In this document: positions 1 through 64,000 of the stretch, one piece after another
Layout of the letters: every line of letters starts with the position of its first letter
How positions within the stretch are numbered: the first letter of the stretch is position 1
NCBI GenBank assembly: GCA_015485695.1
Contig: WFTB01000027.1
Location: 20,183-84,182, forward strand
Direction: 5' to 3'
From: Patescibacteria group bacterium
GTDB taxonomy: Bacteria > Patescibacteriota > Patescibacteriia > WFTA01 > S139-112
DNA: 64,000 nucleotides
Made by a program: the position numbers and the translations under genes
Notes under the pieces: model-generated
Seen by the model: only the letters and a program-made list of their open reading frames with translations
What the model was told of the DNA's origin: nothing
Database searches by the model: none

Positions 1-464
1 ATTACGTTATTTTCTGGGATGCTGATGTTATCGGACGATTGGATATGCTCGAGACAATGCTTAATGAACTTAAAATCCGCCCTGAAGCGTCGTATGCGTA
101 TTCGAGTTACTGGTGGGGGCGTAAGAGATTTGAACAATGGGAATTTGACGAGGAAAAGCTCAAGCACATGAACTATATTCACACTACCTCGCTTATACGC
201 CGAGAGCATTTTCCCGGATTCGACCCGGCAATTAAGAGATTTCAAGATTGGGATTTGTGGCTTACCATGCTCAATCAAGGGCGGGTCGGCGCATTCATTC
301 CATTGTATTTGTTTCGCGTTCAAACCGGTGGCACCATGAGCTCGTGGTTACCAAAGCACGCTTATCGAAAACCGTTTAAATATGTACTGCCAAAGCGCAT
401 GCGAAATGCGGTTAAAAACTATGAACACGCAGTCGAGGTGATTAAGAAAAAGCATAATTTATAG
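1..464 (+). CDS. Glycosyltransferase family 2, C-terminal fragment (5' end lies outside the window)
   Basis: The open frame runs from position 3 with no start codon (..YVIFWDADVIGRLD..). A FWDAD (DXD-like) motif and a GT2-like C-terminal region are present. The ORF track shows only the internal Met at 39. Confidence 0.5.
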   Translation, partial: YVIFWDADVIGRLDMLETMLNELKIRPEASYAYSSYWWGRKRFEQWEFDEEKLKHMNYIHTTSLIRREHFPGFDPAIKRFQDWDLWLTMLNQGRVGAFIPLYLFRVQTGGTMSSWLPKHAYRKPFKYVLPKRMRNAVKNYEHAVEVIKKKHNL

Positions 465-527
465 AGAACAACTGTTAACTGTTTTTAAGATTCTTAACAC
501 GCGCTTGGGCTCTTAATATAAGCGTGT

Positions 528-558
528 CAATCTCTAATTCGCGCGAATAGGCGAATAG
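528..558. repeat. Conserved palindromic motif copy 1 (tcaatctctaattcgcgcgaataggcgaatag), 24 nt upstream of the ArsR-like gene
   Basis: Identical 31-mer to copy 2. Contains the 12-bp perfect palindrome ATTCGCGCGAAT. A TAATAT -10-like hexamer lies about 10 nt upstream. Confidence 0.8.
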
Positions 559-581
559 TATTATGCCTTATAAGGTTAAAT

Positions 582-860
582 ATGATCCCGTCTCATTGTG
601 AATCAATCTATAAAGCTCTAGCCAACAAGAGGCGCCTTTTTATTCTTATGTTCCTTTCGGATTCTGGTGTCGCCACCGTCCATGAAGTTGCCGACCGTAT
701 TGGGCTTTCTTTGAAGGTGACATCGAAGCATTTGCTTATATTAAAATCCAGAGGTATCGTAAGCAGTGTTCAGATTGGTCTTGAACAAAACTATTCTATC
801 AAGAGGCCGGTTCATAAAATCGTGAAACAGTTTTTATCAATCTCTAATTCGCGCGAATAG
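582..860 (+). CDS. ArsR/SmtB-family winged-HTH transcriptional regulator
   Basis: The segment KRRLFILMFLSDSGVATVHEVADRIGLSLKVTSKHLLILKSRGIV matches the ArsR HTH pattern. The gene is bracketed by motif copies 1 and 2. Confidence 0.6.
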   Translation: MIPSHCESIYKALANKRRLFILMFLSDSGVATVHEVADRIGLSLKVTSKHLLILKSRGIVSSVQIGLEQNYSIKRPVHKIVKQFLSISNSRE

Positions 861-868
861 GCGAATAG
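838..868. repeat. Conserved palindromic motif copy 2, overlapping the 3' end of the ArsR-like gene and about 20 nt upstream of the DUF4258-like gene
   Basis: Exact repeat of the copy-1 31-mer. Confidence 0.8.
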
Positions 869-886
869 TTGCGATTGCGTTTTTGT

Positions 887-1258
887 ATGCAGATTAGGAA
901 GCCGAAAAACAATGATAAGTATTGTTGGACAGAGCATGTATATGGTAAGATGATTCAATACGGAATATCAGAGCAGACGGTTAGGCGGATTGTACGAAAT
1001 CCTGAGCGAATCGAAGAGGGTATCGCGCCAAACACCATTGCGGTGATGCAAACACGTGGCAAAAAGCAAAAGTACGAGCTTTGGTGTATGTACCAGATTG
1101 TGCGGAAGACAAAAAAACATGAAAACACGGAAAACACGGGAAATAAATCAAATCAGATTAAAATAATAACCACCTGGCGGTATCCGGGAGTATCACCCAA
1201 GCGCGCGCACATTCCCATACCCGAAGAGATTGTTGAAGAGCTTGGTATTGTTTTATGA
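887..1258 (+). CDS. DUF4258-like protein (RelE/ParE-fold toxin-like), with a C-terminal extension
   Basis: The pattern WTEHVYGKMIQYGISEQTVRRIVRNPERIEEG...LWCMYQIV...IKIITTWRYPGV matches the DUF4258 consensus (WTEHA..R..RGIS..V..NPE.I...L.VV...I.VITVY). The ORF track start at 869 is TTG; the first ATG is at 887. Confidence 0.45.
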   Translation: MQIRKPKNNDKYCWTEHVYGKMIQYGISEQTVRRIVRNPERIEEGIAPNTIAVMQTRGKKQKYELWCMYQIVRKTKKHENTENTGNKSNQIKIITTWRYPGVSPKRAHIPIPEEIVEELGIVL

Positions 1259-1374
1259 ACAATATTTCAGAAAAAGTAATTAACGCTGAAAAAGAGTATT
1301 CAGATGGTAAGCAGATTGGTGGCGCTGATCTTAAAAATATTGAGGAAGAGGTCAAAAAGATAAAGCAACTGTAA
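1255..1374 (+). CDS. Small 39-aa ORF translationally coupled to the DUF4258-like gene (ATGA overlap)
   Basis: Translates as MNNISEKVINAEKEYSDGKQIGGADLKNIEEEVKKIKQL. Its start overlaps the upstream stop (ATGA at 1255-1258). It is below the ORF-track size cutoff. Confidence 0.25.
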   Translation: MNNISEKVINAEKEYSDGKQIGGADLKNIEEEVKKIKQL

Positions 1375-1492
1375 CCACTCAGATGGTCCGCAAAAGCGAA
1401 AATCTCAAGGCTCACGGTATGCGCCGTTCCCTTGGACGCCAGGTAACTGTTTCGTAAAATAACGATAAGGTCATGATAGTAATGGTGATTGT

Positions 1493-2521
1493 ATGGAAAC
1501 ACATCAAGATATGAACAACGACAAATCACCGATTCATGTTTGGGCAAAAGAAATCGCAACGCAACAAAATTTTTCTGACCCCAAATTAATCTATCAGGGA
1601 GGGCATTACGCAAAGGAAGACGTGCGTAATGTGATTTATGAGGGTCTGTATCAAGGCAAGTTAGCGGTACTTAAGGTGTACGATGATCCGCGCCCTTCCG
1701 ATGAGCCGATATCGCAGAAACGATACCTCGAAGACAACGCAAGCGTCATATTGACTGCGCCCGAAGTGTATGCGTATGAGATTGTTACGCCGAACAAAGG
1801 ATGGTTTATCATGGAAAAATTGCCCGAGAGCGGTTCGTTCTTTACGACGCCGTTGTCTGAAAACGACAGAAAAGAGTTCTTGAATATATTTGTCGAATAT
1901 CGTAAAAATTTCCCTCGAAAAGCCACTCGCGAAATATTGCTTGTTGAAAACTTGCCAGCTCATGAGTTTTGCGCGTTTCGCATCGGTCGTTGGTTGGAGT
2001 TTGTCACAAAGCAAGAATTGAAATCGATATTTAAGGACGAGCAACCCTTATTGGATAGAAACGTATTTATACCTCTCTACGCCAAGGCGATGGAAGTGTT
2101 GCGTTTGGAGTTTTCCAAACGTGAGATGATATGGTGTCACGGGCATTTTAAACCGCAAGAGATATATAAAGTTTCTGACGATAAATACTATGTCACCGAT
2201 TTTGCCCATACGAGATTGTATCCCGAAGGATATGAATTCGGATTCATTATTTGGGCGGATTATCTCATGTCGGCGGACTGGTCTGAGAGTTATGAATCGT
2301 GGAAACGAGGTGTACGAGTGTGGTTTGACGCGCTTCGTCCGGTGGCGGACGAACTTGGGATTGCGCGGTATGATGATTTGATTCGCGCTAGTATGATTGA
2401 GCGAGTTCTTGGTACTATTCTTGCGGATGTACACGCAAGTGATATACCGAATAAAAATAAAATTCACAGGATTGAATATTTACAAAAACTGCTAAGGGAA
2501 TTGATTAATCATGAGCAATAA
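1493..2521 (+). CDS. Protein kinase-like / aminoglycoside-phosphotransferase-fold protein
   Basis: An HGHFKPQE loop sits where APH/ChoK enzymes have HGDxxxxN, and a downstream VTDF (DFG-like) motif is present. The catalytic Asp appears to be replaced by His. Confidence 0.4.
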   Translation: METHQDMNNDKSPIHVWAKEIATQQNFSDPKLIYQGGHYAKEDVRNVIYEGLYQGKLAVLKVYDDPRPSDEPISQKRYLEDNASVILTAPEVYAYEIVTPNKGWFIMEKLPESGSFFTTPLSENDRKEFLNIFVEYRKNFPRKATREILLVENLPAHEFCAFRIGRWLEFVTKQELKSIFKDEQPLLDRNVFIPLYAKAMEVLRLEFSKREMIWCHGHFKPQEIYKVSDDKYYVTDFAHTRLYPEGYEFGFIIWADYLMSADWSESYESWKRGVRVWFDALRPVADELGIARYDDLIRASMIERVLGTILADVHASDIPNKNKIHRIEYLQKLLRELINHEQ

Positions 2522-3413
2522 ACCAAAACTATCTATCATCATAGTCTCTTGGAATGTGCGAGAACTTCTTGAGAAATGCCTTGTCTCTATTGAAAAATAT
2601 CGAAGGGGTTTGGATTTGGAAATTATTGTGATTGACAATAATTCTACAGACGGAAGTCAAGAGATGATTGCAAATTTCAAATCTCAGATTGCAAATTTAA
2701 AAACAATTTTTATAAATGAAAACTTGGGATTTGCGAAGGGAAATAACAAGGGATTGGAATGGGCGAAGGGGGAGTATGCGTTGTTTCTAAACCCAGATAC
2801 TGAAGTGGTGGGGGATGCGTTGGCGGAGATGGTGCGCTATATGGACACACGCCCGGAAGTTGGTGCGATTGGACCGAAACTTCTTAATTCGGACGAATCT
2901 TTGCAGCGTTCGGTACGTGCGTTTCCGACATTGGTTTCACAATTATTAATATTAACGAAGTTGCACAATTTTATTCCGCGAATAGCTCCGCTAAAAGTAT
3001 ATTTCCAACTTGACTTTGACTATGAGACAGAACGCGATGTGGACCAGGTGATGGGGGCGGCATTGCTTGTCCGCAAATCCATCCTCGACGAGGTGGGGAG
3101 CTTTGATGCGGGTTATAAGAGAATTTTTGAAGAGGTAGATTTATGTTTTAGGATAAAACATGCGGGACACACCATTCGCTATATTCCAATCGCGCGTATT
3201 ATTCACCATAAAGGCGCAAGCTTCACCCAGCAACGCATCTGCCAGAAACAGCTCGACTTCAACCAAGGCATGCTCCGCTTCTTCAAAAAACACAAATCCG
3301 TTTGGCAGTATGTCGTGCTCTATCTCTTCCAGCCGATAAGTTGGCTCGCGACGTTATTCGTCATGCTCGTCGGTATTCCATTTCGTAAGAAATTTAAAAA
3401 AACTGATTTGTGA
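2511..3413 (+). CDS. Glycosyltransferase family 2
   Basis: N-terminal LSIIIVSWNV....EIIVIDNNSTDGS and a DXD-region are typical of GT2 rhamnosyltransferase-like enzymes. Confidence 0.75.
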   Translation: MSNKPKLSIIIVSWNVRELLEKCLVSIEKYRRGLDLEIIVIDNNSTDGSQEMIANFKSQIANLKTIFINENLGFAKGNNKGLEWAKGEYALFLNPDTEVVGDALAEMVRYMDTRPEVGAIGPKLLNSDESLQRSVRAFPTLVSQLLILTKLHNFIPRIAPLKVYFQLDFDYETERDVDQVMGAALLVRKSILDEVGSFDAGYKRIFEEVDLCFRIKHAGHTIRYIPIARIIHHKGASFTQQRICQKQLDFNQGMLRFFKKHKSVWQYVVLYLFQPISWLATLFVMLVGIPFRKKFKKTDL

Positions 3414-3416
3414 AAT

Positions 3417-3927
3417 ATGATGTCTATAGAACAAAGTGAGACATTGCAAAGTGTTCCAAAAGATCAATTATGTCACTTACATCCCTGGGACCCCAACACA
3501 CACGTGGTTGCCAAAGAGATGCTCCAAAAAATTCGCCGGTTAGCCCCAAATTTGGATGTTACATTTACAGGCTCTGCCGCATTGAGGATTTTAGGAAAAA
3601 ACGATGTTGATTTGACTGCAACATGTAATACTTAAGACCTTAAAAAATTTAGACAAATGTTTCACAGGATATTTGAAAGTAGATATCATCTGGAAGATAT
3701 CATGTCAAAGTGACAAACGCACCATAGGGGCTTAAAAGTTGACCTCGTGATTCTCAACAAGGATAAATCAGAGATAGCTAATCAACCACTACAGATTTTC
3801 TTGACTTTAAAAAACAACCCTACTTTGCTAATGGAATATGAAAAAATGAAGGCTTCTTGTGAAGGTCGCCCATATGTTGAATTTTTAAGGAAAAAGATAG
3901 AATTTTATAATCGACACACGAAATAAT
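3417..3927 (+). pseudogene. GrpB-family (UPF0157) gene disrupted by a stop and at least one frameshift
   Basis: An N-terminal GrpB-like piece (VTFTGSAALRILGKNDVDL) ends at TAA 3633-3635. A C-terminal GrpB-like piece (HHRGLKVDLVIL...FLTLKNNPTLLMEYEKMKAS...YVEFLRKKIEFY) continues in another frame to TAA near 3925-3927. Confidence 0.5.
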
Positions 3928-4069
3928 CTCTATATATTTAAAATTTCTTGCATAAATTCATCCATTATGCTATAGTATTTGCGAATGAGCCGAGAGGCTT
4001 TTTAAATTTGATTTATTGGTTTTGCGGGACTTACAGCGATATGCTCCCTAAAAACTACTGTTAATAACT

Positions 4070-4249
4070 ATGGCTAGTCTTATACAATATATTAAAGACT
4101 CTCGAGCAGAGCTTAAAAAGGTCCAATGGCCGACGCGACAAGAAACAACGAGATACACAATACTTGTAATAGTTATTTCTATCGCGGTTGCGGCTTTTCT
4201 TGGGTTTTTTGATTATATCTTCAATCTTATCCTCGAATACCTGGTTTAA
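4070..4249 (+). CDS. secE: Preprotein translocase subunit SecE
   Basis: 59 aa: MASLIQYIKDSRAELKKVQWPTRQETTRYTILVIVISIAVAAFLGFFDYIFNLILEYLV. It has the conserved KKV.WP motif and one TM helix, and sits directly upstream of nusG. Not in the ORF track (<60 aa). A TTGCAT-17-TATAGT promoter-like site is at 3947-3975. Confidence 0.7.
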   Translation: MASLIQYIKDSRAELKKVQWPTRQETTRYTILVIVISIAVAAFLGFFDYIFNLILEYLV

Positions 4250-4300
4250 GTGTTTTAAGGATGCTTAATCCTTAACACCTAAAACCTAACCCTAACATTT

Positions 4301-4846
4301 ATGGCTCGACAGATACAACAACAAGGTAGGCGGTGGTACGCGATTCATACCTATTCCGGATATGAAGAAAACGTACAACGCAACCTAAAACAAAGAATAG
4401 AATCAATGGACATGCAAGACAGAATCTTCGATGTGCTTGTTCCGACTGAAACTCGTTTCAAAATCAAGGGCGGAAAACGCACCAAGGTTCGAGAGAAGAT
4501 TTTCCCCGGATATGTCCTTGTGGATATGATAGTGACGGATGAATCATGGTATGTGGTTCGCAACACTCCCAATGTAACCGGATTCATCGGTTCCGGCACC
4601 ACTCCGACCCCCCTGTCTGAAGAAGAAGTTTCGAATTTGCTTAAACGAATGGGAGTGGAAGAGCCAAAATACGTCATTGACGTTTCGATTGGAACGGCGG
4701 TCAGAATCACCGATGGGCCGTTCAAAGATCATGAGGGCAAGGTTTCGCAGATTGATGACGCGCGCGGTAAGGTAAAGGTTCTTGTATCGATGTTCGGACG
4801 CGAAACACCGGTCGAGCTCGACTTTTTGCAGATTAAGAAATTATAA
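4301..4846 (+). CDS. nusG: Transcription termination/antitermination factor NusG
   Basis: NGN domain plus a C-terminal KOW motif (GPFKDHEGKVSQID..KVKVLVSMFGRETPVEL). Canonical secE-nusG-rplK-rplA synteny. Confidence 0.9.
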   Translation: MARQIQQQGRRWYAIHTYSGYEENVQRNLKQRIESMDMQDRIFDVLVPTETRFKIKGGKRTKVREKIFPGYVLVDMIVTDESWYVVRNTPNVTGFIGSGTTPTPLSEEEVSNLLKRMGVEEPKYVIDVSIGTAVRITDGPFKDHEGKVSQIDDARGKVKVLVSMFGRETPVELDFLQIKKL

Positions 4847-4963
4847 TTATCAGACCAATCTTGGTCTCGAGTTCTCGGGACACGCTTCTCTGGATTGATA
4901 TAATGTTAGGGATCAGGTAATAGGTAATAGCACCTAATACTCTAAAACCTAAAACCTAGTAAT

Positions 4964-5386
4964 ATGGCAAAAGAAGTATTATCAAAAATCAAACTCCAAA
5001 TTCCGGGCGGAGCGGCGACTCCGGCTCCTCCTGTCGGTCCCGCCCTCGGTCAACATGGCGTGAATTCGCAAGAATTCATCACAAAGTTCAATGATGCGAC
5101 ACAGGACATGCGTGGCGATACGGTTCCGGTTGTTATTACCGTTTATGATGACCGTAGTTTTGATTTTATTATCAAAACTCCGCCGGCATCCGGTTTACTC
5201 ATGAAAGCCGCCGGAATCAAGAAAGGCTCCGGAAAGCCTCTGACCGAAAAGGTGGGCAAGGTAACCAAGGATCAAATTCGTGAGATAGCGGAACGCAAAC
5301 TTCCGGACCTTAATGCGCACGATATAGACGCGGCGATGAAAATCATCGAAGGAACAGCCCGTCAAATGGGCATAAAAGTTGAATAG
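4964..5386 (+). CDS. rplK: 50S ribosomal protein L11
   Basis: [30 protein letters not shown] is canonical L11. Confidence 0.95.
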
Positions 5387-5466
5387 TCGCCATTTTATTT
5401 ATTTGTTTTATTAATCAAGTTTGTGGGAGCTCGTCTGTGGCGAATACCACGAAATAAAATAGTTTT

Positions 5467-6117
5467 ATGTCAGACATTGATAAAGAAAAATCATATCCCG
5501 TAGAAGAAGCGTTGAAGTTGGTGAAAGAAAACGCCAAAGAAAAATTCGACGCGTCCGTTGAAGTTCATTTTAGATTGGGTATAGACCCCAAAAAAGGAGA
5601 CCAACAAGTTCGCGGCTCGGTGTCTTTGCCTCACGGCTCCGGCAAAACCGTCCGTGTAGCGGTTTTTGCAGAAGGAGTTGATGCCAAGGAAGCTCGTGAC
5701 GCCGGCGCTGATTTCGCCGGTGGCGAGGAACTTATAGAAGAGATTAAGAGCTCGGGAAAAACCGAATTTGACGTAGCGGTTGCCCAGCCACAAATAATGG
5801 CAAAATTGGCAAAAATAGCGAAGGTTTTAGGTCCAAGGGGGCTTATGCCGTCTCCCAAGGATGATACCGTTACCGCAAACGTGGTGAAAGCCGTTTCCGA
5901 TCTTAAAGCCGGTAAGGTTAGTTTTAAGAATGATGACACGGGAAACGTGCACACGATAATAGGGAAAGTGTCGTTTGATGTCGATAAGTTGGTCGATAAT
6001 TTCGAAGAACTTTTGGATACCGTCACAAAACTGAAGCCGTCCGGCGCAAAAGGAGTTTATATCCGCTCCGTAAGCGTTTCATCAAGCATGGGAAAAGGTG
6101 TAAAAGTTCAGATATAA
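5467..6117 (+). CDS. rplA: 50S ribosomal protein L1
   Basis: L1 family by similarity and by synteny after rplK. Confidence 0.95.
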   Translation: MSDIDKEKSYPVEEALKLVKENAKEKFDASVEVHFRLGIDPKKGDQQVRGSVSLPHGSGKTVRVAVFAEGVDAKEARDAGADFAGGEELIEEIKSSGKTEFDVAVAQPQIMAKLAKIAKVLGPRGLMPSPKDDTVTANVVKAVSDLKAGKVSFKNDDTGNVHTIIGKVSFDVDKLVDNFEELLDTVTKLKPSGAKGVYIRSVSVSSSMGKGVKVQI

Positions 6118-6143
6118 CCGGCTTCAAGTGGTGTATTTATCAA

Positions 6144-6190
6144 AACTCGCGCAACTTATCAAGGTGGCGCGAGTTTTCGGTTTTTATGTT
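6144..6190 (+). terminator. Rho-independent terminator after rplA
   Basis: Stem aactcgcgc (6144-6152) pairs with gcgcgagtt (6167-6175), followed by a T-run (ttcggtttttatgtttttt). Confidence 0.6.
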
Positions 6191-6227
6191 TTTTGATACA
6201 CTGTGATTATTCCATTAAGACACGATT

Positions 6228-6836
6228 ATGCCGGTGCCAAAAAAATTAATAAAATACCTGGACAGAGAAAAGGTTCCGTATGAAATTGTGGAGCACAAAA
6301 TCGCGCACACTTCATCGGATTTGGCTTTAACGTTGCGAATCAACCCTAAACAAGTCGTAAAAACCGTTGTGATCAAGATTAACGGCAAAGTTCCGATTTT
6401 GTCCCTGATTCCCGCGAATAAGCGCTTGAACGAGGATAAGCTTGGAAACGCGGTTTATAACGCGATACTGGATATGCGCGGAAAAATGGCGCGTTTGAAC
6501 AATGATCAACACGCGGTACCGACGGAGTGGAATTTCCCGATTCAAGATTTGAAAGGTAAGAAGTTCAGATCCGAGATTGCCGGAAAAAAATGGATAAATG
6601 AAAAGCTTTTGGGAAACCCCGGAGCCACGCCTCCTTTTGGTCGTCTGATGCGATTGCCCACATTTATGGACAAATCATTTTTTAAGGAAAATTTTTTAAT
6701 CTTGAATTCCGGTGACTATCGCGTATCGATAAAAATGAAAACCGAAGATTTCGTTAGGTTGGAGATGCCTTTGTCGGGGCGCATAAGTTCGATTGGGAAG
6801 ACGCAATTAAAACTCAATGAAACGGCTAAACGGTAA
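6228..6836 (+). CDS. YbaK/ProX-like aminoacyl-tRNA deacylase domain protein
   Basis: YEIVEH...TSSDLA...VVKTVVIKINGKVPILSLIPANKRL matches the YbaK/EbsC pattern. It has a C-terminal extension. Confidence 0.5.
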   Translation: MPVPKKLIKYLDREKVPYEIVEHKIAHTSSDLALTLRINPKQVVKTVVIKINGKVPILSLIPANKRLNEDKLGNAVYNAILDMRGKMARLNNDQHAVPTEWNFPIQDLKGKKFRSEIAGKKWINEKLLGNPGATPPFGRLMRLPTFMDKSFFKENFLILNSGDYRVSIKMKTEDFVRLEMPLSGRISSIGKTQLKLNETAKR

Positions 6837-6921
6837 ATCGCAATCCGGGTCGGCGTGTTTGCGTCTTGTCGGAATCTTGTTTTCATAGTCGACGTAAAAC
6901 AATCGTGGTTTACGGTTTTTA

Positions 6922-7701
6922 TTGTCACAAGAACGCATGGCTGATATACTAAGTCCGATAAAGAAGAAAAACATGAGTTCTGAGCAATTATTGGCACAAC
7001 CGATTAAGATAGAGCAGTTCGACGGTCCGTTTCACGTTCTCGTTGAGCTTTTGAATTCGAAAGAACTCGATATAACCGAAGTCAATTTGAGTGAAATAAC
7101 CGAACAGTACATAGAGGCTGTCAACAACCAGCGAGACACGGACCCTTATACATTGGCGGATTTTCTGGTTGTCGCGAGCAGGCTCATATATTTGAAGTCG
7201 AAGACCATACTGCCCATGTTGTTGCCGGAAGATGAGGACGAGGAATCTGTGGCGAATTTGGAAGACCAGCTCAAAATGTATAAACGATTTTACGAAGCCT
7301 CCAAAACAATAGGGGAGATGATCGATAATCGTAATATTATGCATGTTCGCGAAAAAATCGCGGTTGACGTTGGGGTTTTGTTTAACCCTCCGCATGCCGT
7401 AACCGGAGAAAAAATGAGAGACATATTTGCGAGTGTCGTGAACGGACTCGAACCTATTGTCAAGATTCCGGAAAAAGTTATAAAGAGAGTTGTGTCTCTC
7501 AGTGAAAAGATGAATCAGATACGAGAGCGAATCCTAAACAAAATGAATGCGAATTTCTCCGAACTGTTGAACGGAGCAGAAGGTAAGCCTGAATTGGTGG
7601 TAACTTTTTTGGCTGTTTTGGAGCTTGTCAAGCAAAAAGTCCTTATAGTAGACCAAGATGAACTGCATGGTGATATAACAATAACGAAAAAAACGGATTG
7701 A
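6922..7701 (+). CDS. scpA: Segregation and condensation protein A
   Basis: FDGPFHVLVELLNSKELDITEVNLSEITEQYIEAV matches the ScpA N-terminus. Its stop overlaps the scpB start (ATGA). Confidence 0.8.
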   Translation: MSQERMADILSPIKKKNMSSEQLLAQPIKIEQFDGPFHVLVELLNSKELDITEVNLSEITEQYIEAVNNQRDTDPYTLADFLVVASRLIYLKSKTILPMLLPEDEDEESVANLEDQLKMYKRFYEASKTIGEMIDNRNIMHVREKIAVDVGVLFNPPHAVTGEKMRDIFASVVNGLEPIVKIPEKVIKRVVSLSEKMNQIRERILNKMNANFSELLNGAEGKPELVVTFLAVLELVKQKVLIVDQDELHGDITITKKTD

Positions 7702-8324
7702 TTATGTCTGATATAGTATCAAAAATTGAATCTATTCTTTTTATATCGAACAAGCCTTTGTCTTACAAAAAACTGGCTAAAATAACCGGATCCGAATCCG
7801 TGGACGAGATTAAAGAAGCTTTGAAAGAAATTCAATCCAAATACCAAGCGGGAGGAATCAGATTGATGTTGCACGATAATATGGCACAGCTTGCCACCGC
7901 TCCGGAATCTCACGAAAGTGTCGAAGAATTCTTGAAATCCGAAACATCCGGAGATATTACGCGACCGCAATTGGAGACCCTTACAATCATAGCGTACAGA
8001 GGTCCGATTCTGAAAGAAGAGTTAGAGCACATTCGTGGCGTGAATTGCTCTCTGATATTGCGAAATCTTATGATTAGAGGGCTTGTTGAATCCGAAATCT
8101 CCAAGAAAGACAAATTGACTCGATTTAAGATAACCCTTGATTTTTTGCGTTTTTTGGGAGTTGAGAGAGCAGAACAATTGCCAGATTTTGATAAACTGTC
8201 AAAGCATGAAAATATAGAAGACTTATTGGAAGCTAAGAAAAAAGAAGACGGCAAGCTAAGCGAAAACGAAAATTCGGAACAAAAAACACGTCTCGATGAT
8301 GTTAACAATGCGCAAATCGTTTAA
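7698..8324 (+). CDS. scpB: Segregation and condensation protein B
   Basis: ESILFISNKPLSYKKLAKITG....GIRLM...AQLAT matches the ScpB pattern. Translationally coupled to scpA. Confidence 0.8.
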   Translation: MIMSDIVSKIESILFISNKPLSYKKLAKITGSESVDEIKEALKEIQSKYQAGGIRLMLHDNMAQLATAPESHESVEEFLKSETSGDITRPQLETLTIIAYRGPILKEELEHIRGVNCSLILRNLMIRGLVESEISKKDKLTRFKITLDFLRFLGVERAEQLPDFDKLSKHENIEDLLEAKKKEDGKLSENENSEQKTRLDDVNNAQIV

Positions 8325-8345
8325 TCGTTAAAATAAATCAAAGTT

Positions 8346-9239
8346 ATGTTTTTTACCATAATAGCTGGGGTAATGATTGCTCAGATATTAAACCCTTTTG
8401 TTGTCGGGTTTGAGTACATGGTTTCATTGGAATCCGCCCTTATTCGGCGCCCGGCCGTTTCAGAGCCTCCGGTTAGAGTAAACAAATCATCAATGGGTCC
8501 CGTGTTAACGGGAAGGGCGAGTATAGTTATTGACAGAGAATCAAGACGTGTTCTTTGGGCCGATGGACAGTATCTGAGTTTTCCGATAGCGAGCATAAGC
8601 AAGCTCATGACGGCATTGGTCTTCCTTGAGACCAAGCCGGATTTGTCCGAATACTATACCTTATCTTCTGAAGACATGACCAAAGGCGGAAACGTGTATA
8701 TAAAACAGGGTGATGCCGTTCGCGTCAGGGATATGTTGTATTCGGCTCTCATCGCGTCTGATAACAATTCCGCGCAAGGGCTGGTTAGTGCTTCCGGTCT
8801 TTCGAAGGAAGAATTCATAAATCGCATGAACGTTCGCGCGAGCGAGATAGGCATGTTGCATTCGTCGTTTCAAGAGGTGACCGGTTTGAGCTTTACGAAT
8901 GTTTCTTCGGTGCAGGATGTTGCGTTGCTTTTGGACGAAGCTCTCAGAAATCCGGTAATCAGTGACGCCGTATCCAGAAAAAGTTATGAATTCACCTCAC
9001 AATCAGGGAACAACTACAAATTGTACAATACGAATAAGTTGCTTGGTTCGTATTTGGACGTAATTGGCGGCAAAACCGGGTTTAACAACGAAGCCAGGTA
9101 TAATTTGGCGGTCGCGATCAGGGGAGAGGATGAACAAGAATTGTTGGTTGTCGTATTGGGAAGCAAGTCTATCGATTCGAGATTTCGGGACGCGAAAATT
9201 CTTGCAGATTGGGCGTTTAGAAATTATTCATGGAATTAA
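8346..9239 (+). CDS. D-alanyl-D-alanine carboxypeptidase (serine-type, PBP5/6-like)
   Basis: SxxK (SISKLMT), SxN (SDNNS) and KTG (GGKTGFN) active-site motifs. N-terminal hydrophobic segment. Confidence 0.75.
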   Translation: MFFTIIAGVMIAQILNPFVVGFEYMVSLESALIRRPAVSEPPVRVNKSSMGPVLTGRASIVIDRESRRVLWADGQYLSFPIASISKLMTALVFLETKPDLSEYYTLSSEDMTKGGNVYIKQGDAVRVRDMLYSALIASDNNSAQGLVSASGLSKEEFINRMNVRASEIGMLHSSFQEVTGLSFTNVSSVQDVALLLDEALRNPVISDAVSRKSYEFTSQSGNNYKLYNTNKLLGSYLDVIGGKTGFNNEARYNLAVAIRGEDEQELLVVVLGSKSIDSRFRDAKILADWAFRNYSWN

Positions 9240-9306
9240 TCCTCAAAATTCGTTTTTATTATCTCGAATTTTTGAGTCGAGTTTATTATATTTTTAATTT
9301 TAGAAC

Positions 9307-9771
9307 ATGATTACGAATTATTTAATCGTGCTTGGCACGTCCATGTTGCCACTTGCCGAGCTTCGCGGGGCGATACCCATTGGCATTATCGGCTTTGATC
9401 TGAATTGGCTGTGGGTGTATGTGATGGCGGTGGTTGGGAATATGTTGCCGGTTTTTGTGTTGCCGGTATTGTGGAGAAAAATCGAAAATAAATTTGTCAA
9501 TCGTTTTGCTTTAATCGGGAAAATAATCCACTGGCTGTTTGAGCGCACCAGAAACAGATTTTATTCAAAATATAGAAGGTTTGGCAATATCGCGCTTGTT
9601 TTATTCGTCGCCGTTCCGTTGCCGGTTACGGGAGCTTGGAGCGGGACAATAGCGGCGTGGTTGTTCGGTATTCCGTATAAGAAGACTATAGGTTTGATTT
9701 TTGTAGGAGTTTTGATATCCGGAATAATCGTCACCGCAATAACGAAAGGAATCGTGCGCTTTGCTTTGTAA
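9307..9771 (+). CDS. Small polytopic membrane protein, possibly PF06695 small multidrug export-like
   Basis: Four predicted TM helices. LAELRGAIPIGII motif. Confidence 0.4.
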   Translation: MITNYLIVLGTSMLPLAELRGAIPIGIIGFDLNWLWVYVMAVVGNMLPVFVLPVLWRKIENKFVNRFALIGKIIHWLFERTRNRFYSKYRRFGNIALVLFVAVPLPVTGAWSGTIAAWLFGIPYKKTIGLIFVGVLISGIIVTAITKGIVRFAL

Positions 9772-9791
9772 TTTCGGGTACGCCTTAAAGT

Positions 9792-10325
9792 ATGAGTATA
9801 TATCCCAATAAAAACGGCTTTACTTTGATGGAGCTTATTGTTGTGATGGCGATAATAGCTTTAATATCAACGTTTGCGATGGTCGCAATCAGCAACGCCA
9901 GAAAAGCGTCGAGAGACGCGGTCAGAAGAGCGGATCTTCGTCAGATTAGAAATGCGATAGAATTTTATTATGACGACAATAATTCGTATCCAACGGTTTC
10001 AAGTTATGGGGAGTCCGGAACGGGAGGGTGGGACAACTCATATCAAGATAGCGATTCTGATGGTAATTATTTTTTGGATTTTTTGGTAGATGGGGGATAT
10101 ATGGCGTCCGTTCCGGTTGACCCCACGAATGACAGCGCGCACACGTACCAGTATTTCGCTTACAATGGAACAGGAGAGGTTAACGGTTGTCTGCAACCGT
10201 ATTATGTGCTCATAGGATACGGATTTGAATCTCCAACGGCGACGGAGGACAGCGGTTGCTATGATCCGGGTGGCGGATATAAAGATAATGACAACATACT
10301 TATATTTGTCGGGCAAGCAAAGTGA
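9792..10325 (+). CDS. Type IV pilin / pseudopilin-like protein (prepilin N-terminal methylation domain)
   Basis: Class III signal G|FTLMELIVVMAIIALIS with the conserved Glu5. Confidence 0.7.
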   Translation: MSIYPNKNGFTLMELIVVMAIIALISTFAMVAISNARKASRDAVRRADLRQIRNAIEFYYDDNNSYPTVSSYGESGTGGWDNSYQDSDSDGNYFLDFLVDGGYMASVPVDPTNDSAHTYQYFAYNGTGEVNGCLQPYYVLIGYGFESPTATEDSGCYDPGGGYKDNDNILIFVGQAK

Positions 10326-10369
10326 TATCCGCAAAATCGTTATTTGATTCGCTATTTTAAGAATATTTT

Positions 10370-11134
10370 ATGAAACAGAAACATTACGTAATTGGAAACT
10401 GGAAGCTTTATCTTGACAGAGAAAAATCCATTGAACACGCCATCGCCATCGAGAAAAACAAATCAATCGTTTCTTCCGACGCGCTGGAGATCGTCGTATG
10501 TCCGTCTCATGTCAATCTGGACAAAATATCCGGAATTAACAAATCCGTATCACTGGGAGCCCAGGACTGCGGGTTCGAAAACTCAGGAGCGCATACCGGA
10601 CAAGTCTCGCCGGACGATTTGGTGTCCATCGGATGCGAATACGTTATAATAGGGCATTCCGAACGTCGTTATCAGCTAGGTGAAACCGATGACGTCATAA
10701 ACCGTAAGATTATCGCTGCGCTAAAATCCGGGCTTGTTCCGATAGTGTGCTTTGGAGAAACATTTGAAGCTAACGAAAAAGGAATAAGCGGGGAATTCGT
10801 CAAGAATCAAATAAAATCGGCTTTTGAAGGCGTCTCTCTCGAGGATAATCAGAGGGTCATAGTCGCGTATGAGCCGGTTTGGGCGATTTATCCGTCAAAA
10901 CATGTTGTTACAACTCAACATGTGCATGAAATGGTCGAAATAATACACAAAACATGTAGCCCGGTTTTGGGCGGAGCTTATTCGTACTGTGTGGTTTACG
11001 GTGGTTCCGTGACCGGAGAAAACGTGGCGAATTTTATCGATTTGCCCGGCATAAACGGTGTTCTTCCCGGGCATGCCTCGACAGACTCTTCGGAGTTTGC
11101 TAAAATCATCGCGATTGTAAATGATATGTTATAA
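10370..11134 (+). CDS. tpiA: Triosephosphate isomerase
   Basis: GNWK, GHSERR, YEPVWAI and YGGSV motifs are present. The loop-6 sequence is atypical (see findings). Confidence 0.85.
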   Translation: MKQKHYVIGNWKLYLDREKSIEHAIAIEKNKSIVSSDALEIVVCPSHVNLDKISGINKSVSLGAQDCGFENSGAHTGQVSPDDLVSIGCEYVIIGHSERRYQLGETDDVINRKIIAALKSGLVPIVCFGETFEANEKGISGEFVKNQIKSAFEGVSLEDNQRVIVAYEPVWAIYPSKHVVTTQHVHEMVEIIHKTCSPVLGGAYSYCVVYGGSVTGENVANFIDLPGINGVLPGHASTDSSEFAKIIAIVNDML

Positions 11135-11162
11135 GGTTTTTGGTTCTGTGGCAGTCTAATTT

Positions 11163-11960
11163 TTGAATATGTTGCTTGTTATTTCCTTGGTGCTTTTCCT
11201 TGCCAGCCTTTCCGGTATTTTGTATTTTTGGTTTCGTTATCGGGATTCCATAACGGAGCATATTCAGAGCAATGAAACCGATTATTTCGCAAACAAGGAA
11301 ACGAAAGAGGTCATTTTAAAAAATCGTCTAAAACGAAAGTTGGTTGATAGGTTCGCCTTTATCGTTGATTATGCCAAACCGATTTTTGGCGCCGTTTCGT
11401 CGTTTTCAAAATCCGTATATGATAAATTGAGAGAAAAAGAAAGAGAATACAGAGTTTCCGCTGAAAAATTGATTCACGAAAGAAAGAAAAACAAAGAAAA
11501 AAACGAAGTTATCAACGAGAAATTGGAAGAGGTGGGAGAAATTCCGAAAGACGATGACGAAACCAAGGAGCAAACTTATCTGGACATTATTTCACTGGAT
11601 CCAGGAAACATAGACGCGTATAAAGGCCTAGCTTCTTTGTACATGTCTCGTAGACAGTTCGAAGAAGCGGTTGAATTGTACAGACATATAGTATATCTTG
11701 GAGACAAGGGTGTTGAATGTTTCCTCGAAGAGGCAAAGGGGTTGTCCGCTCTCGGAAGGTATGACGAAGTTGTTACGGCGCTCGAGAACGCTCTTGATTT
11801 GGAGCCGAAAAATCCGAAGATTATTGACAGGATTATAGAAGTAGCTATACTTCTTGAAGACAAGTCGTACGCTCGGAAATTCTTAAAGCGTCTTATGGAC
11901 GTTAATCCCGAAAACAAAAAAATAGAAGATTATAAAATGCGCATAGACGAAATAAAATAG
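11163..11960 (+). CDS. Membrane-anchored TPR-repeat protein
   Basis: N-terminal TM helix. TPR-like repeats (AYKGLASLYMSRRQFEEAVELY...). Confidence 0.55.
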   Translation: MNMLLVISLVLFLASLSGILYFWFRYRDSITEHIQSNETDYFANKETKEVILKNRLKRKLVDRFAFIVDYAKPIFGAVSSFSKSVYDKLREKEREYRVSAEKLIHERKKNKEKNEVINEKLEEVGEIPKDDDETKEQTYLDIISLDPGNIDAYKGLASLYMSRRQFEEAVELYRHIVYLGDKGVECFLEEAKGLSALGRYDEVVTALENALDLEPKNPKIIDRIIEVAILLEDKSYARKFLKRLMDVNPENKKIEDYKMRIDEIK

Positions 11961-12001
11961 CGCCAATAATACGGCTTTGATCAGGTTTTGGCACTGCGAG
12001 C

Positions 12002-12074
12002 GCCATCTTAGCTCAGTTGGTAGAGCAACGGTTTTGTAAACCGTCGGTCGTCGGTTCGAGTCCGACAGATGGCT
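12002..12074 (+). tRNA. tRNA-Thr (anticodon TGT)
   Basis: Manual cloverleaf: acceptor GCCATCT/AGATGGC, D-arm GCTCAGTTGGTAGAGC, anticodon stem ACGGT/ACCGT with loop TTTGTAA, T-arm GTCGGTTCGAGTCCGAC. Confidence 0.85.
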
Positions 12075-12245
12075 CATTAAGCTACAAGAGCCTCTGCTAG
12101 CGGGCTCTTGCCTTGCTATTTGCGGGTATTTGTGTTACAGTTTCACGCGTGGTTCTTGGGCATTCTCGCGAATTTTGTTTTGGCTGTCATGGTTTATTCC
12201 GGTGTTGAGGTTTGATACAGAACCGGTACGCGCAATTTGCAATCG

Positions 12246-12318
12246 GCCGTTGTAGCTCAGCTGGTAGAGCAACTCCATGGTAAGGAGTAGGTCCGCGGTT
12301 CAAGTCCGCGCAACGGCT
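12246..12318 (+). tRNA. tRNA-Thr (anticodon GGT)
   Basis: Acceptor GCCGTTG/CAACGGC, anticodon stem ACTCC/GGAGT with loop ATGGTAA, T-loop TTCAAGT. Confidence 0.85.
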
Positions 12319-12460
12319 CATGGTTTGTTTGCATACATTGTGATACGCTTTGCGGCTTGCGAAGAACATTATATACTCGCATGTCGCTTGTCTAAAGCGC
12401 TATTGGGGTTTGTGCGAAAAATCTTTGTTTTTAGATTAGTTAAGTTTATAATTATCAAAT

Positions 12461-12616
12461 ATGTCACAGGATAACATGATAAAGTTCGAGTGTACCGAGT
12501 GTCATGCGATTAACTATCATTCTCGCAAAAACAAGAAGTTAATTAAAGACCGCCTCGAGCTTAAAAAACATTGCAACAAGTGCGCAAAGCACACTCTCCA
12601 CAAAGAAACAAAGTAA
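12461..12616 (+). CDS. rpmG: 50S ribosomal protein L33
   Basis: 51 aa: [51 protein letters not shown]. Has the L33 CxxC...CxxC zinc ribbon and the KHTLHKE C-terminus. Not in the ORF track. Confidence 0.8.
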
Positions 12617-12621
12617 GATTT

Positions 12622-13002
12622 ATGAAGTCTAATCGTGGCGCGACATCAGCATGGTCAATATTGTTGGTAATAATAATTATCGCCGGAGCTCTTCTATGGG
12701 GGCTTTGGCCGGAGGGTAAGAATTTCGAACAAGCGACCGGGTTGGATGGTATAGATGAGTGGAATCGCGCCAAGGATAAAATATACGGAATAAAAAATAG
12801 TGTTGATGAAAAATTGTCTTTAAAAGACGAAAAAGCCAGGATAGATCAATGGATAATAGACAAAGGTTTGAATCGATATGGAGACCCGATTGGCACTATG
12901 TACGCGGGAGGAACACCGTTATTTGATGAAAAAACGGGAGCAATGACAGATCGGTACGAATATATAATAAAGCGTTATCCGGATAAGCCATGGCTTGAAT
13001 AG
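12622..13002 (+). CDS. Hypothetical membrane-anchored protein
   Basis: N-terminal TM (WSILLVIIIIAGALLWGLW). No recognizable domain. The ORF-track start at 12571 overlaps rpmG; ATG 12622 is more likely. Confidence 0.35.
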   Translation: MKSNRGATSAWSILLVIIIIAGALLWGLWPEGKNFEQATGLDGIDEWNRAKDKIYGIKNSVDEKLSLKDEKARIDQWIIDKGLNRYGDPIGTMYAGGTPLFDEKTGAMTDRYEYIIKRYPDKPWLE

Positions 13003-13034
13003 ATTGGGCTAAAGCGATTTCGTATTTTTCATAA

Positions 13035-13109
13035 GGGGGTGTCGGTTAATGGCTAAACCACTGGCCTCCAAAGCCAGGACTGGGGGTTCGAATCCCTCCG
13101 CCCCTGCCA
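13035..13109 (+). tRNA. tRNA-Trp (anticodon CCA)
   Basis: Anticodon stem CTGGC/GCCAG with loop CTCCAAA. 3' end CGCCCCTGCCA matches E. coli tRNA-Trp. The CCA is encoded. Confidence 0.85.
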
Positions 13110-13370
13110 CTAAGGATTTTACCTTGTTGGGATTACGAGAAAGTTCGAACGCTGGCTAATTTCGGTGTTCGATTAAGTATATCTTGGTAAGTTGGAAAAT
13201 CTTCAAAGACAAGTCCGAATAGGGCTTGTTTTTGGTTGATATTTTCAGTATCTTCAATGATTTTAGCGGATGTGTTTTCTTTGCAAGATGTTTTTAGACG
13301 TTAAATTTAAAGCTCAACGCCAATCCATGCTCGCATTATGAGCAGTTAAAAATTTATGGTATAATTAGAA

Positions 13371-13397
13371 ATCTCCAATTCGCGCGAATAGGCGAAT
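13371..13397. repeat. Conserved palindromic motif copy 3 (atctccaattcgcgcgaataggcgaat), 16 nt upstream of the CYTH gene
   Basis: 26/27 identity to the copy-1/2 core. An extended -10 (TGgTATAAT, 13357-13365) lies immediately upstream. Confidence 0.8.
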
Positions 13398-13413
13398 TAT
13401 ACATCCATAACAT

Positions 13414-13983
13414 ATGGACGACGGTTATAAAGAAATTGAAACTCGGTTTTTAGATATTGACGTTGAAGACCTAGAAAGACGATTAGGTAAACTCGGTGCA
13501 ACTAACAAGGGTGAAGCTTTTTTGAAAGAGACGATATTTTTAGATCGTAATGGAAACTGGGAGAATGACTTTAAAGTAGTTAGGCTTCGTGTGTTTTCAG
13601 GTGGAAAAGTAAAACTTTCGTATAAACGTTTTGTGTCGCATGATATTGACGGTACTCGAGAGATAGAATTGAGTCTTGATGAGAATCCGAAAAAAATAAG
13701 CCAGTTTTTAGAAGCTATTGACTTAGTGGTCTATCGCTACCAAGAAAAGAAACGGCATACATATGAACTTGAAGGAGTCACTGTTGATATTGACACGTGG
13801 CCTTCCATCCCCACATACGTAGAACTGGAAGGCGAATCAGAAGAAGCTCTTAAGGGAGTTGCAGAAAAGCTTGGGCTTGATTGGTCAGAAGCAGTGTTCA
13901 AGGATGCGCAAGCAATCATTGAGATGTATATAAAAAAGTCTTTTAACGATATAAAATATTTCACATTTGACAGGATTGAATAG
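13414..13983 (+). CDS. CYTH-domain protein (triphosphate tunnel metalloenzyme / CyaB-like)
   Basis: N-terminal EIETRFL (ExExK signature), internal basic and acidic beta-strand residues, and a C-terminal VDIDTWPSIPTYVELEGES. Confidence 0.65.
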   Translation: MDDGYKEIETRFLDIDVEDLERRLGKLGATNKGEAFLKETIFLDRNGNWENDFKVVRLRVFSGGKVKLSYKRFVSHDIDGTREIELSLDENPKKISQFLEAIDLVVYRYQEKKRHTYELEGVTVDIDTWPSIPTYVELEGESEEALKGVAEKLGLDWSEAVFKDAQAIIEMYIKKSFNDIKYFTFDRIE

Positions 13984-13989
13984 TAACAA

Positions 13990-14016
13990 ATCTATAATTC
14001 GCGCGAATAGGCGAAT
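13990..14016. repeat. Conserved palindromic motif copy 4 (atctataattcgcgcgaataggcgaat), 11 nt upstream of the second CYTH gene
   Basis: 25/27 identity to the copy-1 core. Confidence 0.8.
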
Positions 14017-14027
14017 ACTAGAATCGT

Positions 14028-14570
14028 ATGAGAGAAATTGAAGTAAAGGCTAAGATATCTAATAAGGAGAAGGTTTATCAAAGTCTTCTTGCGCGTGGGT
14101 GAGAATTTGCTGATCCTGTTGAATAGAATGATATTATTTTCCTTCGAAAAGGTAAGAAACTTCTTGAAGTAGAGTCGGGTGATTCTGTGCTTCGTGTTCG
14201 CAAGGTGGGAGATACGGCTAAACTGACGTATAAAGAGTATGTTTCAAACCAACTTGACTGTATCGAAGAGGGGCTTGCCATCGCTGATGCGGACACTATG
14301 CGACGTATCATCGAGCGTCTTGGATTTATCGAAGTAATCCAGGTGCACAAGAAACGTATTACCATCAAATACAAGGATTATGAGATTTGCTTCGATATTG
14401 TCGATGACCTTGGTGCTTTTATAGAGGTGGAGAAAATAGTACCAGATGATGAGGGTGATGGGGTGCAAGACGAGCTGTACGAATTTCTTTCCGAACTTGG
14501 GTTTACCAAGGAAGATAGGGTGACAATCGGGTATGACGTGCTCATGTTTATATTGAAACATCAAAGTTAA
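14028..14570 (+). pseudogene. CYTH-domain paralog interrupted by two in-frame stop codons
   Basis: A single reading frame spells MREIEVKAKISNKEKVYQSLLARG-TGA(14100)-EFADPVE-TAG(14124)-NDIIFLRKG...VRKVGDTAKLTYKEY..., which aligns with CYTH/CyaB proteins across both stops. The ORF track only calls 14187..14570. Confidence 0.55.
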
Positions 14571-14580
14571 TAAAAGCGAT

Positions 14581-15228
14581 ATGCAAGATACAAAATATTT
14601 TTTACACGGAGGGGATATCGGCAATTTCCTTGAGCGTGGAATGGTGGCAGATTTTTTTCAAGAACCAGGGTGTCGGCATATACTATATATCGGATTCCAT
14701 CACCAAAGATATGACCTAGGGTTTATCAAAAACATCAGAAACAGTATTGCTCAAGGTGTCAAATTCACCGTATATGAAAAGGGAAGCGCAAAGAATAGCA
14801 TCAATCAATTAAGCACGATTGATGGCGTATATATAGGTGGCGGAAACGAACAAGAGCTGTTAACTGCCTTTGATGAGGACAATTTTCGAGAGCCGTTTGT
14901 TAAATGGCTAAAATCGGGCAACGCAAAGGCGTATGTGGGTTCAAGCGCGGGTGTGCAGGTCTTGGGCAAGAAATACTATAGTTGGGAAGAAGAAGTGAAA
15001 GATTGGGATACTGCCCAAGATAATGGGTTCGGTATTTTTGAAAACTCTTTATTTGAGGTTCATGTTACGCAAAGAAACAGAAGATTTTTGATTGACAAAG
15101 CAATCCGGGAAGAAAGTGACATAAAACATATTTACGGAATCGACGAGGGCTCGGCAATTGTGTTGCAAGTTGGAAAGGAAGATTGTCCCGAAATAATCGA
15201 AGGTGGTGCATATGTATATAAGAAATAA
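14581..15228 (+). CDS. Peptidase S51-like (dipeptidase E / cyanophycinase-like)
   Basis: GGGNE and GSSAG motifs are characteristic of the S51 class-I glutamine-amidotransferase-like fold. Confidence 0.45.
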   Translation: MQDTKYFLHGGDIGNFLERGMVADFFQEPGCRHILYIGFHHQRYDLGFIKNIRNSIAQGVKFTVYEKGSAKNSINQLSTIDGVYIGGGNEQELLTAFDEDNFREPFVKWLKSGNAKAYVGSSAGVQVLGKKYYSWEEEVKDWDTAQDNGFGIFENSLFEVHVTQRNRRFLIDKAIREESDIKHIYGIDEGSAIVLQVGKEDCPEIIEGGAYVYKK

Positions 15229-15229
15229 C

Positions 15230-16126
15230 ATGAAAATATCCATCATTGACATTGGAACGAACAGTATTAAGCATTCTGTTTTTTGTATACGGAACAAAAA
15301 GAAAACACTCATTTCGTATGAGCGGTTTTCCGAGGTGAATCTCGGATCAAACAGAGACCATATCGAGCCTGACACGGCAGATAAAATTTTTGCCACGTTG
15401 CGGGCGTACAAGGAGAGAAACGATGAGGTAGGTGTGGAGAAAACACGACTTGTCGGAACCGACATCCTTCGCACCGCGGATAACGCATTGAAGTTTACTG
15501 AACGCGTAGAGAAATTATTCGGTGTTCCGGTTGAGGTTATCTCTCATGAGCGTGAGGGGTATTATCTTTATCGGGGTTTACGTGATGTAGTGCCCGAAGG
15601 GACAATATTTGGCGCGATTAATTGTGGTGGAGGGAGTATTGAGATTGTAATCGGTGATACGAGTGAACTTATTGATAATATCCTAATCCCGTTTGGGGTG
15701 AACGCTCTGCGCAAACAGTTTGGAAGTAAAGATGACCCAAACACAGTCGACTGGAATGGTCTTGAAACATATCTTGAACAAGAAATGAACGTGGGGCGAA
15801 CGACACTTGATTATTTTTTCTTGAGCGGAGTGTATGATTTTCTCAATATCGCCGGCAGAGCCATAGGGTTTGAGTATGACTCTTGCGATATACGGGACCA
15901 TCCTATTAAGACAGATACGCCAACGTATAGCCAACATGCTGATGTGATCAAACGAACCGCCATCGAAACGCTCAGAGACGCCTATCCGAAAAATCCAAAA
16001 TACGCGGATAATTTTGCCATAGGTGAAATGGTATACTATACAGCAGTGAAAAAACTCGGCGTGGAAGAAGTGATTCCCAGTCCGTATGAGTATACCGACG
16101 GTCTCATCGCGGAGATGATTGAGTGA
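15230..16126 (+). CDS. Ppx/GppA-family phosphatase (ASKHA fold)
   Basis: MKISIIDIGTNSIKHSVF matches the Ppx/GppA N-terminal phosphate-1 motif. Length is about 300 aa. Confidence 0.6.
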   Translation: MKISIIDIGTNSIKHSVFCIRNKKKTLISYERFSEVNLGSNRDHIEPDTADKIFATLRAYKERNDEVGVEKTRLVGTDILRTADNALKFTERVEKLFGVPVEVISHEREGYYLYRGLRDVVPEGTIFGAINCGGGSIEIVIGDTSELIDNILIPFGVNALRKQFGSKDDPNTVDWNGLETYLEQEMNVGRTTLDYFFLSGVYDFLNIAGRAIGFEYDSCDIRDHPIKTDTPTYSQHADVIKRTAIETLRDAYPKNPKYADNFAIGEMVYYTAVKKLGVEEVIPSPYEYTDGLIAEMIE

Positions 16127-16152
16127 TAATAGGTGATTGAACACGTTAATGT

Positions 16153-16755
16153 ATGCGAAAAATAATTCTTTTTGATGCTGACGGAGTCATCATTGATAAA
16201 CCCAAACTGTTCAGTGAAGTTTTCTCCAAAGAGCATAATGTTTCTCTGGATAAGATACTGCCGTTTTTTGAATGTGAAATGGAGCGATGTTTGGTCGGTG
16301 ACATGGACGTAAAAGACGCTCTCGCGCGTTATGTTGACGCGTGGGGTTGGAGTGGAACAATAGATGAATTGCTTGAGTATTGGTTTGACAAAGAACATCA
16401 TGTAAATGAACAAGTGCGTGATTATATCTTAACACTTCGTGACAGGGGAGTGTTTTGTTGTCTTGCGACGAACAATGAAATGCGAAGGGTGCGGTACATG
16501 GCTGAAAACATGGGATTTGGAAAACTGTTTGACCAAGTGCTCTCTTCCGCTCATGTAAAAGCGAGAAAACCGGAACGCGCGTTTTGGGAGAATATTCATG
16601 TTGCAATTGGCGAACCGGATTATGACAATGTGTTGTTCTGGGATGATAAGCAAGAAAACGTAAATTCCGCGCGTGATTTTGGGTATCACGCCGAACGGTA
16701 TGAACAATTCGATGCTTTCAAACAAAAGACAGGGATGTGGCTAGAGCATGGATAG
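16153..16755 (+). CDS. HAD-superfamily hydrolase
   Basis: Motif I ILFDADGVII (DxDG). Later motifs are consistent with HAD phosphatases. Confidence 0.7.
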   Translation: MRKIILFDADGVIIDKPKLFSEVFSKEHNVSLDKILPFFECEMERCLVGDMDVKDALARYVDAWGWSGTIDELLEYWFDKEHHVNEQVRDYILTLRDRGVFCCLATNNEMRRVRYMAENMGFGKLFDQVLSSAHVKARKPERAFWENIHVAIGEPDYDNVLFWDDKQENVNSARDFGYHAERYEQFDAFKQKTGMWLEHG

Positions 16756-16782
16756 AATAAGTGTTCTTATTAGAATCACTTG

Positions 16783-16818
16783 CCGTGAGCAGTACAACTA
16801 CCGTGAGCAGTACAACTA
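16783..16818. repeat. Tandem direct repeat, 2 x 18 bp (ccgtgagcagtacaacta)
   Basis: Two exact adjacent copies followed by a partial third (ccg). Seen directly in the sequence. The ORF-track peptide REQYNYREQYNY reflects it. Confidence 0.8.
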
Positions 16819-16897
16819 CCGCGTAATTATGAATGTACCAATACATGTGTCGGTGATAAATAACCCAATCAAAATGTATTGTGCAAATCTTAAAATT

Positions 16898-16943
16898 TTA
16901 TGCCTCAAAATAACACGATCGACGTCAGATGAGGCACGGGAAA
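16898..16943 (+). repeat. REP/MITE-like palindromic element A (ATGCCTCA-aaataacacgatcgacgtcaga-TGAGGCACGGGAAA)
   Basis: Terminal inverted repeats flank a CGATCG-containing core. Member of a 6-copy family in this window. Confidence 0.7.
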
Positions 16944-16978
16944 ATTCATGATTGTTGTATTTTTTGCGAATCTTTAAA

Positions 16979-17026
16979 TCCCATGCCTCATATATACACG
17001 ATCGACGATATTTGAAGCACGGGAAA
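16979..17026 (+). repeat. REP/MITE-like palindromic element B (CCCATGCCTCA-tatatacacgatcgacgatattt-GAAGCACGGGAAA)
   Basis: Same family and same orientation as A. Slightly degenerate right arm. Confidence 0.65.
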
Positions 17027-17122
17027 CGCTAAAAATCGATAACGAATTTGTCTAATACATGCATTTGATTTTCAGGCGTGGAAGTGATACTGTGTAAGCG
17101 GTAGGGTGTATCGCTTTTTGAT

Positions 17123-17752
17123 ATGGACAAGCCCGTTGTCAAAAATAAATATTATGCTTTGCGACACGGGTTCTCGGAGAAGAACGAGCTTGGGTTGGTT
17201 GTAAGTTATCCGGAAAAGAGGCCTTATCACTTGACACAAAAGGGCATAGAACAAGTAAAAGAAGGTTCATTGTGGCTCAGATCCGAGCATATTGATTGCA
17301 TATATGCCTCAGACCTTACTCGTACTCGCGAGTCCGCGAAAATAGCGTCTGAAATCATCGACAACGGTGTGAGCGTGGTTTTCGATGAACGACTTCGCGA
17401 AATCGATTTTGGCGTGTTCAATGGCAAAACGCAAGATGAGTGGCGCGCGTTTTTTGATGATTATCAAAATGTGTCTGAACGATTCGTGAAACGTCCGGAT
17501 GGCGGAGAGAACTATGCTGATGTAGCGAAGCGTATGTCAGATTTTCTGTACGATGTGGAACAAAATAACGATAATCGGCATATTCTGCTAGTGTCTCACG
17601 GAATTCCGCTCTGGTTGTTGCAATGGGTGTCGTGGTGCGTGACGGGTGACGAGCTTAATAATGTGCCATATCCGGAAACCGGAAAAGCCGTAAAACTTGA
17701 TGTGCGATGTCCTCCTTATAAACAGAATAACATGATAACACGGGAGCATTAA
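17123..17752 (+). CDS. Histidine phosphatase family protein (phosphoglycerate mutase-like)
   Basis: RHG catalytic motif (YALRHGFSEKN) and a downstream conserved His region. Confidence 0.7.
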   Translation: MDKPVVKNKYYALRHGFSEKNELGLVVSYPEKRPYHLTQKGIEQVKEGSLWLRSEHIDCIYASDLTRTRESAKIASEIIDNGVSVVFDERLREIDFGVFNGKTQDEWRAFFDDYQNVSERFVKRPDGGENYADVAKRMSDFLYDVEQNNDNRHILLVSHGIPLWLLQWVSWCVTGDELNNVPYPETGKAVKLDVRCPPYKQNNMITREH

Positions 17753-17903
17753 AACAATCGGTGTGAGGATATCTGGTTTTACTTCTACTTCACTTACCGA
17801 GGGTAATCATGCCCGTGTGTCATCCCGGAATTTTGTAATCAACATGCTTGTGTGCGGAGTGCCTTGGTTTTTTGTTTTCATGCTTTAATGTTTTAATATT
17901 GTT

Positions 17904-20834
17904 ATGTTCAATCTGTCAAAAATCGAAGAAGATGTGTTAAAGTTTTGGGACGAAGACGATACGTTTCAAAAAACGGTTGATAAAGACGCTCCAAACGGCG
18001 CGTATACGTTTTATGACGGACCTCCGTTCGCGACGGGATTGCCTCATTACGGACACTTGGTTGGGAGCCTCATGAAAGACGTTGTTCCAAGATACTGGAC
18101 AATGAAAGGGCATAGAGTCGAACGCAAATGGGGATGGGATTGTCACGGACTACCCATTGAAAATATAGTCGAAAAGGAATTGGATTTGAATTCGCGCAAG
18201 GATGTTGTTGCGTATGGTGTCGATTCGTTCAATAAGACATGTCACGGCAAAGTGATGATGTATCGCGAGGAATGGAAAAAGACCGTACGCAGGTTTGGCA
18301 GATGGGCGGACATGGACAATGATTATAAAACCATGGACATTGAGTACATGGAAAGTATTTGGTGGGTTTTCAAAGAGCTATATGACAAAGGATTAATCTA
18401 TGAAGACTACAAATCAATGCATGTTTGCCCGCGTTGCGAAACCACTCTTTCGCAGTCTGAAGTCGCGGAAGGATATAAGGAGATAAAAGATCTCTCTGTT
18501 GTTGTTAAATTCCAAATCACAAATAACAAACCGCAAACAAATTCTAATGACCAAAATTCAAATATCAAAACGTATATATTGAGTTGGACGACAACTCCTT
18601 GGACGCTACCCGGGAATGTTGCATTGGCTGTGGGGGAAGATATTGTCTATGTTGTCATTGAAAAGAAAGACGAAGAAGAGGGTGAGCGCGTTCGGTTTAT
18701 ACTCGCGAAAGACCGCCTCAAAGATGTGTTAGGTGAAGATGAGTATGAAATAGTATATGAATTGAAAGGCTCTGACCTTGTCGGAATGTCGTATGATCCG
18801 GTTTTTCCGTACTACGCAAACTCTGACATAGAAAACAAAGAAAACGGCTGGAAGATTTACGCCGGTGATTTTGTAACCACTGAAGAAGGGACGGGAGTTG
18901 TTCATATCGCGCCGGCGTTCGGGCAAGACGATATGGATATGGGCAAACGGCACCATTTGCCGTTTATTCAGCATCTTGGCATGGACGGACATTTCAAGCC
19001 GGAGGTTTCTGATTTTGCGGGACTTTCGGTTAAGCCGATTGACGACCACATGTCGACAGATATTGAAATCGTAAAATACTTGGCGCGAAACGACAAACTG
19101 TTTAACAAGGAAAAGTACACCCACACATATCCGCATTGCTGGCGGTGCGATACACCTCTTTTGAATTACGCTACATCGTCTTTGTTTGTTAATGTTACTC
19201 GCATAAAGGACAATCTGCTCGAAAACGCGAAGAAGGTTTCTTGGGTTCCGAGCCATATGAAAGAAGGTCGCTTCGGGAATTGGCTGGAAGGAGCGCGCGA
19301 TTGGTCTATCTCTCGCCAGCGTTTCTGGGGTTCTGTGATTCCACTATGGAAATGTGAATCCGAATCCTGCGACAAGGAGCGTGTGTTCGGGTCAATCGAG
19401 GAGCTTGAACGAGCGTCGGGAGAATCCGTCTCGGATTTGCACAAACACATAGTCGATAATGTACATGTTCCGTGTGAATGCGGAAAAGTGATGAAGCGTA
19501 TTCCGGACGTGCTTGATTGTTGGTTTGAGTCCGGGTCTATGCCGTACGCGCAGTTGCATTATCCGTTTGAGAATAAAGAAAAATTCGAACAAAGTTTTCC
19601 GGCTCAGTTTATCGCCGAAGGAGCCGATCAAACTCGCGCTTGGTTTTATTATCTCCATATAATGGGAACCGCCTTATTTGATTCTAACGCTTTCGAGAAT
19701 GTGATTGTCAACGGTATTGTCCAGGCGGAAGACGGCAAGAAAATGTCCAAAAAACTCAAAAATTATCCCGAACCGGAAGTTTTGTTCGATAAGTATGGCG
19801 CGGACGCCGTTCGCTACTATCTTGCGACGTCGCCCGTGGTGCATGCGGATGACTTGAACTTTTCGGAAAAAGGCGTCGCTGAAAAGGCGAGAATGTTCAG
19901 GACACTTCACAATGTTGCGAGTTTTTATGAAATGTTTTCCGAGGGTGTTGATATCTCTGACTTGAGAGAAGAGGATTTAACACATTCATTGGATGTTTGG
20001 ATTAATGCTCGATTAAATCAAACCATTACACGAATTACCGAGCAGATGGATGCGTACGATATTCAAGCCGCGGCTCGACCAATTTCGGAGTTTATAGACG
20101 ACTTATCAACCTGGTATGTGCGCAGGTCGAGAGATCGTTTTAAATCGGAAGACGAAAGTATAAAACTTCCCGCTTTGAGAACATTGCGACATGTTTTGCG
20201 CAGACTTGCTCGTATCATGGCGCCGTTTACGCCGTTTTTCGCTGAACACATATACAAATATCGCATGGGCGGTGGTGTGTCTGTGCATATGACGGAATGG
20301 CCGACCGAGTATCTGGCAAATGAGAATAGAGATACGGGAGTTTTAGACAGGATGCGATTGGTTCGAAATATAGTTGAAACCGGACTCGCAAAGAGAACGG
20401 AGTTAAAACTCCCGGTCAGACAACCGCTTCGGGAACTTAAGGTCTTAAATTGCGAGGTTCAAATCGAAGAGGAGTATGCGCAACTGATTAAGGACGAACT
20501 TAATATAAAGGAAGTGACACTTGTTCAAGGAGATGGCGGGTTAGTCGTTGAGCTTGACTCGGAGATTACTCCGGAGCTGAAAATCGAAGGAATCAAGCGT
20601 GAACTTGTCCGTCAAATAAACAATATTCGCAAAAATCAAGGTCTTACGATAAAGGACAGAGTGAAAATTGCCGTAGAATCGGATAATAAAGACATCGCAA
20701 AAGCGATATCAGGCCACGGTCCGCAAATTCTCGAAGATACTCTCGCGATTGAGTTTGTTGATTCGCTTGATGGAGAAAAGCACGAAGTGAAAGTCGCGGG
20801 AGCGGTTGTATTTGTGTCGCTCAAGAAGGTGTAG
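17904..20834 (+). CDS. ileS: Isoleucine--tRNA ligase (type 2, archaeal/eukaryote-like)
   Basis: HIGH region GPPFATGLPHYGH and a KMSKS motif (KMSKKL). 976 aa. Editing-domain-sized insertion. Confidence 0.9.
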   Translation: MFNLSKIEEDVLKFWDEDDTFQKTVDKDAPNGAYTFYDGPPFATGLPHYGHLVGSLMKDVVPRYWTMKGHRVERKWGWDCHGLPIENIVEKELDLNSRKDVVAYGVDSFNKTCHGKVMMYREEWKKTVRRFGRWADMDNDYKTMDIEYMESIWWVFKELYDKGLIYEDYKSMHVCPRCETTLSQSEVAEGYKEIKDLSVVVKFQITNNKPQTNSNDQNSNIKTYILSWTTTPWTLPGNVALAVGEDIVYVVIEKKDEEEGERVRFILAKDRLKDVLGEDEYEIVYELKGSDLVGMSYDPVFPYYANSDIENKENGWKIYAGDFVTTEEGTGVVHIAPAFGQDDMDMGKRHHLPFIQHLGMDGHFKPEVSDFAGLSVKPIDDHMSTDIEIVKYLARNDKLFNKEKYTHTYPHCWRCDTPLLNYATSSLFVNVTRIKDNLLENAKKVSWVPSHMKEGRFGNWLEGARDWSISRQRFWGSVIPLWKCESESCDKERVFGSIEELERASGESVSDLHKHIVDNVHVPCECGKVMKRIPDVLDCWFESGSMPYAQLHYPFENKEKFEQSFPAQFIAEGADQTRAWFYYLHIMGTALFDSNAFENVIVNGIVQAEDGKKMSKKLKNYPEPEVLFDKYGADAVRYYLATSPVVHADDLNFSEKGVAEKARMFRTLHNVASFYEMFSEGVDISDLREEDLTHSLDVWINARLNQTITRITEQMDAYDIQAAARPISEFIDDLSTWYVRRSRDRFKSEDESIKLPALRTLRHVLRRLARIMAPFTPFFAEHIYKYRMGGGVSVHMTEWPTEYLANENRDTGVLDRMRLVRNIVETGLAKRTELKLPVRQPLRELKVLNCEVQIEEEYAQLIKDELNIKEVTLVQGDGGLVVELDSEITPELKIEGIKRELVRQINNIRKNQGLTIKDRVKIAVESDNKDIAKAISGHGPQILEDTLAIEFVDSLDGEKHEVKVAGAVVFVSLKKV

Positions 20835-21242
20835 GAAATCTCAAAACTCTTTCGAGGATGTTATTATCACCCTGATTCTCTCTGTAAAATAGCGATTTCT
20901 TGTTTTTAGATATATATATCAACGTTTTCGCCCAATCCATCTTGGCTTGTAGGTTTACTGTCTTTATTTTTATTCTTCTTCTTTGAATCTGATTCTGGTT
21001 TTCTACGGTTTTTTTCGGGGAATTCGCTAGTGGTTTCGTGTATTCTGCTTATCGGCGTTACACCGCCTTTGTTTTCAATTTCCATTTGAATTTTAGTTAT
21101 TCGATTTTATTAAGTCGCGCCTTTTATTACAGTGTACTGATTTTTCGTCGTATTGCCAAGTCAAAATTGTTTTTGGGATATTTGTTTTAATGAAGTTTTA
21201 CTTGTTGTGGGATATTGTATTGAATTGTGCTAAGATTTATAC

Positions 21243-21881
21243 ATGTATATACAGACACCAGGATACATATTGCGGTCCATGAATTGGCGAGAAGGGGATC
21301 GGCTTTATATTATTTTCACTCGGGAACTTGGCAAAGTGGAAGCGCAAGCTCGCGGAGCTCGCAAAATACAATCCAAGCTCGCCGGACATTTGCAACCTTT
21401 CAGGTCAGTGAATCTTCACCTTGCTCGCGGTAAGGTTTTCTGTCATGTGATAGGCGCTCAATCCGGGAACTCCGGTTATCTCGCGCAAAACGGTCGAGTG
21501 TTCGGCTATGCTCAGTATTTTCTGGAGCTTGTCGATCGCATGACCAAAGTCGGACAAAAAAGTGACGATATATTCCGTCTTTTGGAAGATGTGTTTGATA
21601 TTCTGGAAAATACGAAAGACTTTGAACGTCTCAAGAGACTGCGTATAGTGTTTTTGCTCAAACTTCTAAAGGCTACGGGGTTTAATCCGGAACGAAGAGT
21701 CGCTCGAGACAACAAAACTCGAAAAGAGCTTTTCGTATATCTAAACTGTCCTTTGAAAGAAGTGGATTTTACCGAAAATAACGGAACCTTGAAGACACTT
21801 TTTGGCATTTCTCAATATGGATTGAATGAAGTCATAGAGAGACCTCTCAACAGCGCCAAATATTTACAATCATTCGGTTGA
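21243..21881 (+). CDS. recO: DNA repair protein RecO
   Basis: N-terminal OB-fold pattern GYILRS..REGDRLYIIFTRELGKVEAQARGARK. Confidence 0.7.
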   Translation: MYIQTPGYILRSMNWREGDRLYIIFTRELGKVEAQARGARKIQSKLAGHLQPFRSVNLHLARGKVFCHVIGAQSGNSGYLAQNGRVFGYAQYFLELVDRMTKVGQKSDDIFRLLEDVFDILENTKDFERLKRLRIVFLLKLLKATGFNPERRVARDNKTRKELFVYLNCPLKEVDFTENNGTLKTLFGISQYGLNEVIERPLNSAKYLQSFG

Positions 21882-21897
21882 GCCGTATAATTACCGC

Positions 21898-22116
21898 ATG
21901 AATAACAAACATAAGGTTAAAAATTCGGAAGAAGAGGAAATAAACGATATCGAACTTGACAGCGAAGACATGGATGATTTTGTCGAGGACTCATACGATG
22001 GGTATTCGGATTATGATGAAGAGCGACGCCTTGGTCCGGTTGTGTTTTATACGATTTTGGTTTTGTTTCTCATAACCGCGTCATTGCTCGCGGGCTTTGT
22101 CGTTTTTTTGAAATGA
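21898..22116 (+). CDS. Hypothetical small acidic protein with a C-terminal TM helix
   Basis: Acidic N-terminal half, hydrophobic C-terminal segment. No recognizable domain. Confidence 0.3.
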   Translation: MNNKHKVKNSEEEEINDIELDSEDMDDFVEDSYDGYSDYDEERRLGPVVFYTILVLFLITASLLAGFVVFLK

Positions 22117-22221
22117 TATAAGAACTTTTTGACTCGCGATTCGTGGATTCGTTATCGCGTTTTTTGTTTGCGGTGTTGATTGTGGTATAATAATACCGTG
22201 TTTTGTTTTTAATGTTTTTTC

Positions 22222-23511
22222 ATGTCTTTTCTGAATTTTAATTTATCCGGATTTGGTTTGGATATTTCGGATTTTTCGATAAAAATTGCCCAGGTCGTGG
22301 AAGGAAAGGGAGAGCGACTTTTGTCCGCGTGGGGCAAGACCAAAATCAAACCCGGAGTCATTGACAAGGGCGTAATAACCGACAAAGAACAGTTGGTATC
22401 GGAATTGAAAAAACTGAAAGAATCGGTAAGTGGCAATCTCACGTCTAATTTTGCCGTAGCTTGTTTGCCGGAGACAAAAACTTTTATCAAGGTTTTCGAT
22501 TTGTCGAAGCCGAAAAAAACCGACAAAAAAGAAAGCTCTCAGCCTTTAATCGACGCCATAGAAAAAGAATTGCCAAAAGAAATTCCGCTTCCGGTAGAAA
22601 ACATAACTTATGATTTTCAGATAGTGCGTGAGGACGATTCGTCTTGGAGCGTCTTGGTGGGCGCGGCTCCGAGAGACATTATCATGGACTACAATGAAGT
22701 TATAAAATCCGCTGGATTCAGTGTTTTGGCGCTTGAGATTGAAGCGCAAGCGATAGTGCGAGCTTTGATGAGTGATAAGTATAAAACCTCCGTAAAAGAA
22801 AGGAAAATAAAAATACCGAAAATTCATATTCCAAAGATTTCTTTTGGTTCCAAAGAGGGCGAAGATTCGAGCGTTGCGGTCGAAAAAAATTCGAACTTAA
22901 ATGGCAAGGCCGAAAACGGTGAATCGATAATCGACAAAATAAGAAACGGATTCGGAGAAGAAAAGAAAACGGCGCAATACGTCAGGGAGCGTCCGACTTC
23001 CGAAAAGCCGACTATGATAGTTGATTTGGGCGCGGCTCGTTCGGGCATGATTGTCTATCATGGCGATTCGATACGTTTGACTCGCTCAATTCCAATTTCA
23101 GGATCCCAAATAACCAAAAAGATAATGGATGAGATGAAACTTACGCCTGCAAAGGCTGAACAAGCCAAAATCGTATGCGGTCTGGACGAGAGAAAGTGCA
23201 AGGGGAAATTGAAGCCGATAATAGACGGTTGGGTGAATGAGCTCGCGGAAGAAATATCCACAACCATGACGTATTATCACAACTCTTCCGCCGATTCGAA
23301 TGAAGGTTTCAAGGAATTGTTGCTTTGTGGGGGAGGGGCCGCCCTTAACGGCTTGTCAGAGCGACTTTCCGATGAGTTGTCCGTCCCCGCCAGCGCCATA
23401 GGCGACATATCCGATTATCGAGTTTCTTTTCACAAAGAAGTACCACCGATACCCAAAAGGTCTGTATCCGGATTTGCGACCGCAATCGGTCTTGCTCTGC
23501 GCTCCGTTTGA
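22222..23511 (+). CDS. pilM: Type IV pilus assembly protein PilM (actin-like ATPase fold), with an internal insertion
   Basis: GLDISDFSIKIAQV at the N-terminus and ASKHA-like motifs. Followed by pilN/pilO-like genes. Confidence 0.7.
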   Translation: MSFLNFNLSGFGLDISDFSIKIAQVVEGKGERLLSAWGKTKIKPGVIDKGVITDKEQLVSELKKLKESVSGNLTSNFAVACLPETKTFIKVFDLSKPKKTDKKESSQPLIDAIEKELPKEIPLPVENITYDFQIVREDDSSWSVLVGAAPRDIIMDYNEVIKSAGFSVLALEIEAQAIVRALMSDKYKTSVKERKIKIPKIHIPKISFGSKEGEDSSVAVEKNSNLNGKAENGESIIDKIRNGFGEEKKTAQYVRERPTSEKPTMIVDLGAARSGMIVYHGDSIRLTRSIPISGSQITKKIMDEMKLTPAKAEQAKIVCGLDERKCKGKLKPIIDGWVNELAEEISTTMTYYHNSSADSNEGFKELLLCGGGAALNGLSERLSDELSVPASAIGDISDYRVSFHKEVPPIPKRSVSGFATAIGLALRSV

Positions 23512-23530
23512 GTTTAGTTAAACACTTTGT

Positions 23531-24085
23531 ATGATTGATTTGAATTTTGTACCGGATCACGATCAAAAAGCGATAGCCAGATACGCCATGAGCATAGTTG
23601 CCAGACATTTGGCAATATGGTTTGTTTTTGCGATTGTTGTGGTCGCGCTTTTACTGGCTTGGGGAAAGTTTTTTTTGGAGCGAAACTTGGCAATATGGGA
23701 AGAGCAATCCATCTTGGTCGCTCAGCGTCGCGCTTCCGTCTCGGAGAGGATACGATTGTTAAACCAAACGGCAATCGCTGTTTCCAAAGTGCAAGAAGAA
23801 TACAGGCCGTGGTCCGAGCTGTTGATGGAATTCGCATCGATTGTACCGCCTGGAAATAGAGTGGATTCTCTTTTGATTGATAACAGAACAGGAATGGTCG
23901 AAATTCGCGGTTTCAGCACCACTAGAGAAAACGTGCTCGCATTTGAAAAGGCGCTCAATGATAATCCTTTTTTTACCGAAGTTAAATCGCCGTTAACCAA
24001 TTTGCTTAACCCCAAAAACATAGATTTCAGTTTTACCGCGAAACTTTCTTTCGGAGACTATGAATCCAGGGACGAGAACCTATGA
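23531..24085 (+). CDS. pilN: Type IV pilus assembly protein PilN
   Basis: Single N-terminal TM helix, then a coiled-coil and a PilN-like periplasmic domain. Located after pilM. Confidence 0.6.
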   Translation: MIDLNFVPDHDQKAIARYAMSIVARHLAIWFVFAIVVVALLLAWGKFFLERNLAIWEEQSILVAQRRASVSERIRLLNQTAIAVSKVQEEYRPWSELLMEFASIVPPGNRVDSLLIDNRTGMVEIRGFSTTRENVLAFEKALNDNPFFTEVKSPLTNLLNPKNIDFSFTAKLSFGDYESRDENL

Positions 24086-24108
24086 TATTCGTATGAATTC
24101 TGAAGAGC

Positions 24109-24714
24109 TTGGGTTTTTATAAAGGCGACATGAAAAAATATTTTCACCAATTTCAGATTATAGGGTTTGTGCTACTGTTTGCGGTGGTTACATGGTTTGT
24201 GGTGCTTCCGGTCAGTAATGACATTGTCGATTTGAGAAAAAATATTTTCCAACAACGAGAAGAGCTTGAGAAAATCTATCTTAGAGGTCAACTTCTCAAA
24301 AAAATGCAAGTCCAGCTAAAAGACATAGAAGAAGATATACCATCGGTAGAATCGGCAATATTACCGGTTGGAAAGCGTTTGTATTTGATTACCGCTCTCG
24401 AGAATATAGCTTCGGACAACAAATTGAAACAAGAGATTTCAATGGATGATTTCCCTGAAAACATATCCAAAATCACCGCATTGCCGATAAACGTAAAACT
24501 GAACGGAACTTTCAATGATCTTCTTAGGTATATTATCGATGTTGAGAGGATGGATTTTTATATAAATTGGCAAACCATATCCATAGGGTCGGGAATTGGC
24601 ACCAAACGAACGATTAGAAGGGGGCCGAATCTCGCTCCGTCCGCTCCGGAGAGCATTACCGAGAACAAATCAATACAAATAACCCTATCGGGGCAAGTAT
24701 ACTGGAGGCCGTAG
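24109..24714 (+). CDS. pilO: Type IV pilus assembly protein PilO-like
   Basis: N-terminal TM helix and coiled-coil (LRKNIFQQREELEKIYLRGQ). Position in the pilMNO cluster. Confidence 0.5.
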   Translation: MGFYKGDMKKYFHQFQIIGFVLLFAVVTWFVVLPVSNDIVDLRKNIFQQREELEKIYLRGQLLKKMQVQLKDIEEDIPSVESAILPVGKRLYLITALENIASDNKLKQEISMDDFPENISKITALPINVKLNGTFNDLLRYIIDVERMDFYINWQTISIGSGIGTKRTIRRGPNLAPSAPESITENKSIQITLSGQVYWRP

Positions 24715-24717
24715 AGT

Positions 24718-24981
24718 ATGAATATATTTTATCAAATTGTAAAAAGACTCAATATTATCATAATGATTGTCGTAATCGTTTCGATTGGTGCGACTTTGCG
24801 GTTTTTGTATTCGAACATGTACAAAACCATAATTCAAGCCGAGAGAATCGTATTGTTGAAGGGGCAAATAATAGACGCAACGTTCAATGAAAAACTATGG
24901 AGAGATATAACCGAAAACCTTGAAACAAAAAAAAGCGCGAAAAACATTTCCGAAAACGTAAAAGATCCGTTTAATTTTTAG
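24718..24981 (+). CDS. Hypothetical small membrane protein (possible PilP-position protein)
   Basis: One TM helix. Directly downstream of the pilO-like gene. Confidence 0.3.
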   Translation: MNIFYQIVKRLNIIIMIVVIVSIGATLRFLYSNMYKTIIQAERIVLLKGQIIDATFNEKLWRDITENLETKKSAKNISENVKDPFNF

Positions 24982-25109
24982 GTTGCATTCAATGTGTTCT
25001 CGGAAATCTTAGTTTCGTATCGAAATTATGAAATCATTGGAAGAATGGTTGGTTTTTGCGCTGAGTCTGGGCTCTCTATCGGCATTGCGAATCGATTTGA
25101 TTTGAATTA

Positions 25110-26366
25110 TCAGGTTTTTTCGTAAGAGCTCTTGAGTTTTTCGTATTCTTCGAAGATGTTTCTTGAAGCCTCGTGAATTTCTTCTTTTGTGGTGTATTTT
25201 CCGAGCGATATTCGAATACTGTTTGTTATTCTTTCATCGTCATACCCCAACGCTTTTAAGGCGTTGGACTTTTTTTGCGCTCCCGACGAACAGGCGGGTC
25301 CGTAAGATACGGATACACCTCTCATATCAAGCGCGGTCATTAGAGTAATGCCGTCCACTCTCGGAAAGTAAATGCTTGCATGAGAAGGGGATACATTGTC
25401 GCCGTATGGGTCATCAGGTCCGTTTATCTTGATGTCCGGAATTGTGTTTTTTAGATTGGTTATGAGTGTTTTTTTAAGGTTTGATATTTCTGTTTTATTT
25501 TCAATCGATATCAGCTCAACCGCTTTTCCGATTCCGACTATAAGCGGTGTCGGCATCGTGCCAGGTCGCAACGCTTTTTGTTGAGCGCCACCGTAGACCA
25601 GAGGGCTTATTTCGGTTCCTTCTCGTACATACAATATGCCTATACCTTTAGGTCCGTATATTTTGTTTCCTGACAATGACATCAAGTCGACTTTTGTGTG
25701 ATTTACATGGCAATTGAAACAGTTGAGGGCTTGCGCGGAATCTGCGTGAAAAGTGATTTTGTTTTCTCGAGTTTTGTTTTCACGAATCAGCATTTTACCG
25801 ATTTCTTTTATCGGCTGAACCAGTCCGAATTCGCTTTGAACATGCGTAATTGAAACAAGAACCGTTTCGTCTCGTATATGCTTTTTGATGCTTGATGCTT
25901 TTATGGTTCCGTCTTTGTCCGGTCTTATATATGTCACGTCCGCGCCGGCCGTTTTTTCCAGGTATTCACAAGTCGCATGAACTGAATCGTGCTCTATCGC
26001 CGTTGTGATGATATGTGGAAGTGTTTTGGCGTCGGCATTGTTTGATATGTATTTTTTTATAACACCTTGAATCGCCAAATTGTTTGATTCGGTGGCTCCA
26101 GAAGTGAAAATGATTTCTCCGGGGTCGCATCCCAGCTTGTCGGCTATTTGCAACTTCGCGTTGTCGACCGCTATTTGCGCTTTTTGTCCTTGTCGGTGCG
26201 CGGAGCTTGGATTGCCGTAATGTTCCGACCAATACGGATTCATGGCGGAAACGACATTCGGGTCTGTAGGAGTGGATGCCGCATAGTCGAGGTATATATT
26301 GTTTTTTTGTGATATGTGTTTCATATTGCCAAGATTCATTCTATCTGAATTCTCGAATATGTTCAA
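25110..26366 (-). CDS. Cysteine desulfurase (class V aminotransferase, NifS/IscS family)
   Basis: PLP-lysine region SLSGNKIYGPKGIGILYV and C-terminal Cys loop GPACSSGAQKKS. The true start may be the internal Met (MKHISQKNNIYLDYAASTP). Confidence 0.85.
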   Translation of the reverse strand: MNIFENSDRMNLGNMKHISQKNNIYLDYAASTPTDPNVVSAMNPYWSEHYGNPSSAHRQGQKAQIAVDNAKLQIADKLGCDPGEIIFTSGATESNNLAIQGVIKKYISNNADAKTLPHIITTAIEHDSVHATCEYLEKTAGADVTYIRPDKDGTIKASSIKKHIRDETVLVSITHVQSEFGLVQPIKEIGKMLIRENKTRENKITFHADSAQALNCFNCHVNHTKVDLMSLSGNKIYGPKGIGILYVREGTEISPLVYGGAQQKALRPGTMPTPLIVGIGKAVELISIENKTEISNLKKTLITNLKNTIPDIKINGPDDPYGDNVSPSHASIYFPRVDGITLMTALDMRGVSVSYGPACSSGAQKKSNALKALGYDDERITNSIRISLGKYTTKEEIHEASRNIFEEYEKLKSSYEKT

Positions 26367-26529
26367 TTTTTCTCCTTCTCATATCTTGAATTCGCTGAAT
26401 TTGCGATTCAAGTGTAAATAAAGAGAGCGTGTCAATAAATATTGCCATATGGCGCGAAAACATCCAATAGATTATCGCTATTTGCATTTTGCGTGTTGGA
26501 TAACCCGTAAACAACAAAATGAGTTTGCG

Positions 26530-26574
26530 TTTCCCGTGCCTCATCTGACGTCGATCGTGTTATTTTGAGGCGCG
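26530..26574 (-). repeat. REP/MITE-like palindromic element C (reverse orientation relative to A/B)
   Basis: tttCCCGTGCCTCAtctgacgtcgatcgtgttatttTGAGGCGCG. Its core is the exact reverse complement of the element A core. Confidence 0.7.
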
Positions 26575-26617
26575 AAAAATAGAGTTAACACATCGCTTAG
26601 AAGACATGGTTCCGTGT

Positions 26618-26663
26618 TTCCATGCCTCATTTGACGTCGATCGTGTTATTTTGAGGCATGGGA
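26618..26663 (-). repeat. REP/MITE-like palindromic element D
   Basis: tttCCATGCCTCAtttgacgtcgatcgtgttatttTGAGGCATGGGa. Confidence 0.7.
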
Positions 26664-26987
26664 CTATGGGTGTTTTTTTGTTTGTTTGTCGAGTGAGTTG
26701 AAACGTCCGTGCTTGATGGTGTGTTGATGGTGTTGATGCCGTTGGTGTATGATTGCACAATAGACGATAAATAGTGATGAGACTTCCCATGCCGGATAGA
26801 CGGTAATTCGGTGATATTATTGCTCGAGTTGGATTTTATGGAGCATGAGGTAACGCATACGGTTGACGTGTAGTTAATTATCGGCTATACTTTTGCACAG
26901 CGCTTCATGATTCGGTTACGCATTTTTCTGGCTCAGGGTAGCCTTTACTGCCGTTGAGCTTTTGTATAAGTTTAGTTAATAAAGCAT

Positions 26988-27272
26988 ATGGCGCATAGGA
27001 AAGCGGGCGGTTCCGCTAAAAGTTTGCGCGATTCTAACGCGCAACGTCTCGGTGTCAAGAAATACGGCGGTGAAAAAATCAAAGCCGGGCAAATCATACT
27101 TCGTCAACGCGGTACGAAATGGCATCCGGGTTCGGGTGTGCGAAGAGGAAGTGACGATACTTTGTTCGCCATGATTGACGGTGTGGTTAAATTCTACAAA
27201 CGAAAGACGCGCAAGTTTACGGGAAACATGAAACTAACCAAATACGTTTCCGTTGTTCCGGATTCGAAATAA
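26988..27272 (+). CDS. rpmA: 50S ribosomal protein L27
   Basis: [28 protein letters not shown] is canonical L27. No rplU is found upstream. Confidence 0.95.
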
Positions 27273-27298
27273 TCACCTGAAATTGACTGATATCAGCC

Positions 27299-27326
27299 AA
27301 AAAACCATCCCTGTGGATGGTTTTTG
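27299..27326 (+). terminator. Rho-independent terminator after rpmA
   Basis: Hairpin aaccatcc-ctgt-ggatggtt followed by tttttgg. Confidence 0.6.
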
Positions 27327-27336
27327 GTATTTTCCC

Positions 27337-27365
27337 TTGACAAATTATCACTGGTGGCGTAATGT
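27337..27365 (+). promoter_or_regulatory. Sigma-70-like promoter: TTGACA, 17-nt spacer, TAATGT
   Basis: TTGACA at 27337-27342, 17-nt spacer, TAATGT at 27360-27365. No protein gene follows on the + strand before the terminator at 27396-27459. Confidence 0.35.
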
Positions 27366-27371
27366 TGTGTT

Positions 27372-27459
27372 AGCCCTAAGCACGGTGCTAAAGAACCCCC
27401 CCCCCACACGACGCACACCACGTTTTTTTTCATCTTTCGTGGGGGGGGTTATTTTTTTT
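27372..27459 (+). ncRNA. Candidate small RNA (about 88 nt) ending in a C9/G8 homopolymer hairpin terminator
   Basis: It lies between the promoter above and a hairpin whose stem is CCCCCCCCCAC (27396-27406) paired with GTGGGGGGGG (27438-27447), followed by TTATTTTTTTT. The hairpin can also terminate rplI on the minus strand. Structure-based inference only. Confidence 0.3.
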
Positions 27460-27483
27460 CTTCCCGCATTTCGTTGCGGTTTT

Positions 27484-27933
27484 TTATTTTTTCCGTTTGA
27501 TTATCACATTGCATGACCCGCTCAATGATTCGCCGAGTTTGAACGGTACGGAATGAGCGCCTACAGTCTTAAGGTGTTCGTCCAACAGGATATTGTGGGG
27601 ATTAATCGTGACATTGTGCGTGTCTGAAAGTTTTTTGGCTATTTTTTTCTCATCTATTCCGGCAAACAGCGTTCCAGTCGTACTTGCTTTTTCGAGAAAC
27701 GTTATTTGAGCGGAATTGAGTTTTTTGTACGTTTCTTTCGCTTCTTTGGCGTCGAGATTCTCGCGCTTTTTTTGTTTTGCAAGTGTTTTGGCGTGGGTTG
27801 CCACGTTTTCTTTCGTTGCCGGCTTTGCTTGTTTGTTTTTTATCAGAACGTTTCTCGCATAAGCGACAGATACGTCGACAATATCGCCGGCATTTCCGAG
27901 TTTTGGAATTGATTTTAAGAGAATTACTTTCAT
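27484..27933 (-). CDS. rplI: 50S ribosomal protein L9
   Basis: MKVILLKSIPKLGNAGDIVDVSVAYARNVLI is canonical L9. The ORF-track start at 27954 is probably upstream of the true Met. Confidence 0.85.
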   Translation of the reverse strand: MKVILLKSIPKLGNAGDIVDVSVAYARNVLIKNKQAKPATKENVATHAKTLAKQKKRENLDAKEAKETYKKLNSAQITFLEKASTTGTLFAGIDEKKIAKKLSDTHNVTINPHNILLDEHLKTVGAHSVPFKLGESLSGSCNVIIKRKK

Positions 27934-28040
27934 AAAATATACGTTAATTCGCATCTTTTATATTTTGAACTATTTGCTTTATTGTTTTATTTTCTAAGTA
28001 TTCGTCTGTGGAGCGTCTGAAATTATTCGAGCTTCGGTTT

Positions 28041-29372
28041 TTAAAGATTATCTGTTGACTGTTCCTCGTCGATAATCAAATCGTTGTCCAATAATTTCAG
28101 TGCGGCGTCGAGTTGCGGGTCTTCTCCGGATTCGAATTGTTCTATGGTGCGTTCAACAAATAGGTCCGGTTCTATTCCCTCTCCGTCAATCTGATGTCCG
28201 AGAGGGGTGAGCCATCTCGCTATTGTGAGTTTGAGGGAAGAGCCGTCGGGGAAATTTGTCAAACTTTGTACGGACCCTTTGCCGAACGATTGTTCGCCGA
28301 CGAGTTTCGCGAGTCCGTAGTCTTGCAAAGCTCCGGCGAATATTTCGGAAGCCGAAGCCGACCCTCCGTTGATAAGAACCACGGTTGGAAAATCCTTAAG
28401 CTTACCCGAACCGCTTGAGAGATCGGGTTCTATTCGGTTTTCGGAGAATTTTTCTTGAACTATCACTTTGCCGGATTCGACCCAGAATCCGGTTATGTCG
28501 TTTGCTATATTTAGAAAACCGCCGGGATTGCTTCGAACATCCACTATAAAGGATTCCGCTCCGTTTGATAGAAGTTCGTTTATCGCGCTTGCGACTCGAG
28601 TGCCTGTATCCGCGTTGAAATTGGTCATCTTTATGTAACCGACTTTTTCGCCGTTTGGCGTTTGCTTGATTTCGCTTGTTACGGATACTATTTTGATAGT
28701 GTCTCGAACTATACCTATGTCAATAAAGTCCGGCTCTCCCTCTCGATACACTGTCAGTATAACTTCGGTGCCTTTTTTTCCGCGAATCCTGTTCACCGCA
28801 TCGTCTATGTTTATGTCTCTAGTGTCGAATCCGTCTATTTTCAATACTTTGTCTTGCGCTTTGAGACCGGCTTTTTCGGCGGGGGATTCGGGAAGCGGTG
28901 ATATTATGGTCAATACATTGTCTCTGATTCCTATTTCGGCTCCTATTCCTTCGAATTCGCCCGATAGTGTTTCGGTGAAGTTTTCGGCTATTACGGGTTT
29001 TAGAAACGCAGAAAACGGGTCGCCGATTGCCGTTACCATGCCTTGAACGGCTCCGTAGAAAAGTTCCGTTTCCGCAACCGGTCTGTCAACGTATTCGCTT
29101 TGTACCGTTTTCCACACATCCCAGAATATTTGGAATTGGACATCTTCGGAGTACCATGATGGGGGAGAAGCGTTTTTGCCGTTTACGATTCCGGATTCTC
29201 CGGAGTATTTGTATCCTCCGACTACGGTGTTCGGTATTTTGGAAGTTCGCCCGAAATCATATCCCAATAAAAAAACGACAATCATCGCGACTATCGATGC
29301 GTATACGTTAAAAGCTCGTTTGATTCGAGGTTTTTTCGGTTGTTGACGGTTTTGTTCTGTAAATCGTTCCAT
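28041..29372 (-). CDS. Carboxyl-terminal processing protease (S41, CtpA-like) with a PDZ domain
   Basis: PDZ segment (GLKAQDKVLKIDG). S41 catalytic region SNPGGFL...LINGGSASASEIFAGALQD..GKGSVQ. N-terminal TM helix. Confidence 0.85.
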   Translation of the reverse strand: MERFTEQNRQQPKKPRIKRAFNVYASIVAMIVVFLLGYDFGRTSKIPNTVVGGYKYSGESGIVNGKNASPPSWYSEDVQFQIFWDVWKTVQSEYVDRPVAETELFYGAVQGMVTAIGDPFSAFLKPVIAENFTETLSGEFEGIGAEIGIRDNVLTIISPLPESPAEKAGLKAQDKVLKIDGFDTRDINIDDAVNRIRGKKGTEVILTVYREGEPDFIDIGIVRDTIKIVSVTSEIKQTPNGEKVGYIKMTNFNADTGTRVASAINELLSNGAESFIVDVRSNPGGFLNIANDITGFWVESGKVIVQEKFSENRIEPDLSSGSGKLKDFPTVVLINGGSASASEIFAGALQDYGLAKLVGEQSFGKGSVQSLTNFPDGSSLKLTIARWLTPLGHQIDGEGIEPDLFVERTIEQFESGEDPQLDAALKLLDNDLIIDEEQSTDNL

Positions 29373-29458
29373 AACACGTTCATTCTATATCAATTGAGTA
29401 TTATCAGCAAATCGGATAGAATGAATCTGTGCCGATTCGCTTATTTGTCTCAATATTT

Positions 29459-30688
29459 ATGAAAATTTGTCTTATTAACAGTCTATATCCTCCGTATTCG
29501 CGCGGTGGGGCCGAAAACGTTACGCATGTGACCGCATTGTCGCTTCGTGATATGGGTTACGAAGTCTTGGTGATTACCACCGATGCGGAATCGTACATAT
29601 GGGATTTCAAACCATACAAACTTGAAATCAGAGAAGGGATAAAGGTGTGCAGGGTTCGGTCTTTTAACATGACAAGTTTCCATGATTATACGCGCAAGCC
29701 TCTTTGGTTCAGACTGATTTGGTTAGGGATTGATATGGTGAATCCTTTTCCCGCGCTTTCGGTAAGGAAAATTTTAAAAAAAGAAAGACCGGATATTGTA
29801 CATATGCACAATACCAGAGGTTTGTCGTATCTGATACCGCGCATCGTTAAAAAAATAGGTTTGAAAAGCGTGATGACTTTGCACGATATTCAATATGTTT
29901 ATCCGTCTGGTCTTTTAATCCGAGGGGAAGAAAAAGACTTAGTTAACACTTTCTTTTTGAGGAGATGGTATGAGGGTTTTTGCAAAATTTTGTTAAAATC
30001 TCCGGATGTTATCATTTTTCCGTCCAAGTGGTTGTCGGATTTTTACGCAGGTCGAGGATTTTTCAACGAGTCCGTAAAGGAATCGATGAGAAATCCGGTT
30101 AGTAAAAAACCGCGAAACGGTTATGCGAAACCTTTGAAAGATAAAAAATTAAACATATTGTATGTCGGTCAAGCGGAAAAGCACAAAGGAATTTTGTTCG
30201 CCGTTCGAAAGATGCAAAACATCTCCACCATGGAATTTCGACTTTCAATAGTGGGTGACGGATCTTTGATCGACGACATGCGTAGGGAATTCAAGGGAGA
30301 CGACAGATTCGTTTTTTACGGTCGCGTATCCCACAATGAGGTTGAAAGATTTTACAATATGGCTGACGCGCTCATTATGCCCACTTTGACGTATGAAAAC
30401 TCTCCGACCGTTATCGTCGAGGCGTTTTCTTCTTCCGTTCCGGTTATAGCGTCGAATATCGGCGGAATTCCGGAATTGGTCGCAGAAGGCGAGACGGGCT
30501 GGCTTTTTGAAGCGGGAGACGGTGATTCGCTTGTTACGACGCTGAAAAGGGCGAAATCGGACATTGGCGATGTCGAAGTTTTGAATCACATGAAAAAACG
30601 ATGTTTGGAGGAATCTTTGAAATCGGATTCCAAAAAATACGCGAACCGTCTTGTGAATATTTATTCCGATTTGAACGTTAGTCGGTGA
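29459..30688 (+). CDS. Glycosyltransferase family 4 (GT-B fold)
   Basis: C-terminal nucleotide-sugar binding motif E..SSVPVIASNIGGIPELV. N-terminal MKICLINSLYPPYSRGGAE. Confidence 0.7.
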   Translation: MKICLINSLYPPYSRGGAENVTHVTALSLRDMGYEVLVITTDAESYIWDFKPYKLEIREGIKVCRVRSFNMTSFHDYTRKPLWFRLIWLGIDMVNPFPALSVRKILKKERPDIVHMHNTRGLSYLIPRIVKKIGLKSVMTLHDIQYVYPSGLLIRGEEKDLVNTFFLRRWYEGFCKILLKSPDVIIFPSKWLSDFYAGRGFFNESVKESMRNPVSKKPRNGYAKPLKDKKLNILYVGQAEKHKGILFAVRKMQNISTMEFRLSIVGDGSLIDDMRREFKGDDRFVFYGRVSHNEVERFYNMADALIMPTLTYENSPTVIVEAFSSSVPVIASNIGGIPELVAEGETGWLFEAGDGDSLVTTLKRAKSDIGDVEVLNHMKKRCLEESLKSDSKKYANRLVNIYSDLNVSR

Positions 30689-30746
30689 TGACGTTTTCTC
30701 CGGTTTTTTTGATGAATGTTTCGTGTTTTTAATCTTCAATCGAATG

Positions 30747-30770
30747 ACTTTTGCAATCGATTGCAAAAGT
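30747..30770. promoter_or_regulatory. 24-bp perfect palindrome acttttgcaatc|gattgcaaaagt, abutting the -35 of the hrcA promoter
   Basis: Reverse complement of the first 12 nt equals the last 12 nt exactly. Candidate operator; it is not a canonical terminator, since no U-tract follows. Confidence 0.4.
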
Positions 30771-30771
30771 C

Positions 30772-30801
30772 TTGACAACGGTCTTTGTAGTGTTGTATAG
30801 T
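30772..30801 (+). promoter_or_regulatory. hrcA-operon promoter: TTGACA, 18-nt spacer, TATAGT
   Basis: TTGACA at 30772-30777 and TATAGT at 30796-30801, about 5 nt before CIRCE. Confidence 0.5.
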
Positions 30802-30805
30802 GATT

Positions 30806-30832
30806 TTAGCAGTCTGATAGAGGGAGTGCTAA
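30806..30832 (+). promoter_or_regulatory. CIRCE operator (HrcA binding site) TTAGCAGTC-N9-GAGTGCTAA
   Basis: Matches the CIRCE consensus TTAGCACTC-N9-GAGTGCTAA with one mismatch. Located between the promoter and hrcA. Confidence 0.8.
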
Positions 30833-30951
30833 AATGTCTGATTTGATTATCGGCTGTGAAAGTTTGAACGGTTTCAATATAATTGTTTGTCAATGGTAAA
30901 TGCGCGTTTGAGCTGGATTGTTAAGGGGAGCGTCATGTTCGTTTTTGATTT

Positions 30952-31647
30952 ATGGATGAGAGAAAAAAACAATTGTTGATGTACATAGTTGAAGATTACA
31001 TAGCCTCGGCGGAACCCGTGTCATCCGGTCAATTGGTCGAGAAATATGAAATAGGCGTATCATCCGCGACAGTGCGCAATGACATGGCGTCTCTCGAACA
31101 AGACGGGTATCTGATAAGTCCGCACACTTCGTCCGGTCGCATACCGACCGAGCTTGGGTATAAGGCGTATTTTGAGTTCAAGAGTGATTCGGGTAAAATA
31201 CTAAACGCATCGGAGCAAAAGAGAATAGAAAAGGCGTATACTCTGGCGTGTGATGAGCGAAATCAGTTGAAGTCCGCGGCGCGCGCCCTTGCCGATGTGG
31301 CTGACGGAGCGGTAATTGTCGGTTTTGACAGAAACGATGTATACTATACCGGCATTTCTCACTTGTTCTCTCAGCCCGAGTTTTGCCAGCCTCACATAAT
31401 ATACGGCATAGGCGCCGTGGTCGACAGGCTTGAGGAGCGTATTTCGGAGATGTTCTCAAGCGTTCGGGAGAATGTGACCGTCCGAATCGGCTCTGATAAT
31501 CCGTTTTCCGATGAGTGCAGTTTCATAGGATTTACTTTTGTCAAGGACAGGTGTGAACATCTCTTCGGTCTTATGGGTCCCATGAGAATGAATTATCTAA
31601 AAAACGTCGCACGTTTGAGTTATGTTAGAAAACTATTTACGAATTAA
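30952..31647 (+). CDS. hrcA: Heat-inducible transcription repressor HrcA (short form)
   Basis: N-terminal wHTH PVSSGQLVEKYEIGVSSATVRNDMASLEQDGYL. Followed by grpE. Confidence 0.8.
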   Translation: MDERKKQLLMYIVEDYIASAEPVSSGQLVEKYEIGVSSATVRNDMASLEQDGYLISPHTSSGRIPTELGYKAYFEFKSDSGKILNASEQKRIEKAYTLACDERNQLKSAARALADVADGAVIVGFDRNDVYYTGISHLFSQPEFCQPHIIYGIGAVVDRLEERISEMFSSVRENVTVRIGSDNPFSDECSFIGFTFVKDRCEHLFGLMGPMRMNYLKNVARLSYVRKLFTN

Positions 31648-31653
31648 TTTGGT

Positions 31654-32184
31654 ATGGCAAACAAAAAAAAGGATTCGAAAAAAACAACAAACTCCGAAGA
31701 TACCGAGAAAAACGCTTCGGAAATCGACAACTTGAAAAAACAAATAGAAGAGTTAAAACTTGAATCCGAAAAAAATTTAAACGGGTGGAAGCGGGCTCAG
31801 GCCGATTATCAGAATTATCTGAAAAACGCCGGTCGCGACAGAGAGCGATTCGAAAAAATAACAACGATTTCCATTTTGACTCGATTTTTCCCATTGCACA
31901 GGAATTTGTCATTGGCTCTTGAGCACACCCCGGAAGAATACAAAGAAAATGAATGGGTTCGCGGAATAGAACAAATATTCAAGCAGTCTGAAGCGCTTCT
32001 TAACGAATTCGGCGTTGAACAAATAAAGACTGAAGGAGAAAAGTTTGACCCCGAGTTTCATGAAGCAATATCCAAGGAAAAACACGACTCAAAACAAACG
32101 GGAGATATAATAAGAGAAGTTTCCCCCGGATACATGTTAAATGGAGAGACGATAGTACCTTCACAGGTGGTGGTCGCCGAATAA
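31654..32184 (+). CDS. grpE: Nucleotide exchange factor GrpE
   Basis: Coiled-coil N-terminus. KRAQADYQNY...GETIVPSQVVVAE is a GrpE signature. Confidence 0.85.
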   Translation: MANKKKDSKKTTNSEDTEKNASEIDNLKKQIEELKLESEKNLNGWKRAQADYQNYLKNAGRDRERFEKITTISILTRFFPLHRNLSLALEHTPEEYKENEWVRGIEQIFKQSEALLNEFGVEQIKTEGEKFDPEFHEAISKEKHDSKQTGDIIREVSPGYMLNGETIVPSQVVVAE

Positions 32185-32321
32185 CATGATAGCAAATCAC
32201 AGGTTTAGAATCCCGGATTGCATTTTAGAATTAAAAATCAAATTTGAAATGCTAGATATTAGTAAAATTAGATAAGTCGCACTTAGTTTTAACTTAAGAT
32301 AATCAGTTAATCAAAACACAT

Positions 32322-32741
32322 ATGGCTATTATAAAATGGACACCCATGATTGATTCTTTACAAGATGTTGATAATTTGCTCGGAGAGTTTAGGGGTTTGA
32401 ATTCTTCCGGTTTGGTGCCGGCAATAGACATATACGAAGATCAAGACTCCATAATCGCCGAAGCACCTCTCCCGGGTATTGACATAAAAGACGTTAAAGT
32501 TTCGGTTGAGAACGATACTCTGACCATAGAAGGCTCAAGCAAAAAGAGCACGGAGATAGATGAGAAGAATTATTATAGAAAAGAGATTCGCTCCGGTTCG
32601 TTTCACAGAGTTGTTCAGTTGCCCGTCGCGGTTGACGGATCGAAAACTCGCGGAACATATGAAGATGGTGTCTTGAAGGTTGTGATGCCGAAACGAGATG
32701 AATTAAAATCAAAGACGATAGATATAGAAATTAAAAAATAA
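32322..32741 (+). CDS. Hsp20/alpha-crystallin family small heat-shock protein
   Basis: Alpha-crystallin domain (PAIDIYEDQDSIIAEAPLPGI...GVLKVVMPK). Confidence 0.85.
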   Translation: MAIIKWTPMIDSLQDVDNLLGEFRGLNSSGLVPAIDIYEDQDSIIAEAPLPGIDIKDVKVSVENDTLTIEGSSKKSTEIDEKNYYRKEIRSGSFHRVVQLPVAVDGSKTRGTYEDGVLKVVMPKRDELKSKTIDIEIKK

Positions 32742-32770
32742 TAGCGCGGTATTTACCGATTTTAAACCGT

Positions 32771-33094
32771 ATGCACCAAAATTCAATGTTAAGACAATCG
32801 CAACAACTTAATCCTGAATGTCCAATCTGCAATCATAAATACGATATACAGAGAATTCAAATTTTGGACGAAAACGAACAAGGCGTTTTGACGCACTTTT
32901 CGTGCAAGAATTGTTTTGCTTCGTTTCTTGCGACAATAGTCGAAACTCCGTTCGGACACATGGCCTCCGGGCTTTTAACGGACCTTTGCGCCGATGAAGT
33001 TCTGAAATTCGCGGAGCAAGACACGATAAACAATGACGATGTTCTTGAGATTCACGAGATGCTGGAAAAAAATCAATTCAATTTTAATGAGTAA
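32771..33094 (+). CDS. Hypothetical zinc-ribbon-like protein inside the heat-shock operon
   Basis: CPICNHKY...SCKNCFASF (CxxC-N-CxxC). No known family recognized. Confidence 0.35.
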   Translation: MHQNSMLRQSQQLNPECPICNHKYDIQRIQILDENEQGVLTHFSCKNCFASFLATIVETPFGHMASGLLTDLCADEVLKFAEQDTINNDDVLEIHEMLEKNQFNFNE

Positions 33095-33148
33095 CGCGCT
33101 TTTCATGCGTAAAACAGACTTATTTGTAATAGATTAATTTGAAACAAT

Positions 33149-35065
33149 ATGAGCAAAATACTTGGAATAGACTTGGGTACGACGAATTCCGCCGTAGCGA
33201 TAATGGAAGGCGGAAAACCCAAAATTTTGGAAAACAAAGAAGGAAACAGAACCACTCCTTCAATGGTTGCCATTAACAAAAACGGAGAAAGACTGGTGGG
33301 GCAACTCGCCAAGCGTCAATCCGTGACGAACCCGGAAAACACTCTTTTTTCGGTAAAGCGTTTAATCGGTCGCAGGTTTGATGATGAAGAGGTGCAACAT
33401 GCGATGAAGGTTTTGCCTTACAAAATAGTAAAGTCCGGAGATGGGGTGAAAGTCGTAATGAACGGAAAGGAATATACTCCACAGGAAATCTCCGCGATGA
33501 TTTTGCAAAAACTGAAAACCGACGCCGAAGAAAAGCTTGGGGAGAAAATAACTGAGGCGGTAATAACGGTTCCCGCGTATTTTGACGACGCTCAGAGAAA
33601 AGCGACCAAAGAAGCCGGAGAAATAGCCGGATTGAAAGTTGATCGCTTGGTCAATGAGCCCACTGCGGCGGCTCTGGCATATGGATTCGAAAAAAAATCC
33701 GGACAGCAAATAATAGTTTATGATCTGGGAGGGGGAACTTTTGATGTTTCGGTTCTTGATATTTCAGATGATACTGTTGAGGTTAAATCAACCGCCGGAG
33801 ACACATTTCTCGGTGGAAACGATTTTGACAGGGTTATCATAGACTGGATTGTCGATGAGTTTAAGAAAGACCAAGGCATAGACCTGTCCGGCGACCCTCT
33901 CGCTATGCAACGCGTGAACGAGTCCGCCGAAAAAGCCAAAATAGAACTTTCGTCCGCGCAAGAAACGGAAATCAATCAACCGTTTATAACGACGGACGAG
34001 GCGGGACCAAAGCACCTTCAAATCACTTTGAAGCGTTCGAAACTCGAGGAGCTTGTCTCAGACCTTGTTGACAAGACTTTTGATTCTGTGAAACAAGCAT
34101 TAAAAGACGCCGATTTGGAAGCAAAAGACATAGAAGAGGTCATATTGGTCGGAGGAATGACTCGAATGCCTCTTGTTCAGAAGAAAGTTGAAGAGTTTTT
34201 CGGCAAAAAACCGAACATTTCGGTAAACCCCGACGAAGTGGTGGCATCCGGCGCCGCGGTTCAGGCCGGTGTCTTGCAGGGTGACGTTAAAGACGTATTG
34301 CTTTTGGACGTGACACCGCTTACTCTCGGTCTTGAAACCATGGGAGGGGTATCGACACCTCTTATAGAACGCAATACGACCATACCGACTTCGAAGTCGC
34401 AAATATTTTCAACCGCCGCGGACAACCAACCTTCTGTGGAGATTCATGTATTGCAAGGAGAAAGACCCATGGCGGCGGACAATAAAACCTTAGGTAGATT
34501 CATATTGGACGGCATTCCACCCGCTCCGAGAGGTACTCCTCAGATTGAAGTTACGTTTGATATTGACGCTAACGGAATTTTGACCGTAAAAGCCAAGGAT
34601 AAAGCCACCGGAAAAGAACAGCATATAACCATTACCGGATCAACGGGTCTTTCGGAAGAAGAAATAAACAAAATGAAAGAAGACGCGAAGGTTCACGAAG
34701 AAGAGGATAAAAAGAAAAAAGAGCTTATAGAAGCCAGGAACTTGGCGGATTCTCTTGTGTTCCAAACCGAGAAAGCTATTGAAGAAGCCGGGGATAAAGT
34801 TGGCGACGATGTTAAGAAGCCGATTGAAGAAAAACTGGAGGAACTCAAGAAAGTAAAGGATGGAGACGATATCGAAGCCATAAAAAACGCTACGAATGAA
34901 TTGACCGGTGTGGCGCAAAAGCTCGGAGAAGCCATGTATGCTAAATCTCAAACCGCGGAAGGTTCTGAATCAACCGATGAAGAATCAAAAGACGATCAAG
35001 GAAAAGAAAAAGACGCCGTAGAGGCGGATTTCGAAGAGGTTAAAGATGACGATAACAATAAATAA
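33149..35065 (+). CDS. dnaK: Molecular chaperone DnaK (Hsp70)
   Basis: [18 protein letters not shown] and the full Hsp70 architecture. 638 aa. Confidence 0.97.
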
Positions 35066-35124
35066 TAAATTATGATTTTGACGGATTCATATTTGAATAT
35101 CAAAATCTGTTACTTGAAAATATT

Positions 35125-35421
35125 ATGTCCAACGAACAAAATCAGGTCAAAATGCAAATAAAGATGTCCGATGACGTGCTTAAGGGAACGTATGCTAACG
35201 CCATGCAAATAGGGCACACGCAAGAAGAATTCGTTGTGGATTTCATGAATCTGTCTCCAAGACAAGGCATAGGTATTGTAAGCTCTCGCGTCATAATATC
35301 CCCGGGTCACCTTAAAAGAATAATATCCGCCATGCAAGACAATCTTAAGCGATACGAAAACCAGTTCGGAGAAATTAAAGAAGCCTCTCAACCCGATGGA
35401 ATAGGTTTTAAGGCCGAATAG
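35125..35421 (+). CDS. Conserved small hypothetical protein between dnaK and dnaJ (possibly DUF3467-like)
   Basis: 98 aa with no motif I can name. The family assignment is a guess. Confidence 0.35.
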   Translation: MSNEQNQVKMQIKMSDDVLKGTYANAMQIGHTQEEFVVDFMNLSPRQGIGIVSSRVIISPGHLKRIISAMQDNLKRYENQFGEIKEASQPDGIGFKAE

Positions 35422-35521
35422 ATTAATTGTAATTAAATTTTGCGTGAGTGGGTAATCGCGCGGTTTGGGACTAGCGTTTCACGCGTCGCATTCATCGAAT
35501 CCTTTGTGTATTGATTATTTT

Positions 35522-36616
35522 ATGTCTGATTATTATAGCGTGCTGGGCGTCAGTAAAAACGCCGATAAAGACGAAATTAAAAAAGCGTTCCGTAAGCTTG
35601 CTCACAAATATCACCCCGATAAGGACGGTGGCGACGAAGCCAAATTCAAAGAAGTCAACGAAGCCTATCAAGTTCTCTCGGATGATAAAAAGAGACAACA
35701 GTATGATCGGTTTGGTCAGACTTTTGATGGCGCTGGACAGCAATACGCGAACATGAATTGGGACGATTTCGCATCTCAGTTCGGAGACATGTTCGGGGGC
35801 GGTGGCGGAGTTGGCGGGTTTGATTTCGGCGACATATTCGCCCAAGCTTTCGGCGGACAAAGAGCCGGCTCTCGTCGTCAATCTTCAGTTCGCGGGCAAG
35901 ATGTTGAGATGAGTATGAATATAGATTTTCGCACGGCGGTTTTCGGAGACGAAAAGACGGTCTCTGCTAACATGTTGCAAACATGCGATGTTTGCGACGG
36001 TGACGGCGCCGAGCCGGGATCGAAGATAATAACCTGTCCGGAGTGTAAAGGTTCCGGGCATGTTATTCACGACCAGCGCAGTATTCTCGGAATGATTAGG
36101 CAACAAGTAACATGCCGAACATGCAAAGGACAGGGGAATAAGCCGGAACGATTTTGCAAATCTTGTCACGGTCAAGGAAGGAGAGTCGCAGATAAGAAAA
36201 TAAAAGTAAAAATCCCCGCCGGAATAGACGACGGGCAAGCTATAAAGCTTTCCGGGCAAGGAGAGGCGGGAATGAACGGAGCTTCTCCCGGTGATTTGTT
36301 TATAAGATTTAACGTTTCAAAGGACAAGGAATTCGAAAGACAAGGATATGATATATATAAATCTTTGCACATAAGTTTTACGGATGCGGCTCTCGGGGAA
36401 ACTATTCGAGTAAATACTCTCGACGGTCCGGTTGATTTGAAAATTCCACCCGGAACTCAATCCGGACAAATCCTCAAACTGAAAGGAAAAGGCGTTCCGC
36501 ATCTTGGAGCGCCGAACAGAAGGGGAGACCAGCTGGTGATGATTCATGTGGATGTTCCGAAAAGACTTAGCAGAAAACAGAAGAAATTATTGGAAGAGTT
36601 TAAGAAAATCAGCTAA
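35522..36616 (+). CDS. dnaJ: Molecular chaperone DnaJ
   Basis: J-domain (YYSVLGV...KYHPD), a G/F-rich region, and a 4x CxxCxGxG zinc finger. The ORF-track start at 35465 is upstream of the true ATG. Confidence 0.9.
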
Positions 36617-36632
36617 TCGCTGATTTTTTTAA
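36607..36632 (+). terminator. Rho-independent terminator of the dnaJ operon
   Basis: Stem aatcagc/gctgatt, 5-nt loop, followed by ttttt. The dnaJ stop codon lies in the loop. Confidence 0.6.
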
Positions 36633-36758
36633 TCGGCGATAAAAATAACGTATCTGTTTTGTGAATATAAAATTTGGAATAAACATGAATTGTTGATTAA
36701 AATCTCTTAAAATTGTAATATTACAAAAGAGTAATAAAAAGTATATTTAGGTATCGGT

Positions 36759-37838
36759 ATGAAAAAATATTTATTTGTTTTGTTTTTGGCGCTCGCTTTG
36801 CTTTCGGGGAATTTCGCTTATGCGGCGGGAGATAACGATTTGGACTTGTCGGGGGTCGTTCCGACTTTGTTGAGAGTTGAAGATTCCGGCAAATCGGATT
36901 CTTCGCGAATAATCGATTCCGTGCGCGGGCGAATCGTTCTTCAGGTGGAAGATTTGGGTGAAGCGTGGTATGTTGACCCCGTATCAGGTGAAAGATATTA
37001 TTTAAGAGACGGCAAAGCCGTCATGATCATATTGAGAACTCTAGGTCTCGGTATTTCAGAAAACGATTTTTCCAGATTAAAATCCGGAGATTCGGGTTTG
37101 ATTGAAAAACTGAAAGGGCGAATACTTATTCGCGCGGAAAAAGACGGCGAAGCGTATTACCTTAACCCAAAGGATAACGGGTTAAATTACCTTTATGACG
37201 GCGATTCGGCTTATAAGATTATGACGGATTTCGGTATCGGCATATCGACCGCGGATTTATCTCAAATACCGATATCCACCAAAAGCGCCTATGGAGCATC
37301 GGCTGTATTCGACGAAGAATATCGCGATGGAGCGGTTTCGAGATTTGATTCGGGAATCAACCCGAAGAACGTGACAAGAAGCGTGTTGGCTCATTATTGG
37401 GCGGAAAAAATCAATCGTCTTCGGCGAGAACGCGGTGAGCCTCAGTTGAAGATGAGCAGACCGTTGGTTGACACCGCTACAGAATGGGCGATAGAGATTG
37501 GAAAGTCCGGAGATCCTTCATTGGAAAGACCTAATGATCAAGTTGTTCATGATTGGATTGGGACTCGTTTGCTTGCTGATGAGTTTTACGAGTTAAATGA
37601 TAGATTCTTTTTGGAGCAAATAGGCTGGACTACCATGGAAGACTCGATTAGAGGGGGTTACGAAGCTCTTGACGCTATATTTGAAAACTTTATGGAAAAA
37701 ACGACAAGTCCAAGCGGATATAATCCGGTTCTGTCTTCCGCATGGGACAATATCGGCGTTGGGTTTTATTTCAAAAACACGCACGACAACAACATCATGA
37801 TGTACATGGTCGCGCACTTGGCGAATTTTGAAGATTAA
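36759..37838 (+). CDS. Secreted protein with two about 55-aa internal repeats and a CAP/SCP-like C-terminal domain
   Basis: Signal peptide MKKYLFVLFLALALLSGNFAYA. Repeats RGRIVLQVEDLGEAWYVDPVSGERYYL... and KGRILIRAEKDGEAYYLNPKDNGLNYLY.... The CAP-like assignment is tentative. Confidence 0.4.
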   Translation: MKKYLFVLFLALALLSGNFAYAAGDNDLDLSGVVPTLLRVEDSGKSDSSRIIDSVRGRIVLQVEDLGEAWYVDPVSGERYYLRDGKAVMIILRTLGLGISENDFSRLKSGDSGLIEKLKGRILIRAEKDGEAYYLNPKDNGLNYLYDGDSAYKIMTDFGIGISTADLSQIPISTKSAYGASAVFDEEYRDGAVSRFDSGINPKNVTRSVLAHYWAEKINRLRRERGEPQLKMSRPLVDTATEWAIEIGKSGDPSLERPNDQVVHDWIGTRLLADEFYELNDRFFLEQIGWTTMEDSIRGGYEALDAIFENFMEKTTSPSGYNPVLSSAWDNIGVGFYFKNTHDNNIMMYMVAHLANFED

Positions 37839-37886
37839 ATCTTTGTATGGCATATAGCGCCCTCCTTTATTTCCATATCGCATTTC

Positions 37887-38534
37887 ATGGTTTCCAAAAG
37901 AAAACAGGCAATTGAAGCACTTTCGCGTTTACGAAAAACGTACCCCGTTACCGGACCTTTCGTTGAGTGGTCGAATCCTCTAGAACTTGTCATTGCGACC
38001 GTTCTATCCGCGCAATGTACGGATAAACAAGTGAACAAAGTGACTCGGTCTTTGTTCCTAAAATACAAAACGGCGTCAGACTACGCTCAAGCGAATTTAA
38101 AAACGCTTGAGAAAGAAATTTACAGCACCGGTTTTTATAGAAGCAAGGCGAAATATCTGAAGCGTATAGGTGAAATACTTGTAGAAAAACACGATGGCAA
38201 AGTCCCCGACGACCTTGCCGACCTTCTCAAGCTTCCAGGAGTCTCGAATAAGACGGCGTATCTTGTTCTGGCGAAAGGATTCGGTAAACAAGTCGGCGTA
38301 TCGGTGGATACACATGTAAAGCGAATAGCGCCAAGACTTGGACTTGTCAAAGAAAACATCGGCGCGGATGCCATAAGCGACGAATTGGGTAAAATTTTCG
38401 ACCCGGAAGATTACCTTGACGTTAATGAGTATTTTATAACGCACGGCAGGGCGGTGTGCGTTCGCGTTCCGAAATGCGATAAATGCAATCTTAGAGATAT
38501 TTGCGAATACGGACGCTTGAAAAAGATTCGCTAA
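37887..38534 (+). CDS. nth: Endonuclease III (HhH-GPD DNA glycosylase with a 4Fe-4S cluster)
   Basis: HhH motif (LLKLPGVSNKTAYLVL), catalytic region, and C-terminal CxxxxxxCxxCxxxxxC. Confidence 0.85.
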   Translation: MVSKRKQAIEALSRLRKTYPVTGPFVEWSNPLELVIATVLSAQCTDKQVNKVTRSLFLKYKTASDYAQANLKTLEKEIYSTGFYRSKAKYLKRIGEILVEKHDGKVPDDLADLLKLPGVSNKTAYLVLAKGFGKQVGVSVDTHVKRIAPRLGLVKENIGADAISDELGKIFDPEDYLDVNEYFITHGRAVCVRVPKCDKCNLRDICEYGRLKKIR

Positions 38535-38663
38535 GAATAATTTTTTCTTTTTTGCGATTTATTTGTTATAATTTAAGCGCAACAGTTGACCGAATGAGGA
38601 TTGGCTGTATTTTATTGTTTTTATCAATCAAATCCTTCGAATGGAAGGTTAATCGTAAAACAC

Positions 38664-39017
38664 ATGAAAAAACTACAAGAAGTTTTCAATCGTATCGCAA
38701 AGTCGAAAAAAAGCAAAAAAGACATTATGGATCAATATCGCGACGCTCTGGATAACAATGCCGAGTACAATAAAATAAAAGAAAAGATAAAACGATTAAG
38801 AGATGAGAAAAAATCAATAGAAATGATGGTTCAGGCGCAAATGGGGAATGCTTGGACGGCGCTTGAGAATTTAAAGGAAGACATTCAGTCGGACACGGAG
38901 CTTTTGTCGGACATTGCGGTAACCCAGCTTATGGAAGGCGAATCATTGGAAGTTAAAGATGACAATGAAAACGAGTATGAACCGCAATTTACGGTTCGAT
39001 TCAAAAAAATACGATAA
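38664..39017 (+). CDS. Hypothetical protein
   Basis: Charged, coiled-coil-like. No domain recognized. Confidence 0.3.
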   Translation: MKKLQEVFNRIAKSKKSKKDIMDQYRDALDNNAEYNKIKEKIKRLRDEKKSIEMMVQAQMGNAWTALENLKEDIQSDTELLSDIAVTQLMEGESLEVKDDNENEYEPQFTVRFKKIR

Positions 39018-39150
39018 TAGTCGGGTGTTTTCACCAATGGTTTGTTTCGGTTGAATTTCGCACGCTTTACCCGATGGTCGTATTCCATAAGATTGCTTTT
39101 TCCCGAGTATTTAGTAGTATGTTTATATGTTGAACTATTTTTCTTAAATT

Positions 39151-39468
39151 ATGTCGGGTAAATGGATAAACAAACGAAGCAATAAGAATGCCAATTCTTT
39201 TCGTGGCAGAAGACCGAAGAAACAATCTCAAAAAAACAAGAAAAACTCCAAAAAACGCCCATCAGTAAGCTCTTTCAGACCCTATGTGGAAGACCCGGAG
39301 GAGGTTGCCGAATATACAAATCGAAACATAAATCTTGATCCGGATCCGGATAATCAGGAGGCTCGGATTGCGAAGTTGACAAAAGAAATGGAAATCTTGG
39401 AAAAAGATTTGGCGCCACTGACCGATCAAGAAAAAAGAGGAATTCGTGAAATTCTAAAAGAAGACTAA
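39151..39468 (+). CDS. Hypothetical protein with a highly basic N-terminus
   Basis: A K/R-rich first 40 aa and an acidic remainder. No domain recognized. Confidence 0.3.
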   Translation: MSGKWINKRSNKNANSFRGRRPKKQSQKNKKNSKKRPSVSSFRPYVEDPEEVAEYTNRNINLDPDPDNQEARIAKLTKEMEILEKDLAPLTDQEKRGIREILKED

Positions 39469-39480
39469 CGCCCGGCATCG

Positions 39481-40611
39481 ATGGCGAGAATAACACGCAA
39501 AAAAACATCGGTAAATGACACGGACCGACTTGTCCCGTTTTACACGGGTATATTGTTCGTCGTGGGGTCCGTGTTGCTCTTGTGGTCGTCTTATATCATA
39601 AGAGGTAATGTTGGCGATATCGTTCCAACGAATGTTTCAGGTGTTTATGAGTTTGCAAAAAAAGATGAGGGTTCGGAAAAATTACCGGATGTGATGAGGA
39701 TCAACGGAACCGCGATTCACGACGGCAGTTCTCTTGAATATCCGTTCGCGGTTGTTGTTGACAACAATTCTCAGGTTGATAAGCAATATGGATTGAGTGA
39801 CGCCGTTATAGTCTATGAAATGCTTGTCGAGGGAGGGTTTACACGTTATTTGGCAATATACCAAAACAGCGTTGTGGGGAAAATAGGGCCGGTTCGGTCC
39901 GCTCGTGATTACATGTTGCCATGGGTTCTTGAATATGACGCGGATTTTGTTCATTCCGGCGGGTCTCCCAAGGCCTTGTCTGAAATCCGATCCATGAATA
40001 TTAAAAACATAGAAGAAATAAGTTTTCTTGGGACACGTTTTTTTTGGAGAGACGAAGGTTTGAAAAGTCCGCACAATTTGTTTACCAGCGCTGAGTTTAT
40101 GACTCAAGCGAGGGATTACAGGGAATACCCGTCTTCGCCGGATACCGATATATTGTTTGGGAAATTTTCGGCGCAGATACGCGATATACGACTTGAAAAC
40201 ACGATAAGCGGAAGCGCCGATAGAATAAGCATAGATTGGGGTTATGTTACGAGTCCCGATGTTTCTTATGTTTACAATCCCGAGTATTCCACCTATGACA
40301 GGTATGTGAATGAAGAGAAGGATTTTGACTATGGCACAAATACGAGTATATCTCCGATGACGGTTGTCGTATTGCGCGTTCCGGAAGAGGTTGTGGTGGA
40401 TGACGAAGGTCGCATAAGAATCGATGTAACCGGAAAAGGTGAACTGTCTGTGTTCGCAAGAGGCATGCGTATAGACGGTTCTTGGGAAAAGCCCAAGCGA
40501 GATAGTCGAACTAAATATTTTGACAGCACTGGAAACGAAATAGTGTTTTATCCAGGTCAAATATGGGTTGAAGTCGTTCCCAGTGGAAAAGAGGTTGTTT
40601 CGGGCGTGTGA
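39481..40611 (+). CDS. DUF3048 (YerB-like) membrane-anchored protein
   Basis: AVVVDNNSQVDKQYGLSDAVIVYEMLVEGGFTRYLAIYQNS..GPVRSARDYM matches the DUF3048 N-domain pattern. N-terminal TM helix. Confidence 0.55.
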   Translation: MARITRKKTSVNDTDRLVPFYTGILFVVGSVLLLWSSYIIRGNVGDIVPTNVSGVYEFAKKDEGSEKLPDVMRINGTAIHDGSSLEYPFAVVVDNNSQVDKQYGLSDAVIVYEMLVEGGFTRYLAIYQNSVVGKIGPVRSARDYMLPWVLEYDADFVHSGGSPKALSEIRSMNIKNIEEISFLGTRFFWRDEGLKSPHNLFTSAEFMTQARDYREYPSSPDTDILFGKFSAQIRDIRLENTISGSADRISIDWGYVTSPDVSYVYNPEYSTYDRYVNEEKDFDYGTNTSISPMTVVVLRVPEEVVVDDEGRIRIDVTGKGELSVFARGMRIDGSWEKPKRDSRTKYFDSTGNEIVFYPGQIWVEVVPSGKEVVSGV

Positions 40612-40861
40612 TTTATCGGATTTTTATGGTTTTTTTCGATGTTTTGATAGGTTTTTGCTTAAAATCCGGTAATCGTCGAGAATCTGTTATTGACGGTTTT
40701 TGCGCAATTTACTACACTACACGGTGTAGTTGCGCGGTTTACGCAACACAATGAAATGATTGTATGTGGTTCGCTTATTGATGTGTTGGTTTGGTTTTCT
40801 ATCTAAAACGTAAACATGATTTTTAATTCGACTTTATCAGTAAGTTAATTAAGCAGTATTA

Positions 40862-42196
40862 ATGTGGTGGCGCAAGCTTTATGCTTCGCACTGCTATTTT
40901 TTTATGTCACCGGAACCCAATAACGACGAAAACGATAATAATAAAAACATAACACATTCCAAAAACGGCAAACTTATTTCAAGGTTTACTTTTGCTTTTT
41001 CTATGATTGTTATAATAACCGTGGCGGGATTCACCTTTGATTGGATGGATGTGGTTAAAGGAGAAAAAGATATATCCGAAAAAAACCTTGAACAAACGGA
41101 AATAGAGTCAAAAAAGAATACAAGTCCGGACATGACGGAATACACGATTGAACCCGGGGATACGTTTGACAGCATAATGGAGAAATTTGGCGTCAATCAA
41201 GCCGACAGGCTTTTGGTGTTTGAGGTCGCAAAAGAAATACACGATTTTAGCGAGTTGAGGTCCGGACAAGTCATTAGGCTGAATGTTCAAGATGGCATAG
41301 GGTTGACGAGACTTGAGTACGAATATGGAGATGAAGATATTCTTGTAATCGAAAGAGGCGATGAAGGATTTACCGCAATAAACGTACCAATTGAATATGA
41401 GGTTAAAATCGCAACCGCAAACGGAGAAATCAAATCCTCTCTGTTCGGAGCGGCCGCCGAACAAAATGTTCCAGACGGAGTTATTATGGAGATAACGGAC
41501 ATATTGGCTTGGCAAGTGGATTTTGTTTCGGATGTTCGCGTCGGGGATTCTTTCAAGATTGTATACGAAAAACGATATAGAGACGGAGAATATGTTGATT
41601 ATGGGCGCGTTTTGGGTGTCGTGTTTACCAATCAAAACGAAGATTCATGGGCCATATTTTATGAAAACGAAGATGGCGAGAAAGGATATTATGATTTGGA
41701 AGGAAACTCCGTTAAAAAGGCGTTCTTAAAGTCACCGCTTCAATACAAATATATAAGTTCGGGTTATACTAACAGTAGACTTCATCCGGTACTGAAAAAA
41801 TATTTACCACACAGGGCGATTGATTATGCTGCTAGAGCCGGTACGCCAATAGCGGCGGTCGGGAACGGGAGAGTCACATATGCGGGCAGAAAAGGCGGAG
41901 ATGGAATATTTATAGAGATAAAACATAATAACACCTATATAACAAGGTATTCGCACATGCAGAGCATTGCGAAGGGAATAAAAGTCGGAACAAAAGTGAA
42001 ACAAAATGACATAATAGGTTATGTGGGGTCAACCGGATATTCAACGGGACCGCATTTGCAATACGCAATGCTTAAAAACAATACACCCGTGAATCCGTTG
42101 GAGATTGATTTGCCGTCGGGAGACCCGATACCGGAGATTTACATGAATGATTTTTTGTCAGTCGTTGAGAAAATAAAGCGACAATTGAACGAATAG
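40862..42196 (+). CDS. M23-family peptidoglycan endopeptidase with an N-terminal LysM/OapA-like segment
   Basis: HxxxD (HRAIDYAA) and HxH (GPHLQYAM) M23 motifs. TIEPGDTFDSIMEKFGV is LysM-like. Confidence 0.75.
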   Translation: MWWRKLYASHCYFFMSPEPNNDENDNNKNITHSKNGKLISRFTFAFSMIVIITVAGFTFDWMDVVKGEKDISEKNLEQTEIESKKNTSPDMTEYTIEPGDTFDSIMEKFGVNQADRLLVFEVAKEIHDFSELRSGQVIRLNVQDGIGLTRLEYEYGDEDILVIERGDEGFTAINVPIEYEVKIATANGEIKSSLFGAAAEQNVPDGVIMEITDILAWQVDFVSDVRVGDSFKIVYEKRYRDGEYVDYGRVLGVVFTNQNEDSWAIFYENEDGEKGYYDLEGNSVKKAFLKSPLQYKYISSGYTNSRLHPVLKKYLPHRAIDYAARAGTPIAAVGNGRVTYAGRKGGDGIFIEIKHNNTYITRYSHMQSIAKGIKVGTKVKQNDIIGYVGSTGYSTGPHLQYAMLKNNTPVNPLEIDLPSGDPIPEIYMNDFLSVVEKIKRQLNE

Positions 42197-42224
42197 CGTT
42201 CGTGACGAAGAATTTGAATTTCCC

Positions 42225-43469
42225 ATGCAACCAATTAAAACACAAGCGACGTTTTTTTATCGCTCATGCGCGTTTTTGTTCGCGACTATTGTAATTTTTA
42301 TTCCAGCTTTTTCATTTGCAATTGGCGATGATTTTGGAATCAGTGAAATGCGTCAGAGCGTTGAATCCAAAAAAGAAAGAATAGAAAAATTGCAAGATAG
42401 AATAAGAGAACTTAAAAAGGGTATAACCAAAAAACAAACAGAGGCTGTCACATTATCCAATCAGTTGTCAATATTGTCCGATAGAATTAAGCAAGTCGAG
42501 GCTGAGATAGAACTTTCAAATGATAAGATAGACGAAACAAAAACCGAGATAGAATTGACAAAAATCGAGATAACAAAATTGGAAAAGAACATATCCGACA
42601 ACAAAGACCGGCTAAAAAGGTTTTTACGAAAACATTACAAAATGGAACAAAGAAGACCGTTTGATGTGTTTATAACGTCCAAGTCTTTGTCAGAATACTT
42701 CAACCAATTGATTGCAGTATCTGACATTGAAATGGAAATAAAAAAGTCCATCGATGCTTTGACTTTGAAAAGGAAGGACGTAAAAGTCAGACAAAAGATA
42801 CTTCTTGACAAACAAGCTTCTATATCGGAATTGAAAGAAAAACAAGAGGAGGATAAAATAAGATTGGAACAGCAAAGATCTGCGCGCGCTGTCGTTCTCG
42901 GAGAAGCAAGAAGCTCGGAAGAAAGATTCAAGCATCTGTTACAACAGGCGAAAGCGGAACAAAATAAAGTCAATACAGAAATACGAAACATAGAACAAAC
43001 CATACGAAAAAGATTGGAGAGTTTAGGTAGCGCAGGGTTGCAAAGACTGGGTCCGGTAACGAGTATGATTGACCCGGTAACGCCAAGGCGCATTACGACG
43101 TATTTTTATGATCCGCATTATCCGTTTAGGTATTTGTTTGAACATCCGGGTTTGGATTTGGCTGTTCCGCAAGGTTCTCCGGTAAGGGCTGCGGCGCCGG
43201 GGTTTGTCGCCAAAGTAAAAGATGGAGGATTGAAGAGTTATTCGTATGTTGTTCTGGTGCATTCGGGAGGAATATCGACCGTGTACATGCATGTATCGAA
43301 AATACTGGCGAAGGAAGGGCAATTTGTAAACCAAGGAGACATAATCGCTCTGTCCGGAGGAACGCCGGGAACACCCGGAGCCGGACGTTTGAGCACCGGA
43401 GCTCATATTCAATTTGAAGTTCGAGTAAACGGAAACCCTGTTGATCCGTTAAAATATTTAAGCAAATAA
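42225..43469 (+). CDS. M23-family peptidase with a long N-terminal coiled coil (EnvC-like)
   Basis: Extended coiled-coil, then HPGLDLAVPQGSPVRAAAPG...GAHIQFEV M23 motifs. Confidence 0.75.
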   Translation: MQPIKTQATFFYRSCAFLFATIVIFIPAFSFAIGDDFGISEMRQSVESKKERIEKLQDRIRELKKGITKKQTEAVTLSNQLSILSDRIKQVEAEIELSNDKIDETKTEIELTKIEITKLEKNISDNKDRLKRFLRKHYKMEQRRPFDVFITSKSLSEYFNQLIAVSDIEMEIKKSIDALTLKRKDVKVRQKILLDKQASISELKEKQEEDKIRLEQQRSARAVVLGEARSSEERFKHLLQQAKAEQNKVNTEIRNIEQTIRKRLESLGSAGLQRLGPVTSMIDPVTPRRITTYFYDPHYPFRYLFEHPGLDLAVPQGSPVRAAAPGFVAKVKDGGLKSYSYVVLVHSGGISTVYMHVSKILAKEGQFVNQGDIIALSGGTPGTPGAGRLSTGAHIQFEVRVNGNPVDPLKYLSK

Positions 43470-43490
43470 TACTTCGGATTTTTCCTGATT

Positions 43491-43799
43491 ATGAAAACAC
43501 GCAAGTCAAAAATTTCATTTTTTATACTTATTGTCATGTTAAGCTTGATGACATTCGGTACTGCATGGGAAAACACGGGAATTATTAACTCTCATGAAAA
43601 ATCAACGGAAATAGGTTGCATGGGCGCTCCTTGCGGTCCTGTTGAACATATGGTTTTGCATGCTTGCATAGTACCAGACAGCGAGTCTGCCGGAATCGGG
43701 ATTGAGCCTTGTTTCGACGGCGATTTGAGATTTTACTTGAACCTTCACGAAACATTTTTGCCCACCAAGTCTCCACCTCCGAAACTCTCTTATAATTGA
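43491..43799 (+). CDS. Hypothetical secreted Cys/His-containing small protein
   Basis: Signal-peptide-like N-terminus. CMGAPCGPVEHMVLHAC. First gene of the metal cluster. Confidence 0.3.
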   Translation: MKTRKSKISFFILIVMLSLMTFGTAWENTGIINSHEKSTEIGCMGAPCGPVEHMVLHACIVPDSESAGIGIEPCFDGDLRFYLNLHETFLPTKSPPPKLSYN

Positions 43800-43834
43800 T
43801 TGATTAGATTATTATTAAATTTAAGAGAGTTTCT

Positions 43835-44335
43835 ATGAATAAACAAATTATTCTCGTTATTGTTTTCGCCGTGATTATTATAGGTGGCGGTGTGGTTTTA
43901 TCGCAAAAAAAGATAGACACTCCCGAAGAAAATGCGAGTTACGGTGAAGAATCTCAAATAACTCCCAAAAAAGAAAAAGTGGTGATGTACAAATCTCCGA
44001 ATTGCGGATGTTGTGTCGGATACGCAAAGTTTTTACGCGATAAAGGCTTTGATGTCGAGGTCGTAATCTCCGATGATATGTCCGGTCTTAAAGACAAATA
44101 CGGAATATCCGGAAACATGAGAAGCTGTCACACGATTGCCATGGGGGATTATTTTGTCGAAGGGCACGTTCCGATGGAAGCGGTAAAAAAGATGCTTGAT
44201 GAAAAACCCGATATTGACGGAATAACTTTGCCCGGGATGCCTTCAGGGACTCCCGGAATGCCGGGTTCAAAGCGTGAGCCGTATATTATCTATCAAATAC
44301 TTAACGGCGAATCAAGTGAATATATGACAATATAA
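43835..44335 (+). CDS. DUF411-family metal-binding protein
   Basis: VMYKSPNCGCCVGYAKFLRDKGFDVEV...CHT matches the DUF411 pattern found in copper-resistance loci. Confidence 0.55.
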   Translation: MNKQIILVIVFAVIIIGGGVVLSQKKIDTPEENASYGEESQITPKKEKVVMYKSPNCGCCVGYAKFLRDKGFDVEVVISDDMSGLKDKYGISGNMRSCHTIAMGDYFVEGHVPMEAVKKMLDEKPDIDGITLPGMPSGTPGMPGSKREPYIIYQILNGESSEYMTI

Positions 44336-44346
44336 CAATAACAGAT

Positions 44347-44826
44347 ATGAACACTTTAGATAATAAGTACAAGAGACTAAAAGTTTTTTCGTTCGGTGTT
44401 ATAGTTTTATTGGTTGGTTTATTGTTGTTTGAGTCGATGAATTCGAACAACCTTAAAGTTCAAAATCCACAAAAAGAATTAAAACACGAAAACAATATAG
44501 CGATTATAGATGAACAAAAATCTTCCATTTCAACTCTTTTGGAGGACGGAAGATACAGGTGTTGCATGAAAGAGCCGTGTTCAAGATGTTTCGCTAAAAA
44601 GGAAAACCATGCCAAAGAAGGAGTATGTGATTGTTTGGATGACATCATGGAAGGCAAGCACCCGTGCGGAGAATGTTTGGGTGAAATCTTGGAAGGAGAG
44701 GGAAACCCTCTAATCGCAAAATATTTCGCGACTTCAATAGCCGAAAAACTTGGAGAGGAGCATTTGGGATCGATACGTCAAATCATATCCGAGCAATACG
44801 GAATATCCGAGTCGGAGCAATTATAA
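44347..44826 (+). CDS. Hypothetical Cys-rich protein (candidate metal-binding)
   Basis: Membrane-anchored. CCMKEPCSRC...CDC...CGEC cysteine cluster. Confidence 0.35.
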   Translation: MNTLDNKYKRLKVFSFGVIVLLVGLLLFESMNSNNLKVQNPQKELKHENNIAIIDEQKSSISTLLEDGRYRCCMKEPCSRCFAKKENHAKEGVCDCLDDIMEGKHPCGECLGEILEGEGNPLIAKYFATSIAEKLGEEHLGSIRQIISEQYGISESEQL

Positions 44827-44907
44827 GAACGAGCTTTCCTTGACATACTTTTTCATATTGATTGCTTTCATTTCAAAATACTTGTTTTAATTTAATATAA
44901 TATTCAT

Positions 44908-46851
44908 ATGTCAGACCACATTCAAGGGGGTTGTCAGAGTTGTTCGCACGAACCCGAAAGAAACGCCAAAAAAGAAAACTCAAAATACGATTGGAAAAAA
45001 ATCTTAACAGCCGTTTCGGGAGTGAGTTTTTTGATTGCGCTTTCGTTTTCTTGGTGGTTTGACATAGAACAAGGGGCTAGGATTTTATATTTGTTGTCAA
45101 TAGCTTCTGGAGGGTATTATGTTTTGTTGGGCGCCATAAGAGGGATTACGAAGCAAAAGTTTTTGAATATAGATTTTTTGGTTGTTATAGCCTCCATCGG
45201 CGCGATTTATATCGATCAGCTTGCTGAAGCTTCCGCTGTCGTATTCTTTTTTTCTTTGGCGGAAGCGTTTGAGCGTTTCGGAATAGAGAGATCGAGGCGA
45301 GCTTTGGAATCATTGGTGAAAAACTCTCCGCAAACGGCAATATTGGAAAATGGCGAAGAGGTGCATGTGGAATCCGTAAAAATCGGCGATATTGTGATAG
45401 TAAGACCTGGAGACCTTATACCTCTTGATGGAATCGTTATTAAGGGCTCGTCATCCGTTGATGAGGCAAACATAACGGGCGAATCCATACCGAAAGACAA
45501 ATACGAAAAAGACACCGTATTCGCGGGAACAATAAATCAGAACGGCTATCTGGAAATCAAGGTCACAAAAGAAAGCGGGGATTCGACATTCGCGAAAATA
45601 ATCGACTTGGTTGAGAAAGCTCAGTCGTCTCAAGCTCCGGCCCAGGAATTCATAGACAGATTCGCAAAGTATTACACTCCTTTGATAGTTATAACCTCGA
45701 TATTGATAACGGTTGTGCCTACGGTGTTTTTCGGAGAATCGTTTGAAGTGTGGTTGTACAGGGCTTTGGTTTTGCTGGTGATAGCTTGTCCTTGCGCTCT
45801 TGTCATATCGACACCGGTTTCAATAGCGTCCGCTGTCGGAGGAGCGTCAAAAAGAGGGGTGTTGGTTAAGGGTGGCATGTTCCTTGAAGCGCTCGGCAAG
45901 ATAAGGGCCGTCGCGTTTGACAAAACAAAAACTCTAACTGTCGGAGAACCTTATGTATCTGACATTATTACGTTTAACGGATATTCTGAAGAGGATGTTC
46001 TGGCGGACGCTGCGGGAATAGAAAAGTTTTCTTCGCACCCTTTGGCGAAGAGTATTTTGGATTTCGCTCAAAAAAGAGGAGTAACACCTCATGTAATGGA
46101 AAAATACCAAAACGTTGCGGGAAAAGGAGGAAAAGCGACGTGCCTTGTTTGCGAAGATGTTGAACATTGCGTGGGCAACATGAAACTAATAGAATCAAAA
46201 GGCGTTTCCACAAAAGAGGTTATCGAAAAAACCGAAGAACTGGAAAAACAAGGAAAAACGGTGGTCTTGGTGAGCGGTGACAGTAAAATAATGGGCGCGT
46301 TGGCAATATCCGACAGGATTCGTCCGGAGGCGCGAAAAACCATAGAAAAGATAGAGAGTATGGGTGTTGTAACCGCGATGCTTACCGGCGATAATCAACA
46401 TACTGCGAATTTTGTCGCTAAAGAATTAAATGTTGACAAGGTGTATGCGTCCCTTTTGCCTGATGAAAAAGTTGAAAAAATAGAAGAATTGAAAAAAGAA
46501 TTCAAAGAAGTCGCCATGGTTGGAGACGGAGTTAACGACGCCCCTTCTCTCGTTACATCCACCGTAGGAATAGCTATGGGGGCCGGAGGTTCGGACGTTG
46601 CCGTTGAGACGGCTGATGTTGCCCTTATGAACAATAATTTGGAAAACATTCCGTCTTTGATGTCTTTGGGTAGAAAAACAATACTCACGATAAGATGGAA
46701 TATAGTAGCCGCGCTTGGCGTGAAAGCCGTATTTTTGATATCTGCTTTGTTCGGAGTCACGCACCTTGAATTTGCCATAGGGGCTGATTCGGGAATGGCG
46801 ATTCTTGTTATATTGAACAGTTTGAGATTGTTCCGTTTTGACACGGCATAA
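44908..46851 (+). CDS. Heavy-metal translocating P1B-type ATPase
   Basis: TGES, CPC (IACPCALVIS), HP (SSHPLA) and GDGVNDAP motifs. The phosphorylation motif reads DKTKT instead of DKTGT. N-terminal CQSCSH metal-binding-like segment. Confidence 0.85.
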   Translation: MSDHIQGGCQSCSHEPERNAKKENSKYDWKKILTAVSGVSFLIALSFSWWFDIEQGARILYLLSIASGGYYVLLGAIRGITKQKFLNIDFLVVIASIGAIYIDQLAEASAVVFFFSLAEAFERFGIERSRRALESLVKNSPQTAILENGEEVHVESVKIGDIVIVRPGDLIPLDGIVIKGSSSVDEANITGESIPKDKYEKDTVFAGTINQNGYLEIKVTKESGDSTFAKIIDLVEKAQSSQAPAQEFIDRFAKYYTPLIVITSILITVVPTVFFGESFEVWLYRALVLLVIACPCALVISTPVSIASAVGGASKRGVLVKGGMFLEALGKIRAVAFDKTKTLTVGEPYVSDIITFNGYSEEDVLADAAGIEKFSSHPLAKSILDFAQKRGVTPHVMEKYQNVAGKGGKATCLVCEDVEHCVGNMKLIESKGVSTKEVIEKTEELEKQGKTVVLVSGDSKIMGALAISDRIRPEARKTIEKIESMGVVTAMLTGDNQHTANFVAKELNVDKVYASLLPDEKVEKIEELKKEFKEVAMVGDGVNDAPSLVTSTVGIAMGAGGSDVAVETADVALMNNNLENIPSLMSLGRKTILTIRWNIVAALGVKAVFLISALFGVTHLEFAIGADSGMAILVILNSLRLFRFDTA

Positions 46852-46880
46852 AATAGCGACTTTGAAAATTCAGGCTAACG

Positions 46881-46917
46881 CAAAACCCTCTCAAAATAGG
46901 AATTTGAGAGGGTTTTG
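46881..46917. terminator. Bidirectional terminator hairpin between the convergent ATPase and DsbA-like genes
   Basis: 15-bp stem caaaaccctctcaaa/tttgagagggttttg with a 7-nt loop. Confidence 0.7.
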
Positions 46918-46936
46918 ACGTTGTTCGGGAGCGTTT

Positions 46937-47710
46937 TTACAACAGAGGTTCTATTCTTGATTTTAATTGTTCAAATGACATCGCTCCGGAGGCTGGTATT
47001 ATTTTGTCTCCCGATATTATGACTGAATATGGCGTTCCTTTTGCTCCCGCGAATTGCGCGTTTTTCGCGTGAGAAGAAACTTTTTGAGCGTATTTTCCGG
47101 AAGATAAGCATTTTTCAAATTCTTTTTCATTTAACCCCAAATCCGATGCGACTTTTGTTAATTCACCGACTTCAACTTCGTTTTTGAACAAATAATCAAG
47201 GTATGTCCAAAACCCTTCATTGCCTTTTTGTTCACCGGCGCATTCCGTCGCCTCCGCTTTCTTTGGCGCATCAGGGTGCAATGAGATAAGAGGGAAATGT
47301 CTGTAAACCCAATTCACTTGACCGTCGTAGTAATCGACTATTTGTTTCATGGTCGGGTGAAATCTGGCGCAGAACGGACAATCTATGTCAGAGTATTCGA
47401 TAATTGAAACTTTGGCGTCCTTGTCTCCTCTTATCCAGTCCGATTTTAATACGGTTACCGATTCTTTTGCGTTTCCGTAGTTTATGTTGTCATCCGGCTT
47501 CGATTTTGACGGTTTTGTGACTTCGTATCTTGAATCCGAGTTTTTCGCAAGTTCGGAACCGTCATCCTTATTTAGCAGTATTCCCAACATGACGAAAAAA
47601 CCTATTGCGAACAATAAACCTAGCGCGCTACCGAACCCTATAAAAAACGTTGCCTTCTGAGAGAGTTTTGATGTTGTGCTTTCGTTTTTTTGCGAGTCGT
47701 TTTTTTTCAT
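46937..47710 (-). CDS. DsbA-like thioredoxin-fold thiol:disulfide oxidoreductase, membrane-anchored
   Basis: CxxC active site (DCPFCARFHP). N-terminal TM helix. Confidence 0.7.
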   Translation of the reverse strand: MKKNDSQKNESTTSKLSQKATFFIGFGSALGLLFAIGFFVMLGILLNKDDGSELAKNSDSRYEVTKPSKSKPDDNINYGNAKESVTVLKSDWIRGDKDAKVSIIEYSDIDCPFCARFHPTMKQIVDYYDGQVNWVYRHFPLISLHPDAPKKAEATECAGEQKGNEGFWTYLDYLFKNEVEVGELTKVASDLGLNEKEFEKCLSSGKYAQKVSSHAKNAQFAGAKGTPYSVIISGDKIIPASGAMSFEQLKSRIEPLL

Positions 47711-48079
47711 AAATTTTCGATTTTAAATTATTAAAATTTTTATACGAGTAAAGTATATCACGGAAAAACAAAATTTCAATACAAAATTTAAGTTTTTTGT
47801 CATATGAACAAGCGAAATTAATCATTGGGTTATGTATGCAAAGAAAATGAGCGTCACGAATTTGAATTTTGGTTCCGATTTTGAGATTATCGTAATTCCG
47901 TTATTTGCAATAATCTCTTTACGTCGATATAATTCGTGATAGATTATCAACATATTCGCTTTTGCGCTTCTTACGCATATTGATTCGGTAATCTGAATTT
48001 TCTCTCAAAACATGTTTAAGATTGAATTCGGTCTTTGACATGGTTTGAGTTTTGGTAATTTCGTTTAAAGATTATATAA

Positions 48080-49780
48080 ATGGAAGTCTTCGTAGAAATA
48101 AGCGTTATCATAGCCATAGCCGTTGTTGTATCCGGAATATTGCATTTTTTAAAACAGCCGTTGATTATAGGTTATATATTTACGGGCATTATCGTCGGAC
48201 CGTCTTTTTTGAATTTGGTAAGCTCTTCCGACGCATTGGGGATTTTTGCGCACATAGGAATAGCGATGTTATTGTTCGCTGTCGGTTTAAGCCTTGATCC
48301 GGGAATTATAAGGCATGTCGGTAAAGTATCGTTCATAACCGGTATCGGACAGGTTGTAATGACATCGGGCGTGGGTTTTTTTATCGCATTGACTCTCGGA
48401 TTTTCAGTCATATCTTCCGTGTATATAGCGGTTGCATTGACATTCAGCAGTACCATCATAATAATGAAACTTCTTTCGGATAAGGGTGACATGGAATCCT
48501 TGTACGGAAAGATAGCGATGGGATTCCTTTTGGTTCAAGACGTAATCGTTATTTTGGTTCTTATGACCGTAAGCTCCCTTTCCGAAGGGTTTGTCTTGTC
48601 TTCGTTCGCTTTTAACTTGATAGTGAAAGGAATCGGCGTTCTGGGGCTTACTTTTGTTATCGGCTCGTATTTGATATCCAGAGTGACTTCGATAATAGCG
48701 AAATCTCAAGAATTTTTATTATTATTTTCGATAAGTTGGTGTTTGGCGTTGGCGTCTTTCACTTATTATCTCGGCTTTTCCATAGAGATAGGGGCGTTGC
48801 TCGCCGGTATCACATTGGCAGTGTCTCCGTTCAAGCATGAAATAAGCGCCAAGATGAGACCTTTGAGAGATTTTTTCATTGTCTTGTTTTTCATTCTCTT
48901 GGGGTCTCAAATGGTATTTGCCGACATAGGTCAGTATATCGTTCCTATATTGATTTTTTCCGCCTTTATACTGTTCGGAAATCCGTTGATTGTCATGGTT
49001 ATCATGGGGCTTATGGGGTATACGAAGCGAAACGGTTTTCTTGCGGGGTTAACCGTCGCTCAAATAAGCGAATTTTCTTTGATTTTTGTCGCGCTCGGGG
49101 TTACGGTCGGGCATTTGGATAGAGGAATTTTATCTCTGGTCACGGTCGTTGGACTGATAACAATCGCGGGTTCGACTTATTTGATATTGTACGCCGATAA
49201 CGTATATGCGAAATTCTCAAAATATCTGAGTGTTTTTGAGAAAAAGGGAAATAAAACAGATGACAGAAAGTATCATAAGAAAAAAACCTATAGTTGTATT
49301 TTGTTCGGGTATAACAGAGTTGGGTTTGATGTTTTAAAATCTTTCGAAAAAATAAAAAAGAAATTTTTGGTAATAGATTATGACCCGGAAGTGATATCAA
49401 ATCTTGCAAAACAAGGCGTCAGTTGCAGGTATGGTGACGCCGACGATTCGGAATTATTGGACGAAATTGATTTTTCCTCCATTAAGATGGTGGTGTCAAC
49501 AATACCTTCCTTGGAAACCAATCTTTTATTGGTTGATAAAATCAAAAAAACGAATAAGAAAATAATTTTCGTCGCCACTTCCACTCAGATAGATGACGCT
49601 TTGGCATTATATGAAGCCGGGGCTTCGTATGTTTTATTGCCTCATTTTTTGGGTGGTCACTATGTGTCGGAACTTATTAAAAAACACGGTCTTCGAGTTG
49701 GTGAATTTTCCAAAACCAGGGACAAACACATTAAATATTTACTAAAGAGAAAGGGCCCCGGTCTCAACGGAATCGAGTAA
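48080..49780 (+). CDS. CPA2-family cation:proton antiporter (Kef-type) with a C-terminal RCK/TrkA-N domain
   Basis: About 12 TM helices, then a Rossmann-like ILFGYNRVGFDVLKSF segment. Confidence 0.8.
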   Translation: MEVFVEISVIIAIAVVVSGILHFLKQPLIIGYIFTGIIVGPSFLNLVSSSDALGIFAHIGIAMLLFAVGLSLDPGIIRHVGKVSFITGIGQVVMTSGVGFFIALTLGFSVISSVYIAVALTFSSTIIIMKLLSDKGDMESLYGKIAMGFLLVQDVIVILVLMTVSSLSEGFVLSSFAFNLIVKGIGVLGLTFVIGSYLISRVTSIIAKSQEFLLLFSISWCLALASFTYYLGFSIEIGALLAGITLAVSPFKHEISAKMRPLRDFFIVLFFILLGSQMVFADIGQYIVPILIFSAFILFGNPLIVMVIMGLMGYTKRNGFLAGLTVAQISEFSLIFVALGVTVGHLDRGILSLVTVVGLITIAGSTYLILYADNVYAKFSKYLSVFEKKGNKTDDRKYHKKKTYSCILFGYNRVGFDVLKSFEKIKKKFLVIDYDPEVISNLAKQGVSCRYGDADDSELLDEIDFSSIKMVVSTIPSLETNLLLVDKIKKTNKKIIFVATSTQIDDALALYEAGASYVLLPHFLGGHYVSELIKKHGLRVGEFSKTRDKHIKYLLKRKGPGLNGIE

Positions 49781-49873
49781 ATTTGATTTTGTTAAGTTTT
49801 TTCGTATGTGTTTTTTGAGAATCGATTTTAAACAGGACGTTTAAGGCGCGCTTGCGGGGCGATAGATTGAAGT

Positions 49874-51049
49874 ATGGACAAAAACTCAACAATTCCTCTC
49901 TCGGAGAGAATGCGTCCATTGACTATCGATGATTTTTTCGGTCAGGAACGATTGATTGGCAAGGGGACGATCCTTAGAAAAGCGATAGAGAATGACACTA
50001 TTTCTTCGATGGTTCTGTGGGGACCTCCCGGGACCGGCAAGACAACTCTCGCTCACATAATAAAAGAAAGCACGGGAGCCGAATTTGCGACTTTATCCGC
50101 CACTCATGGCGGAGTTAAGGATTTTCTGTCCATTGTTGAACGCGCTGAATCGGGACTGCGCCTCGGCAAGAAAACGATTTTATTCATTGACGAGATACAC
50201 AGGTGGAACAAATCGCAACAAGACAAACTGTTGCCGTATGTTGAGCGCGGTACGATAATCCTAATCGGAGCTACGACCGAGAATCCGAGTTTTGAATTAA
50301 ACTCTGCTTTACTGTCTCGTTTGAATGTGTTTGTGTTGGAGCGGTTGGACAAAGACTCGCTCGTTAAAATTTTCAAAAGAGCTCTCCGTGCCATTGACGC
50401 GAAATTGACGGATGATGTGGTGCTGATTATAGCCGAGCAATCGAACGGAGACGCTCGATTCGGACTTAATGTTATCGACTCGCTTATAAAAAGCGGTGAC
50501 AAAATCACGACAGACAAGGTGAAATCGATATTGCAAAAACGACACTTGCCGTATGATAAAACAGGTGACGAACATTATAACCTTGTTTCGGCTTTGCATA
50601 AATCGATGCGTGGCGGAGATTCGCGAGCGTCCGTGTACTGGTTGGTTAGAATGTTGGAAGGAGGGGAGAGTCCGACTTACATAGCGAGAAGACTGATTCG
50701 ATTCGCCTCAGAAGACATCGGTATGGCGAACAATTCCGCGTTATTGCTTGCTAATTCCGTTTTTGACGCGTGTCATAAATTGGGCATGCCAGAATGCGGA
50801 GTTCACTTGGCTCATGCGGTGATGTATTTGGCAAAGAGCGATAAAAGCATATCGGCTTACAAAGCCTATGAGAGAGCTCAAAAGGAAGTGAAAGAGCACG
50901 GCGCTTTGCCGGTGCCAAAACACCTCAGAAACGCCCCGACGAAAATGATGAAGGACTTGGGATACGGAGTCGGATATAAATACACTCCCTTGGAAAATTC
51001 CGAAGAACAGCGATATATGCCCGATGAGTTACGCGAAAGCGAAGATTGA
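49874..51049 (+). CDS. rarA: Replication-associated recombination protein A (AAA+ ATPase)
   Basis: Walker A GPPGTGKTTLA, Walker B ILFIDEIHR, and a MgsA C-terminal domain. Confidence 0.85.
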   Translation: MDKNSTIPLSERMRPLTIDDFFGQERLIGKGTILRKAIENDTISSMVLWGPPGTGKTTLAHIIKESTGAEFATLSATHGGVKDFLSIVERAESGLRLGKKTILFIDEIHRWNKSQQDKLLPYVERGTIILIGATTENPSFELNSALLSRLNVFVLERLDKDSLVKIFKRALRAIDAKLTDDVVLIIAEQSNGDARFGLNVIDSLIKSGDKITTDKVKSILQKRHLPYDKTGDEHYNLVSALHKSMRGGDSRASVYWLVRMLEGGESPTYIARRLIRFASEDIGMANNSALLLANSVFDACHKLGMPECGVHLAHAVMYLAKSDKSISAYKAYERAQKEVKEHGALPVPKHLRNAPTKMMKDLGYGVGYKYTPLENSEEQRYMPDELRESED

Positions 51050-51181
51050 TAAAATTGCGACCGCGCGAATGTTTTTTTAAATTCACGATAGGCTTTTGTT
51101 TCGGTTTTTGTGTTTTGTGGTTTTTTAATTCATTGAACTGTTGTATAATGACAGAGATAAGATTTCCTTTAAATTTCACAC

Positions 51182-52312
51182 ATGGTTCAAAAACAAAAAA
51201 CCAAAACAAATAAAAAAACTCCGGAACTTAAACCTTTGGGCGGTAAGACGCAAAAAACTTCAGGTCAAACAATTTCAAAAATCAACTTTAAAACGTCCAA
51301 TCGTCCGATTTCGAGCTCAACGGAATCCAAACCAACATTGTCCGCCGGTGTTGTTTTGAGGTGCCATGGAATGGACAGGTTGGTGCTCGGCGTTTTCGTG
51401 TTTGTTTTATCTTTGGCGTTTGTAGGACAGTATACGGATTGGTATGATTTTGATTTGACCATTTTATGGCAATTTTGGCCATTGTGGCTCTTGTTTTTAT
51501 TGCTATCGGCGTACATGCATTCCAGAGCGTCCGTTGTGACGAATACAATTATGAGCCTCGCTTTTCTTGGGTCCGTCGGAATAATATGGGCGGGCAACGT
51601 GACTCCCGCTGATTTTAACATAGCAATCGCAAGAACGGTGAGCGGAAAAGGGGAACTTGTTGTCGAGAACAGGAAGTTGTCGGGATTTGATTCGATTGAA
51701 TTTAACGGAAAGGGTTTTGTGGTCATAAATCAAGGGTTGCGCGAGGAAGTTATTGTTCAGGCGGAGGATACCGTTATTAAAAACATAATAACGGCTATAA
51801 CCGATGATTCCGTTTTGACAATAGATTTCAAAAAAGAGTCTTTGTGGGAGAGAGTGGTGCCAAAACAAATTCCGAAATTTTACATTACGGTAAAAGAGTT
51901 GAGAAACATAGAGCTTTCAGGCTCGGGAGTCATAGAAAGCGGCTCTATTAATTTGCAGGATTTGACGTTGCGTTTAAGGGGTTCCGGAGAATTTGACATG
52001 AATATGAATGTTGATACCTTGGTGGTCGACGCTCTCGGGTCCGGCAGGTTGGCGCTTTCCGGAATCGCGAACAGTCAGATTGTAAATATAAACGGTTCGG
52101 TGGCTTATGACGGGCAAAGACTTGTCGGCAAAGACGGTTATATATCGATTTCCGGATCCGGCGCGGCGGTGGTTAACATATTGTCTTCTCTGAACGCCGA
52201 AATAAACGGATCCGGAGTGATAACGTATTTTGGAGAACCTGACGTTACCGAGAATATAAACGGTTCCGGAGAAGTGGTTCAGTATGATTTGGATTTATCG
52301 GTTGAATTATAA
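51182..52312 (+). CDS. DUF2807 / head-GIN-domain (putative adhesin-like beta-helix) membrane protein
   Basis: Repeated GSG-containing beta-helix repeats (GSGVIESGSINLQ..GSGEFDMNMNV..GSGRLALSG..). N-terminal basic region plus TM helices. Confidence 0.5.
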   Translation: MVQKQKTKTNKKTPELKPLGGKTQKTSGQTISKINFKTSNRPISSSTESKPTLSAGVVLRCHGMDRLVLGVFVFVLSLAFVGQYTDWYDFDLTILWQFWPLWLLFLLLSAYMHSRASVVTNTIMSLAFLGSVGIIWAGNVTPADFNIAIARTVSGKGELVVENRKLSGFDSIEFNGKGFVVINQGLREEVIVQAEDTVIKNIITAITDDSVLTIDFKKESLWERVVPKQIPKFYITVKELRNIELSGSGVIESGSINLQDLTLRLRGSGEFDMNMNVDTLVVDALGSGRLALSGIANSQIVNINGSVAYDGQRLVGKDGYISISGSGAAVVNILSSLNAEINGSGVITYFGEPDVTENINGSGEVVQYDLDLSVEL

Positions 52313-52434
52313 AAACGTCAAGAGAATACGGAATAACGAAAAAACCCGAAATGGATGATGTTTTGACGGTGAATCTTGAAAAGAGTTCGGATATTTACCA
52401 TCACCTCTTGAGTACATGATTTTATGGGAGTTAC

Positions 52435-53721
52435 ATGAACAAGAAAAAAACGGTTACGGCAACTTTTGACAGTCTTTCTTATTCCGGATACGGATCCGGA
52501 GTTACTTCCGATGGGAAGAAGGTTTACGCGTGGAACGCTTATCCCGGGGAAGTCGCGAAGGTTGATTTATTCGGATACAAAAAAGAACCGCTTAAAGGAA
52601 CCGCGGTTGAAATAATAAAACCCTCAAAATACCGAATACCTCCTCGCGAAAAACATTTTCTTATTACAAGCCCTTGGCAAACAGTATCATACGAACGAGA
52701 AATAATTTGGAAAACCATTATAGTTCGTCGCGTATGGAAAGAAGTTTCGGGTATTGATTTGGGGGACGGTTTAAAATGCGTATATGACAATTATCAATTT
52801 AACTATAGAAACAGCATTGAATTCAACACCATAGATACGGAAGAAGGGATTCGAACCGCCCTGATGAAACGCGGACGCAAAGAAGTATCAATCGTGGAAA
52901 AGTCCGCTCTAGCTTATGAGTGTGTGAATGATACCGCCGAGGATATTGTAAATCAGTTGACGTCGTTTAATGTGGAGTCGTCTGACATAAAGCGCATAAT
53001 TATACGAGCCAATAGAACTCGAGAAGTCATAGCCGGTATTTATGTTACGGACCCTGGATTCGGCTCACAATGCCAATTTACTCTCAACAAAGGACTTAAA
53101 GGGTTGCAGGTTTATTATTCCGATTCCGGAGTCTCACAGCCGGTACCGACGCAGCTTTTACAATCATACGGAGATCCTAAAATCGGCGAACTGGTAGGGA
53201 GCAAGATATTGCGTTATGGGGTTTCGGATTTTTTTCAACCCAATATTCCATTGTTCGAACGGGCTGTATCGAAAATGCGACCTTATGTTAAAGGTGAAGA
53301 TATTGTGGATTTTTACAGCGGTGTTGGAAGCATAGGGGTATCTCTATCGGATTATGTAAAAAGCGGAGTTCTGGTCGAAGAGAGCTCAAAGGCAACCGAA
53401 TGGGCGAAACGAAACATAAAAGAAAACAAAATAACTAACATGGAGGCGATTACATCATCGACTCAAGACGCCCTTGAGCATATTACGTCGGAAAAAGTTA
53501 TAGTGCTCGACCCCCCAAGAGAAGGTTTGCATGAGAGGGTCGTGCGTAAACTATCAGATGAAAAACCAAAGCGAATCATATATTTGTCTTGCAAGCCATA
53601 TACTCAAGCGAGAGATATTCGTTACTTGTTGGAATTTTATTCTTTGATATTCATTGAGCTGTATAATTTTTTCCCTCGCACTCCGCACATAGAATCTCTA
53701 TGCGTCCTGGAAAGGAAATAA
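52435..53721 (+). CDS. SAM-dependent RNA (uracil-5-)-methyltransferase (TrmA/RlmD family) with a TRAM domain
   Basis: N-terminal TRAM-like domain. DPPREG motif (VLDPPREGLHE). Confidence 0.65.
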   Translation: MNKKKTVTATFDSLSYSGYGSGVTSDGKKVYAWNAYPGEVAKVDLFGYKKEPLKGTAVEIIKPSKYRIPPREKHFLITSPWQTVSYEREIIWKTIIVRRVWKEVSGIDLGDGLKCVYDNYQFNYRNSIEFNTIDTEEGIRTALMKRGRKEVSIVEKSALAYECVNDTAEDIVNQLTSFNVESSDIKRIIIRANRTREVIAGIYVTDPGFGSQCQFTLNKGLKGLQVYYSDSGVSQPVPTQLLQSYGDPKIGELVGSKILRYGVSDFFQPNIPLFERAVSKMRPYVKGEDIVDFYSGVGSIGVSLSDYVKSGVLVEESSKATEWAKRNIKENKITNMEAITSSTQDALEHITSEKVIVLDPPREGLHERVVRKLSDEKPKRIIYLSCKPYTQARDIRYLLEFYSLIFIELYNFFPRTPHIESLCVLERK

Positions 53722-53818
53722 AGCATCATGCGGAATCCGTAAAATCTTCAGTTTTGGTATTGTTTGTATATTTTGATATACTTCACACCCGTATTTATCA
53801 GTTTTAAAACTATTTGAA

Positions 53819-55933
53819 ATGTTATTTCCAAGCTCTTCTCGAAAACTAATCGGATTGTTTGCGATTCTTGTTTTGGTTTCTTTAAGCGGTTTTTTTCTTA
53901 CAACTTCCGATATAAGATTTTTCAAAAAAATAAACACCCCTTTGATTCCCGAAAACGACAGGACATTGATTGATACGTTCAAAGACAAGAATGATTTTTT
54001 GGCGTATATCGCGAATGTCGGATATTCACGGTATGAAAATCTCGGAATTGGAGCAATTGCCATGCGCTCCGGCATGACAGTTGATGATATGACCGCGATT
54101 CGCGAGGTCGCGCCCGCTCCTACATCTCTTGAGAGCGGAGCCGTTGTCGATGGATTCGGTCCCGAGCAAATCCCATCTCGATTTTCCGAAACGAACGTTC
54201 GCGTATCCGGTATAGATGAACCCGATATCGTAAAGACGAATGGCTCCGAATTGTTCGTATCGACGCCGTATTACGGAAGAATACGACCGATGTTTTTCGA
54301 TGAGCCTGAAGTTGAGCCTTTTCTCGAAGAATCGGATTCGCAAATAAGAACAAAGGCAAATGCGGTTATGCTCGATGAGGGAATATCTCCAGTGTTAAAT
54401 CAAGGTGGCATTAAGGCGGTAAAAGCGTTTCCGCCAGGAGACCTCGCGATTGAGGGGGAAATAGATTTGTCAGGTGATTTGTTGTTGTACGAGGATACTC
54501 TGATTGTGTTTTCAAGTGACGGTGTAAGAGGATACGATATATCCGACGCTCGAAATCCGAAAGAAATTTGGGAAAATAAACTTGATTCTAAAAGCCGAAT
54601 AGTCACTTCTCGCTTATATAACGGCAAAATATACATGATAACTTCAACTTGGATTCAATACAGGCAACCATGTCCCGTAATTCCCCTTGAAGTGAACGGC
54701 GAAGATTTGGTGATTCCGTGCAATCGAATATATTATCCGACGAAAGTTGTGGCAACCGACAGTACATATACGGCAATGGTTGTAGACCCCGATACCGGTA
54801 ATGTTATAGATTCGATTTCATTTACCGGCTCGCAAGGGCAATCTGTCGTTTATATGTCAAAAAACAATATTTACATAGCCGGACAACAACAAGTGGATAT
54901 GTTGCCGTTTATGACCGGATTCTTGTCCGAAAATCCGGATATAATACCATCTTGGGTTACCGATAAGCTGAAAAAACTCATGAGCTATGATATCGGGAGA
55001 AATGCGAAGATGGCGGAATTTTCGGACATTATGGCGCAATTCCAATCTTCCCTTGATGAAGATGAAATGCTCAAACTTGAAAACGAGTTCGAAAACAGAA
55101 TGAACTCGTATTATGAGCGATTCAAGCGCGATTTGACGAAGACGATTATCGCGAAAGTGTCGATTAACGAAAAAGACGACAAGATATTTAATATGTCCGA
55201 ATACGGCACCGTGCCGGGAAGGCTTTTGAATTCATTTTCGATAGACGAATATGACGGATATTTGCGCGTCGCTACGACAATAGACGGTCAACGGATTGGA
55301 CTTGGAAGATTCGGAAGGACCGGGGAGAGCGTAAATGATTTGTATGTGCTGGACGAGAATATGAATGTTGCGGGTTCCGTTTTGGACATGGGTCGCGACG
55401 AGAGAATTTTCTCGGCTCGTTTTATCGGCGATCTTGCGTATTTGGTTACCTTTAAGCAAATCGATCCTTTTTTCGTTCTTGATTTGTCAAACCCGCGCAA
55501 ACCGAAAATAGCGGGCGAGTTAAAAATTCCGGGATTTTCTTCGTATCTGCACCCACTGAAAGAAAATACAATTCTTGGTGTCGGAAGGGAAAACTCAAAG
55601 GTAAAACTTTCGATATTTGATGTAAGCAATCCGTCAAATCCCGTTGAATCGTCCAAGTATTTGATGTCCGCCTTTTGGTCAGATGTTCAAAATACGCATC
55701 GCGCGTTTTTGCAAGATTCGAAAAACGAATTGTTTTTCATACCTGCCGGACGTTCCGGATATATATTTTCATATTCTGACGATACCATAAAACTTGAAAA
55801 AGCGATAAGTGACATAAACGCAAAACGCGCGGTGTTTATTGACGAGTACTTCTACATAATCGGAACCGACAAGATAGTTGTTGTAAGTTTGAAGGACTAT
55901 GAGAGAGTGAATGAGCTTTCTCTTAGACAATAA
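53819..55933 (+). CDS. Beta-propeller domain protein (PF09826-like), membrane-anchored
   Basis: N-terminal TM helix. IVKTNGSELFVS resembles the VKTDG..IY signature of the beta_propel family. 704 aa. Confidence 0.45.
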   Translation: MLFPSSSRKLIGLFAILVLVSLSGFFLTTSDIRFFKKINTPLIPENDRTLIDTFKDKNDFLAYIANVGYSRYENLGIGAIAMRSGMTVDDMTAIREVAPAPTSLESGAVVDGFGPEQIPSRFSETNVRVSGIDEPDIVKTNGSELFVSTPYYGRIRPMFFDEPEVEPFLEESDSQIRTKANAVMLDEGISPVLNQGGIKAVKAFPPGDLAIEGEIDLSGDLLLYEDTLIVFSSDGVRGYDISDARNPKEIWENKLDSKSRIVTSRLYNGKIYMITSTWIQYRQPCPVIPLEVNGEDLVIPCNRIYYPTKVVATDSTYTAMVVDPDTGNVIDSISFTGSQGQSVVYMSKNNIYIAGQQQVDMLPFMTGFLSENPDIIPSWVTDKLKKLMSYDIGRNAKMAEFSDIMAQFQSSLDEDEMLKLENEFENRMNSYYERFKRDLTKTIIAKVSINEKDDKIFNMSEYGTVPGRLLNSFSIDEYDGYLRVATTIDGQRIGLGRFGRTGESVNDLYVLDENMNVAGSVLDMGRDERIFSARFIGDLAYLVTFKQIDPFFVLDLSNPRKPKIAGELKIPGFSSYLHPLKENTILGVGRENSKVKLSIFDVSNPSNPVESSKYLMSAFWSDVQNTHRAFLQDSKNELFFIPAGRSGYIFSYSDDTIKLEKAISDINAKRAVFIDEYFYIIGTDKIVVVSLKDYERVNELSLRQ

Positions 55934-56061
55934 TGAGCGATGCGCTAGAATTAAAATGTTAAATATGCTATAGTCATCTTGTCTTTATATAACAAGTAAA
56001 CAGAAGAACATTCGAGTTTGTCGTGAATGAATCGCATAATCGGTGTTTTTAAAAGAAATTT

Positions 56062-57042
56062 ATGAATGCAAAATATTCTCAAGAGGGGTTTGGCAAGGTT
56101 GGCGTTTTACTCGTCGTTCTTGCGGTTATAATAGTCGGTTCAGTATGGTTTTTTCAAAACAAAAAATCCGCTTCCACTTTACCAGGTGAAGAAAAAAGCG
56201 CAACGGTTGACGGCAAAGGGGCGACGGTCGTTACGGATATAATCGAAGGAAAAGGAGATGTCGTAGAGGTCGGGAATCCGGTCATGGTTCATTATGTTGG
56301 GACTTTAGCCGATGGAACGGTATTTGATTCTTCTTACAATCGCGGAGCTCCTTTTATATTCGTCGCGGGAAGCGGGCAGGTCATAAAAGGTTGGGACGAA
56401 GGCATAATCGGTATGAGAGTCGGCGGTAAGCGTCGTCTGGAGGTTCCGTCGAGTTTGGCGTATGGGGAAGCCGGAGCGGGCGACGTGATACCCCCGAATT
56501 CAGATTTGATTTTTGAAATCGAGCTCCTTGGAATTGAGGGTAAATTGGGGCTTCCGACTGATGAGTCCGTCAAGGCGATAATGTCGGACAGCGACATGAA
56601 CACAGATTCCAAAAAGACGGATATTGCGGATGAAACCAAAGCCGAAATAGCATCTCTCGGACAAGACTCTTTTGAATATCGAGGCACCGTTATGGACGTT
56701 ACCGGACTTGAGCCGGTAAGAGGGGTGAATACCTTTGGGGCGTCTTCCGGTATAGTGTACGCCGGGTTTTCGGAAGGTAAGTACAGGCTAAATGCCATTT
56801 TCAGTTTTTTGCCAAAACCGGAAGGCGATGATTATTACGAAGGGTGGATAGTTCGAATGAATCCGCCAAGCGTTATCAGCACCGGACGCCTGGAGGAAAT
56901 CGGCTCCGGCGCGTTTTCCAACATGTATTTGTCCGAGCAAGATTTTTCGGACCACGATTTTTACGTATTAACATTGGAACCAAACGATGGAGACGCGAGT
57001 CCCGGCGGGCATGTTCTTGAAGGAAAACTTTTGAAACTTTAA
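56062..57042 (+). CDS. FKBP-type peptidyl-prolyl isomerase fused to an RskA-like C-terminal domain
   Basis: FKBP core VMVHYVGTLADGTVFDSSYNRGAPFIFVAGSGQVIKGWDEG. The C-terminus YEGWIVRMNPPSVISTGRL...YVLTLEPNDGDASPGGHVLEG resembles the anti-sigma-K RskA C-domain. Confidence 0.7.
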   Translation: MNAKYSQEGFGKVGVLLVVLAVIIVGSVWFFQNKKSASTLPGEEKSATVDGKGATVVTDIIEGKGDVVEVGNPVMVHYVGTLADGTVFDSSYNRGAPFIFVAGSGQVIKGWDEGIIGMRVGGKRRLEVPSSLAYGEAGAGDVIPPNSDLIFEIELLGIEGKLGLPTDESVKAIMSDSDMNTDSKKTDIADETKAEIASLGQDSFEYRGTVMDVTGLEPVRGVNTFGASSGIVYAGFSEGKYRLNAIFSFLPKPEGDDYYEGWIVRMNPPSVISTGRLEEIGSGAFSNMYLSEQDFSDHDFYVLTLEPNDGDASPGGHVLEGKLLKL

Positions 57043-57050
57043 CTATCGAT

Positions 57051-57851
57051 GTGTCACGTATGCACGCGTTGCGAACTCGATTCAAAAAAGACATAGTTTC
57101 GGAATTCAAAATTCCGTCGATCGCGGTCAGGCGCATGAAAAAAGACTCAAGCGGAATGCTACATGACGATAGAGCTAAGGTCATAATCTACGCGGGAGGA
57201 ATGCCGGGATTTCCAGGGTTCGGAGAGGCGCATGATTTTTTCGTCAAGAAAGGGTACTGGGTTTTCGTGCCAAGATATCGTGGAACGTGGGAGAGTGGTG
57301 GTCGATTTTTGCAAATGTCTCCGCATAAAGATTTGTTGGATGTTGTTGACGGTATCTCTCGAGGATTCAAGGATGAGTGGAGCGGTATCGAATATAAACT
57401 TACTCCAAAAAAACTTTATTTGTTCGGTTCGAGTTTTGGCGGTGCCGCCGTCCTTCTTGCCGGATCAGATAAAAGAGTGACAAAAGTGGTTGCAAGATCA
57501 CCCGTTGTAGACTGGCTTAAGATGAATGAAGGCATAGAACCGCATGATTGGTTATACGGATTTGTAAAACGCGCGTTTGGCAATGCATACAGGCTCGTGA
57601 AACGAGATTGGAACAAGTTGCAAAATGGCGTGTTTTATAATCCGATTGCCCACACGAGAAACATCGACGGCAAAAAGGTTCTAATAATACACGCTAAGGA
57701 CGATGATGTAGTCACATATAAACCGAGTGTTGTTTTCGCGCGCAAGACAGGCTCGAGTTTGTGGCTGTTGAAATCCGGAGGACATCTTTCGAGTTCGATT
57801 TTTATGAGCGTTAGGGGGTACAAAAAAATCTCAGAATTTCTGAAAAAATAA
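57051..57851 (+). CDS. Alpha/beta hydrolase (prolyl oligopeptidase/dienelactone hydrolase-like)
   Basis: GxSxG nucleophile elbow (LFGSSFGGAAV) and a downstream His region. Confidence 0.6.
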   Translation: MSRMHALRTRFKKDIVSEFKIPSIAVRRMKKDSSGMLHDDRAKVIIYAGGMPGFPGFGEAHDFFVKKGYWVFVPRYRGTWESGGRFLQMSPHKDLLDVVDGISRGFKDEWSGIEYKLTPKKLYLFGSSFGGAAVLLAGSDKRVTKVVARSPVVDWLKMNEGIEPHDWLYGFVKRAFGNAYRLVKRDWNKLQNGVFYNPIAHTRNIDGKKVLIIHAKDDDVVTYKPSVVFARKTGSSLWLLKSGGHLSSSIFMSVRGYKKISEFLKK

Positions 57852-57853
57852 AT

Positions 57854-58657
57854 ATGGCAAAATTTTCTCTGACTACATGGAATATTATGGGAAAACGACC
57901 CGGAAATTCCAGGCTACTGAAAAAAGTTTCCAATTATTTGGATAAAAATTTATCGGATGTAATATGCCTTCAAGAAAATCCGCATGCGAAAGAAATGTTC
58001 GCAAATCATTCGCCTTATCTTTCGTATAAGATTGTGCAGAGTAAAAAAAAGAACATGTTTTTTTCGAATGCGAATACGATTTTGAGCAGATTCGCCATAG
58101 TTGGAAGCGGGGAGATAAGTTTCAGGAAACGCAACAAGAACAAATTCAGGCGAATGGCGAGCGCGCTTGACAGGCACGAATGCGTGTGGGCGGATATTAA
58201 ATTTCCCGGAGTCGTGTTGAGGGTGTATAATTGCCACCTTAAACTTATGGCGACAACCGCCAAGGACCGATTGAGAGCGATTGAGAAAGTGTATAAACAC
58301 GCCAAGACGGCATCCGGACCCGTTGTGGTTTGCGGAGACATGAACACTGTCCTGTCTCACAGGAAAGGTATTGCCAGAAAGGTGATTCATTGGTTTAATG
58401 AGATAGAAGACGTATATACGCATGGAAAGTTTCAAGTGATTGATGAGAGGTACGGGTTTCGAAGATTGGCCGAAAAGTACAATATGCAAGACGTTTTAAA
58501 AATCGACAAACCAACATTTGCCATTCCTCATACGTCAATAGAGCTTTTTAAATTAAAATTGGATTGGATTCTGATTAAAAAAATGCGCTTCATTTCATCT
58601 GATTACGGTCCGTACATATCTGACCACAGGCCGATACGCGCTCTCTTTGAATTATAG
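57854..58657 (+). CDS. Endonuclease/exonuclease/phosphatase (EEP) family protein
   Basis: N-terminal DVICLQEN and C-terminal SDHRPIRALFEL EEP motifs. Confidence 0.65.
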   Translation: MAKFSLTTWNIMGKRPGNSRLLKKVSNYLDKNLSDVICLQENPHAKEMFANHSPYLSYKIVQSKKKNMFFSNANTILSRFAIVGSGEISFRKRNKNKFRRMASALDRHECVWADIKFPGVVLRVYNCHLKLMATTAKDRLRAIEKVYKHAKTASGPVVVCGDMNTVLSHRKGIARKVIHWFNEIEDVYTHGKFQVIDERYGFRRLAEKYNMQDVLKIDKPTFAIPHTSIELFKLKLDWILIKKMRFISSDYGPYISDHRPIRALFEL

Positions 58658-58724
58658 TTTTAAGGTTTTGCGAGTTTGTGTTTAAAGGTTCGTTATTTGG
58701 TTTTATAATCTATAATTTTTTGAT

Positions 58725-59744
58725 ATGTTTTCATCTCTTAACGTTTTTGTGCAGTCGATTTCGATATTGATTTTGTTTTTGGCGCTTGGCAAATTCGCAA
58801 CATGGTTTGCTCAAAACACGCTTCTTAGGTGGACTAAAAAAACAGATACGAATTTGGATGATTTGATAGTGGAGAAAATCAAACCGCCGTTTTCTTATGT
58901 TATTTGGTTTTTGGGAATTCGTCTCGCCATTGCCCCCATAGGTTTGGAAATAGAATGGGTTGACAAGGTTTTAAACACCGTGATTTTGAGCATAGCGTTT
59001 TATTCGGTTGCGGTCGTATCGGACATAATAATTAAGGGCTTGCTCGGCAAAATCACGTCCAAAACATCGACAACTCTCGATGACACATTAATGCCACTCG
59101 TAAACAGAACCATAAATATCGTCATAGTGATACTTGGTATTATGTGGATTTTGGCCATTTGGGACATAGATTTAACTCCTTTGGTCGCAAGTCTGGGTGT
59201 AGCGGGTCTAGCTTTGAGTTTTGCCATGAAGGATTCGTTGGCGAATATTTTCGGCGGAATCTCTCTTATATTGGACCAGACGATTTCGGTGGGGGATAAA
59301 GTCAAGATAGAGAGCGGGGACATAGGGCATATTCACGAAATAGGTCTCAGGTCGACGAAACTTCGTACGGCGGACAATGAAATGATAATAATTCCGAACG
59401 GACAACTTGCGAATTCCAGAATTCAAAATTTTGCCAAGCCTTCATTGGCGCAACGAGTAGTCGTCAACTTCGGTGTTTCGTATGATTCGGAGGTTGACAA
59501 AGTTCGAAAGGTTGTCCGTGACGCGATTTTGAGCATAGATGACATAGATGAAGAACAGAAACCCCCGGAGGTTTTATTTATAGGCATGGGCGAGTCGTCT
59601 TTGGATTTTTCAGCTCGTTTTTGGATTTCAAATTACGCTAATGCCTGGGAGAAAAAACTTGAAGCGACGGATAAAATTTTTGCCACACTTTCTTCGAATA
59701 AAATCGACATACCGTATCCGACAAGAACCATAATAAGAAAGTAA
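58725..59744 (+). CDS. mscS: Small-conductance mechanosensitive channel (MscS family)
   Basis: Three TM helices, then the MscS beta-domain (GDKVKIESGDIGHIHEIGLRSTKLRTADNEMIIIPNGQL). Confidence 0.8.
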   Translation: MFSSLNVFVQSISILILFLALGKFATWFAQNTLLRWTKKTDTNLDDLIVEKIKPPFSYVIWFLGIRLAIAPIGLEIEWVDKVLNTVILSIAFYSVAVVSDIIIKGLLGKITSKTSTTLDDTLMPLVNRTINIVIVILGIMWILAIWDIDLTPLVASLGVAGLALSFAMKDSLANIFGGISLILDQTISVGDKVKIESGDIGHIHEIGLRSTKLRTADNEMIIIPNGQLANSRIQNFAKPSLAQRVVVNFGVSYDSEVDKVRKVVRDAILSIDDIDEEQKPPEVLFIGMGESSLDFSARFWISNYANAWEKKLEATDKIFATLSSNKIDIPYPTRTIIRK

Positions 59745-59864
59745 AATTCAATCCCAAAATTTGCCACACCACGCTGTTTTGGCATTTTTGGGATTTTTTG
59801 AGCGCTTGTTGTTTGGCGCCGGATTTTTATTTGTAATAAGATGGTCTTTCGGTATAATAATCAT

Positions 59865-61202
59865 ATGGAATTAAAATCCGTAAAAGAAATACCAAAACTA
59901 AAAAACAAGCGCGTTCTTTTGCGACTGGACCTTGATGTTTCCGTCGGGAGCGATGGTTTTATAGATGATTGTGAAGACGCGCGAATTAAGTCCGCTTTGC
60001 CTTCGATTGAGTTTCTTATTAAAAAAAACGCCCGAATCACAATCGTTGGACACATGGGGAGACCTGGCGGGCGAGTTAACGGCTCCTTGGTTTTGTTGCC
60101 GGTTGTCAAGCGCATGGCAACGCTATTGGGTGAATCGATGAATTCCAAAACAAGTATAGAAAAAACGAGATTGAATGATTTCGATGCGTATTCACTGATT
60201 ATCGAATCGAGTCGGATGAAAATCGATGTTTTGGAAAATATCCGTTTTTTTCCGGGAGAAACTCGCAATCACGCAAATCTCGCTTCCAAACTGGCGACGT
60301 TGGCGGATGTTTATGTAAACGACGCTTTCGCCGTATCGCACAGAGCGCACGCTTCGATAAACGCAATAACGAAAAAACTCCCTCCCTATGCCGGTATTCA
60401 ACTTATAAAAGAGGTCAAGAATCTTGGCAAAGTTCTAAAACGTCCTCCAAGACCTTTAACGCTTATAATGGGCGGGGTGAAAGCCGAAACAAAACTCAAA
60501 TTGATTGAAAAATTTTTGCCTCGTTCTGATTATGTTTTGCTCGGATCGGCTCTTGCGAATAATTTTTATTCCGAACTCGGTTTTGAAATAGGGAACTCTC
60601 GTTTGAGTTTAGGGGTCGGGTCTATCGTCAAAAGACTGATATCAAATCCGGCGTATACGATATTGGGCGATGTCGGGAAAAATATTCTGATAAATCCCGA
60701 CGAAGTCGCAAATCCAGACATAAAGACCATAAAATCTTTGCGTAAGCGAATAATTTTACCTCCTGACGTTGTATTGGGAGAAATGCACGACAATAAAAGA
60801 CTTGAAAACAATATCAGATTACCGCGTAGAACAGTTCTTGTGCGCGCGGATAATCCTGAAATATCTCCTCATCCTTACTCTATTTTGGATATAGGAAGTG
60901 TTACTGTTTCTTTGTACAAAGAAATCATAAAACACTCTAAGACAATTATATGGAACGGTCCCATGGGCATGTTTGAGAATGAGCAGTACGATTATGGTAC
61001 TTATCAGATAGCAAAATCCGTGGCAGAATCAAAAGGCAGAGCGATAATAGGAGGCGGAGACACCGTCACCGCGGTAGAGAGCGATCGCATTGATTTTTCC
61101 AGGAATACGTTCATATCGACCGGTGGAGGAGCGATGTTGGAATTTTTAATAAATCCAAATTTACCAGGAATATCGCCACTGATTAAAAAAACGACTGCAT
61201 GA
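59865..61202 (+). CDS. pgk: Phosphoglycerate kinase (with an internal insertion)
   Basis: RITIVGHMGRPGG, WNGPMGMFE and IGGGDT PGK motifs. ATG 59865 gives the canonical N-terminus; the track start 59841 adds 8 aa. Confidence 0.85.
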   Translation: MELKSVKEIPKLKNKRVLLRLDLDVSVGSDGFIDDCEDARIKSALPSIEFLIKKNARITIVGHMGRPGGRVNGSLVLLPVVKRMATLLGESMNSKTSIEKTRLNDFDAYSLIIESSRMKIDVLENIRFFPGETRNHANLASKLATLADVYVNDAFAVSHRAHASINAITKKLPPYAGIQLIKEVKNLGKVLKRPPRPLTLIMGGVKAETKLKLIEKFLPRSDYVLLGSALANNFYSELGFEIGNSRLSLGVGSIVKRLISNPAYTILGDVGKNILINPDEVANPDIKTIKSLRKRIILPPDVVLGEMHDNKRLENNIRLPRRTVLVRADNPEISPHPYSILDIGSVTVSLYKEIIKHSKTIIWNGPMGMFENEQYDYGTYQIAKSVAESKGRAIIGGGDTVTAVESDRIDFSRNTFISTGGGAMLEFLINPNLPGISPLIKKTTA

Positions 61203-62368
61203 ATATAGGATTTGATTTAAGGTCTATCATCGGTAAGCCGATATTCGGCTCGGATTCGCCCGCGGGAGTCGCGAAATACGCTTCCAATATATTGCGAAAA
61301 ATGGTATCACTTAATCCGGAGCATGATTTTTTTTGTTTTTTCAATTCGTTTAAACGGCCGAATACATCGTTGATTGATGATGTTTTGTCAAAGAGAAACG
61401 TTCATTTGATAACAACCGGAGTTCCCAACAAGCTGTTCGACCCGATGGCAAAGGTTGTCAATCAACCCAAAATAGACAAGATTATAAAGAAAATAAAAGG
61501 CGATGATATCGATGTTTATTTCTCTCCGCATCTTAACATATCCCCGCTTACCGAAAAAGTTCGACATGTCATGACGGTGCATGACTTGTCCTTCGAACTT
61601 TACCCCGAGTTTTACGGTATGCGAAAATTATATTGGCATTGGGTTCAAAATGTGCGTTCTCAGTGTTTGGATGCGGACGCGATTATCGCGGTGTCGGAAA
61701 ACACAAAATATGATTTAATCGATTTGTACGGCATAGACGAAAATAAAATCCATGTAGTGCATTCCGGAATGCCGATAAGAGCAAAAGAAGACGAAGACGG
61801 CAAAAAAGACATGCTTGAAAAGGTGCGGGTAAAATATGGTATTCCAAGTGATTACTTTTTATACATAGGAACTCTAGAGCCCAGAAAAAACATCGAGAGT
61901 ATAATAGAAGCGTATTCCAACTCTCGCATATCCGAGACATCACTGGTTATAGCGGGAGGCAAAGGATGGAAGTATTGCCAAATATACAAAACCGCAAATA
62001 AATCAAAACGCAAAAACAACATATACTTCACCGGTTATGTAGATGAAATTGACAAATCCGCATTAATCGAAAACGCAAGAGCTTGTATTTATCCGAGCTT
62101 TTATGAAGGTTTCGGATTTCCGCCACTGGAGGCTATTTCCAGAAACACGACCGTCATAACATCGCATGTGTCATCTATACCGGAAATTGTCGGAACGAGA
62201 GCGGTTTACGTGGATCCTTACAATATAAATGACATAACTTGCGCCATGAATACGGTTTTGAGCGAAAAAGAAAATCGGTCAAATTCACCCAATTACAATA
62301 TCGAATATTCCTGGGACGTTGCCGTTGAAAAAACCATTGATATTATAATGGCGCGACATATCTCTTAA
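61199..62368 (+). CDS. Glycosyltransferase family 4
   Basis: EGFGFPPLEAI motif. Start overlaps the pgk stop. Confidence 0.7.
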   Translation: MNIGFDLRSIIGKPIFGSDSPAGVAKYASNILRKMVSLNPEHDFFCFFNSFKRPNTSLIDDVLSKRNVHLITTGVPNKLFDPMAKVVNQPKIDKIIKKIKGDDIDVYFSPHLNISPLTEKVRHVMTVHDLSFELYPEFYGMRKLYWHWVQNVRSQCLDADAIIAVSENTKYDLIDLYGIDENKIHVVHSGMPIRAKEDEDGKKDMLEKVRVKYGIPSDYFLYIGTLEPRKNIESIIEAYSNSRISETSLVIAGGKGWKYCQIYKTANKSKRKNNIYFTGYVDEIDKSALIENARACIYPSFYEGFGFPPLEAISRNTTVITSHVSSIPEIVGTRAVYVDPYNINDITCAMNTVLSEKENRSNSPNYNIEYSWDVAVEKTIDIIMARHIS

Positions 62369-62443
62369 CGGTTCCAATCGATATTTTCATGATATTGGCT
62401 TTGATTATTGATTATTTGCGCTTTTGATTCGAGCAAGAAGCAT

Positions 62444-62477
62444 AACAAAACCGCGTCGTAATGTGCGCGGTTTTGTT
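62444..62477 (+). terminator. Terminator-like hairpin (12-bp stem) downstream of the GT4 gene
   Basis: aacaaaaccgcg-tcgtaatgtg-cgcggttttgtt. The U-tract is weak. Confidence 0.45.
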
Positions 62478-62487
62478 ATATCAACCT

Positions 62488-62540
62488 AAAATCCCATGCC
62501 TCAAAATACGTCGATCGTGTTATTTTGAGGCATGGGATTT
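62488..62540 (-). repeat. REP/MITE-like palindromic element E (most symmetric copy)
   Basis: aaATCCCATGCCTCAAAATAcgtcgatcgtgtTATTTTGAGGCATGGGATtt has 16-bp perfect arms. Confidence 0.75.
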
Positions 62541-62577
62541 AGATGTTGGTACCGGATACTGTAAGTTTGAAATCTTT

Positions 62578-62615
62578 TTCATGCCTCATCTGATTTCAAT
62601 CGTGTGTGGTTGAGG
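62578..62615 (-). repeat. REP/MITE-like element F (degenerate), overlapping the 3' end of the P-loop kinase gene
   Basis: tcATGCCTCAtctgatttcaatcgtgtgtggtTGAGGttg. Confidence 0.45.
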
Positions 62616-63098
62616 TTGTTTTGATTTTTGGCAAAATGAGACTATTGCTTCCGCAGTTTCTTCCGGTGTTTGATTTGTATTGTCAATAATTTTACCAAAA
62701 GCAGGATTTGGGATTCCAATATCATAATGATGTTGTATACGATTGCGTTCCCATTGTGTTAATTTCCTATCTTTAGTATCACTAAGGGTCTTTTTAATGT
62801 CTGGCGATAAAGTAAAAAAATATAGCTCATTATTACAAAGCTCCTTTTTTAGATACTCATAATTTTTTTGAGATAGTGGATATGGCACTGCAACATTATA
62901 TCCACGTTTAGCAAAATTATTGATAATTAGTACAGCATTTTCTAGGTTAATCGGAACTGCTTTGTCTATTTCCAGCCAATGGATAAATTCGTGAAAACTA
63001 TCAATTTCCATATTTGCTGTGTTAGGTATTTTGGTGGCAAGTATTTTGGCTATAGTAGATTTTCCAGCATTTATCGAGCCATTAATAAATATAATCAT
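62586..63098 (-). CDS. P-loop NTPase / small-molecule kinase-like protein (AAA_33/zeta-toxin-like fold)
   Basis: Walker A at the N-terminus (INGSINAGKSTIAKIL). 170 aa. Confidence 0.45.
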   Translation of the reverse strand: MIIFINGSINAGKSTIAKILATKIPNTANMEIDSFHEFIHWLEIDKAVPINLENAVLIINNFAKRGYNVAVPYPLSQKNYEYLKKELCNNELYFFTLSPDIKKTLSDTKDRKLTQWERNRIQHHYDIGIPNPAFGKIIDNTNQTPEETAEAIVSFCQKSKQPQPHTIEIR

Positions 63099-63342
63099 TT
63101 AAAAAGATATTAAATTATTTTACCTAATGCGCAATGCTCGGCAACTATACGAAGTTTATTTCAGACAAGAGTCAAAATATCGACAAAGAACGAACAATCA
63201 ATGGTTTTATACCGAACAGACAAATTCAAAATTACTCATTTTCGTCTAAATTCAGAGAATATGAAAGATATTATTTTGCAAAGTGAAAATTTGTTGAACT
63301 TGGCCTAATCAAAAGACAAGTTTGACGTTTAATTGATGTTTT

Positions 63343-64000
63343 TTATTTCTGTGTCTTCTTCGCGACTTTGTTGCGGTCGCTTTCGTTTAGGATTTGTTTT
63401 CTGAGGCGCACGTGATGGGGAGTTATCTCGAGGTATTCATCGTCGTGCATGATTTCAAGACCGCGTTCGATTGTAAGTTCAAGCGGAGGAGTGAGGTTAA
63501 TCGCGTCATCTGAGCCTGAAGCGCGCATATTGGTAAGTTGTTTTCCCTTTGTGGGGTTTACCGTCATGTCTTGTCCTTTTGAAACATTTCCGATTACCAT
63601 TCCTTCGTACACTTCGGTGTTCGGTCCTATATAAAGTTGACCTCGGTCTTGCAGATTATACAAAGCGAATCCGAGCGCTTTTCCCGTGACCATGGAAACC
63701 ATGGAACCCGTTTCTCGTTTTTTAATCTCTCCAACGTGCGGTCTGAATCCGATTACTTGCGTCGAAAGTATGCCTTCTCCGCGCGTATCTACGACAAACT
63801 CGCCACGATATCCGAGAAGCCCGCGTGTCGGAATTTCAAAGATGATGCGTGTTTGACCGCTGTTTTGTCGCATGTCGGTCATATTGCCTTTGCGTTTTGA
63901 CAGCTTTTCTATAACCGTTCCAGAGAATTCTTCCGGAACATCGACAGTCACTTCTTCGAAAGGTTCGCTCATCACGTTGTCAATTTCTTTTGTGATAACG
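63343..64000 (-). CDS. typA: Translational GTPase TypA/BipA, C-terminal portion (N-terminus beyond the window end)
   Basis: The reading frame stays open to the window edge. The C-terminal region aligns to the BipA domain (EPFEEVTVDVPEE..G.VIEKLSKRKG). Confidence 0.8.
   Translation of the reverse strand, partial: VITKEIDNVMSEPFEEVTVDVPEEFSGTVIEKLSKRKGNMTDMRQNSGQTRIIFEIPTRGLLGYRGEFVVDTRGEGILSTQVIGFRPHVGEIKKRETGSMVSMVTGKALGFALYNLQDRGQLYIGPNTEVYEGMVIGNVSKGQDMTVNPTKGKQLTNMRASGSDDAINLTPPLELTIERGLEIMHDDEYLEITPHHVRLRKQILNESDRNKVAKKTQK

Follow-up and report, generated by a model that had tools for sequence, protein, structure and literature searches.

An exactly repeated sequence that brackets a small gene for a putative DNA-binding protein raises the question of what the repeat does, and of whether it is peculiar to the locus at which it was noticed. 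In the window (the whole 64,000-nt stretch of DNA analysed here), an exact 33-nt direct repeat was found at 527-559 and 837-869 on the + strand, the two copies being identical and enclosing the gene of a 92-aa protein. The interpretation regarded here as probable, reached by comparison of sequences, is that the repeat represents two copies of a quasi-palindromic operator of about 30 bp, recognised by the ArsR/SmtB-family protein encoded between them, and that it belongs to a system of broad, Patescibacteria-wide control. The features concerned are the following.

527 to 559, + strand: predicted operator copy 1, TCAATCTCTAATTCGCGCGAATAGGCGAATAGT, an exact repeat lying 23 nt 5' of the ATG of the arsR-like gene
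582 to 860, + strand: gene for an ArsR/SmtB-family winged-helix regulator of 92 aa, assigned by a Pfam HTH_5 match and a fold model
837 to 869, + strand: predicted operator copy 2, identical to copy 1 and spanning the stop codon of the arsR-like gene
887 to 1258, + strand: DUF4258-like gene, 123 aa, presumed local target of copy 2
1255 to 1374, + strand: 39-aa open reading frame with an ATGA overlap with the preceding stop codon, a doubtful gene
13370 to 13399, + strand: predicted operator copy 3, AATCTCCAATTCGCGCGAATAGGCGAATTA, 14 nt 5' of a CYTH gene
13414 to 13983, + strand: CYTH-domain gene, 189 aa (Pfam CYTH, E=1.4e-10), presumed target of copy 3
13989 to 14018, + strand: predicted operator copy 4, AATCTATAATTCGCGCGAATAGGCGAATAC, 9 nt 5' of the ATG of the second CYTH frame
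14028 to 14570, + strand: second CYTH/CyaB-like frame, with in-frame stops (TGA at codon 25, TAG at codon 33)

The repeated motif is real and was not produced by chance, a 32-nt string occurring exactly twice (527-558 and 837-868, + strand) where none was expected from 100 shuffles. An earlier reading of the sequence alone, referred to below as the sequence-only reading, had described a 31-mer at 528-558 and 838-868; the repeat itself was upheld, its length and start were not, as the string quoted was 32 nt long, was placed one base too late and forms part of a full identity of 33 nt. That reading also correctly placed copy 1 directly before the regulator gene and copy 2 over its stop codon, with the intervals of 24 and about 20 nt to the following genes measured here at 23 and 18 nt, and both the 12-bp palindrome ATTCGCGCGAAT and the half-site repeat GCGAATAG GCGAATAG were present as it stated. 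The motif takes the form ATTC-N4-ATTC-N4-GAAT-N4-GAAT, that is, four 4-bp boxes with an 8-bp period, and the four-box body of copy 1 (AATC-tcta-ATTC-gcgc-GAAT-aggc-GAAT) occupies 529-556. Copy 2 includes the TAG stop codon (858-860) of the 92-aa reading frame, whose C-terminal residues ..SISNSRE* are encoded within it, and ends ahead of the ATG at 887. The 28-nt body was found again at 13370-13397 and 13989-14016, with one mismatch to the four-box pattern. These two further copies, about 13 kb from the arsR-like locus and both just 5' of CYTH genes, contradict the assumption that the motif is bound to a single locus, as does its occurrence across Patescibacteria described below. The four copies in 64 kb all lie on the gene strand, with a start codon 9-23 nt away. 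The NCBIfam cyaB match of the first CYTH gene was below the cutoff of that profile; the second CYTH frame, of which the portion beyond its stops matched Pfam CYTH with E=1.3e-15, is probably a pseudogene. Searches of the window with the 28-mer at up to nine mismatches, with the four-box pattern and with a relaxed core revealed no additional weaker sites beyond these four, chance-like matches at 6402 (inside an open reading frame) and 12162 (between tRNA genes, with flanks that did not match) being discarded. The GC content of the window is about 42%, and its sequence is therefore only moderately AT-rich, less so than the earlier description of the background had implied.

The assignment of the 92-aa protein as an ArsR-type winged-helix regulator, made in the sequence-only reading, was borne out by a Pfam HTH_5 match (PF01022, ArsR) of 30.7 bits against a cutoff of 22 and by the ArsR/SmtB fold of the structural model; the NCBIfam profile HTH_metalloreg (NF033788) scored 51.6 bits, just under its cutoff of 55, and relatives of the protein carry ArsR family annotation in their sources. 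AlphaFold2, for which database proteins were used as input, returned a monomer model with a pLDDT of 91.1 and the order helix-helix-strand-helix-recognition helix-wing-helix (helices at residues 4-13, 16-28, 33-40, 44-56 and 79-90, strands at 30-32, 60-65 and 68-73). At least the top 40 Foldseek matches of this model were ArsR/SmtB proteins with TM scores of about 0.8, a value also obtained with HlyU, YgaV, NolR, SqrR and CzrA. The family comprises proteins of 86-92 aa in at least 4,106 sequence clusters, as judged by profile search, and its alignment contains the invariant columns E7, K11, A12, A14, N15, R17, R18, I21, V33, I40, L42, S43, T47, S48, K49, H50, L54, Q64 and Y71. The recognition helix of the window protein reads LKVTSKHL. 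Neither the alpha3N Cys motif, nor the alpha5 Asp/His/Glu site, nor a reactive Cys pair, the residues by which metals or thiols are sensed, was found in the family alignment; no Cys is conserved in it, and the sole conserved His lies within the recognition helix. As read from the alignment, the missing residues exclude the sensor subgroups, not membership of the ArsR/SmtB family.

The exact 20-mer core of the motif was located in upwards of 116 genome stretches, which represent many lineages of Patescibacteria; the sequences bordering it, TCTCTA to the left and AG(T) to the right, lay outside the search pattern and are conserved as well. The linkage between motif and regulator was assessed in 80 metagenome loci chosen solely by similarity to the ArsR-like protein. 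The 20-mer, with at most five mismatches, was found no more than 170 nt upstream of the arsR-like gene in 69 of 79 loci (about 87%), which is the placement of copy 1 in the window, and at or directly past the end of the gene in 69 of 80 (about 86%); by our own estimate, chance would place the motif beside the gene in about 0.1 locus. In one subfamily, the downstream copy overlaps the gene end at the same offset as in the window. Away from the arsR flanks, the core ATTCG-NN-CGAAT was counted 26 times in 264 kb, compared with about 0.25 calculated by us for chance, and most of these copies lay 33-100 nt 5' of a same-strand gene. Among sites flanked by a gene on one side only, a same-strand gene lay downstream of 50, and 15 had just a divergent gene upstream. 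The genes preceded by the motif are very diverse across Patescibacteria and include those for DNA repair (Fpg, MPG), nucleotide sanitation (NUDIX, Ham1) and protein repair (MsrA, MsrB), as well as genes of translation and of tRNA/rRNA modification; no metal-resistance genes occurred among the targets examined. The sequences compared here indicate that the same site and regulator are conserved throughout Patescibacteria (CPR) and are not a local curiosity, and no description of such a motif-regulator system was found in the searchable literature.

The closest tie between protein and site was seen in the recognition helix, where the sequence K-x-TSKH is nearly invariant across relatives and the residue x varies, being V in the window protein and A or S in relatives. 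A K-A-T helix was accompanied by a GCGC-type motif centre in 49 of 51 loci and a K-S-T helix by a GTAC/GCAC-type centre in 17 of 21 (Fisher p=6.5e-11, not phylogenetically corrected). The switch between A and S together with the change of centre recurred within at least five separate protein clusters, and in the three loci in which N replaces K in the helix, the core boxes were altered. Because of this covariation, recognition of the motif by the protein is needed whatever the mode in which the motif spread. The repeat, its distribution, the linkage of site and gene and the covariation of protein and site emerge from comparison of the loci; binding of the regulator to the motif, and its stoichiometry, we infer. 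Non-metal-sensing members of the ArsR/SmtB family bind as dimers to inverted repeats at their own promoters, and for the 92-aa protein, binding as one dimer or as two is most likely.

In the mechanism proposed, an ArsR/SmtB-family protein with no recognisable sensor site would recognise the four-box operator. Copy 1 would lie over or beside the promoter of the regulator gene, and the regulator would therefore control itself; copy 2 would place the DUF4258-like gene under the same control, and copies 3 and 4 would do likewise for the two CYTH genes 13 kb away. Elsewhere, the same putative operator would precede a broad set of genes that varies among lineages and serves DNA repair, nucleotide sanitation, protein repair, tRNA/rRNA modification and translation. 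A repressor operator with autoregulation had also been suggested by the sequence-only reading, of which the operator is supported by the flanking of the gene, upstream and downstream, by the motif in some 86-87% of loci and by the covariation of helix and centre. Family precedent, together with the overlap with the -35 region described below, suggests that regulation would take the form of repression.

The promoter context bears on whether the site acts as DNA or as RNA. In about 29 of 64 arsR-upstream sites of relatives, the best -10 element (often TGnTAtAAT) ended exactly 6 nt before the ATG, and among such sites it began 13, 22 or 30 nt past the motif core. The fixed distance to the ATG indicates a leaderless mRNA in these relatives, and the distances from the core imply that the site spans the -35 region and lies outside the transcript; as it is upstream of a leaderless transcript, it would act there as DNA and not as RNA. 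The -10 pattern was clear only among the arsR-upstream sites, and a -10-like hexamer profile gave no single fixed distance to the motif over all 343 sites. Simple scans of the window showed neither a textbook sigma-70 promoter at the sites nor a terminator at the motif. Across sites, a subset consists of perfect palindromes whose outer arms differ from site to site (12% versus 1.3% in a mix-and-match control), an over-representation that could also point to a hairpin or to ancestry in a terminal inverted repeat. The commonest form of the motif is asymmetric and has a preferred orientation, neither of which a purely symmetric operator would need.

Two other explanations were weighed. The motif might be a nucleic-acid hairpin, either a leader, processing or stability RNA or a DNA cruciform, to which the arsR-like gene is merely a frequent neighbour. 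The core is indeed perfectly palindromic, some sites are perfect palindromes of 28-30 nt with site-specific arms, and the two copies in each of two loci (L127 and L147) show apparently compensatory differences. However, the window copies were not more stable than shuffled sequences when folded as RNA (z-scores of -0.15 for 527-559 and -0.70 for 837-869), Rfam gave no match at the motif at gathering score in the window, nor any at E <=1 over 450-950, and in the commonest form the outer arms are mismatched (a mean of 5.35 of 9 pairs versus 4.70 in the control). No U-tract follows the motif, which is therefore not a terminator. As the site in relatives also precedes the inferred start of a leaderless mRNA, and as a hairpin leaves the covariation with a protein residue unexplained, this account is considered very improbable. 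The motif being instead a promoter element read by RNA polymerase or an alternative sigma factor would agree with its orientation bias toward the downstream gene, with a right arm that ends, in our own reading, in the weakly -10-like AATAGT, and with the fact that 16 of the 77 sites followed by a gene on the same strand come within 12 nt of its start codon, where promoter elements must overlap the motif. The relation of the motif to -10 and -35 elements is nevertheless not constant over sites, the good promoters that are visible have a separate extended -10 downstream of it, palindromic symmetry is not a property of promoters, and the motif borders the regulator gene and varies in step with its product. 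We hold this explanation, too, to be highly unlikely.

The remaining alternatives differ in what the repeats around the arsR-like gene are taken to be. The sequence-only reading saw an operator specific to this locus, with a DUF4258 toxin-antitoxin pair under the control of the ArsR-like protein. The position of copy 2, 18 nt 5' of the DUF4258-like gene, and the ATGA overlap at 1255 with the 39-aa frame, which was present as described and which gene callers do predict, are in keeping with such a module. The similarity to DUF4258 was also recovered but proved weak (21.4 bits against a Pfam cutoff of 25, E=3e-4), with no NCBIfam match. Among the matches listed for the 281 relatives of this protein, all source names were Patescibacteria lineages, and the relatives are named 'hypothetical' or 'DUF4258 domain-containing', the latter by NCBI for some. 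The motif was absent 5' of the gene in all five relatives examined, and beside the five relatives on long contigs no small partner frame was shared and neighbours differed. The comparison indicates that the DUF4258-like gene does not belong to the conserved part of the motif-controlled set. For the 39-aa frame, no Pfam or NCBIfam match was obtained, tblastn retrieved identical copies only, and no such frame was found after the DUF4258-like gene of L200, the closest non-identical relative among the loci examined. Given a sub-threshold domain, the solitary position of the gene in the five relatives examined, an unconserved partner and a motif dispersed both in the window and over a superphylum, the toxin-antitoxin module was not sustained and is now most improbable. 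Alternatively, the motif could be a small dispersed palindromic repeat and motif-arsR-motif a movable cassette with the repeats as its recombination boundaries, instead of or besides regulation. Direct repeats bracket the gene in the great majority of loci (about 86-87%) while the neighbours change from locus to locus; in a related genome, the DUF4258-like gene lies in matching glycosyltransferase surroundings, and both arsR and the motif are missing; in-frame copies occur inside MiaA, MnmA, TruB and a MurD-like ligase; arrays exist, with at least 10 copies in 6 kb at L140; and perfect palindromes with differing arms are in excess. On the other hand, no recombinase or transposase adjoined the copies inspected, the density is low (about one per 10-16 kb), position and orientation are strongly biased to gene starts, the 20-mer had no match in 2.9 million viral contigs, and the covariation of helix and centre demands recognition by a protein. 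Mobility of this kind is, moreover, compatible with the operator and does not replace it; this alternative is considered unlikely. The intragenic copies, and an arsR unit that resembles an insert when compared with the related genome, suggest that spread by recombination may contribute. A combined proposal, a doubtful possibility, gives the 30-bp element two roles, as the operator for a global regulator of the entire superphylum and as a unit that spreads itself: recombination among its copies would relocate the motif-arsR-motif module and seed single copies before genes or in frame inside them (notably miaA, mnmA and truB), wiring genes of the reduced CPR genomes into or out of one circuit. 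CRISPR repeats, dif/Xer sites, integron attC sites, DNA uptake sequences and Z-DNA binding were set aside by reasoning from spacing, copy number, gene-start bias, the lack of an adjacent integrase and centres without purine-pyrimidine alternation.

The favoured interpretation, an operator served by the ArsR/SmtB-family protein, can be placed among known systems. NolR of Sinorhizobium, HlyU of Vibrio, YgaV of E. coli and SqrR/BigR share the fold and size class of the 92-aa protein (Foldseek to 4k2e, 3cuo, 4omy and 6o8k, TM of about 0.8, rmsd of 1.7-2.0 Å), YgaV and HlyU being its best sequence matches among solved structures. The Patescibacteria regulator is, however, shorter than the NolR/HlyU/YgaV/SqrR group, and it has neither the Cys pair conserved in SqrR, BigR and HlyU nor alpha3N and alpha5 metal sites; its predicted operator differs from those of the NolR/HlyU group in having four boxes over 30 bp, in flanking the regulator gene on either side and in recurring at numerous other genes. 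The 12-2-12 operators of SmtB and CzrA are imperfect inverted repeats of about 26-30 bp over the promoter of the regulator's own operon, with room for two dimers, and the predicted site would resemble them in size, imperfect symmetry and position at the regulator's own promoter. Those operators are nevertheless of the TGAA...TTCA type and serve one or two operons, whereas the site described here has ATTC/GAAT boxes with an 8-bp period, is usually asymmetric and occurs tens of times per genome, with no metal-resistance targets. HrcA-CIRCE, LexA and the NrdR boxes are deeply conserved pairs of regulator and site in which the regulator gene bears the site, and they offer an analogy for a long, near-invariant palindrome with a dedicated regulator over deep lineages; they involve other protein families, and the present targets are broad and vary by lineage where those pairs serve a fixed chaperone or repair set, with copies within coding sequences too. 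A LexA regulon has reportedly been described for Patescibacteria. Rickettsia palindromic elements, REP and MITE-like sequences are likewise short palindromes at many intergenic places and occasionally in frame inside conserved genes. Compared with the Rickettsia elements, the unit here is far shorter (about 30 bp), far sparser, tied to gene starts, spread over a superphylum rather than one genus and linked to a co-varying DNA-binding protein.

To our knowledge, almost nothing is known about gene control in Patescibacteria (CPR), whose genomes are tiny and encode few regulators. For the window, the analysis re-labels four intergenic sites and joins genes 13 kb apart in one predicted control set. 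The pairing of A or S in the helix with a GCGC or GTAC centre provides a ready test case for specificity, and the prediction is open to testing in the few cultivable members of the group. As one family of 86-92 aa is accompanied by a near-invariant 30-bp site before genes of several functions, it is a candidate for a global regulator of the whole group.

Scanning of the window located the 32-nt string quoted in the sequence-only reading exactly twice on the + strand, at 527-558 and 837-868, with no match in 100 shuffles. The identity of both copies extended by one further base, so that the exact duplication claimed was upheld while its length of 31 nt was corrected to 33 nt. The proposed layout was present as described: the ATG (582) of the 92-aa ORF begins 23 nt past the end of copy 1, copy 2 includes the stop codon of this ORF and stops 18 nt short of the ATG (887) of the following one, and an ATGA overlap joins the latter, DUF4258-like ORF to a 39-aa ORF. 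Two further copies of the 28-nt body, unnoticed earlier, each precede a CYTH-domain reading frame, by 14 nt and 9 nt respectively. The features concerned are as follows.

527-559, + strand: putative operator copy 1
582-860, + strand: arsR-like gene, 92 aa
837-869, + strand: putative operator copy 2
887-1258: DUF4258-like gene
1255-1374: 39-aa ORF
1493-2521: 342-aa ORF, downstream of the DUF4258-like gene
13370-13399, + strand: putative operator copy 3 (28-nt body 13370-13397)
13989-14018, + strand: putative operator copy 4 (28-nt body 13989-14016)
14028-14570, + strand: second CYTH/CyaB-like reading frame, starting 9 nt after copy 4

The second CYTH/CyaB-like frame is interrupted by TGA at codon 25 and TAG at codon 33, both in frame and ahead of the part matching Pfam CYTH, and probably represents either a pseudogene or a misassembly. 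Two family-2 glycosyltransferase genes flank the group made up of the arsR-like and DUF4258-like genes and the 39-aa and 342-aa ORFs. The 342-aa ORF had no match in Pfam or NCBIfam; its stretch HGHFKPQEIY has, by eye, a kinase-like look. In two comparison loci (L035 and L061), an APH-type phosphotransferase gene comes after the regulator's downstream copy. Every 2-kb bin of the window (1-64000) showed positive GC skew and nearly all long ORFs inspected were on the + strand, suggesting one replication arm with strongly co-oriented genes.

The ArsR-type identity proposed for the 92-aa protein was borne out by HMM search (Pfam HTH_5/ArsR, 30.7 bits, above the cutoff of 22). Its AlphaFold2 model (pLDDT 91) consists of two helices, a short strand, a helix, the recognition helix, a beta-hairpin wing and a C-terminal helix, and its top structural matches were HlyU, YgaV, NolR (including the DNA complex), SqrR and CzrA (TM ~0.8); NolR, HlyU and YgaV are nearest in shape, and, of the proteins with solved structures, YgaV and HlyU also matched best in sequence. 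As the family alignments contained no conserved Cys, and the sole conserved His sits in the recognition helix, the known metal and thiol sensor sites are absent. Fold and profile place the protein in a branch of the ArsR/SmtB family without a recognisable sensor site. For the protein's own family, a minimum of 4,106 clusters was obtained at E <=1e-10, all of 83-104 aa, and each source name among the matches listed was of Patescibacteria lineage.

To establish how the motif relates to the regulator gene, 16 ArsR-like proteins were aligned, after which 80 metagenome loci were picked solely for encoding a relative, with 528 candidates confirmed. The 20-mer ATTCGCGCGAATAGGCGAAT, with <=5 mismatches, was found within 170 nt upstream of the regulator gene in 69 of the 79 loci with enough upstream sequence, and at the gene end or just past it in 69 of 80, against a chance expectation, by our calculation, of ~0.1 locus. 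Motif, regulator gene and motif thus form a conserved unit, of which the window shows the purest form. In the subfamily including the window's protein (837-860) and those of L119, L122 and L139, the downstream copy encodes the regulator's last residues, ..SNSRE*, whose codons are the left arm and core of that copy; in other relatives (e.g., L181, L187, L188 and L196) ..SNSLE* ends at the same overlapping offset, indicating that the coding end of the regulator and the downstream site are fused. The gene that follows varies by locus (e.g., Sua5, LysE, TspO, MsrB, aldolase, AdoHcy hydrolase and aminoacyl-tRNA synthetases).

Variants define the site as four 4-bp boxes with an 8-bp period, ATTC-N4-ATTC-N4-GAAT-N4-GAAT, conserved most strongly in the inner pair ATTCG-NN-CGAAT; the window copies read AATC-tcta-ATTC-gcgc-GAAT-aggc-GAAT. 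Perfect palindromes of 28-30 bp occur, such as TATTCGCCTATTCGCGCGAATAGGCGAATA and TATTCTCTAATTCGCGCGAATTAGAGAATA, the most frequent form being a hybrid of the arms of these two. All nine flanking positions were paired in 12% of sites, compared with 1.3% in a mix-and-match control, although mean pairing was only 5.35/9 versus 4.70. The recognition helix reads K-x-T-S-K-H in almost all members, and the residue at its one variable position changes together with the central two bases of the site: a GTAC/GCAC-type centre accompanied K-A-T in 2 of 51 loci and K-S-T in 17 of 21 (Fisher p = 6.5e-11, without formal correction of the test for phylogeny). With the helix columns masked during clustering, the A/S switch occurred inside at least five separate protein clusters, matching the site change each time, and in three loci where N replaces K the core boxes were altered to CAAT/ATTG. 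Such covariation is what direct readout of the site by the ArsR-like protein would predict, and would be hard to explain were the gene merely the motif's neighbour.

When genomes were scanned, one per species, exact ATTCGCGCGAATAGGCGAAT was present in at least 116 stretches, by record title nearly all Patescibacteria and of many lineages (Saccharibacteria, Paceibacterota, Nomura-, Uhr-, Doudna-, Kaiser-, Berkel-, Kerfeld- and Yanofskybacteria, and others). A separate scan of viral contigs found no copy. Conservation reached beyond the 20-mer, to a TCTCTA on its left flank and AG(T) on its right. Among the matches listed, 77 of 136 copies had a same-strand ORF start within 150 nt downstream, often at 5-35 nt (27 of these with a divergent gene nearby as well), and only 15 of 136 had just a divergent upstream gene. 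ArsR-type proteins were encoded by 15 of 75 downstream genes (Pfam, E <=1e-5); other families were NUDIX, Ham1, SpoU methylases, TspO, Fpg, APH-like kinases, PD-(D/E)XK nucleases, MPG, MsrA and topoisomerase I. Dispersal over so many lineages, before such diverse genes, does not agree with a locus-specific motif. Outside the regulator flanks, the core occurred 26 times in 264 kb (~1 per 10 kb), mostly 33-100 nt before a same-strand gene.

The possibility that the motif acts as an RNA element was weighed against the promoter geometry of the protein-selected loci (L118-L196). The best -10 hexamer between site and regulator ATG, often an extended TGnTAtAAT, ended exactly 6 nt before the ATG in ~29 of 64 loci, which implies that the regulator mRNAs would be leaderless. 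As the -10 begins 13, 22 or 30 nt past the core, in steps of about one box period, the site would cover the -35 region and lie outside the transcript, contrary to an RNA role. Furthermore, folds of 527-559 and 837-869 were no better than shuffles, no Rfam match was obtained even at E <=1, and no U-tract follows the motif. The window's own promoter is less clear, with TATTAT directly after copy 1 and TATAAG ending 7 nt before the ATG (read by eye), and a simple scan returned no canonical promoter at the window sites. From the -35 overlap and family precedent we infer repression, activation through the site being possible; an inverted repeat at the own promoter is usual in the ArsR/SmtB family, and the same operator logic would apply here.

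A 102-kb metagenome contig (L140) carries at least 10 motif copies in 6 kb (1246-5090), including a tandem trio ~75 nt apart (1246, 1317 and 1397). Immediately after the trio come TTGCTA-16-TATAAT and, at 1466-1587, a SAM-I riboswitch scoring 48.4 bits in Rfam (gathering score 44.4). Copies also lie inside genes. The exact 20-mer is antisense in miaA (Pfam IPPT) at a constant protein position, coding IRLFARI, in at least 10 loci of different CPR lineages (L007, L020, L021, L024, L037, L038, L073, L074, L088 and L098), and this shared position points to DNA-level selection within a tRNA-modification gene. Sense-strand, in-frame 20-mers coding IRANRRI occur inside MiaA, MnmA, TruB and a MurD-like ligase (L115:473, L071:2668-2695, L066:5842 and L040:4852), three of the four hosts being tRNA-modification enzymes; in MnmA, the palindrome of the copy spans all 28 nt, and the PRC-barrel domain exceeds the Pfam model by ~16 residues. 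These copies resemble Rickettsia palindromic elements. A related genome, compared at L200:1340-1580 with window 380-960, has GT2, DUF4258-like and GT2 genes but neither the arsR-like gene nor any motif copy, so that the ~340-nt motif-arsR-motif unit is a presence/absence difference between relatives. Features of this kind suggest, as a minority reading, gain of copies by recombination or insertion, which is compatible with an operator function.

The toxin-antitoxin module placed under the motif by the sequence-only reading was not supported. The DUF4258 assignment stood only as a weak match (21.4 bits, below the cutoff of 25). Of 281 relatives, each of Patescibacteria lineage where named among the matches listed, five in long contigs were solitary, with differing neighbours (M48 peptidase, MamF_MmsF-family protein, MPG and PD-(D/E)XK nuclease), no common small partner ORF and no upstream motif; the closest non-identical relative with a fetched locus (65% identity) shares the glycosyltransferase context without arsR or motif. 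The 39-aa ORF had no match in Pfam or NCBIfam and matched only identical copies of the window's contig. The DUF4258-like gene would therefore be a local rather than a conserved target of the motif.

The original observation was confirmed as a whole with small corrections, its operator reading holding where the locus-specific toxin-antitoxin reading failed, and we consider it likely that the motif is the operator of the ArsR-like regulator, as predicted from sequence. New here are the four-box site, its occurrence to either side of the gene, how little it varies across the superphylum (comparable to CIRCE/HrcA across deep lineages), the wide range of predicted targets and the intragenic copies. 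No description of the sequence or of such a regulon was found in the open literature searched; the LexA regulon of Patescibacteria has reportedly been described, with a different site. The ArsR-like regulator would be a first testable candidate global regulator for CPR.

What the first reader, a model, noticed from the sequence alone, without database searches (positions are those of the whole stretch)
13357..14570. The same motif reappears 12.5 kb away in front of two tandem CYTH-domain genes, giving a candidate 4-member regulon or cassette system
Copies 3 (13371-13397) and 4 (13990-14016) match the 27-nt core at 26/27 and 25/27 positions. They sit 16 nt and 11 nt upstream of the start codons of two paralogous CYTH (triphosphate tunnel metalloenzyme / CyaB-like) genes. 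Copy 3 is immediately downstream of an extended -10 (TGgTATAAT), so the motif occupies the +1 to +30 region, like CIRCE at hrcA. The locus directly follows tRNA-Trp, a classic island integration site. Together this links an ArsR-like regulator, a toxin-like gene and CYTH nucleotide-processing enzymes under one conserved operator-like element. The combination of HTH, toxin-like and CYTH genes is reminiscent of nucleotide-signalling or defence modules, but I cannot assign it to any described system.
Basis: partly seen in the sequence, partly recalled or inferred. Interest (0 to 1): 0.8.

Follow-up and report, generated by a model that had tools for sequence, protein, structure and literature searches.

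The report
Conserved operator of a CPR regulator
The repeated motif is real and is most likely the DNA docking site of a tiny ArsR-type regulator encoded 12.5 kb away; the same site-plus-regulator pair turns up almost letter-for-letter across many lineages of the uncultured Patescibacteria (CPR), so the CYTH genes here are local recruits to a widespread and apparently undescribed regulon, not part of a defence island.

Summary
Four same-strand copies of a ~32-bp element lie at 527-558, 837-868, 13368-13399 and 13987-14018 (0 expected by chance). Copies 3 and 4 sit 16 and 11 nt before two CYTH ORFs.

The element is a directional, imperfect palindrome, cTATTC-TCTA-ATTCGCGCGAAT-AGGC-GAATAG. Its 20-nt core occurs exactly in more than 116 contigs of diverse Patescibacteria. 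It avoids coding sequence and points at gene starts. An 86-93 aa ArsR/SmtB-fold protein (window 582-860) abuts it in about 40 of 116 loci. That gene is typically bracketed by one or more sites upstream and one overlapping its stop codon. Five regulator homologues chosen by protein profile alone all carried the site.

The best reading is an autoregulated operator and regulon. Membership varies by lineage and includes many DNA-repair, nucleotide-sanitising and phosphohydrolase genes. CYTH recurs occasionally (L201, L039), but 0 of 80 CYTH1-homologue loci elsewhere carry the site.

Not supported: tRNA-Trp island, defence system, toxin-antitoxin pair, integron-like cassettes, RNA hairpin.

I found no description of this in Rfam or the literature searched.

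The parts
527..558 (+). Site 1, TCAATCTCTAATTCGCGCGAATAGGCGAATAG. Operator upstream of the regulator gene. It ends 10 nt before a -10-like TATAAG (569-574), which lies 7 nt before the ATG, so the site covers the -35 region of a probably leaderless transcript.
   Evidence: the same placement upstream of regulator genes in L201-L205
582..860 (+). Small ArsR/SmtB-family winged-helix regulator (92 aa), the proposed cognate binding protein. Its TAG stop (858-860) lies inside site 2.
   Evidence: Pfam HTH_5 30.7 bits against a cut-off of 22. NCBIfam NF033788 51.6 bits against 55. Profile hits to HlyU, E 1e-12. AF2 model pLDDT 90.5 with a1-a2-b-a3-aR-b-b-a5. Foldseek matches to YgaV, HlyU, NolR and CzrA at TM about 0.8.
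837..868 (+). Site 2, identical to site 1. It overlaps the 3' end and stop codon of the regulator gene (...SISNSRE*) and precedes the next ORF.
869..1258 (+). ORF downstream of site 2, 129 aa from TTG 869 (an alternative ATG is at 887). It has a weak, sub-threshold DUF4258 similarity. It is a presumed local target, and no similar ORF was found in any other locus.
13357..13365 (+). Extended -10 element TGGTATAAT of the CYTH1 promoter. It places site 3 at about +1 to +27.
   Evidence: a terminator-like hairpin at 13203-13235 separates it from tRNA-Trp
13368..13399 (+). Site 3, GAAATCTCCAATTCGCGCGAATAGGCGAATTA.
13414..13983 (+). CYTH1, an intact CYTH-domain gene of 189 aa. It belongs to a CPR-wide subfamily (about 50% identical homologues) and is a local regulon member.
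13987..14018 (+). Site 4, CAAATCTATAATTCGCGCGAATAGGCGAATAC. Its left arm contains a perfect TATAAT (13993-13998). It precedes CYTH2 and probably the S51-Ppx/GppA-HAD genes behind it.
14028..14570 (+). CYTH2, a CYTH-domain ORF interrupted by in-frame TGA (14100-14102) and TAG (14124-14126), so probably a pseudogene. It is only distantly related to CYTH1.
14581..16755 (+). Closely packed genes that follow CYTH2: Peptidase_S51-like (14581-15228), Ppx/GppA-family phosphatase (15203-16126) and HAD hydrolase (16153-16755). They may be co-transcribed from the site 4 promoter.
   Evidence: co-transcription is an inference
13035..13109 (+). tRNA-Trp. It is a neighbour only; there is no evidence that it serves as an integration site.

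Best explanation
The motif is a DNA operator of about 32 bp, cTATTC-NNNN-ATTCGCGCGAAT-NNNN-GAATAG, most often with TCTA and AGGC as the two spacers. I propose that it is bound by the small, sensor-less ArsR/SmtB-family winged-helix protein encoded at 582-860. The four GAAT/ATTC elements suggest binding by more than one dimer.

In this genome the protein would bind four sites. Two bracket its own gene: one lies over the -35 region of its promoter, the other overlaps its stop codon and precedes the next ORF. The other two lie at the CYTH locus: one at about +1 of the CYTH1 promoter, and one that contains the -10 of the promoter for CYTH2 (a pseudogene) and perhaps for the S51-Ppx/GppA-HAD genes. 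By position, and by analogy with the family, binding most likely represses transcription, so the regulator limits its own level and that of its targets.

The same regulator and site exist across many Patescibacteria. The regulator and its bracketing sites form the constant core. The target set differs from lineage to lineage and is rich in DNA-repair, nucleotide-pool-sanitising and phosphoester-hydrolase genes.

Shown: the sites, their conservation, their intergenic and directional placement, their tight linkage to the regulator gene, and the fold of the protein. Inferred: physical binding, stoichiometry, the sign of regulation, the signal, and the physiological theme.
For: (1) The window holds four exact copies where none is expected.

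(2) The 20-nt core occurs exactly in more than 116 GTDB contigs. It does not occur in viral contigs.

(3) Positions outside the searched 20-mer are also conserved, from -10 to +23. Allowing one mismatch in the 12-bp core gives about 210 sites sharing an invariant ATTCGCGCGAAT and an outer GAATAG.

(4) Placement: 10% of sites lie inside same-strand ORFs, against 65% of random positions. A gene start lies within 120 nt downstream for 57%, against 15%. -10-like hexamers are enriched on both sides at variable distance.

(5) Linkage to the regulator: an HMM of the small ArsR protein hits 43 ORFs in about 40 of the 116 motif loci at 114-144 bits. Of 141 unique ORFs just downstream of sites, 43 belong to this family. 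Regulator genes usually have 1-4 sites upstream and one at the stop codon.

(6) Reverse test: five regulator homologues were chosen by protein profile and contig length only. All five have a site 20-60 nt upstream, and four of five have an intact site at the stop codon.

(7) The protein is a bona fide ArsR/SmtB fold, and its recognition helix (LSxKxTSKH) is invariant across the family.

(8) The arms are not complementary. At three of the four spacer positions, pairing is below the shuffled expectation (z from -2 to -6). This argues for protein recognition rather than a hairpin.

(9) Site-adjacent genes include NUDIX x3, Ham1 x2, Fpg x2, MPG, MsrA, a DnaQ/ExoX-like exonuclease, PD-(D/E)XK x2, GIY-YIG, DinB, RarA, PIF1, APH, TspO x2, His_Phos, Inositol_P and CYTH. 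In 100 non-adjacent genes from the same loci, none of HTH_5, NUDIX, Ham1 or Fpg appears among the families with two or more members.
Against: No binding experiment exists, so the pairing of protein and site rests on co-localisation.

The distance from site to -10 varies from overlapping to about 30 nt upstream. Simple promoter occlusion therefore cannot explain every site, and activation or cooperative looping is not excluded.

The protein has no conserved Cys or His sensor site, so how the regulon would be induced is unknown.

Near-invariance of about 30 bp across deep lineages is more than most operators show.

Target genes differ greatly between related genomes, while the site-regulator-site block stays constant. 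This also fits a mobile or recombining module.

Some sites lie inside genes: miaA in 10 loci and dinB in one.

The functional theme was judged from Pfam names with only one modest control, not a formal enrichment test.

The CYTH link is lineage-specific.
Confidence: 0.75

Rival explanations
1. The sites are recombination sites that delimit single-gene cassettes, an integron-like or other site-specific shuffling system. The arrays of site-gene-site-gene would reflect insertion of cassettes such as CYTH1.
For: Site-gene-site-gene arrays exist: the window around the regulator and CYTH1, and L023, L035, L068 and L094. Between related loci, DNA homology is often limited to the site-regulator-site block while the neighbours differ. 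TspO sits between two sites in L068 but away from any site in L061. The gene content (NUDIX, glyoxalase-like, APH, small unknowns) resembles that of chromosomal integron cassettes; this comparison is from my own knowledge. CYTH1 lies between two sites next to a decayed CYTH2.
Against: No integrase or recombinase appears among the called genes of L117-L120 or L201-L205. The arms are not complementary, so there is no attC-like folded structure. Sites occur inside the essential-type genes miaA and dinB. Most loci have a single site at a promoter. The strongest association is with a DNA-binding regulator. Homology blocks would end at gene boundaries in any case, so one search does not discriminate. 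No presence/absence polymorphism was seen among four assemblies of this lineage.
Confidence: 0.07
2. The sites are bound by this ArsR-like protein, or by another protein, for a structural purpose rather than for gene regulation. Examples would be centromere-like or nucleoid-organising sites, as with the ArsR-like AspA of pNOB8 or parS/ParB.
For: The near-invariant palindromic core across deep lineages recalls parS. Clusters of 3-6 sites occur around the regulator gene (L026, L049, L087, L094). There is weak profile and structural similarity to AspA. Some sites are intragenic. The protein has no sensor site.
Against: Sites strongly avoid coding sequence and point at gene starts, 57% against 15% for random positions. 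They are flanked by -10-like elements. They are scattered before functionally related single genes rather than clustered in one chromosomal region. Similarity to AspA (E about 1e-3) is far weaker than to HlyU, CzrA or NolR. ParB is encoded separately in related loci.
Confidence: 0.08
3. The element acts at the RNA level, as a 5'-UTR or 3'-UTR hairpin, attenuator or small regulatory motif, and the ArsR gene is merely a frequent neighbour.
For: Copies 3 and 4 would be transcribed into the 5' leaders, given that the -10 lies at 13357-13365. The core ATTCGCGCGAAT can form a short hairpin. All four window copies are on the coding strand.
Against: No Rfam family matches, even at E<=1. The spacer positions of the two arms pair less often than shuffled controls. 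Before regulator genes the site usually lies upstream of the -10, hence outside that transcript. The site also functions in reversed orientation inside miaA. Repeated GAAT units in direct and inverted order are typical of protein recognition.
Confidence: 0.03
4. One reading: a horizontally acquired island at tRNA-Trp that encodes a nucleotide-signalling or defence module (HTH + toxin + CYTH).
For: tRNA-Trp lies directly upstream. CYTH enzymes act on nucleotide triphosphates (family knowledge). There is weak DUF4258 similarity.
Against: No repeat of 14 nt or more of the tRNA occurs elsewhere in the window. GC is 0.38-0.43 against 0.42 overall, with unchanged skew. No integrase is present, and housekeeping genes follow (IleRS, RecO, PilM). 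PADLOC gives no hit except generic wHTH. DUF4258 is below threshold and is not found again. The ArsR gene and the CYTH genes lie 12.5 kb apart among ribosomal-protein, nusG and tpiA genes.
Confidence: 0.03

Closest known systems
Non-metal-sensing ArsR/SmtB regulators: HlyU (Vibrio), NolR (Sinorhizobium), YgaV, SqrR, BigR
   Same: Same fold and size class. These are the best sequence and structure matches (HlyU E 1e-12; TM about 0.8). They are dimeric wHTH proteins that bind AT-rich inverted repeats at their own and other promoters. NolR is a global regulator with many scattered sites (family knowledge).
   Different: The CPR protein is shorter, at 86-93 aa. It lacks the Cys pairs that HlyU, SqrR and BigR use for redox or persulfide sensing. 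Its site is longer, at about 32 bp with four GAAT units, and far more conserved. Its gene is bracketed by sites, one of which overlaps the stop codon.
HrcA-CIRCE heat-shock regulon
   Same: A repressor with an unusually conserved inverted-repeat operator found across deep lineages.
   Different: The protein family is unrelated. The CIRCE regulon is small and constant (groE, dnaK), whereas this target set is variable. CIRCE is a 9-N9-9 perfect inverted repeat, whereas this site is directional with non-complementary spacers.
LexA-SOS box and DdrO/IrrE-RDRM damage regulons
   Same: A palindromic operator lies before the regulator's own gene and before scattered DNA-repair genes. Here those are dinB, rarA, fpg, mpg, exonuclease and helicase genes.
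   Different: The repressor fold is different. No self-cleavage or partner protease is evident. Many targets are not DNA-repair genes (TspO, APH, CYTH, phosphatases). The link to damage is an inference from gene names only.
Integron attC gene-cassette arrays
   Same: A repeated element lies between single, functionally miscellaneous genes, and copies share one orientation.
   Different: No integrase. The site is 32 bp and has no complementary arms. It is associated with promoters and a regulator, and it occurs inside genes.

Membership tests
ArsR/SmtB family transcription factor (protein at 582-860) | Sequence membership: Pfam HTH_5 / NCBIfam NF033788 | tested here: met
   HTH_5 scores 30.7 bits against a gathering score of 22. 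NF033788 scores 51.6 against 55 for the window protein and 55.5 against 55 for the homologue in L061. 16 of the 81 ORFs downstream of sites in the first set hit HTH_5.
ArsR/SmtB family transcription factor (protein at 582-860) | Winged-helix fold a1-a2-a3-aR-b1-b2-a5 | tested here: met
   AF2 model with pLDDT 90.5; helices at 4-13, 16-28, 33-40, 44-56 and 79-90, and a hairpin at 60-73. Foldseek matches to YgaV, HlyU, NolR and CzrA at TM 0.77-0.83.
ArsR/SmtB family transcription factor (protein at 582-860) | Metal or metalloid sensing site (a3N Cys motif or a5 His/Asp/Glu site), which defines the metalloregulator subgroup | tested here: not met
   No conserved Cys is present. The only invariant His (H50) lies in the recognition helix (alignments A2 and A4). 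The protein is therefore not a classical metalloregulator.
ArsR/SmtB family transcription factor (protein at 582-860) | Binds an inverted-repeat operator at its own promoter (autoregulation) | tested here: inconclusive
   A site lies directly upstream of the gene in the window, in 5 of 5 independently chosen homologue loci and in most of about 40 motif loci. Physical binding was not testable with these tools.
Integron gene cassette / attC | Adjacent IntI-type tyrosine recombinase | tested here: not met
   No integrase family appears among the Pfam-annotated genes of L117-L120 and L201-L205. Not every motif locus was scanned.
Integron gene cassette / attC | Imperfect palindrome whose arms pair to form a folded single-stranded site | tested here: not met
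   Spacer positions pair less often than shuffled controls (z -2 to -6), and the commonest arm pair is TCTA/AGGC.
Type II toxin-antitoxin (HTH antitoxin + DUF4258 toxin) | Recognisable toxin domain and a conserved two-gene pairing | tested here: not met
   DUF4258 scores 21.1 bits against a cut-off of 25. No similar ORF lies next to any other regulator copy or in any held locus. The genes downstream of the regulator differ between loci.
tRNA-linked genomic island | Integrase, direct repeat of the tRNA 3' end, deviant composition | tested here: not met
   No repeat of 14 nt or more of the tRNA occurs elsewhere in the window. GC and skew are unremarkable. No integrase is present and housekeeping genes follow. 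Presence or absence in moderately distant relatives was not tested.
Known anti-phage defence systems (PADLOC) | Match of component proteins to defence-system models | tested here: not met
   Only the wHTH of the regulator resembles Csa3/CasR HTH domains. The CYTH, S51, Ppx and DUF4258-like proteins give no hit.
CYTH / triphosphate tunnel metalloenzyme (13414-13983 and 14028-14570) | Pfam CYTH domain over the full length; intact reading frame | tested here: met
   CYTH1 scores 41.7 bits and is intact, with an N-terminal EIETRF in place of the ExExK signature. CYTH2 scores 77.4 bits, but its frame is broken by TGA and TAG. Enzyme activity is not testable here.

The most novel reading that the evidence does not exclude
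The site and its sensor-less mini-ArsR protein are the master switch of a Patescibacteria-specific genome-integrity and nucleotide-sanitation response, a functional counterpart of LexA/SOS or DdrO/RDRM. The site-regulator-site block would act as a portable module, and genes would enter or leave the regulon by recombination or by de novo gain of the 32-bp site. Induction would need an as yet unseen partner, such as a protease, an anti-repressor or a small ligand at the dimer interface.
Probability: 0.2. Interest if true: 0.8.

Novelty: new member of a known kind. Interest (0 to 1): 0.55.

Why it matters
Patescibacteria (CPR) make up a large share of bacterial diversity. Almost none are cultured, they encode few transcription factors, and to my knowledge no regulon of theirs has been defined experimentally.

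A regulator and operator pair this conserved can be recognised by a plain sequence search. That gives a direct handle on their gene regulation. The 92-aa protein and a 32-bp duplex can be synthesised and tested in vitro. Sites can be used to predict co-regulated genes in thousands of metagenome-assembled genomes.

The predicted target set covers DNA repair, nucleotide-pool cleaning and phosphohydrolases. It points to what these nucleotide-scavenging cells protect most.

Practically, the repeat also breaks assemblies: contigs end at it, and one public scaffold has a gap there.

For this finding specifically, the result removes the defence-island reading. The CYTH genes are placed as local recruits of the regulon.

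Tried and rejected
- **Known RNA family.** The Rfam gathering scan of the whole window found only three tRNAs. Permissive scans of 13250-14100 and 16800-17100 found nothing.
- **Phage origin.** The core has 0 hits in IMG/VR contigs.
- **CYTH as a conserved regulon member.** Of 80 metagenome loci with CYTH1 homologues, none had a site upstream. Those loci also lack the regulator family and contain only one site in 392 kb, so the negative is weak.
- **Fixed spacing to a -10 element, as an activator would need.** The histogram shows enrichment on both sides and no single peak. The simple sigma-70 scan was uninformative.
- **Hairpin covariation.** The arms are not complementary.
- **Synteny breakpoints at sites as evidence of recombination.** Blocks do end at sites, but sites lie at gene ends, so this does not discriminate.
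- **A link to RelA/SpoT.** Three RelA_SpoT hits in the control set come from one conserved miaA-parB-relA neighbourhood.
- **Literature.** Searches for the sequence itself and for ArsR regulons in CPR or Parcubacteria returned nothing relevant.
- **Organism name.** The cluster look-up returned no names.
Full report
**1. The observation**

The 21-mer AATTCGCGCGAATAGGCGAAT occurs exactly four times in the window, always on the + strand, at 536, 846, 13377 and 13996. None was found in 100 dinucleotide-preserving shuffles. A repeat search groups the same four places into one family.

They end 16 and 11 nt before ATGs at 13414 and 14028. TGGTATAAT lies at 13357-13365. tRNA-Trp is at 13035-13109.

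Pfam confirms the gene assignments:
- 582-860: ArsR-type HTH_5, 30.7 bits against a cut-off of 22.
- 869-1258: DUF4258, weak and below threshold (21.1 against 25).
- 13414-13983 and 14028-14570: CYTH.
- Downstream: Peptidase_S51, Ppx/GppA and HAD genes.

Two corrections are needed:
- The second CYTH ORF carries in-frame TGA (14100) and TAG (14124). Both stops are present in four independent assemblies that differ elsewhere (L117-L120). They are therefore real and the gene is probably dead. A CYTH homologue in L201 has Gln at the position I aligned by eye with the TAG.
- The two CYTH proteins share only 25% identity over 86 residues.

**2. The motif is not private to this genome**

Roughly one hit would be expected by chance. 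Nearly all are titled Patescibacteria, covering Nomura-, Kaiser-, Yanofsky-, Harrison-, Lipton-, Lloyd- and Giovannonibacteria, Uhr-, Kerfeld-, Doudna- and Berkelbacteria. Some third-party MAG titles say Saccharibacteria or Gammaproteobacteria; I did not verify those labels. Viral contigs have no hit.

Bases outside the searched 20-mer are conserved as well, from -10 to +23. Allowing one mismatch in the 12-bp core gives about 210 sites in 876 kb. The general form is cTATTC-NNNN-ATTCGCGCGAAT-NNNN-GAATAG. The central palindrome and the right GAATAG are almost invariant. The usual spacers are TCTA on the left and AGGC on the right.

The two arms are not complementary. At three of the four spacer positions, pairing is below the shuffled expectation (z -2 to -6). 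A few sites are fully symmetric in one or the other arm type. The element is thus directional and built of four GAAT/ATTC units. That pattern suggests protein recognition, not a hairpin. Rfam has nothing here, even at E<=1.

**3. Where the sites sit**

| Measure | Exact sites | Random positions in the same loci |
|---|---|---|
| Inside a same-strand ORF | 10% | 65% |
| ORF of 80 aa or more starting within 120 nt downstream | 57% | 15% |
| Divergent gene start upstream | 24% | 11% |

-10-like hexamers are enriched on both sides at variable distance.

In the window:
- Site 1 ends 10 nt before a TATAAG that lies 7 nt before the regulator's ATG, so it covers the -35 region of a probably leaderless transcript. 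The regulator genes of L201, L202 and L205 have the same layout.
- Site 3 lies just after the extended -10 of CYTH1.
- Site 4 contains a perfect TATAAT in its left arm.

Variable placement around core promoters fits an operator used mainly for repression. It does not prove the sign of regulation.

**4. The cognate protein**

Among the first 81 ORFs found directly downstream of sites, the commonest family by far is ArsR-type HTH (16 members).

An HMM built from these small proteins finds 43 ORFs at 114-144 bits, with three weaker paralogues, in about 40 of the 116 motif loci. Nearly all abut a site. With the wider site definition, 43 of 141 unique downstream ORFs belong to the family.

The typical layout has one to four sites upstream of the gene and one that overlaps its last codons and stop codon. 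The stop is either ...L* using the TAA in TCTCTAA or ...SNSRE* using the TAG in GAATAG. A variable gene follows. The window has exactly this layout at 527-868.

The reverse test was independent of the motif. A profile search found 4061 family members, all listed ones 86-104 aa long and, where named, from Patescibacteria. All five have a site 20-60 nt upstream. Four have an intact second site at the stop codon, and the fifth has a truncated one.

By contrast, 392 kb around CYTH1 homologues from other lineages contain no family member and one site.

The protein has the ArsR/SmtB fold. The AF2 model has pLDDT 90.5, and Foldseek matches YgaV, HlyU, NolR, CzrA and SqrR at TM about 0.8. The profile gives E 1e-12 to HlyU. 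The recognition helix LSxKxTSKH and the wing residues are invariant. There is no conserved Cys, and no His outside the recognition helix, so no classical sensor site exists.

**5. What is regulated**

Apart from the regulator itself, site-adjacent genes are mostly single and differ between lineages:
- NUDIX (3), Ham1/ITPase (2), Fpg (2), methylpurine glycosylase, MsrA.
- A DnaQ/ExoX-like exonuclease, PD-(D/E)XK (2), GIY-YIG, RarA/MgsA, a PIF1-type helicase, and an RNase H-like gene identified by eye only.
- A DUF559/Vsr-like nuclease, SpoU methylase (2), TspO (2), APH-type kinases (3).
- Histidine phosphatase, inositol monophosphatase, PEBP, SDR, acylphosphatase (by eye), NYN.

In 10 loci the reversed site lies inside miaA, where it encodes I-R-L-F-A-R-I. 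In L115 a forward site appears to lie in the same gene at a nearby position (my reading of the translation). In L092 a site lies inside a dinB-type polymerase gene.

A control set of 100 genes from the same loci that are not next to a site is dominated by AhpC, ABC ATPases, RelA/SpoT, tRNA synthetases and the like. None of HTH_5, NUDIX, Ham1 or Fpg appears among its families with two or more members. The RelA/SpoT hits come from one conserved miaA neighbourhood.

I read the theme as upkeep of DNA, the nucleotide pool and phosphate esters. This is an inference from family names with a modest control, not a formal test.

**6. The CYTH genes**

CYTH1 belongs to a widespread CPR subfamily, with homologues about 50% identical. 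None of 80 metagenome loci with a homologue has a site upstream. Those lineages also seem to lack the system, so this is a weak negative.

Within lineages that have the system, CYTH recurs twice:
- L201 reads HAD-NUDIX-regulator-[site]-CYTH-NTP_transf_2-HAD-His_Phos.
- L039 reads regulator-[site]-204 aa-CYTH1-type-...-HAD.

Both echo the CYTH-...-HAD-His_Phos run in this window. CYTH is therefore an occasional member, not a core one.

The DUF4258-like ORF, the 39-aa ORF and the 342-aa ORF behind the regulator have no counterpart in any other locus held.

**7. Rejected readings**

- *Island at tRNA-Trp.* No repeat of 14 nt or more of the tRNA occurs elsewhere in the window. GC is 0.38-0.43 against 0.42 overall and the skew is unchanged. 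There is no integrase, and IleRS, RecO and pilus genes follow.
- *Defence.* PADLOC gives nothing beyond generic wHTH similarity.
- *Toxin-antitoxin.* The toxin domain is below threshold and the pairing is not conserved.
- *Integron-like cassettes.* No recombinase was seen, the arms are non-complementary, and some sites lie inside genes. One point in favour remains: between related loci the DNA homology is often just the site-regulator-site block, while the neighbours differ. I keep this rival at low probability.
- *Centromere-like or nucleoid role.* The promoter-proximal, oriented placement argues against it.

**8. Mechanism proposed**

Shown: the sites, their conservation, placement and direction, their linkage to the regulator gene, and the protein fold.

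Inferred: the protein binds the 32-bp site, probably as two or more dimers given the four GAAT units. It represses its own promoter and the promoters of its targets. The site at its stop codon both controls the next gene and may stop read-through. In this window it would hold down the ORF at 869, CYTH1, and the transcript starting in site 4. How repression is lifted is unknown, because the protein has no evident sensor.

**9. Novelty**

The kind is familiar: an autoregulated ArsR-family regulator with a palindromic operator. The particular system appears undescribed. It has no Rfam entry, databases name the protein only generically as an ArsR-family regulator, and the literature searches found nothing on the sequence or on ArsR regulons in CPR. 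Those searches cover only the open-access library.

Four features are unusual:
- The length and near-invariance of the site across deep lineages.
- The bracketed regulator gene with its stop codon inside a site.
- The intragenic sites in miaA.
- The fluid membership of the regulon.

I score it as a new member of a known kind, of moderate to good interest for CPR biology.

Noticed in passing
window 14028-14570 (stops at 14100-14102 and 14124-14126): The second CYTH gene has two in-frame stop codons (TGA, TAG) but is otherwise an intact 180-codon frame with a strong CYTH match. Both stops are present in four independent assemblies. It is either a recent pseudogene or a case of read-through.
   Followed up: partly
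window 16898-16941 / 16981-17024, 26534-26577 / 26620-26663, 62494-62537 / 62579-62622: A second repeat family: 44-nt hairpin-forming elements (CCATGCCTCA...TGAGGCATGG) that occur in pairs 83-86 nt apart at three intergenic places, in both orientations. The first pair was scanned against Rfam at E<=1 and gave no match.
   Followed up: partly
L007, L020, L021, L024, L037, L038, L073, L074, L088, L098 (site positions); L115 near 7507 on the minus strand: In 10 lineages the reversed 20-mer lies inside the tRNA dimethylallyltransferase gene miaA, where it encodes I-R-L-F-A-R-I. The surrounding gene is only about 65-70% identical at the DNA level between these loci. In L115 a forward site seems to lie in the same gene a few codons away.
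   Followed up: partly
L092, site at about 1774 on the minus strand: A site lies inside a dinB-type (IMS family) Y-polymerase gene, read in frame as S-L-I-R-A-N-R-R.
   Followed up: partly
L117 8591-8690; contig ends in L001, L026, L032, L060, L077: The repeat breaks assemblies. The public scaffold for this same locus has a 100-N gap exactly after site 3, with the preceding 127 bp duplicated. Several contigs of other MAGs end within or at a site.
   Followed up: yes
window 569-584; L201 and L202, about 2990-3003: Regulator genes have a -10-like hexamer ending about 7 nt before the start codon, which suggests leaderless transcripts.
   Followed up: no
window 15203-16126: The Ppx/GppA-family ORF is 307 aa here from a GTG that overlaps the S51 gene. 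The gene calls recorded for the near-identical assemblies split it differently (72+230 aa, 36+263 aa). This may reflect start-site uncertainty or small indels.
   Followed up: no
window 16786-16822: A short tandem duplication, (G)TGAGCAGTACAACTACC twice, lies just after the HAD gene.
   Followed up: no
L087 6721-6981 and 7526-7801; L016; L093: Some genomes carry two copies of the small ArsR regulator close together, each bracketed by its own sites. L094 has at least ten sites within 6 kb.
   Followed up: partly

Follow-up and report, generated by a model that had tools for sequence, protein, structure and literature searches.

The closest described relatives of the gene studied here are archaeal-type triphosphate tunnel metalloenzymes (TTM) of known structure, i.e. 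SaTTM (Saci_0718 from Sulfolobus acidocaldarius; PDB 7NS8 and 7NSF) and the CYTH proteins of Pyrococcus (1YEM, 2DC4 and 2EEN), together with CyaB from Aeromonas hydrophila and AC-IV from Yersinia pestis (PDB 2FJT and 3N0Y), which belong to the same superfamily and have the same fold (TM ~0.8). The ExExK sequence is the hallmark metal- and substrate-binding motif of these proteins (Vogt et al. 2021, PMC8233210). True class IV cyclases are recognized by an HF motif located four residues before it (HFxxxxExExK), by replacement of the first arginine of the xRxR motif by a small residue, Cys, Val or Leu, and by an alanine in the place of the second glutamate of the ExE motif (PMC8233210).

In the window (the whole stretch of 64,000 nucleotides of Patescibacteria DNA that was analysed), we identified a disrupted gene of this superfamily, here named CYTH2, with two stop codons in frame. 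Like SaTTM and the Pyrococcus proteins, CYTH2 has the ExExK and RxR motifs and an ExE motif with both glutamates. It differs from SaTTM in being bacterial (Patescibacteria) and not archaeal, and in that the copy in the window, with stops at codons 25 and 33 and a glycine in place of the invariant Glu82, would be unable to make the protein. With CyaB and AC-IV it shares a score above the TIGR00318 cut-off and homologs that bear the annotation "class IV adenylate cyclase", but it is without the HF motif, keeps both arginines of RxR and has the second glutamate of ExE where these enzymes have an alanine.

CYTH2 is very probably a recently inactivated unitary pseudogene that has reached fixation in the natural population of a Patescibacteria (CPR) bacterium not so far cultured. 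We found a disabling lesion that is real in the organism, in a gene whose orthologs in relatives are intact, and the preliminary description of a pseudogene with two nonsense codons was upheld by the full-length CYTH frame, by the presence of the stops in seven assemblies and by these intact orthologs. CYTH2 resembles ordinary nonsense pseudogenes in that its frame is otherwise intact and homologous to functional orthologs, its stops are one step from sense codons, the lesion is fixed and conserved sites have undergone further substitutions, and also in having a neighbouring gene that is decaying by homopolymer frameshifts. It shows no essential difference from them, the only notable points being its location in a genome that is small and gene-dense, that of a Patescibacteria bacterium, and its confirmation across several metagenomes. 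The pseudogene is an instance of a well-known kind and has little significance beyond annotation; the locus is a clean, population-verified case of a Patescibacteria genome that is already minimal and is still losing genes.

Reading frame and probable enzyme type of CYTH2

The CYTH2 frame opens with ATG at 14028 and is closed by a double stop, TAA TAA, at 14568-14573. The features of the locus are summarized in Table 1, and the coordinates given in the preliminary description for the frame and its two stops were exact. With the stops masked, the conceptual translation matched Pfam CYTH (PF01928) with 77.4 bits (cut-off 23.2), and the match runs from end to end, residues 1-167 of the protein corresponding to positions 1-177 of the 179 in the profile. 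NCBIfam TIGR00318 ("cyaB") was matched with 87.6 bits (cut-off 57.95). Codons 1-53, which precede the first possible restart, are clearly homologous to the intact ortholog P0002, and the frame is thus no chance reading frame. Its only interruptions are the TGA and the TAG, with no frameshift, deletion or further stop. In gene calls and ORF lists the locus appears only as a remnant of 127 aa with its start at GTG 14187. This remnant has been deposited as a CYTH protein (P0001 and P0121), and these entries need to be marked as the fragment of a pseudogene.

Table 1. Positions in the window of CYTH2, its lesions, the upstream motif and the neighbouring genes.
Feature	Position	Strand	Remarks
Disrupted CYTH/TTM gene (CYTH2)	14028..14570	+	180 codons including two internal stops, plus terminal TAA
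In-frame TGA, codon 25	14100..14102	+	From Cys TGT/TGC by a third-position change; in 7/7 assemblies
In-frame TAG, codon 33	14124..14126	+	From Gln CAG by a first-position C-to-T change; in 7/7 assemblies
Residual 127-aa ORF	14187..14570	+	GTG start is codon 54; without strand 1 (ExExK), helix 1 and strand 2
Codon 82	14271..14273	+	GGG (Gly) in the window strain; GAG (Glu) in sister strains
21-nt motif AATTCGCGCGAATAGGCGAAT, exact copy	13996..14016	+	Ends 11 nt before the CYTH2 ATG
AATTCGCGCGAATAGGCGAAT, exact copy	13377..13397	+	16 nt to the CYTH1 ATG
AATTCGCGCGAATAGGCGAAT, exact copy	846..866	+	20 nt to the start of a DUF4258-like ORF (887-1258)
AATTCGCGCGAATAGGCGAAT, exact copy	536..556	+	25 nt to the start of an ArsR-type HTH gene (582-860)
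Intact distant CYTH gene (CYTH1)	13414..13983	+	Pfam CYTH 41.7 bits
Peptidase_S51 gene	14581..15228	+	Starts 7 nt after the double stop, 11 nt after the first
Ppx/GppA phosphatase gene	15203..16126	+	Likely start ATG 15230; overlaps or abuts Peptidase_S51

The conceptual translation contains the ExExK motif and the basic (RxR, K and KxR) and acidic (ExE) residues of the tunnel, namely E3-I-E5-V-K7, R56/R58, K69, K108/R110, D123 and E133/E135. None of the three features of true cyclases was found. The HF motif is absent from CYTH2, which starts M-R-E3 and leaves no room for it, and from its homologs; R56, the first arginine of RxR, is present and invariant in the family; and the E133-V-E135 of strand 8 has both glutamates, of which E135 is invariant. 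The resemblance to CyaB pointed out in the preliminary description thus holds at the level of the superfamily and not for a true cyclase. Judged from these motifs, the ancestral CYTH2 was most likely not an adenylate cyclase but a TTM-type enzyme, an inorganic triphosphatase or polyphosphatase, and would have been a single-domain CYTH enzyme of 180 aa.

Among solved structures, SaTTM is the top sequence match (E 1.8e-9). An AlphaFold model of the intact ortholog P0002 (not of the window sequence) has a pLDDT of 95.8 and shows the eight-stranded TTM tunnel fold. Its best fold match is also SaTTM (TM 0.77-0.79, 30% identity), followed by the Pyrococcus CYTH proteins and then by Yersinia AC-IV (~19% identity).

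The Patescibacteria homologs P0004-P0120, annotated as "class IV adenylate cyclase", are likewise without HF and keep RxR and both glutamates of ExE. By the criteria of PMC8233210 the cyclase annotation is probably wrong for the family as a whole and these proteins would be triphosphatases, in which case the label "class IV adenylate cyclase" is to be read as "TTM-type triphosphatase".

Recurrence and origin of the two stops

Besides the window, both stops are present in all of six further assemblies (6/6), i.e. two from NCBI (GCA_027002035.1, L001, and GCA_015488415.1, L008), three from ENA (BioSamples SAMN12239307, L002; SAMN12239314, L003, a 1-kb scaffold with a run of N; and SAMN12239301, L007) and one from Logan (SRR10312503, L009). 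Over 3-8 kb, L001, L002, L007, L008 and L009 are 99.8-99.97% identical to the window. L003 is 98.4% identical to it by BLAST; when the run of N is left aside, six positions differ, four of which are a deletion beside the gap. A few differences separate the loci from each other and from the window, which shows that they do not all go back to a single record. The independent confirmations of the stops amount to at least three BioSamples and not to seven, because all of the assemblies derive from a single environment or study, and reads may be common to some of them (e.g. where one run has given both an NCBI MAG and an assembly in ENA or Logan). Among ~5.8 billion protein clusters, no full-length allele with more than 65% identity to CYTH2 was found.

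The preliminary description had left room for the two stops being sequencing errors, so that the real gene would be intact. Each stop differs from a sense codon by a single base, and the window derives from a metagenome-assembled genome, both of which speak for sequencing or assembly error. However, identical stops occur in at least three separately sequenced BioSamples, in two other NCBI MAGs and in a Logan assembly, and the assemblies that share both stops differ from the window at other sites. Moreover, the protein collection holds no intact allele of this species, and recurrence of substitution errors would be unexpected in consensus assemblies. The finding of both stops in six assemblies from at least three BioSamples excludes such errors, and we give an intact gene a negligible probability.

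As to the origin of the stops as nonsense mutations, the column of codon 25 in the alignment is Cys in 25 of 29 intact homologs, where it forms part of an "LGC" motif, and that of codon 33 is Gln, which is invariant in 28 intact homologs and in 12/12 GTDB loci. Of the residues proposed earlier to fit at these positions, Gln at the TAG agrees with the alignment of homologs, while Gly or Ala at the TGA (where Cys is found instead) and Glu at the TAG do not. The closest intact ortholog, P0002 (loci L004 and L005), is 63-65% identical to CYTH2 in a gap-free, colinear alignment. L005 has TGT (Cys) and CAG (Gln) at the two sites, and a single base change is therefore enough for each stop, with TGA arising from TGT or TGC and TAG from CAG. 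The inactivation would thus have involved two independent single-base substitutions, at Cys25 and at Gln33. At the nucleotide level the window and L005 are 67% identical, which means that synonymous sites are saturated.

Orthologs of CYTH2 are proteins of 175-185 aa found across Patescibacteria, in groups that include Doudnabacteria, Paceibacterota, Saccharibacteria, Nomurabacteria and Kaiserbacteria. The gene is intact in relatives, i.e. in P0002 and in 12/12 GTDB loci, with L006 as the only exception. Closer relatives and an intact allele were sought in two scans of GTDB genomes, of which the first gave no matches and the second only intact genes at 33-47% identity. In a scan of JGI metagenomes, only orthologs of the upstream CYTH1 gene and none of CYTH2 were found. 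The exception, L006 (protein P0003; Logan SRR14493015), is a 62%-identical ortholog with a 1-nt frameshift in its N-terminal region (nt 1-160), probably AAA to AA in "GAGCAA(A)TCAAA", as seen in a single Logan contig. The frameshift leaves a C-terminal ORF of 126 aa that starts at nearly the same place as the remnant of CYTH2, and is either an error in the assembly or a loss of independent origin.

All 10 of the residues that are invariant in an alignment of 31 sequences are kept in CYTH2. Its mean identity to 27 outgroup sequences (0.430) equals that of the intact P0002, and no rate acceleration was detected by Tajima's relative-rate test (19 vs 12 unique changes, p = 0.21). Judging from the kept catalytic residues and the unaccelerated rate, the inactivation seems to be recent, in accordance with the recent point mutations assumed in the preliminary description. 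Both stops are common to all strains and are consequently older than the slight divergence between these. At codon 82, L007-L009 have GAG, for a glutamate that is invariant in the family and lies on strand 5, and the window and L001-L003 have GGG (Gly). L003 has in addition R23P, and L008 has one synonymous change in CYTH2. These three polymorphisms (two non-synonymous and one synonymous) are the only ones in the gene and are too few to test for relaxed constraint, although E82G and R23P fit relaxed constraint after the stops. The most plausible order would be that the stops came first and that E82G arose later, in the lineage of the window, L001, L002 and L003.

Reading of the stops and the residual reading frame

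The window contains 52 ORFs of at least 150 aa, which are ended by TAA (32), TGA (13) and TAG (7). Stop-free ORFs of this length span 79% of the window, and the IleRS gene, of 976 aa, is uninterrupted. The window encodes three tRNAs, two for Thr and one for Trp (anticodon CCA), and neither a suppressor tRNA nor a tRNA-Sec was found within the 64 kb. Other split genes were not seen among ORF pairs in the same frame, as judged by eye, each ORF having its own start. Alternative genetic codes (4, 25, or UAG as Gln) were ruled out by the stop usage, the ORF coverage, the tRNAs and the lack of split genes. Recoding had been considered unlikely in the preliminary description, and the use of all three stops to end long ORFs, the coverage of 79% and the anticodon CCA of the only tRNA-Trp bear this out. 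Like systems with reassigned stops (code 25 with UGA as Gly in Gracilibacteria and Absconditabacteria, phages with UAG as Gln, and selenocysteine), CYTH2 has TGA and TAG in frame at conserved sense sites, in a Patescibacteria-like genome. Unlike in these systems, the TGA aligns with Cys and not with Gly or Trp, and the window uses both codons as terminators, with none in frame in other genes.

Selenoprotein genes are classically recognized by a TGA that aligns with a conserved Cys, as codon 25 of CYTH2 does. A downstream SECIS and an open frame to the natural stop were, however, not found. The RNA at 14085-14175 showed no SECIS-like hairpin after the TGA, folding no better than shuffled sequence (z = -0.40), and the UGA sits inside a weak stem and not upstream of a hairpin. 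In the first 20 kb of the window Rfam detected only tRNAs, and nothing at the TGA. Selenocysteine at codon 25 was rejected, given the TAG eight codons later and the lack of a hairpin.

More generally, the stops could be decoded, perhaps conditionally, to give a full-length enzyme, with UGA read as Sec or as Cys/Trp and UAG read as Gln by a suppressor. In favour of this, the TGA lies exactly at the Cys site and the TAG at the invariant Gln, the rest of the frame is intact with all of the catalytic residues, and the 21-nt motif upstream is perfectly conserved. Nonsense arises most easily from one-step neighbours (TGY and CAG), however, so that plain mutation, too, would be expected to place the stops opposite Cys and Gln. 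Decoding would also need two different recoding systems within 8 codons (24 nt), in a window where TGA and TAG end long ORFs, where no other gene is split, where the tRNA-Trp has anticodon CCA and neither a suppressor tRNA nor a tRNA-Sec is encoded, and where significant RNA structure after the TGA and Rfam matches there are lacking. Selection for catalysis is also contradicted by the loss of an invariant glutamate in this strain (E82G). We regard a decoded, full-length enzyme as highly improbable.

If CYTH2 is a pseudogene, translation from its ATG would end after 24 residues, and re-initiation at GTG 14187 would give the fragment of 127 aa. In the model of P0002, the elements that this fragment is without are strand 1 (residues 2-9, with ExExK), helix 1 (residues 13-22) and strand 2 (residues 31-40, with Q33 and D35), and strand 3 (residues 53-60) carries RxR. 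With strand 1 and its ExExK, helix 1 and strand 2 missing, a catalytically competent tunnel would not be formed and the function of CYTH2 would be lost.

The fragment might nevertheless be expressed and retained as a truncated, non-catalytic CYTH protein with a new or regulatory role. Its ORF is open and alone scores above the CYTH and TIGR00318 cut-offs, it is 99-100% conserved in all strains, and the relative L006 (P0003) has also been left with an ORF of 126 aa and a near-identical start after an independent lesion. Against this role, the fragment is without three elements of the barrel, its start codon is GTG, and a sigma-70-like promoter upstream of the ORF was not found beyond chance. 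The near-identity of the strains reflects a near-clonal population and not selection, and one of the only three polymorphisms of CYTH2 strikes an invariant residue inside the ORF. A retained product of 127 aa is accordingly considered unlikely. That the stops are tolerated or used, either for conditional read-through that throttles a triphosphatase or through selection for the 127-aa fragment, is considered very unlikely; the latter is hinted at by L006, which is independently without the same N-terminal part. Even taken jointly, throttled read-through and a selected truncated product have a low probability.

Neighbouring genes and upstream repeats

An intact and distant CYTH gene, CYTH1, is located immediately upstream of CYTH2. 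The two are 21% identical in the multiple alignment, and 26% identical over 86 aa by BLASTP (E 3e-4). CYTH1 has orthologs of its own (L022 and L023, 45-48% identity), found only in two JGI metagenome contigs. CYTH2 as a recent duplicate of CYTH1 is ruled out at 21-26% identity. The view of CYTH2 as a decaying duplicated paralog, put forward in the preliminary description, could not be maintained in the light of this identity, of the separate orthologs of CYTH1 and of the finding that CYTH2 is a conserved Patescibacteria ortholog. CYTH1 has E-I-E-T-R for ExExK, with Arg in place of Lys, and a weak Pfam score. On the basis of its sequence, CYTH1 may be a member of a separate CYTH subfamily that has been little sampled and that could take over from the lost CYTH2.

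Downstream, CYTH2 is followed by the Peptidase_S51 and Ppx/GppA genes and, 26 nt after the latter, by a HAD gene, and it is probably the first gene of a putative operon with these three. A Peptidase_S51 gene also adjoins the intact ortholog in the nearest relative, L005, and the two S51 genes are 61% identical. The DNA of the dead gene, situated between the exactly conserved motif upstream and the tightly packed genes downstream, has probably been retained because it carries the promoter and transcribed leader of the latter.

The Ppx/GppA gene is intact in the window and in L002. Frameshifts that lead to premature stops disrupt it in L001, L007, L008 and L009, i.e. in four of the six assemblies that cover the gene, the window included. 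In these four, the T6 run at 15278 has gained a T, the A4 run at 15383 has lost an A, or both runs are altered. All four combinations of these indels occur, which suggests recombination or recurrent slippage. CYTH2 being fixed dead and Ppx/GppA polymorphic, the lineage seems to be dispensing with part of its capacity for triphosphate/polyphosphate hydrolysis. Selection on this triphosphate/polyphosphate module would have been relaxed, and a lineage with a second, divergent CYTH gene next door would be shedding part of it. Further downstream, L001 carries, relative to the window, three G-to-A changes within 5 nt (17445-17449) of the His_Phos_1 gene (17123-17752), i.e. R108H, A109T and one synonymous change, clustered in an otherwise near-identical strain.

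The 21-nt motif AATTCGCGCGAATAGGCGAAT occurs upstream of both CYTH genes and of two other genes, in four exact copies on the forward strand against 0 expected by chance (Table 1). Together with its flanks it forms a stretch of 28 nt, AATCT[CA][TC]AATTCGCGCGAATAGGCGAAT, and it holds a perfect 12-bp palindrome, ATTCGCGCGAAT, as well as the direct repeat GCGAATA-G-GCGAATA. The motif is a candidate operator or promoter element common to CYTH2 and the three other genes, and more specifically a candidate operator of an ArsR-like regulator, in which case both CYTH genes would belong to one small regulon. Promoter and terminator scans and Rfam searches around CYTH2 gave nothing relevant. L001 has an extra copy of AATTCGCGCGAATAGGCGAAT at 1965-1984, which arose by a tandem duplication of 227 nt. 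The strains also differ at 13994-13995, with a TATAAT-like sequence in some and TCCAAT in others.

A second repeat, ATGCCTCAAAATAACACGATCGACGTCAGATGAGGCAYGG, of ~40 nt and hairpin-forming, occurs as tandem pairs at ~16900-17020 (+), 26524-26659 (-) and 62492-62605 (-). The three sites are intergenic, and a stretch of 42 nt is 100% identical between two of them. This repeat may be a REP-like or terminator-like element.

Follow-up and report, generated by a model that had tools for sequence, protein, structure and literature searches.

A sequence-novel family of two-hairpin palindromic repeats at three gaps between genes in a Patescibacteria genome

The window analysed here, a stretch of 64,000 nucleotides, comes from an uncultured, small-celled member of the Patescibacteria (CPR); the closest relatives share about 53-60% protein identity with it. 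Three gaps between its genes carry related palindromic elements. At locus A, a HAD hydrolase gene is followed in tandem by a histidine phosphatase gene; at locus B, divergent genes for a cysteine desulfurase and ribosomal protein L27 flank a gap of 621 nt (26367..26987) that holds the elements; and at locus C, genes for a GT4 glycosyltransferase and a CPT-like kinase converge. An earlier note on this DNA had described these contexts as tandem, divergent and convergent, and they are. It had also placed six copies in the window, all of which were recovered at their positions both by sequence and with a covariance model, and had arranged them in same-orientation pairs, an arrangement that holds at each of the three loci with start-to-start spacings of 83, 86 and 85 nt.

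The pair at locus A lies on the plus strand. It consists of A1 (16898-16943; covariance model 74.8 bits), with the arms TATGCCTCA and TGAGGCACGGG and the core ACACGATCGACG, followed by A2 (16979-17026; 68.7 bits), which has a TAAATC box just before the hairpin and a lengthened inner stem (ATAT...ATAT). The other two pairs are on the minus strand. At locus B, B1 (26618-26663; 74.4 bits) comes first and is followed by GTGTTTTTTTGTTTG when read on the plus strand; B2 (26530-26574; 71.6 bits) comes second. At locus C, the first copy, C1 (62579-62622; 51.8 bits), is degenerate, with CGATTG where CGATCG is expected in the core and with arms reduced to CCTCA/TGAGG. Its partner C2 (62489-62540; 72.1 bits), previously singled out as the best copy with arms of 16 bp, in fact has perfect arms of 20 nt each (62489-62508 / 62521-62540) with 12 nt between them.

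The unit that is repeated is the pair, a feature missed by the earlier note: a type I hairpin (A1, B1 and the degenerate C1) is followed in fixed order by a type II hairpin (such as A2 and C2), giving a module of about 130 nt. The type I consensus reads CCCATGCCTCA-AAATA-ACACGATCGACG-TCAGA-TGAGGCAYGGG. It is separated from its partner by a poorly conserved spacer of about 40 nt with the TAAATC box at its end, and the type II hairpin combines the type I arms and core with a longer inner stem (...ACG-TATTT-TGAGG). Aligned copies start with (T)CCCATGCCTCA or TCGCGCCTCA, and the pair as a whole is bounded by inverted repeats, its outer arms (CCCATGCCTCA ... TGAGGCAYGGG). Hairpins are 44-52 nt long, and copies within pairs match the reference copy at 68-86% identity. 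The 31-nt pattern GCCTCA-N5-ACACGATCGACG-N5-TGA has five exact matches against 0.00 expected by chance, C1 being a sixth, degenerate copy, and the 12-mer ACACGATCGACG occurs exactly five times against 0.01 expected. Run over the whole window with filters off, the covariance model returned the six copies (51.8-74.8 bits), the next match scoring 10.9 bits with an E-value of 1.3. In the approximately 83 kb reached (the window plus 19 kb of flanks) there are three pairs, or six copies. The palindromic family at these three gene-free gaps is genuine and sequence-novel, and resembles extragenic palindromic repeats of an ordinary kind.

Five copies are intergenic, as had been claimed for all; the exception is C1, which forms the 3' end of ORF 62586-63098 and, over an overlap of 34 nt, encodes its last 11 residues (QPQPHTIEIR) and its TGA stop. 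C1 is the sole copy that touches the 3' end of an ORF, and but for this tail the family is noncoding. Two spurious ORFs do translate the elements in the way pointed out before, as CLKITRSTSDEA and CLKITRSTSNEA. Stable hairpins at gene ends, which in B1 and C1 only carry a U-rich tail on one strand (opposite to the core ACACGATCGACG strand), might also be ordinary intrinsic terminators that resemble each other through local duplication, and repeated terminator hairpins are present at other CPR loci too. We nevertheless regard this as very unlikely. The usual terminators of this genome are short GC stems with A/T tracts (62442-62479, 46881-46917, 6142-6177), and C2 starts 9 nt past one of them, the canonical A-tract/T-tract hairpin ATAACAAAACCGCG / CGCGGTTTTGTTAT of the GT4 gene (62442..62479, plus strand), which lies outside the repeat family. 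In most copies there is no T-run within 2 nt of the stem, a terminator scan over 16000-28000, where loci A and B lie, called none of their four elements, the pair at locus B is upstream of both its neighbours, and the conserved asymmetric 12-nt core is not needed for termination. The statement that the elements are not simply terminators of one gene type stands.

The interior of the hairpin is a conserved stretch of 22 nt with the invariant asymmetric 12-nt core. When folding was compared with shuffled sequences, the good copies had z-scores from -2.5 to -9.9; B1 on the plus strand reached -28.3 kcal/mol (z -5.2), and C2 had a z-score of about -9 on either strand. The same module is present in a second, different Patescibacteria contig, L095, which has a GC content of 35% versus 42% in the window and shows no GATC avoidance. 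There, a type I hairpin is followed after about 40-55 nt by a type II hairpin, in the same order and direct orientation as in the window, and one of its hairpins shares about 87% identity with one of the window. A third hairpin of L095, H2, has arms that are unrelated in sequence yet complementary, with 12 Watson-Crick pairs and one G-T pair in 16 positions around the core CACGATCG. In an alignment of nine hairpins, 12 pairs are changed on both sides (0/500 shuffles). Both hairpin and core are conserved when the arms change.

Might the pair then be a structured RNA, either an sRNA gene or a cis-acting transcript element? Read from the ACGUCGAUCGUGU strand, such an RNA would consist of a type II hairpin, a spacer, a type I hairpin and a U-rich tail. 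The ACGUCGAUCGUGU strand is indeed the more stable one in eight of nine hairpins, because the core folds into an inner helix that includes G-U pairs and is closed by a GAUC loop; however, this preference stems mainly from one shared core and is not independent between hairpins, and the count of G-U versus C-A in stems (13 vs 7) is not decisive. On this strand two loci, B (GUGUUUUUUUGUUUG) and C (UUGUUUUGAUUUUUGG), have U-rich sequence after the last hairpin, and locus A shows a weak version of it; in L095, a canonical A-tract/T-tract hairpin, H2, lies about 30 nt after the last hairpin; and sequence and hairpin order are conserved in two organisms. Against this stand the lack of a convincing promoter upstream, with only 9 nt left at locus C between the GT4 terminator and C2, the fact that an sRNA present three times in 46 kb would be unusual, and the nearest relatives, which do not have the element. 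Nor is there a match to a known structured RNA, which the earlier note had named, for a family limited to these copies, as one outcome that would refute its proposal: no Rfam 15 family reached its gathering threshold at the elements, three tRNAs alone passing in the window, and permissive scans of the three loci gave generic hairpin matches far under threshold. A structured RNA is conceivable on these grounds, albeit unlikely.

The relationship between A1 and B2 bears on how the copies have evolved. A1 (16902-16943) is identical to B2 at 42 of 42 positions, whereas the left flank of B2, TCGCGCC, differs from that of A1 and is the same as in H0, the position-2 hairpin of contig L095. Because an identical interior is combined with different left flanks, we infer from the sequences that the shared 42 nt are probably a gene-conversion tract. 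The elements had been proposed to be mobile or recombinogenic; this tract supports the second property, while the first is not demonstrated, neither target-site duplications nor, in the approximately 83 kb, a transposase gene being present.

Strain contig L006 differs from the window by six SNPs over 6.6 kb, two of which sit in A2, and among strains of 99.9% identity there is no empty (polymorphic) site, as every same-species contig has the elements. The syntenic relative GCA_054015635.1 keeps the gene order HrcA-GT4-S41-L9-L27-desulfurase, but its L27/desulfurase spacer measures 136 nt and contains no element, compared with 621 nt and two elements here. This short, element-free spacer implies that the elements of locus B are lineage specific and not an ancient operator. 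In L013, which is closest when judged by IleRS (60% identity), the histidine phosphatase gene adjoins IleRS and is element-free upstream. As far as such comparisons go, the elements at loci A and B would not be ancestral regulatory sites. The relatives lack elements in the corresponding spacers, but at 53-60% protein identity they are too distant to provide exact empty sites; an empty site in a close relative is missing because none was found above about 53% protein identity.

These comparisons also weigh on the notion that a sequence-specific protein, for instance a regulator, a nucleoid protein or a site-specific recombinase, recognises the elements as duplex DNA. A layout of inverted 11-bp half-sites around an asymmetric 22-bp centre, in pairs about eight helical turns apart, would permit cooperative binding. 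Consistently, the sequence of arms and core, beyond their pairing, is conserved in two organisms, the spacing is constant at 83-86 bp, and locus B is located in a divergent promoter region, where a promoter-like TCGACA-18-CATAGT abuts B1. The promoter region of the syntenic relative, however, is without a site; at locus C the 3' ends of two genes converge, leaving an operator nothing to control; and the flanking genes have no common function. Moreover, H2 of L095 has hairpin potential despite quite different arms, and this retained pairing favours a structural requirement over one for half-sites. A role as duplex sites is rather improbable.

Searches beyond the locus returned no further members. 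The elements were unmatched in 185,579 species genomes and in phage, plasmid and viral collections, and a search of 5.8 billion proteins with the translated elements found no further spurious ORFs that contain one, which argues weakly against hundreds of copies. No transposase, cas or Tas gene was detected in the approximately 83 kb, by Pfam in the window, where nine ORFs are without any Pfam hit, and in the 19 kb of flanks. Target-site duplications are absent at the boundaries of hairpins and pairs at loci A, B and C and in L095. At these four pairs the element boundaries are not clear, and the left flanks have no clear motif in common.

Same-orientation repeats with gaps of spacer size could, in principle, also be mini guide-RNA arrays of the CRISPR or TIGR-Tas kind, the latter frequent in CPR bacteria, and tandem palindromic TIGR hairpins are known from Patescibacteria (PMC12045711). 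We consider this exceedingly improbable. A CRISPR array is effectively refuted by the presence of just two repeats per locus at 68-86% identity to the reference copy, by a 'spacer' that is partly conserved (the TAAATC box) and by the absence of cas genes from the window by Pfam. A TIGR-Tas array is likewise effectively refuted, as the 22-nt interior is conserved and does not comprise two variable 8-12-nt spacers, and as Pfam calls no Nop-domain gene in the window, where nine ORFs have no Pfam hit, and the flanks show none either.

How might the module have arisen, and what might it do? Our tentative reading, to which we assign a probability of roughly 0.45, is that the elements are a sequence-novel, two-hairpin family of REP/BIME-like extragenic palindromic repeats with putative mobility and function. 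We envision that the module acts as a single-stranded nucleic acid, either as a transcript or as transiently unpaired DNA, with each unit forming a long stem that would present the invariant GATC-centred core. Copies may have been born by duplication or insertion in the host lineage and then homogenised by recombination, C1 presumably having become part of a gene's 3' end. The effect on the host would be mainly passive: like the REPs of E. coli, stable stem-loops located between transcription units or at their ends would stop read-through and 3' exonucleases. The spreading agent would most likely be a trans-acting enzyme that recognises arms and core, for instance an HUH/Y1 transposase, although none was found in the approximately 83 kb. 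The modest copy number, the lack of a cognate transposase, the lack of target-site duplications and of clear boundaries, the presence of the elements in every 99.9%-identical strain, the missing GTAG head and the direct pairing count against the REP/BIME-like reading.

The hairpin identity of about 87% across organisms and the conserved order could be explained by purifying selection acting on a functional site just as well as by selfish spread. Conceivably, the module is not selfish DNA but a sequence-constrained functional signal common to distant Patescibacteria: a new small or cis-acting RNA, transcribed from the ACGUCGAUCGUGU strand up to and including the type I hairpin, or a recognition site at which an enzyme specific for single strands, so far undescribed, reads the GATC-centred 12-nt core on a long stem. 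This idea is based on the level of hairpin identity despite a 7-point gap in GC content (42% vs 35%), on the type I-type II order common to the window genome and L095, and on the third L095 hairpin, which has kept core and pairing with entirely different arms. We hold it to be unlikely.

Several known systems share features with the module. TIGR-Tas arrays are tandem palindromic stem-loops that occur in Patescibacteria, each unit having two variable 8-12-nt spacers and box C/D motifs, with a Nop-domain Tas gene adjacent (PMC12045711). Here, in contrast, the loop is conserved and not a variable guide, it is too short (22 nt), there are two units only, and Pfam finds no Nop domain in the window ORFs. 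MITEs (Correia/NEMIS) and the pneumococcal BOX are, like the module of about 130 nt, small noncoding intergenic modules whose outer arms are inverted repeats and which are able to supply gene ends. MITEs have a target-site duplication, which the module lacks; each half of the module is itself a full palindrome; and there is no parent IS with matching ends. PATEs derived from IS200/IS605 are alike in having two similar, non-identical sub-terminal hairpins on the same strand, a modest folding preference for one strand, no usual terminal inverted repeat and no target-site duplication. For PATEs, however, a cognate TnpA would be expected, whereas no TnpA or TnpB is found in the approximately 83 kb; a tetranucleotide target or cleavage site is not definable from the four loci; and imperfect palindromes of the IS608 type are shorter and less perfect than the hairpins described here.

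REP elements and REPINs associated with RAYT have a conserved 5' GT(A/G)G tetranucleotide head that is recognised by RAYT; the window elements are without it, GTAG or GTGG being conserved at neither end of the aligned copies. A REPIN consists of two inverted REPs, whereas the pairs of the window and of L095 are direct, as judged by the asymmetric core, and join two distinct partner types in fixed order. REP/BIME units are also shorter than the hairpin of about 45 nt with its 12-nt invariant asymmetric core, and REPs and REPINs number tens to hundreds of copies per genome with a RAYT gene flanked by REPs; the approximately 83 kb reached of this genome hold six copies in three clusters and no Y1 transposase of the RAYT kind or other. 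Despite these differences, the REP/BIME elements of Enterobacteria and Pseudomonas, including REPINs mobilised by RAYT Y1 transposases, are likewise short imperfect extragenic palindromes in small clusters, and stem-loops in transcripts, concerted evolution and lineage specificity are common to both.

The palindromic repeats are best described as a real family of sequence-novel, two-hairpin extragenic elements of the REP/BIME kind. Six copies of about 44 nt, recovered both by reading of the loci and by a repeat search, lie at three loci, with their orientation set by the asymmetric core ACACGATCGACG. The first and second copy at locus A (A1, 16898-16941; A2, 16981-17024) are on the plus strand, and those at loci B (B1, 26620-26663; B2, 26534-26577) and C (C1, 62579-62622; C2, 62494-62537) are on the minus strand, with starts 83, 86 and 85 nt apart within the respective pairs. 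The same-orientation pairing described in the earlier note is borne out. The core 12-mer occurs exactly five times in the window against 0.01 expected, and the 31-nt pattern GCCTCA-N5-ACACGATCGACG-N5-TGA five times against 0.00. A covariance model made from the window copies and run with filters off assigns 51.8-74.8 bits to the six copies and 10.9 bits to the next match in the window; the 19 kb of this genome that flank the window add no copies. Folding of the good copies is much more stable than that of shuffled sequences (z -2.5 to -9.9). The best copy, earlier credited with 16-bp arms, has in fact perfect arms of 20 nt, and translation confirms that two spurious ORFs read through elements as LKITRSTS(D/N)EA.

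The surrounding gene content is that of a housekeeping region (NusG, L11, L1, ScpAB, TIM, IleRS, RecO, PilMNO, L27, L9, HrcA-GrpE-DnaK-DnaJ, PGK and others), in which nine ORFs are without a Pfam hit and no ORF is assigned by Pfam to a transposase, integrase, cas or Nop-domain gene. Locus A separates a HAD hydrolase from a histidine phosphatase, both on the plus strand; locus B lies inside a 621-nt divergent spacer between desulfurase and L27; and locus C lies between convergent GT4 and CPT-like genes, 9 nt past a canonical GT4 terminator. Apart from C1, the family is intergenic, as had been proposed. The sixth, degenerate copy is coding: its element sequence (62586-62622, minus strand) supplies the last 11 residues, including QPQPHTIEIR, and the TGA stop of the CPT-like kinase ORF 62586-63098, in which the Pfam CPT match stops at residue 154 of 170. 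One copy has probably been taken up into a gene end. Separately, two tandem copies of an 18-nt unit, CCGTGAGCAGTACAACTA, lie at 16785-16822, close behind the HAD gene and ahead of A1.

The best relatives of IleRS (60% identity) and of the cysteine desulfurase (53%) come from Patescibacteria (CPR) MAGs. Exact-protein look-ups find this species again in three MAGs at NCBI, GCA_027002035.1, GCA_027059135.1 and GCA_015488415.1, as well as in several ENA/Logan assemblies, which are 99.9% identical and carry identical elements at identical places. Two of these assemblies have contigs broken inside cores, one starting at window position 16914 (A1; L009) and one at 26634 (B1; L005), as is expected where an assembler meets a repeat. 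The breaks were dismissed as proof of further copies, since the copies already known account for them.

The elements are absent where nearest relatives can be compared. GCA_054015635.1, the nearest syntenic relative, shares gene order from DnaJ through HrcA-GT4-S41-L9-L27 to the desulfurase; its L27/desulfurase spacer is 136 nt long and element-free, and the covariance model finds no family member in 21 kb. In the closest relative by IleRS (L013), the histidine phosphatase adjoins IleRS and the spacer upstream holds no element. At these two comparable loci the elements were evidently acquired in the present lineage.

Beyond the species, the exact pattern has no match in a set of one genome per GTDB species, and therefore the source species with these loci is not represented there; viral contigs (searched with three patterns), PLSDB plasmids and INPHARED phages likewise lack exact-pattern matches. 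When the element was translated in six frames and used to search protein sequences for spurious ORFs elsewhere, no copies were returned. Full-text literature yielded no description of a palindromic-repeat family in Patescibacteria/CPR, the MITE-term query being too loose to inform. A metagenome scan gave one true relative, L011, whose longer contig is L095; another match, L012, was set aside as a chance hit of high GC. Across 1.36 Mb of other CPR loci, the covariance model matches only L011/L095, together with a weak hit in L049. The latter contig (Berkelbacteria RIFOXYA2_FULL_43_10) carries at 17953-17990 a 38-nt hairpin, TTGAAATAT-ACACGATCGACG-ATATTTCAA, with 22 bases identical to A2, an identity too long for chance. 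This hairpin lies in frame within an Mfd gene and is not an inserted element, because the protein aligns to E. coli Mfd without insertion or added residues.

What is the unit of repetition? The gyrB-bearing contig L095, from a second Patescibacteria organism with 35% GC, contains three tandem hairpins (H0, H1 and H2) in one spacer. When its H1-H0 pair is aligned with loci A, B and C, the first hairpin of every pair is of one kind (type I, ...ACGTCAnATGAGGCAT), and the second in A, C and L095 is of another (type II, ...ACG(T/A)ATTyTGA(G/A)GCA), with an extended inner stem and a preceding TAAATC-like box. Judged from this alignment, the repeat unit is the pair of hairpins. The exception among second hairpins is B2, whose interior is identical to A1 at 42 of 42 positions and whose odd left arm, TCGCGCC, recurs in the position-2 hairpin of L095. 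The simplest reading is that B2 carries a 42-nt gene-conversion tract over an ancestral type II copy, and that copies of the element would be homogenised by recombination.

The third hairpin, H2, has unrelated arms that nevertheless pair (12 Watson-Crick and one G-T of 16 positions), retains CACGATCG as its core, and has A and T tracts on either side, as a terminator would. In the nine-hairpin alignment, 12 stem pairs are changed on both sides, which none of 500 shuffles reproduced, with most of the signal coming from H2 alone; the structure clearly beats every slid version. Neither the window nor its flanks encode a homologue of the PaaX-like regulator (134 aa) that lies beside the L095 hairpins. 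Only one feature could lift the module above selfish DNA: its hairpin order and sequence are conserved in another organism of different base composition.

How might such a module act? One live possibility is that the pair is an RNA read from the ACGUCGAUCGUGU strand. This reading is the more stable in eight of nine hairpins, a bias resting on one shared sequence, and on that strand the conserved core forms an inner helix with G-U, capped by GAUC. U-rich sequence follows the last hairpin at loci B and C and, weakly, A, a position held by H2 in L095. Against an RNA, no promoter is evident and locus C has no room for one, and the balance of G-U over C-A in stems (13 against 7) does not settle which strand is transcribed. 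No known structured RNA accounts for the elements: at gathering thresholds Rfam finds nothing in the window beyond three plus-strand tRNA genes (12002-12074, 12246-12318 and 13035-13106), and permissive scans of loci A, B and C give only generic, sub-threshold hairpin matches. Alternatively, the elements may be operators, which fits the divergent spacer of locus B; however, locus C consists of convergent 3' ends, and the site is missing from the relative's promoter region.

Both GATC (83 observed, 254 expected) and GGCC (38 against 115) occur in the window at about one third of expectation, and likewise in the nearest relative (counts including contigs L094, L098 and L101), a depletion suggestive of restriction pressure. 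Of the 83 GATC sites, five form the apices of hairpin elements, from which we draw no conclusion because L095 does not avoid GATC.

Other repeats and structures were seen nearby. A second family of about 28 nt, AATCTCTAATTCGCGCGAATAGGCGAAT with the palindrome TTCGCGCGAA, has four plus-strand copies: at 515-556, 825-866 and 13356-13397, just upstream of an ArsR-like HTH ORF (582), a DUF4258 ORF (869) and a CYTH ORF (13414), and at 13975-14016, overlapping the stop of ORF 13414-13983 some 170 nt upstream of a CYTH ORF (14187). These copies could represent a promoter or operator common to several genes. The spacer that precedes hrcA (30952) contains, at 30746-30771, GACTTTTGCAATC|GATTGCAAAAGTC, a perfect 13+13 palindrome that might by its position be an HrcA operator and is unlike the CIRCE consensus. 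In two related Patescibacteria MAGs, IleRS is followed after about 450-660 nt by a long hairpin (L082, 13364-13424; L086, 7358-7416). Its outer arms covary around a conserved inner part, CAATCGTGAATAGGGGGA..CACGATTG; it is a candidate terminator or conserved structured RNA.

Patescibacteria genomes are small and streamlined. If the two-hairpin repeat is selfish, a dispersed element homogenised by recombination and absorbed at a gene end would indicate that such genomes still tolerate or use repeat DNA, and would point to an undiscovered mobilising enzyme. If it has a function, it would represent a compact and conserved signal in nucleic acid, confined to part of the phylum.

Several known classes were considered. 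Identification as intrinsic terminators failed, as did identification as a CRISPR array, for which Pfam calls no cas gene in the window. TIGR-Tas arrays, known from CPR bacteria and in part built as tandem stem-loops, depend on a neighbouring Tas gene and on variable spacers that carry box C/D motifs (PMC12045711); neither is present at these loci. REP/REPIN sequences have a GTAG head and inverted pairs, whereas the elements here lack that head and form direct pairs. MITEs are characterized by target-site duplications; neither these nor sharp boundaries are found at A, B, C or L095. The likeness to IS200/IS605-derived two-hairpin elements is one of layout only. The finding so far is modest and descriptive: set beside these systems, the sequence is new and the kind familiar.
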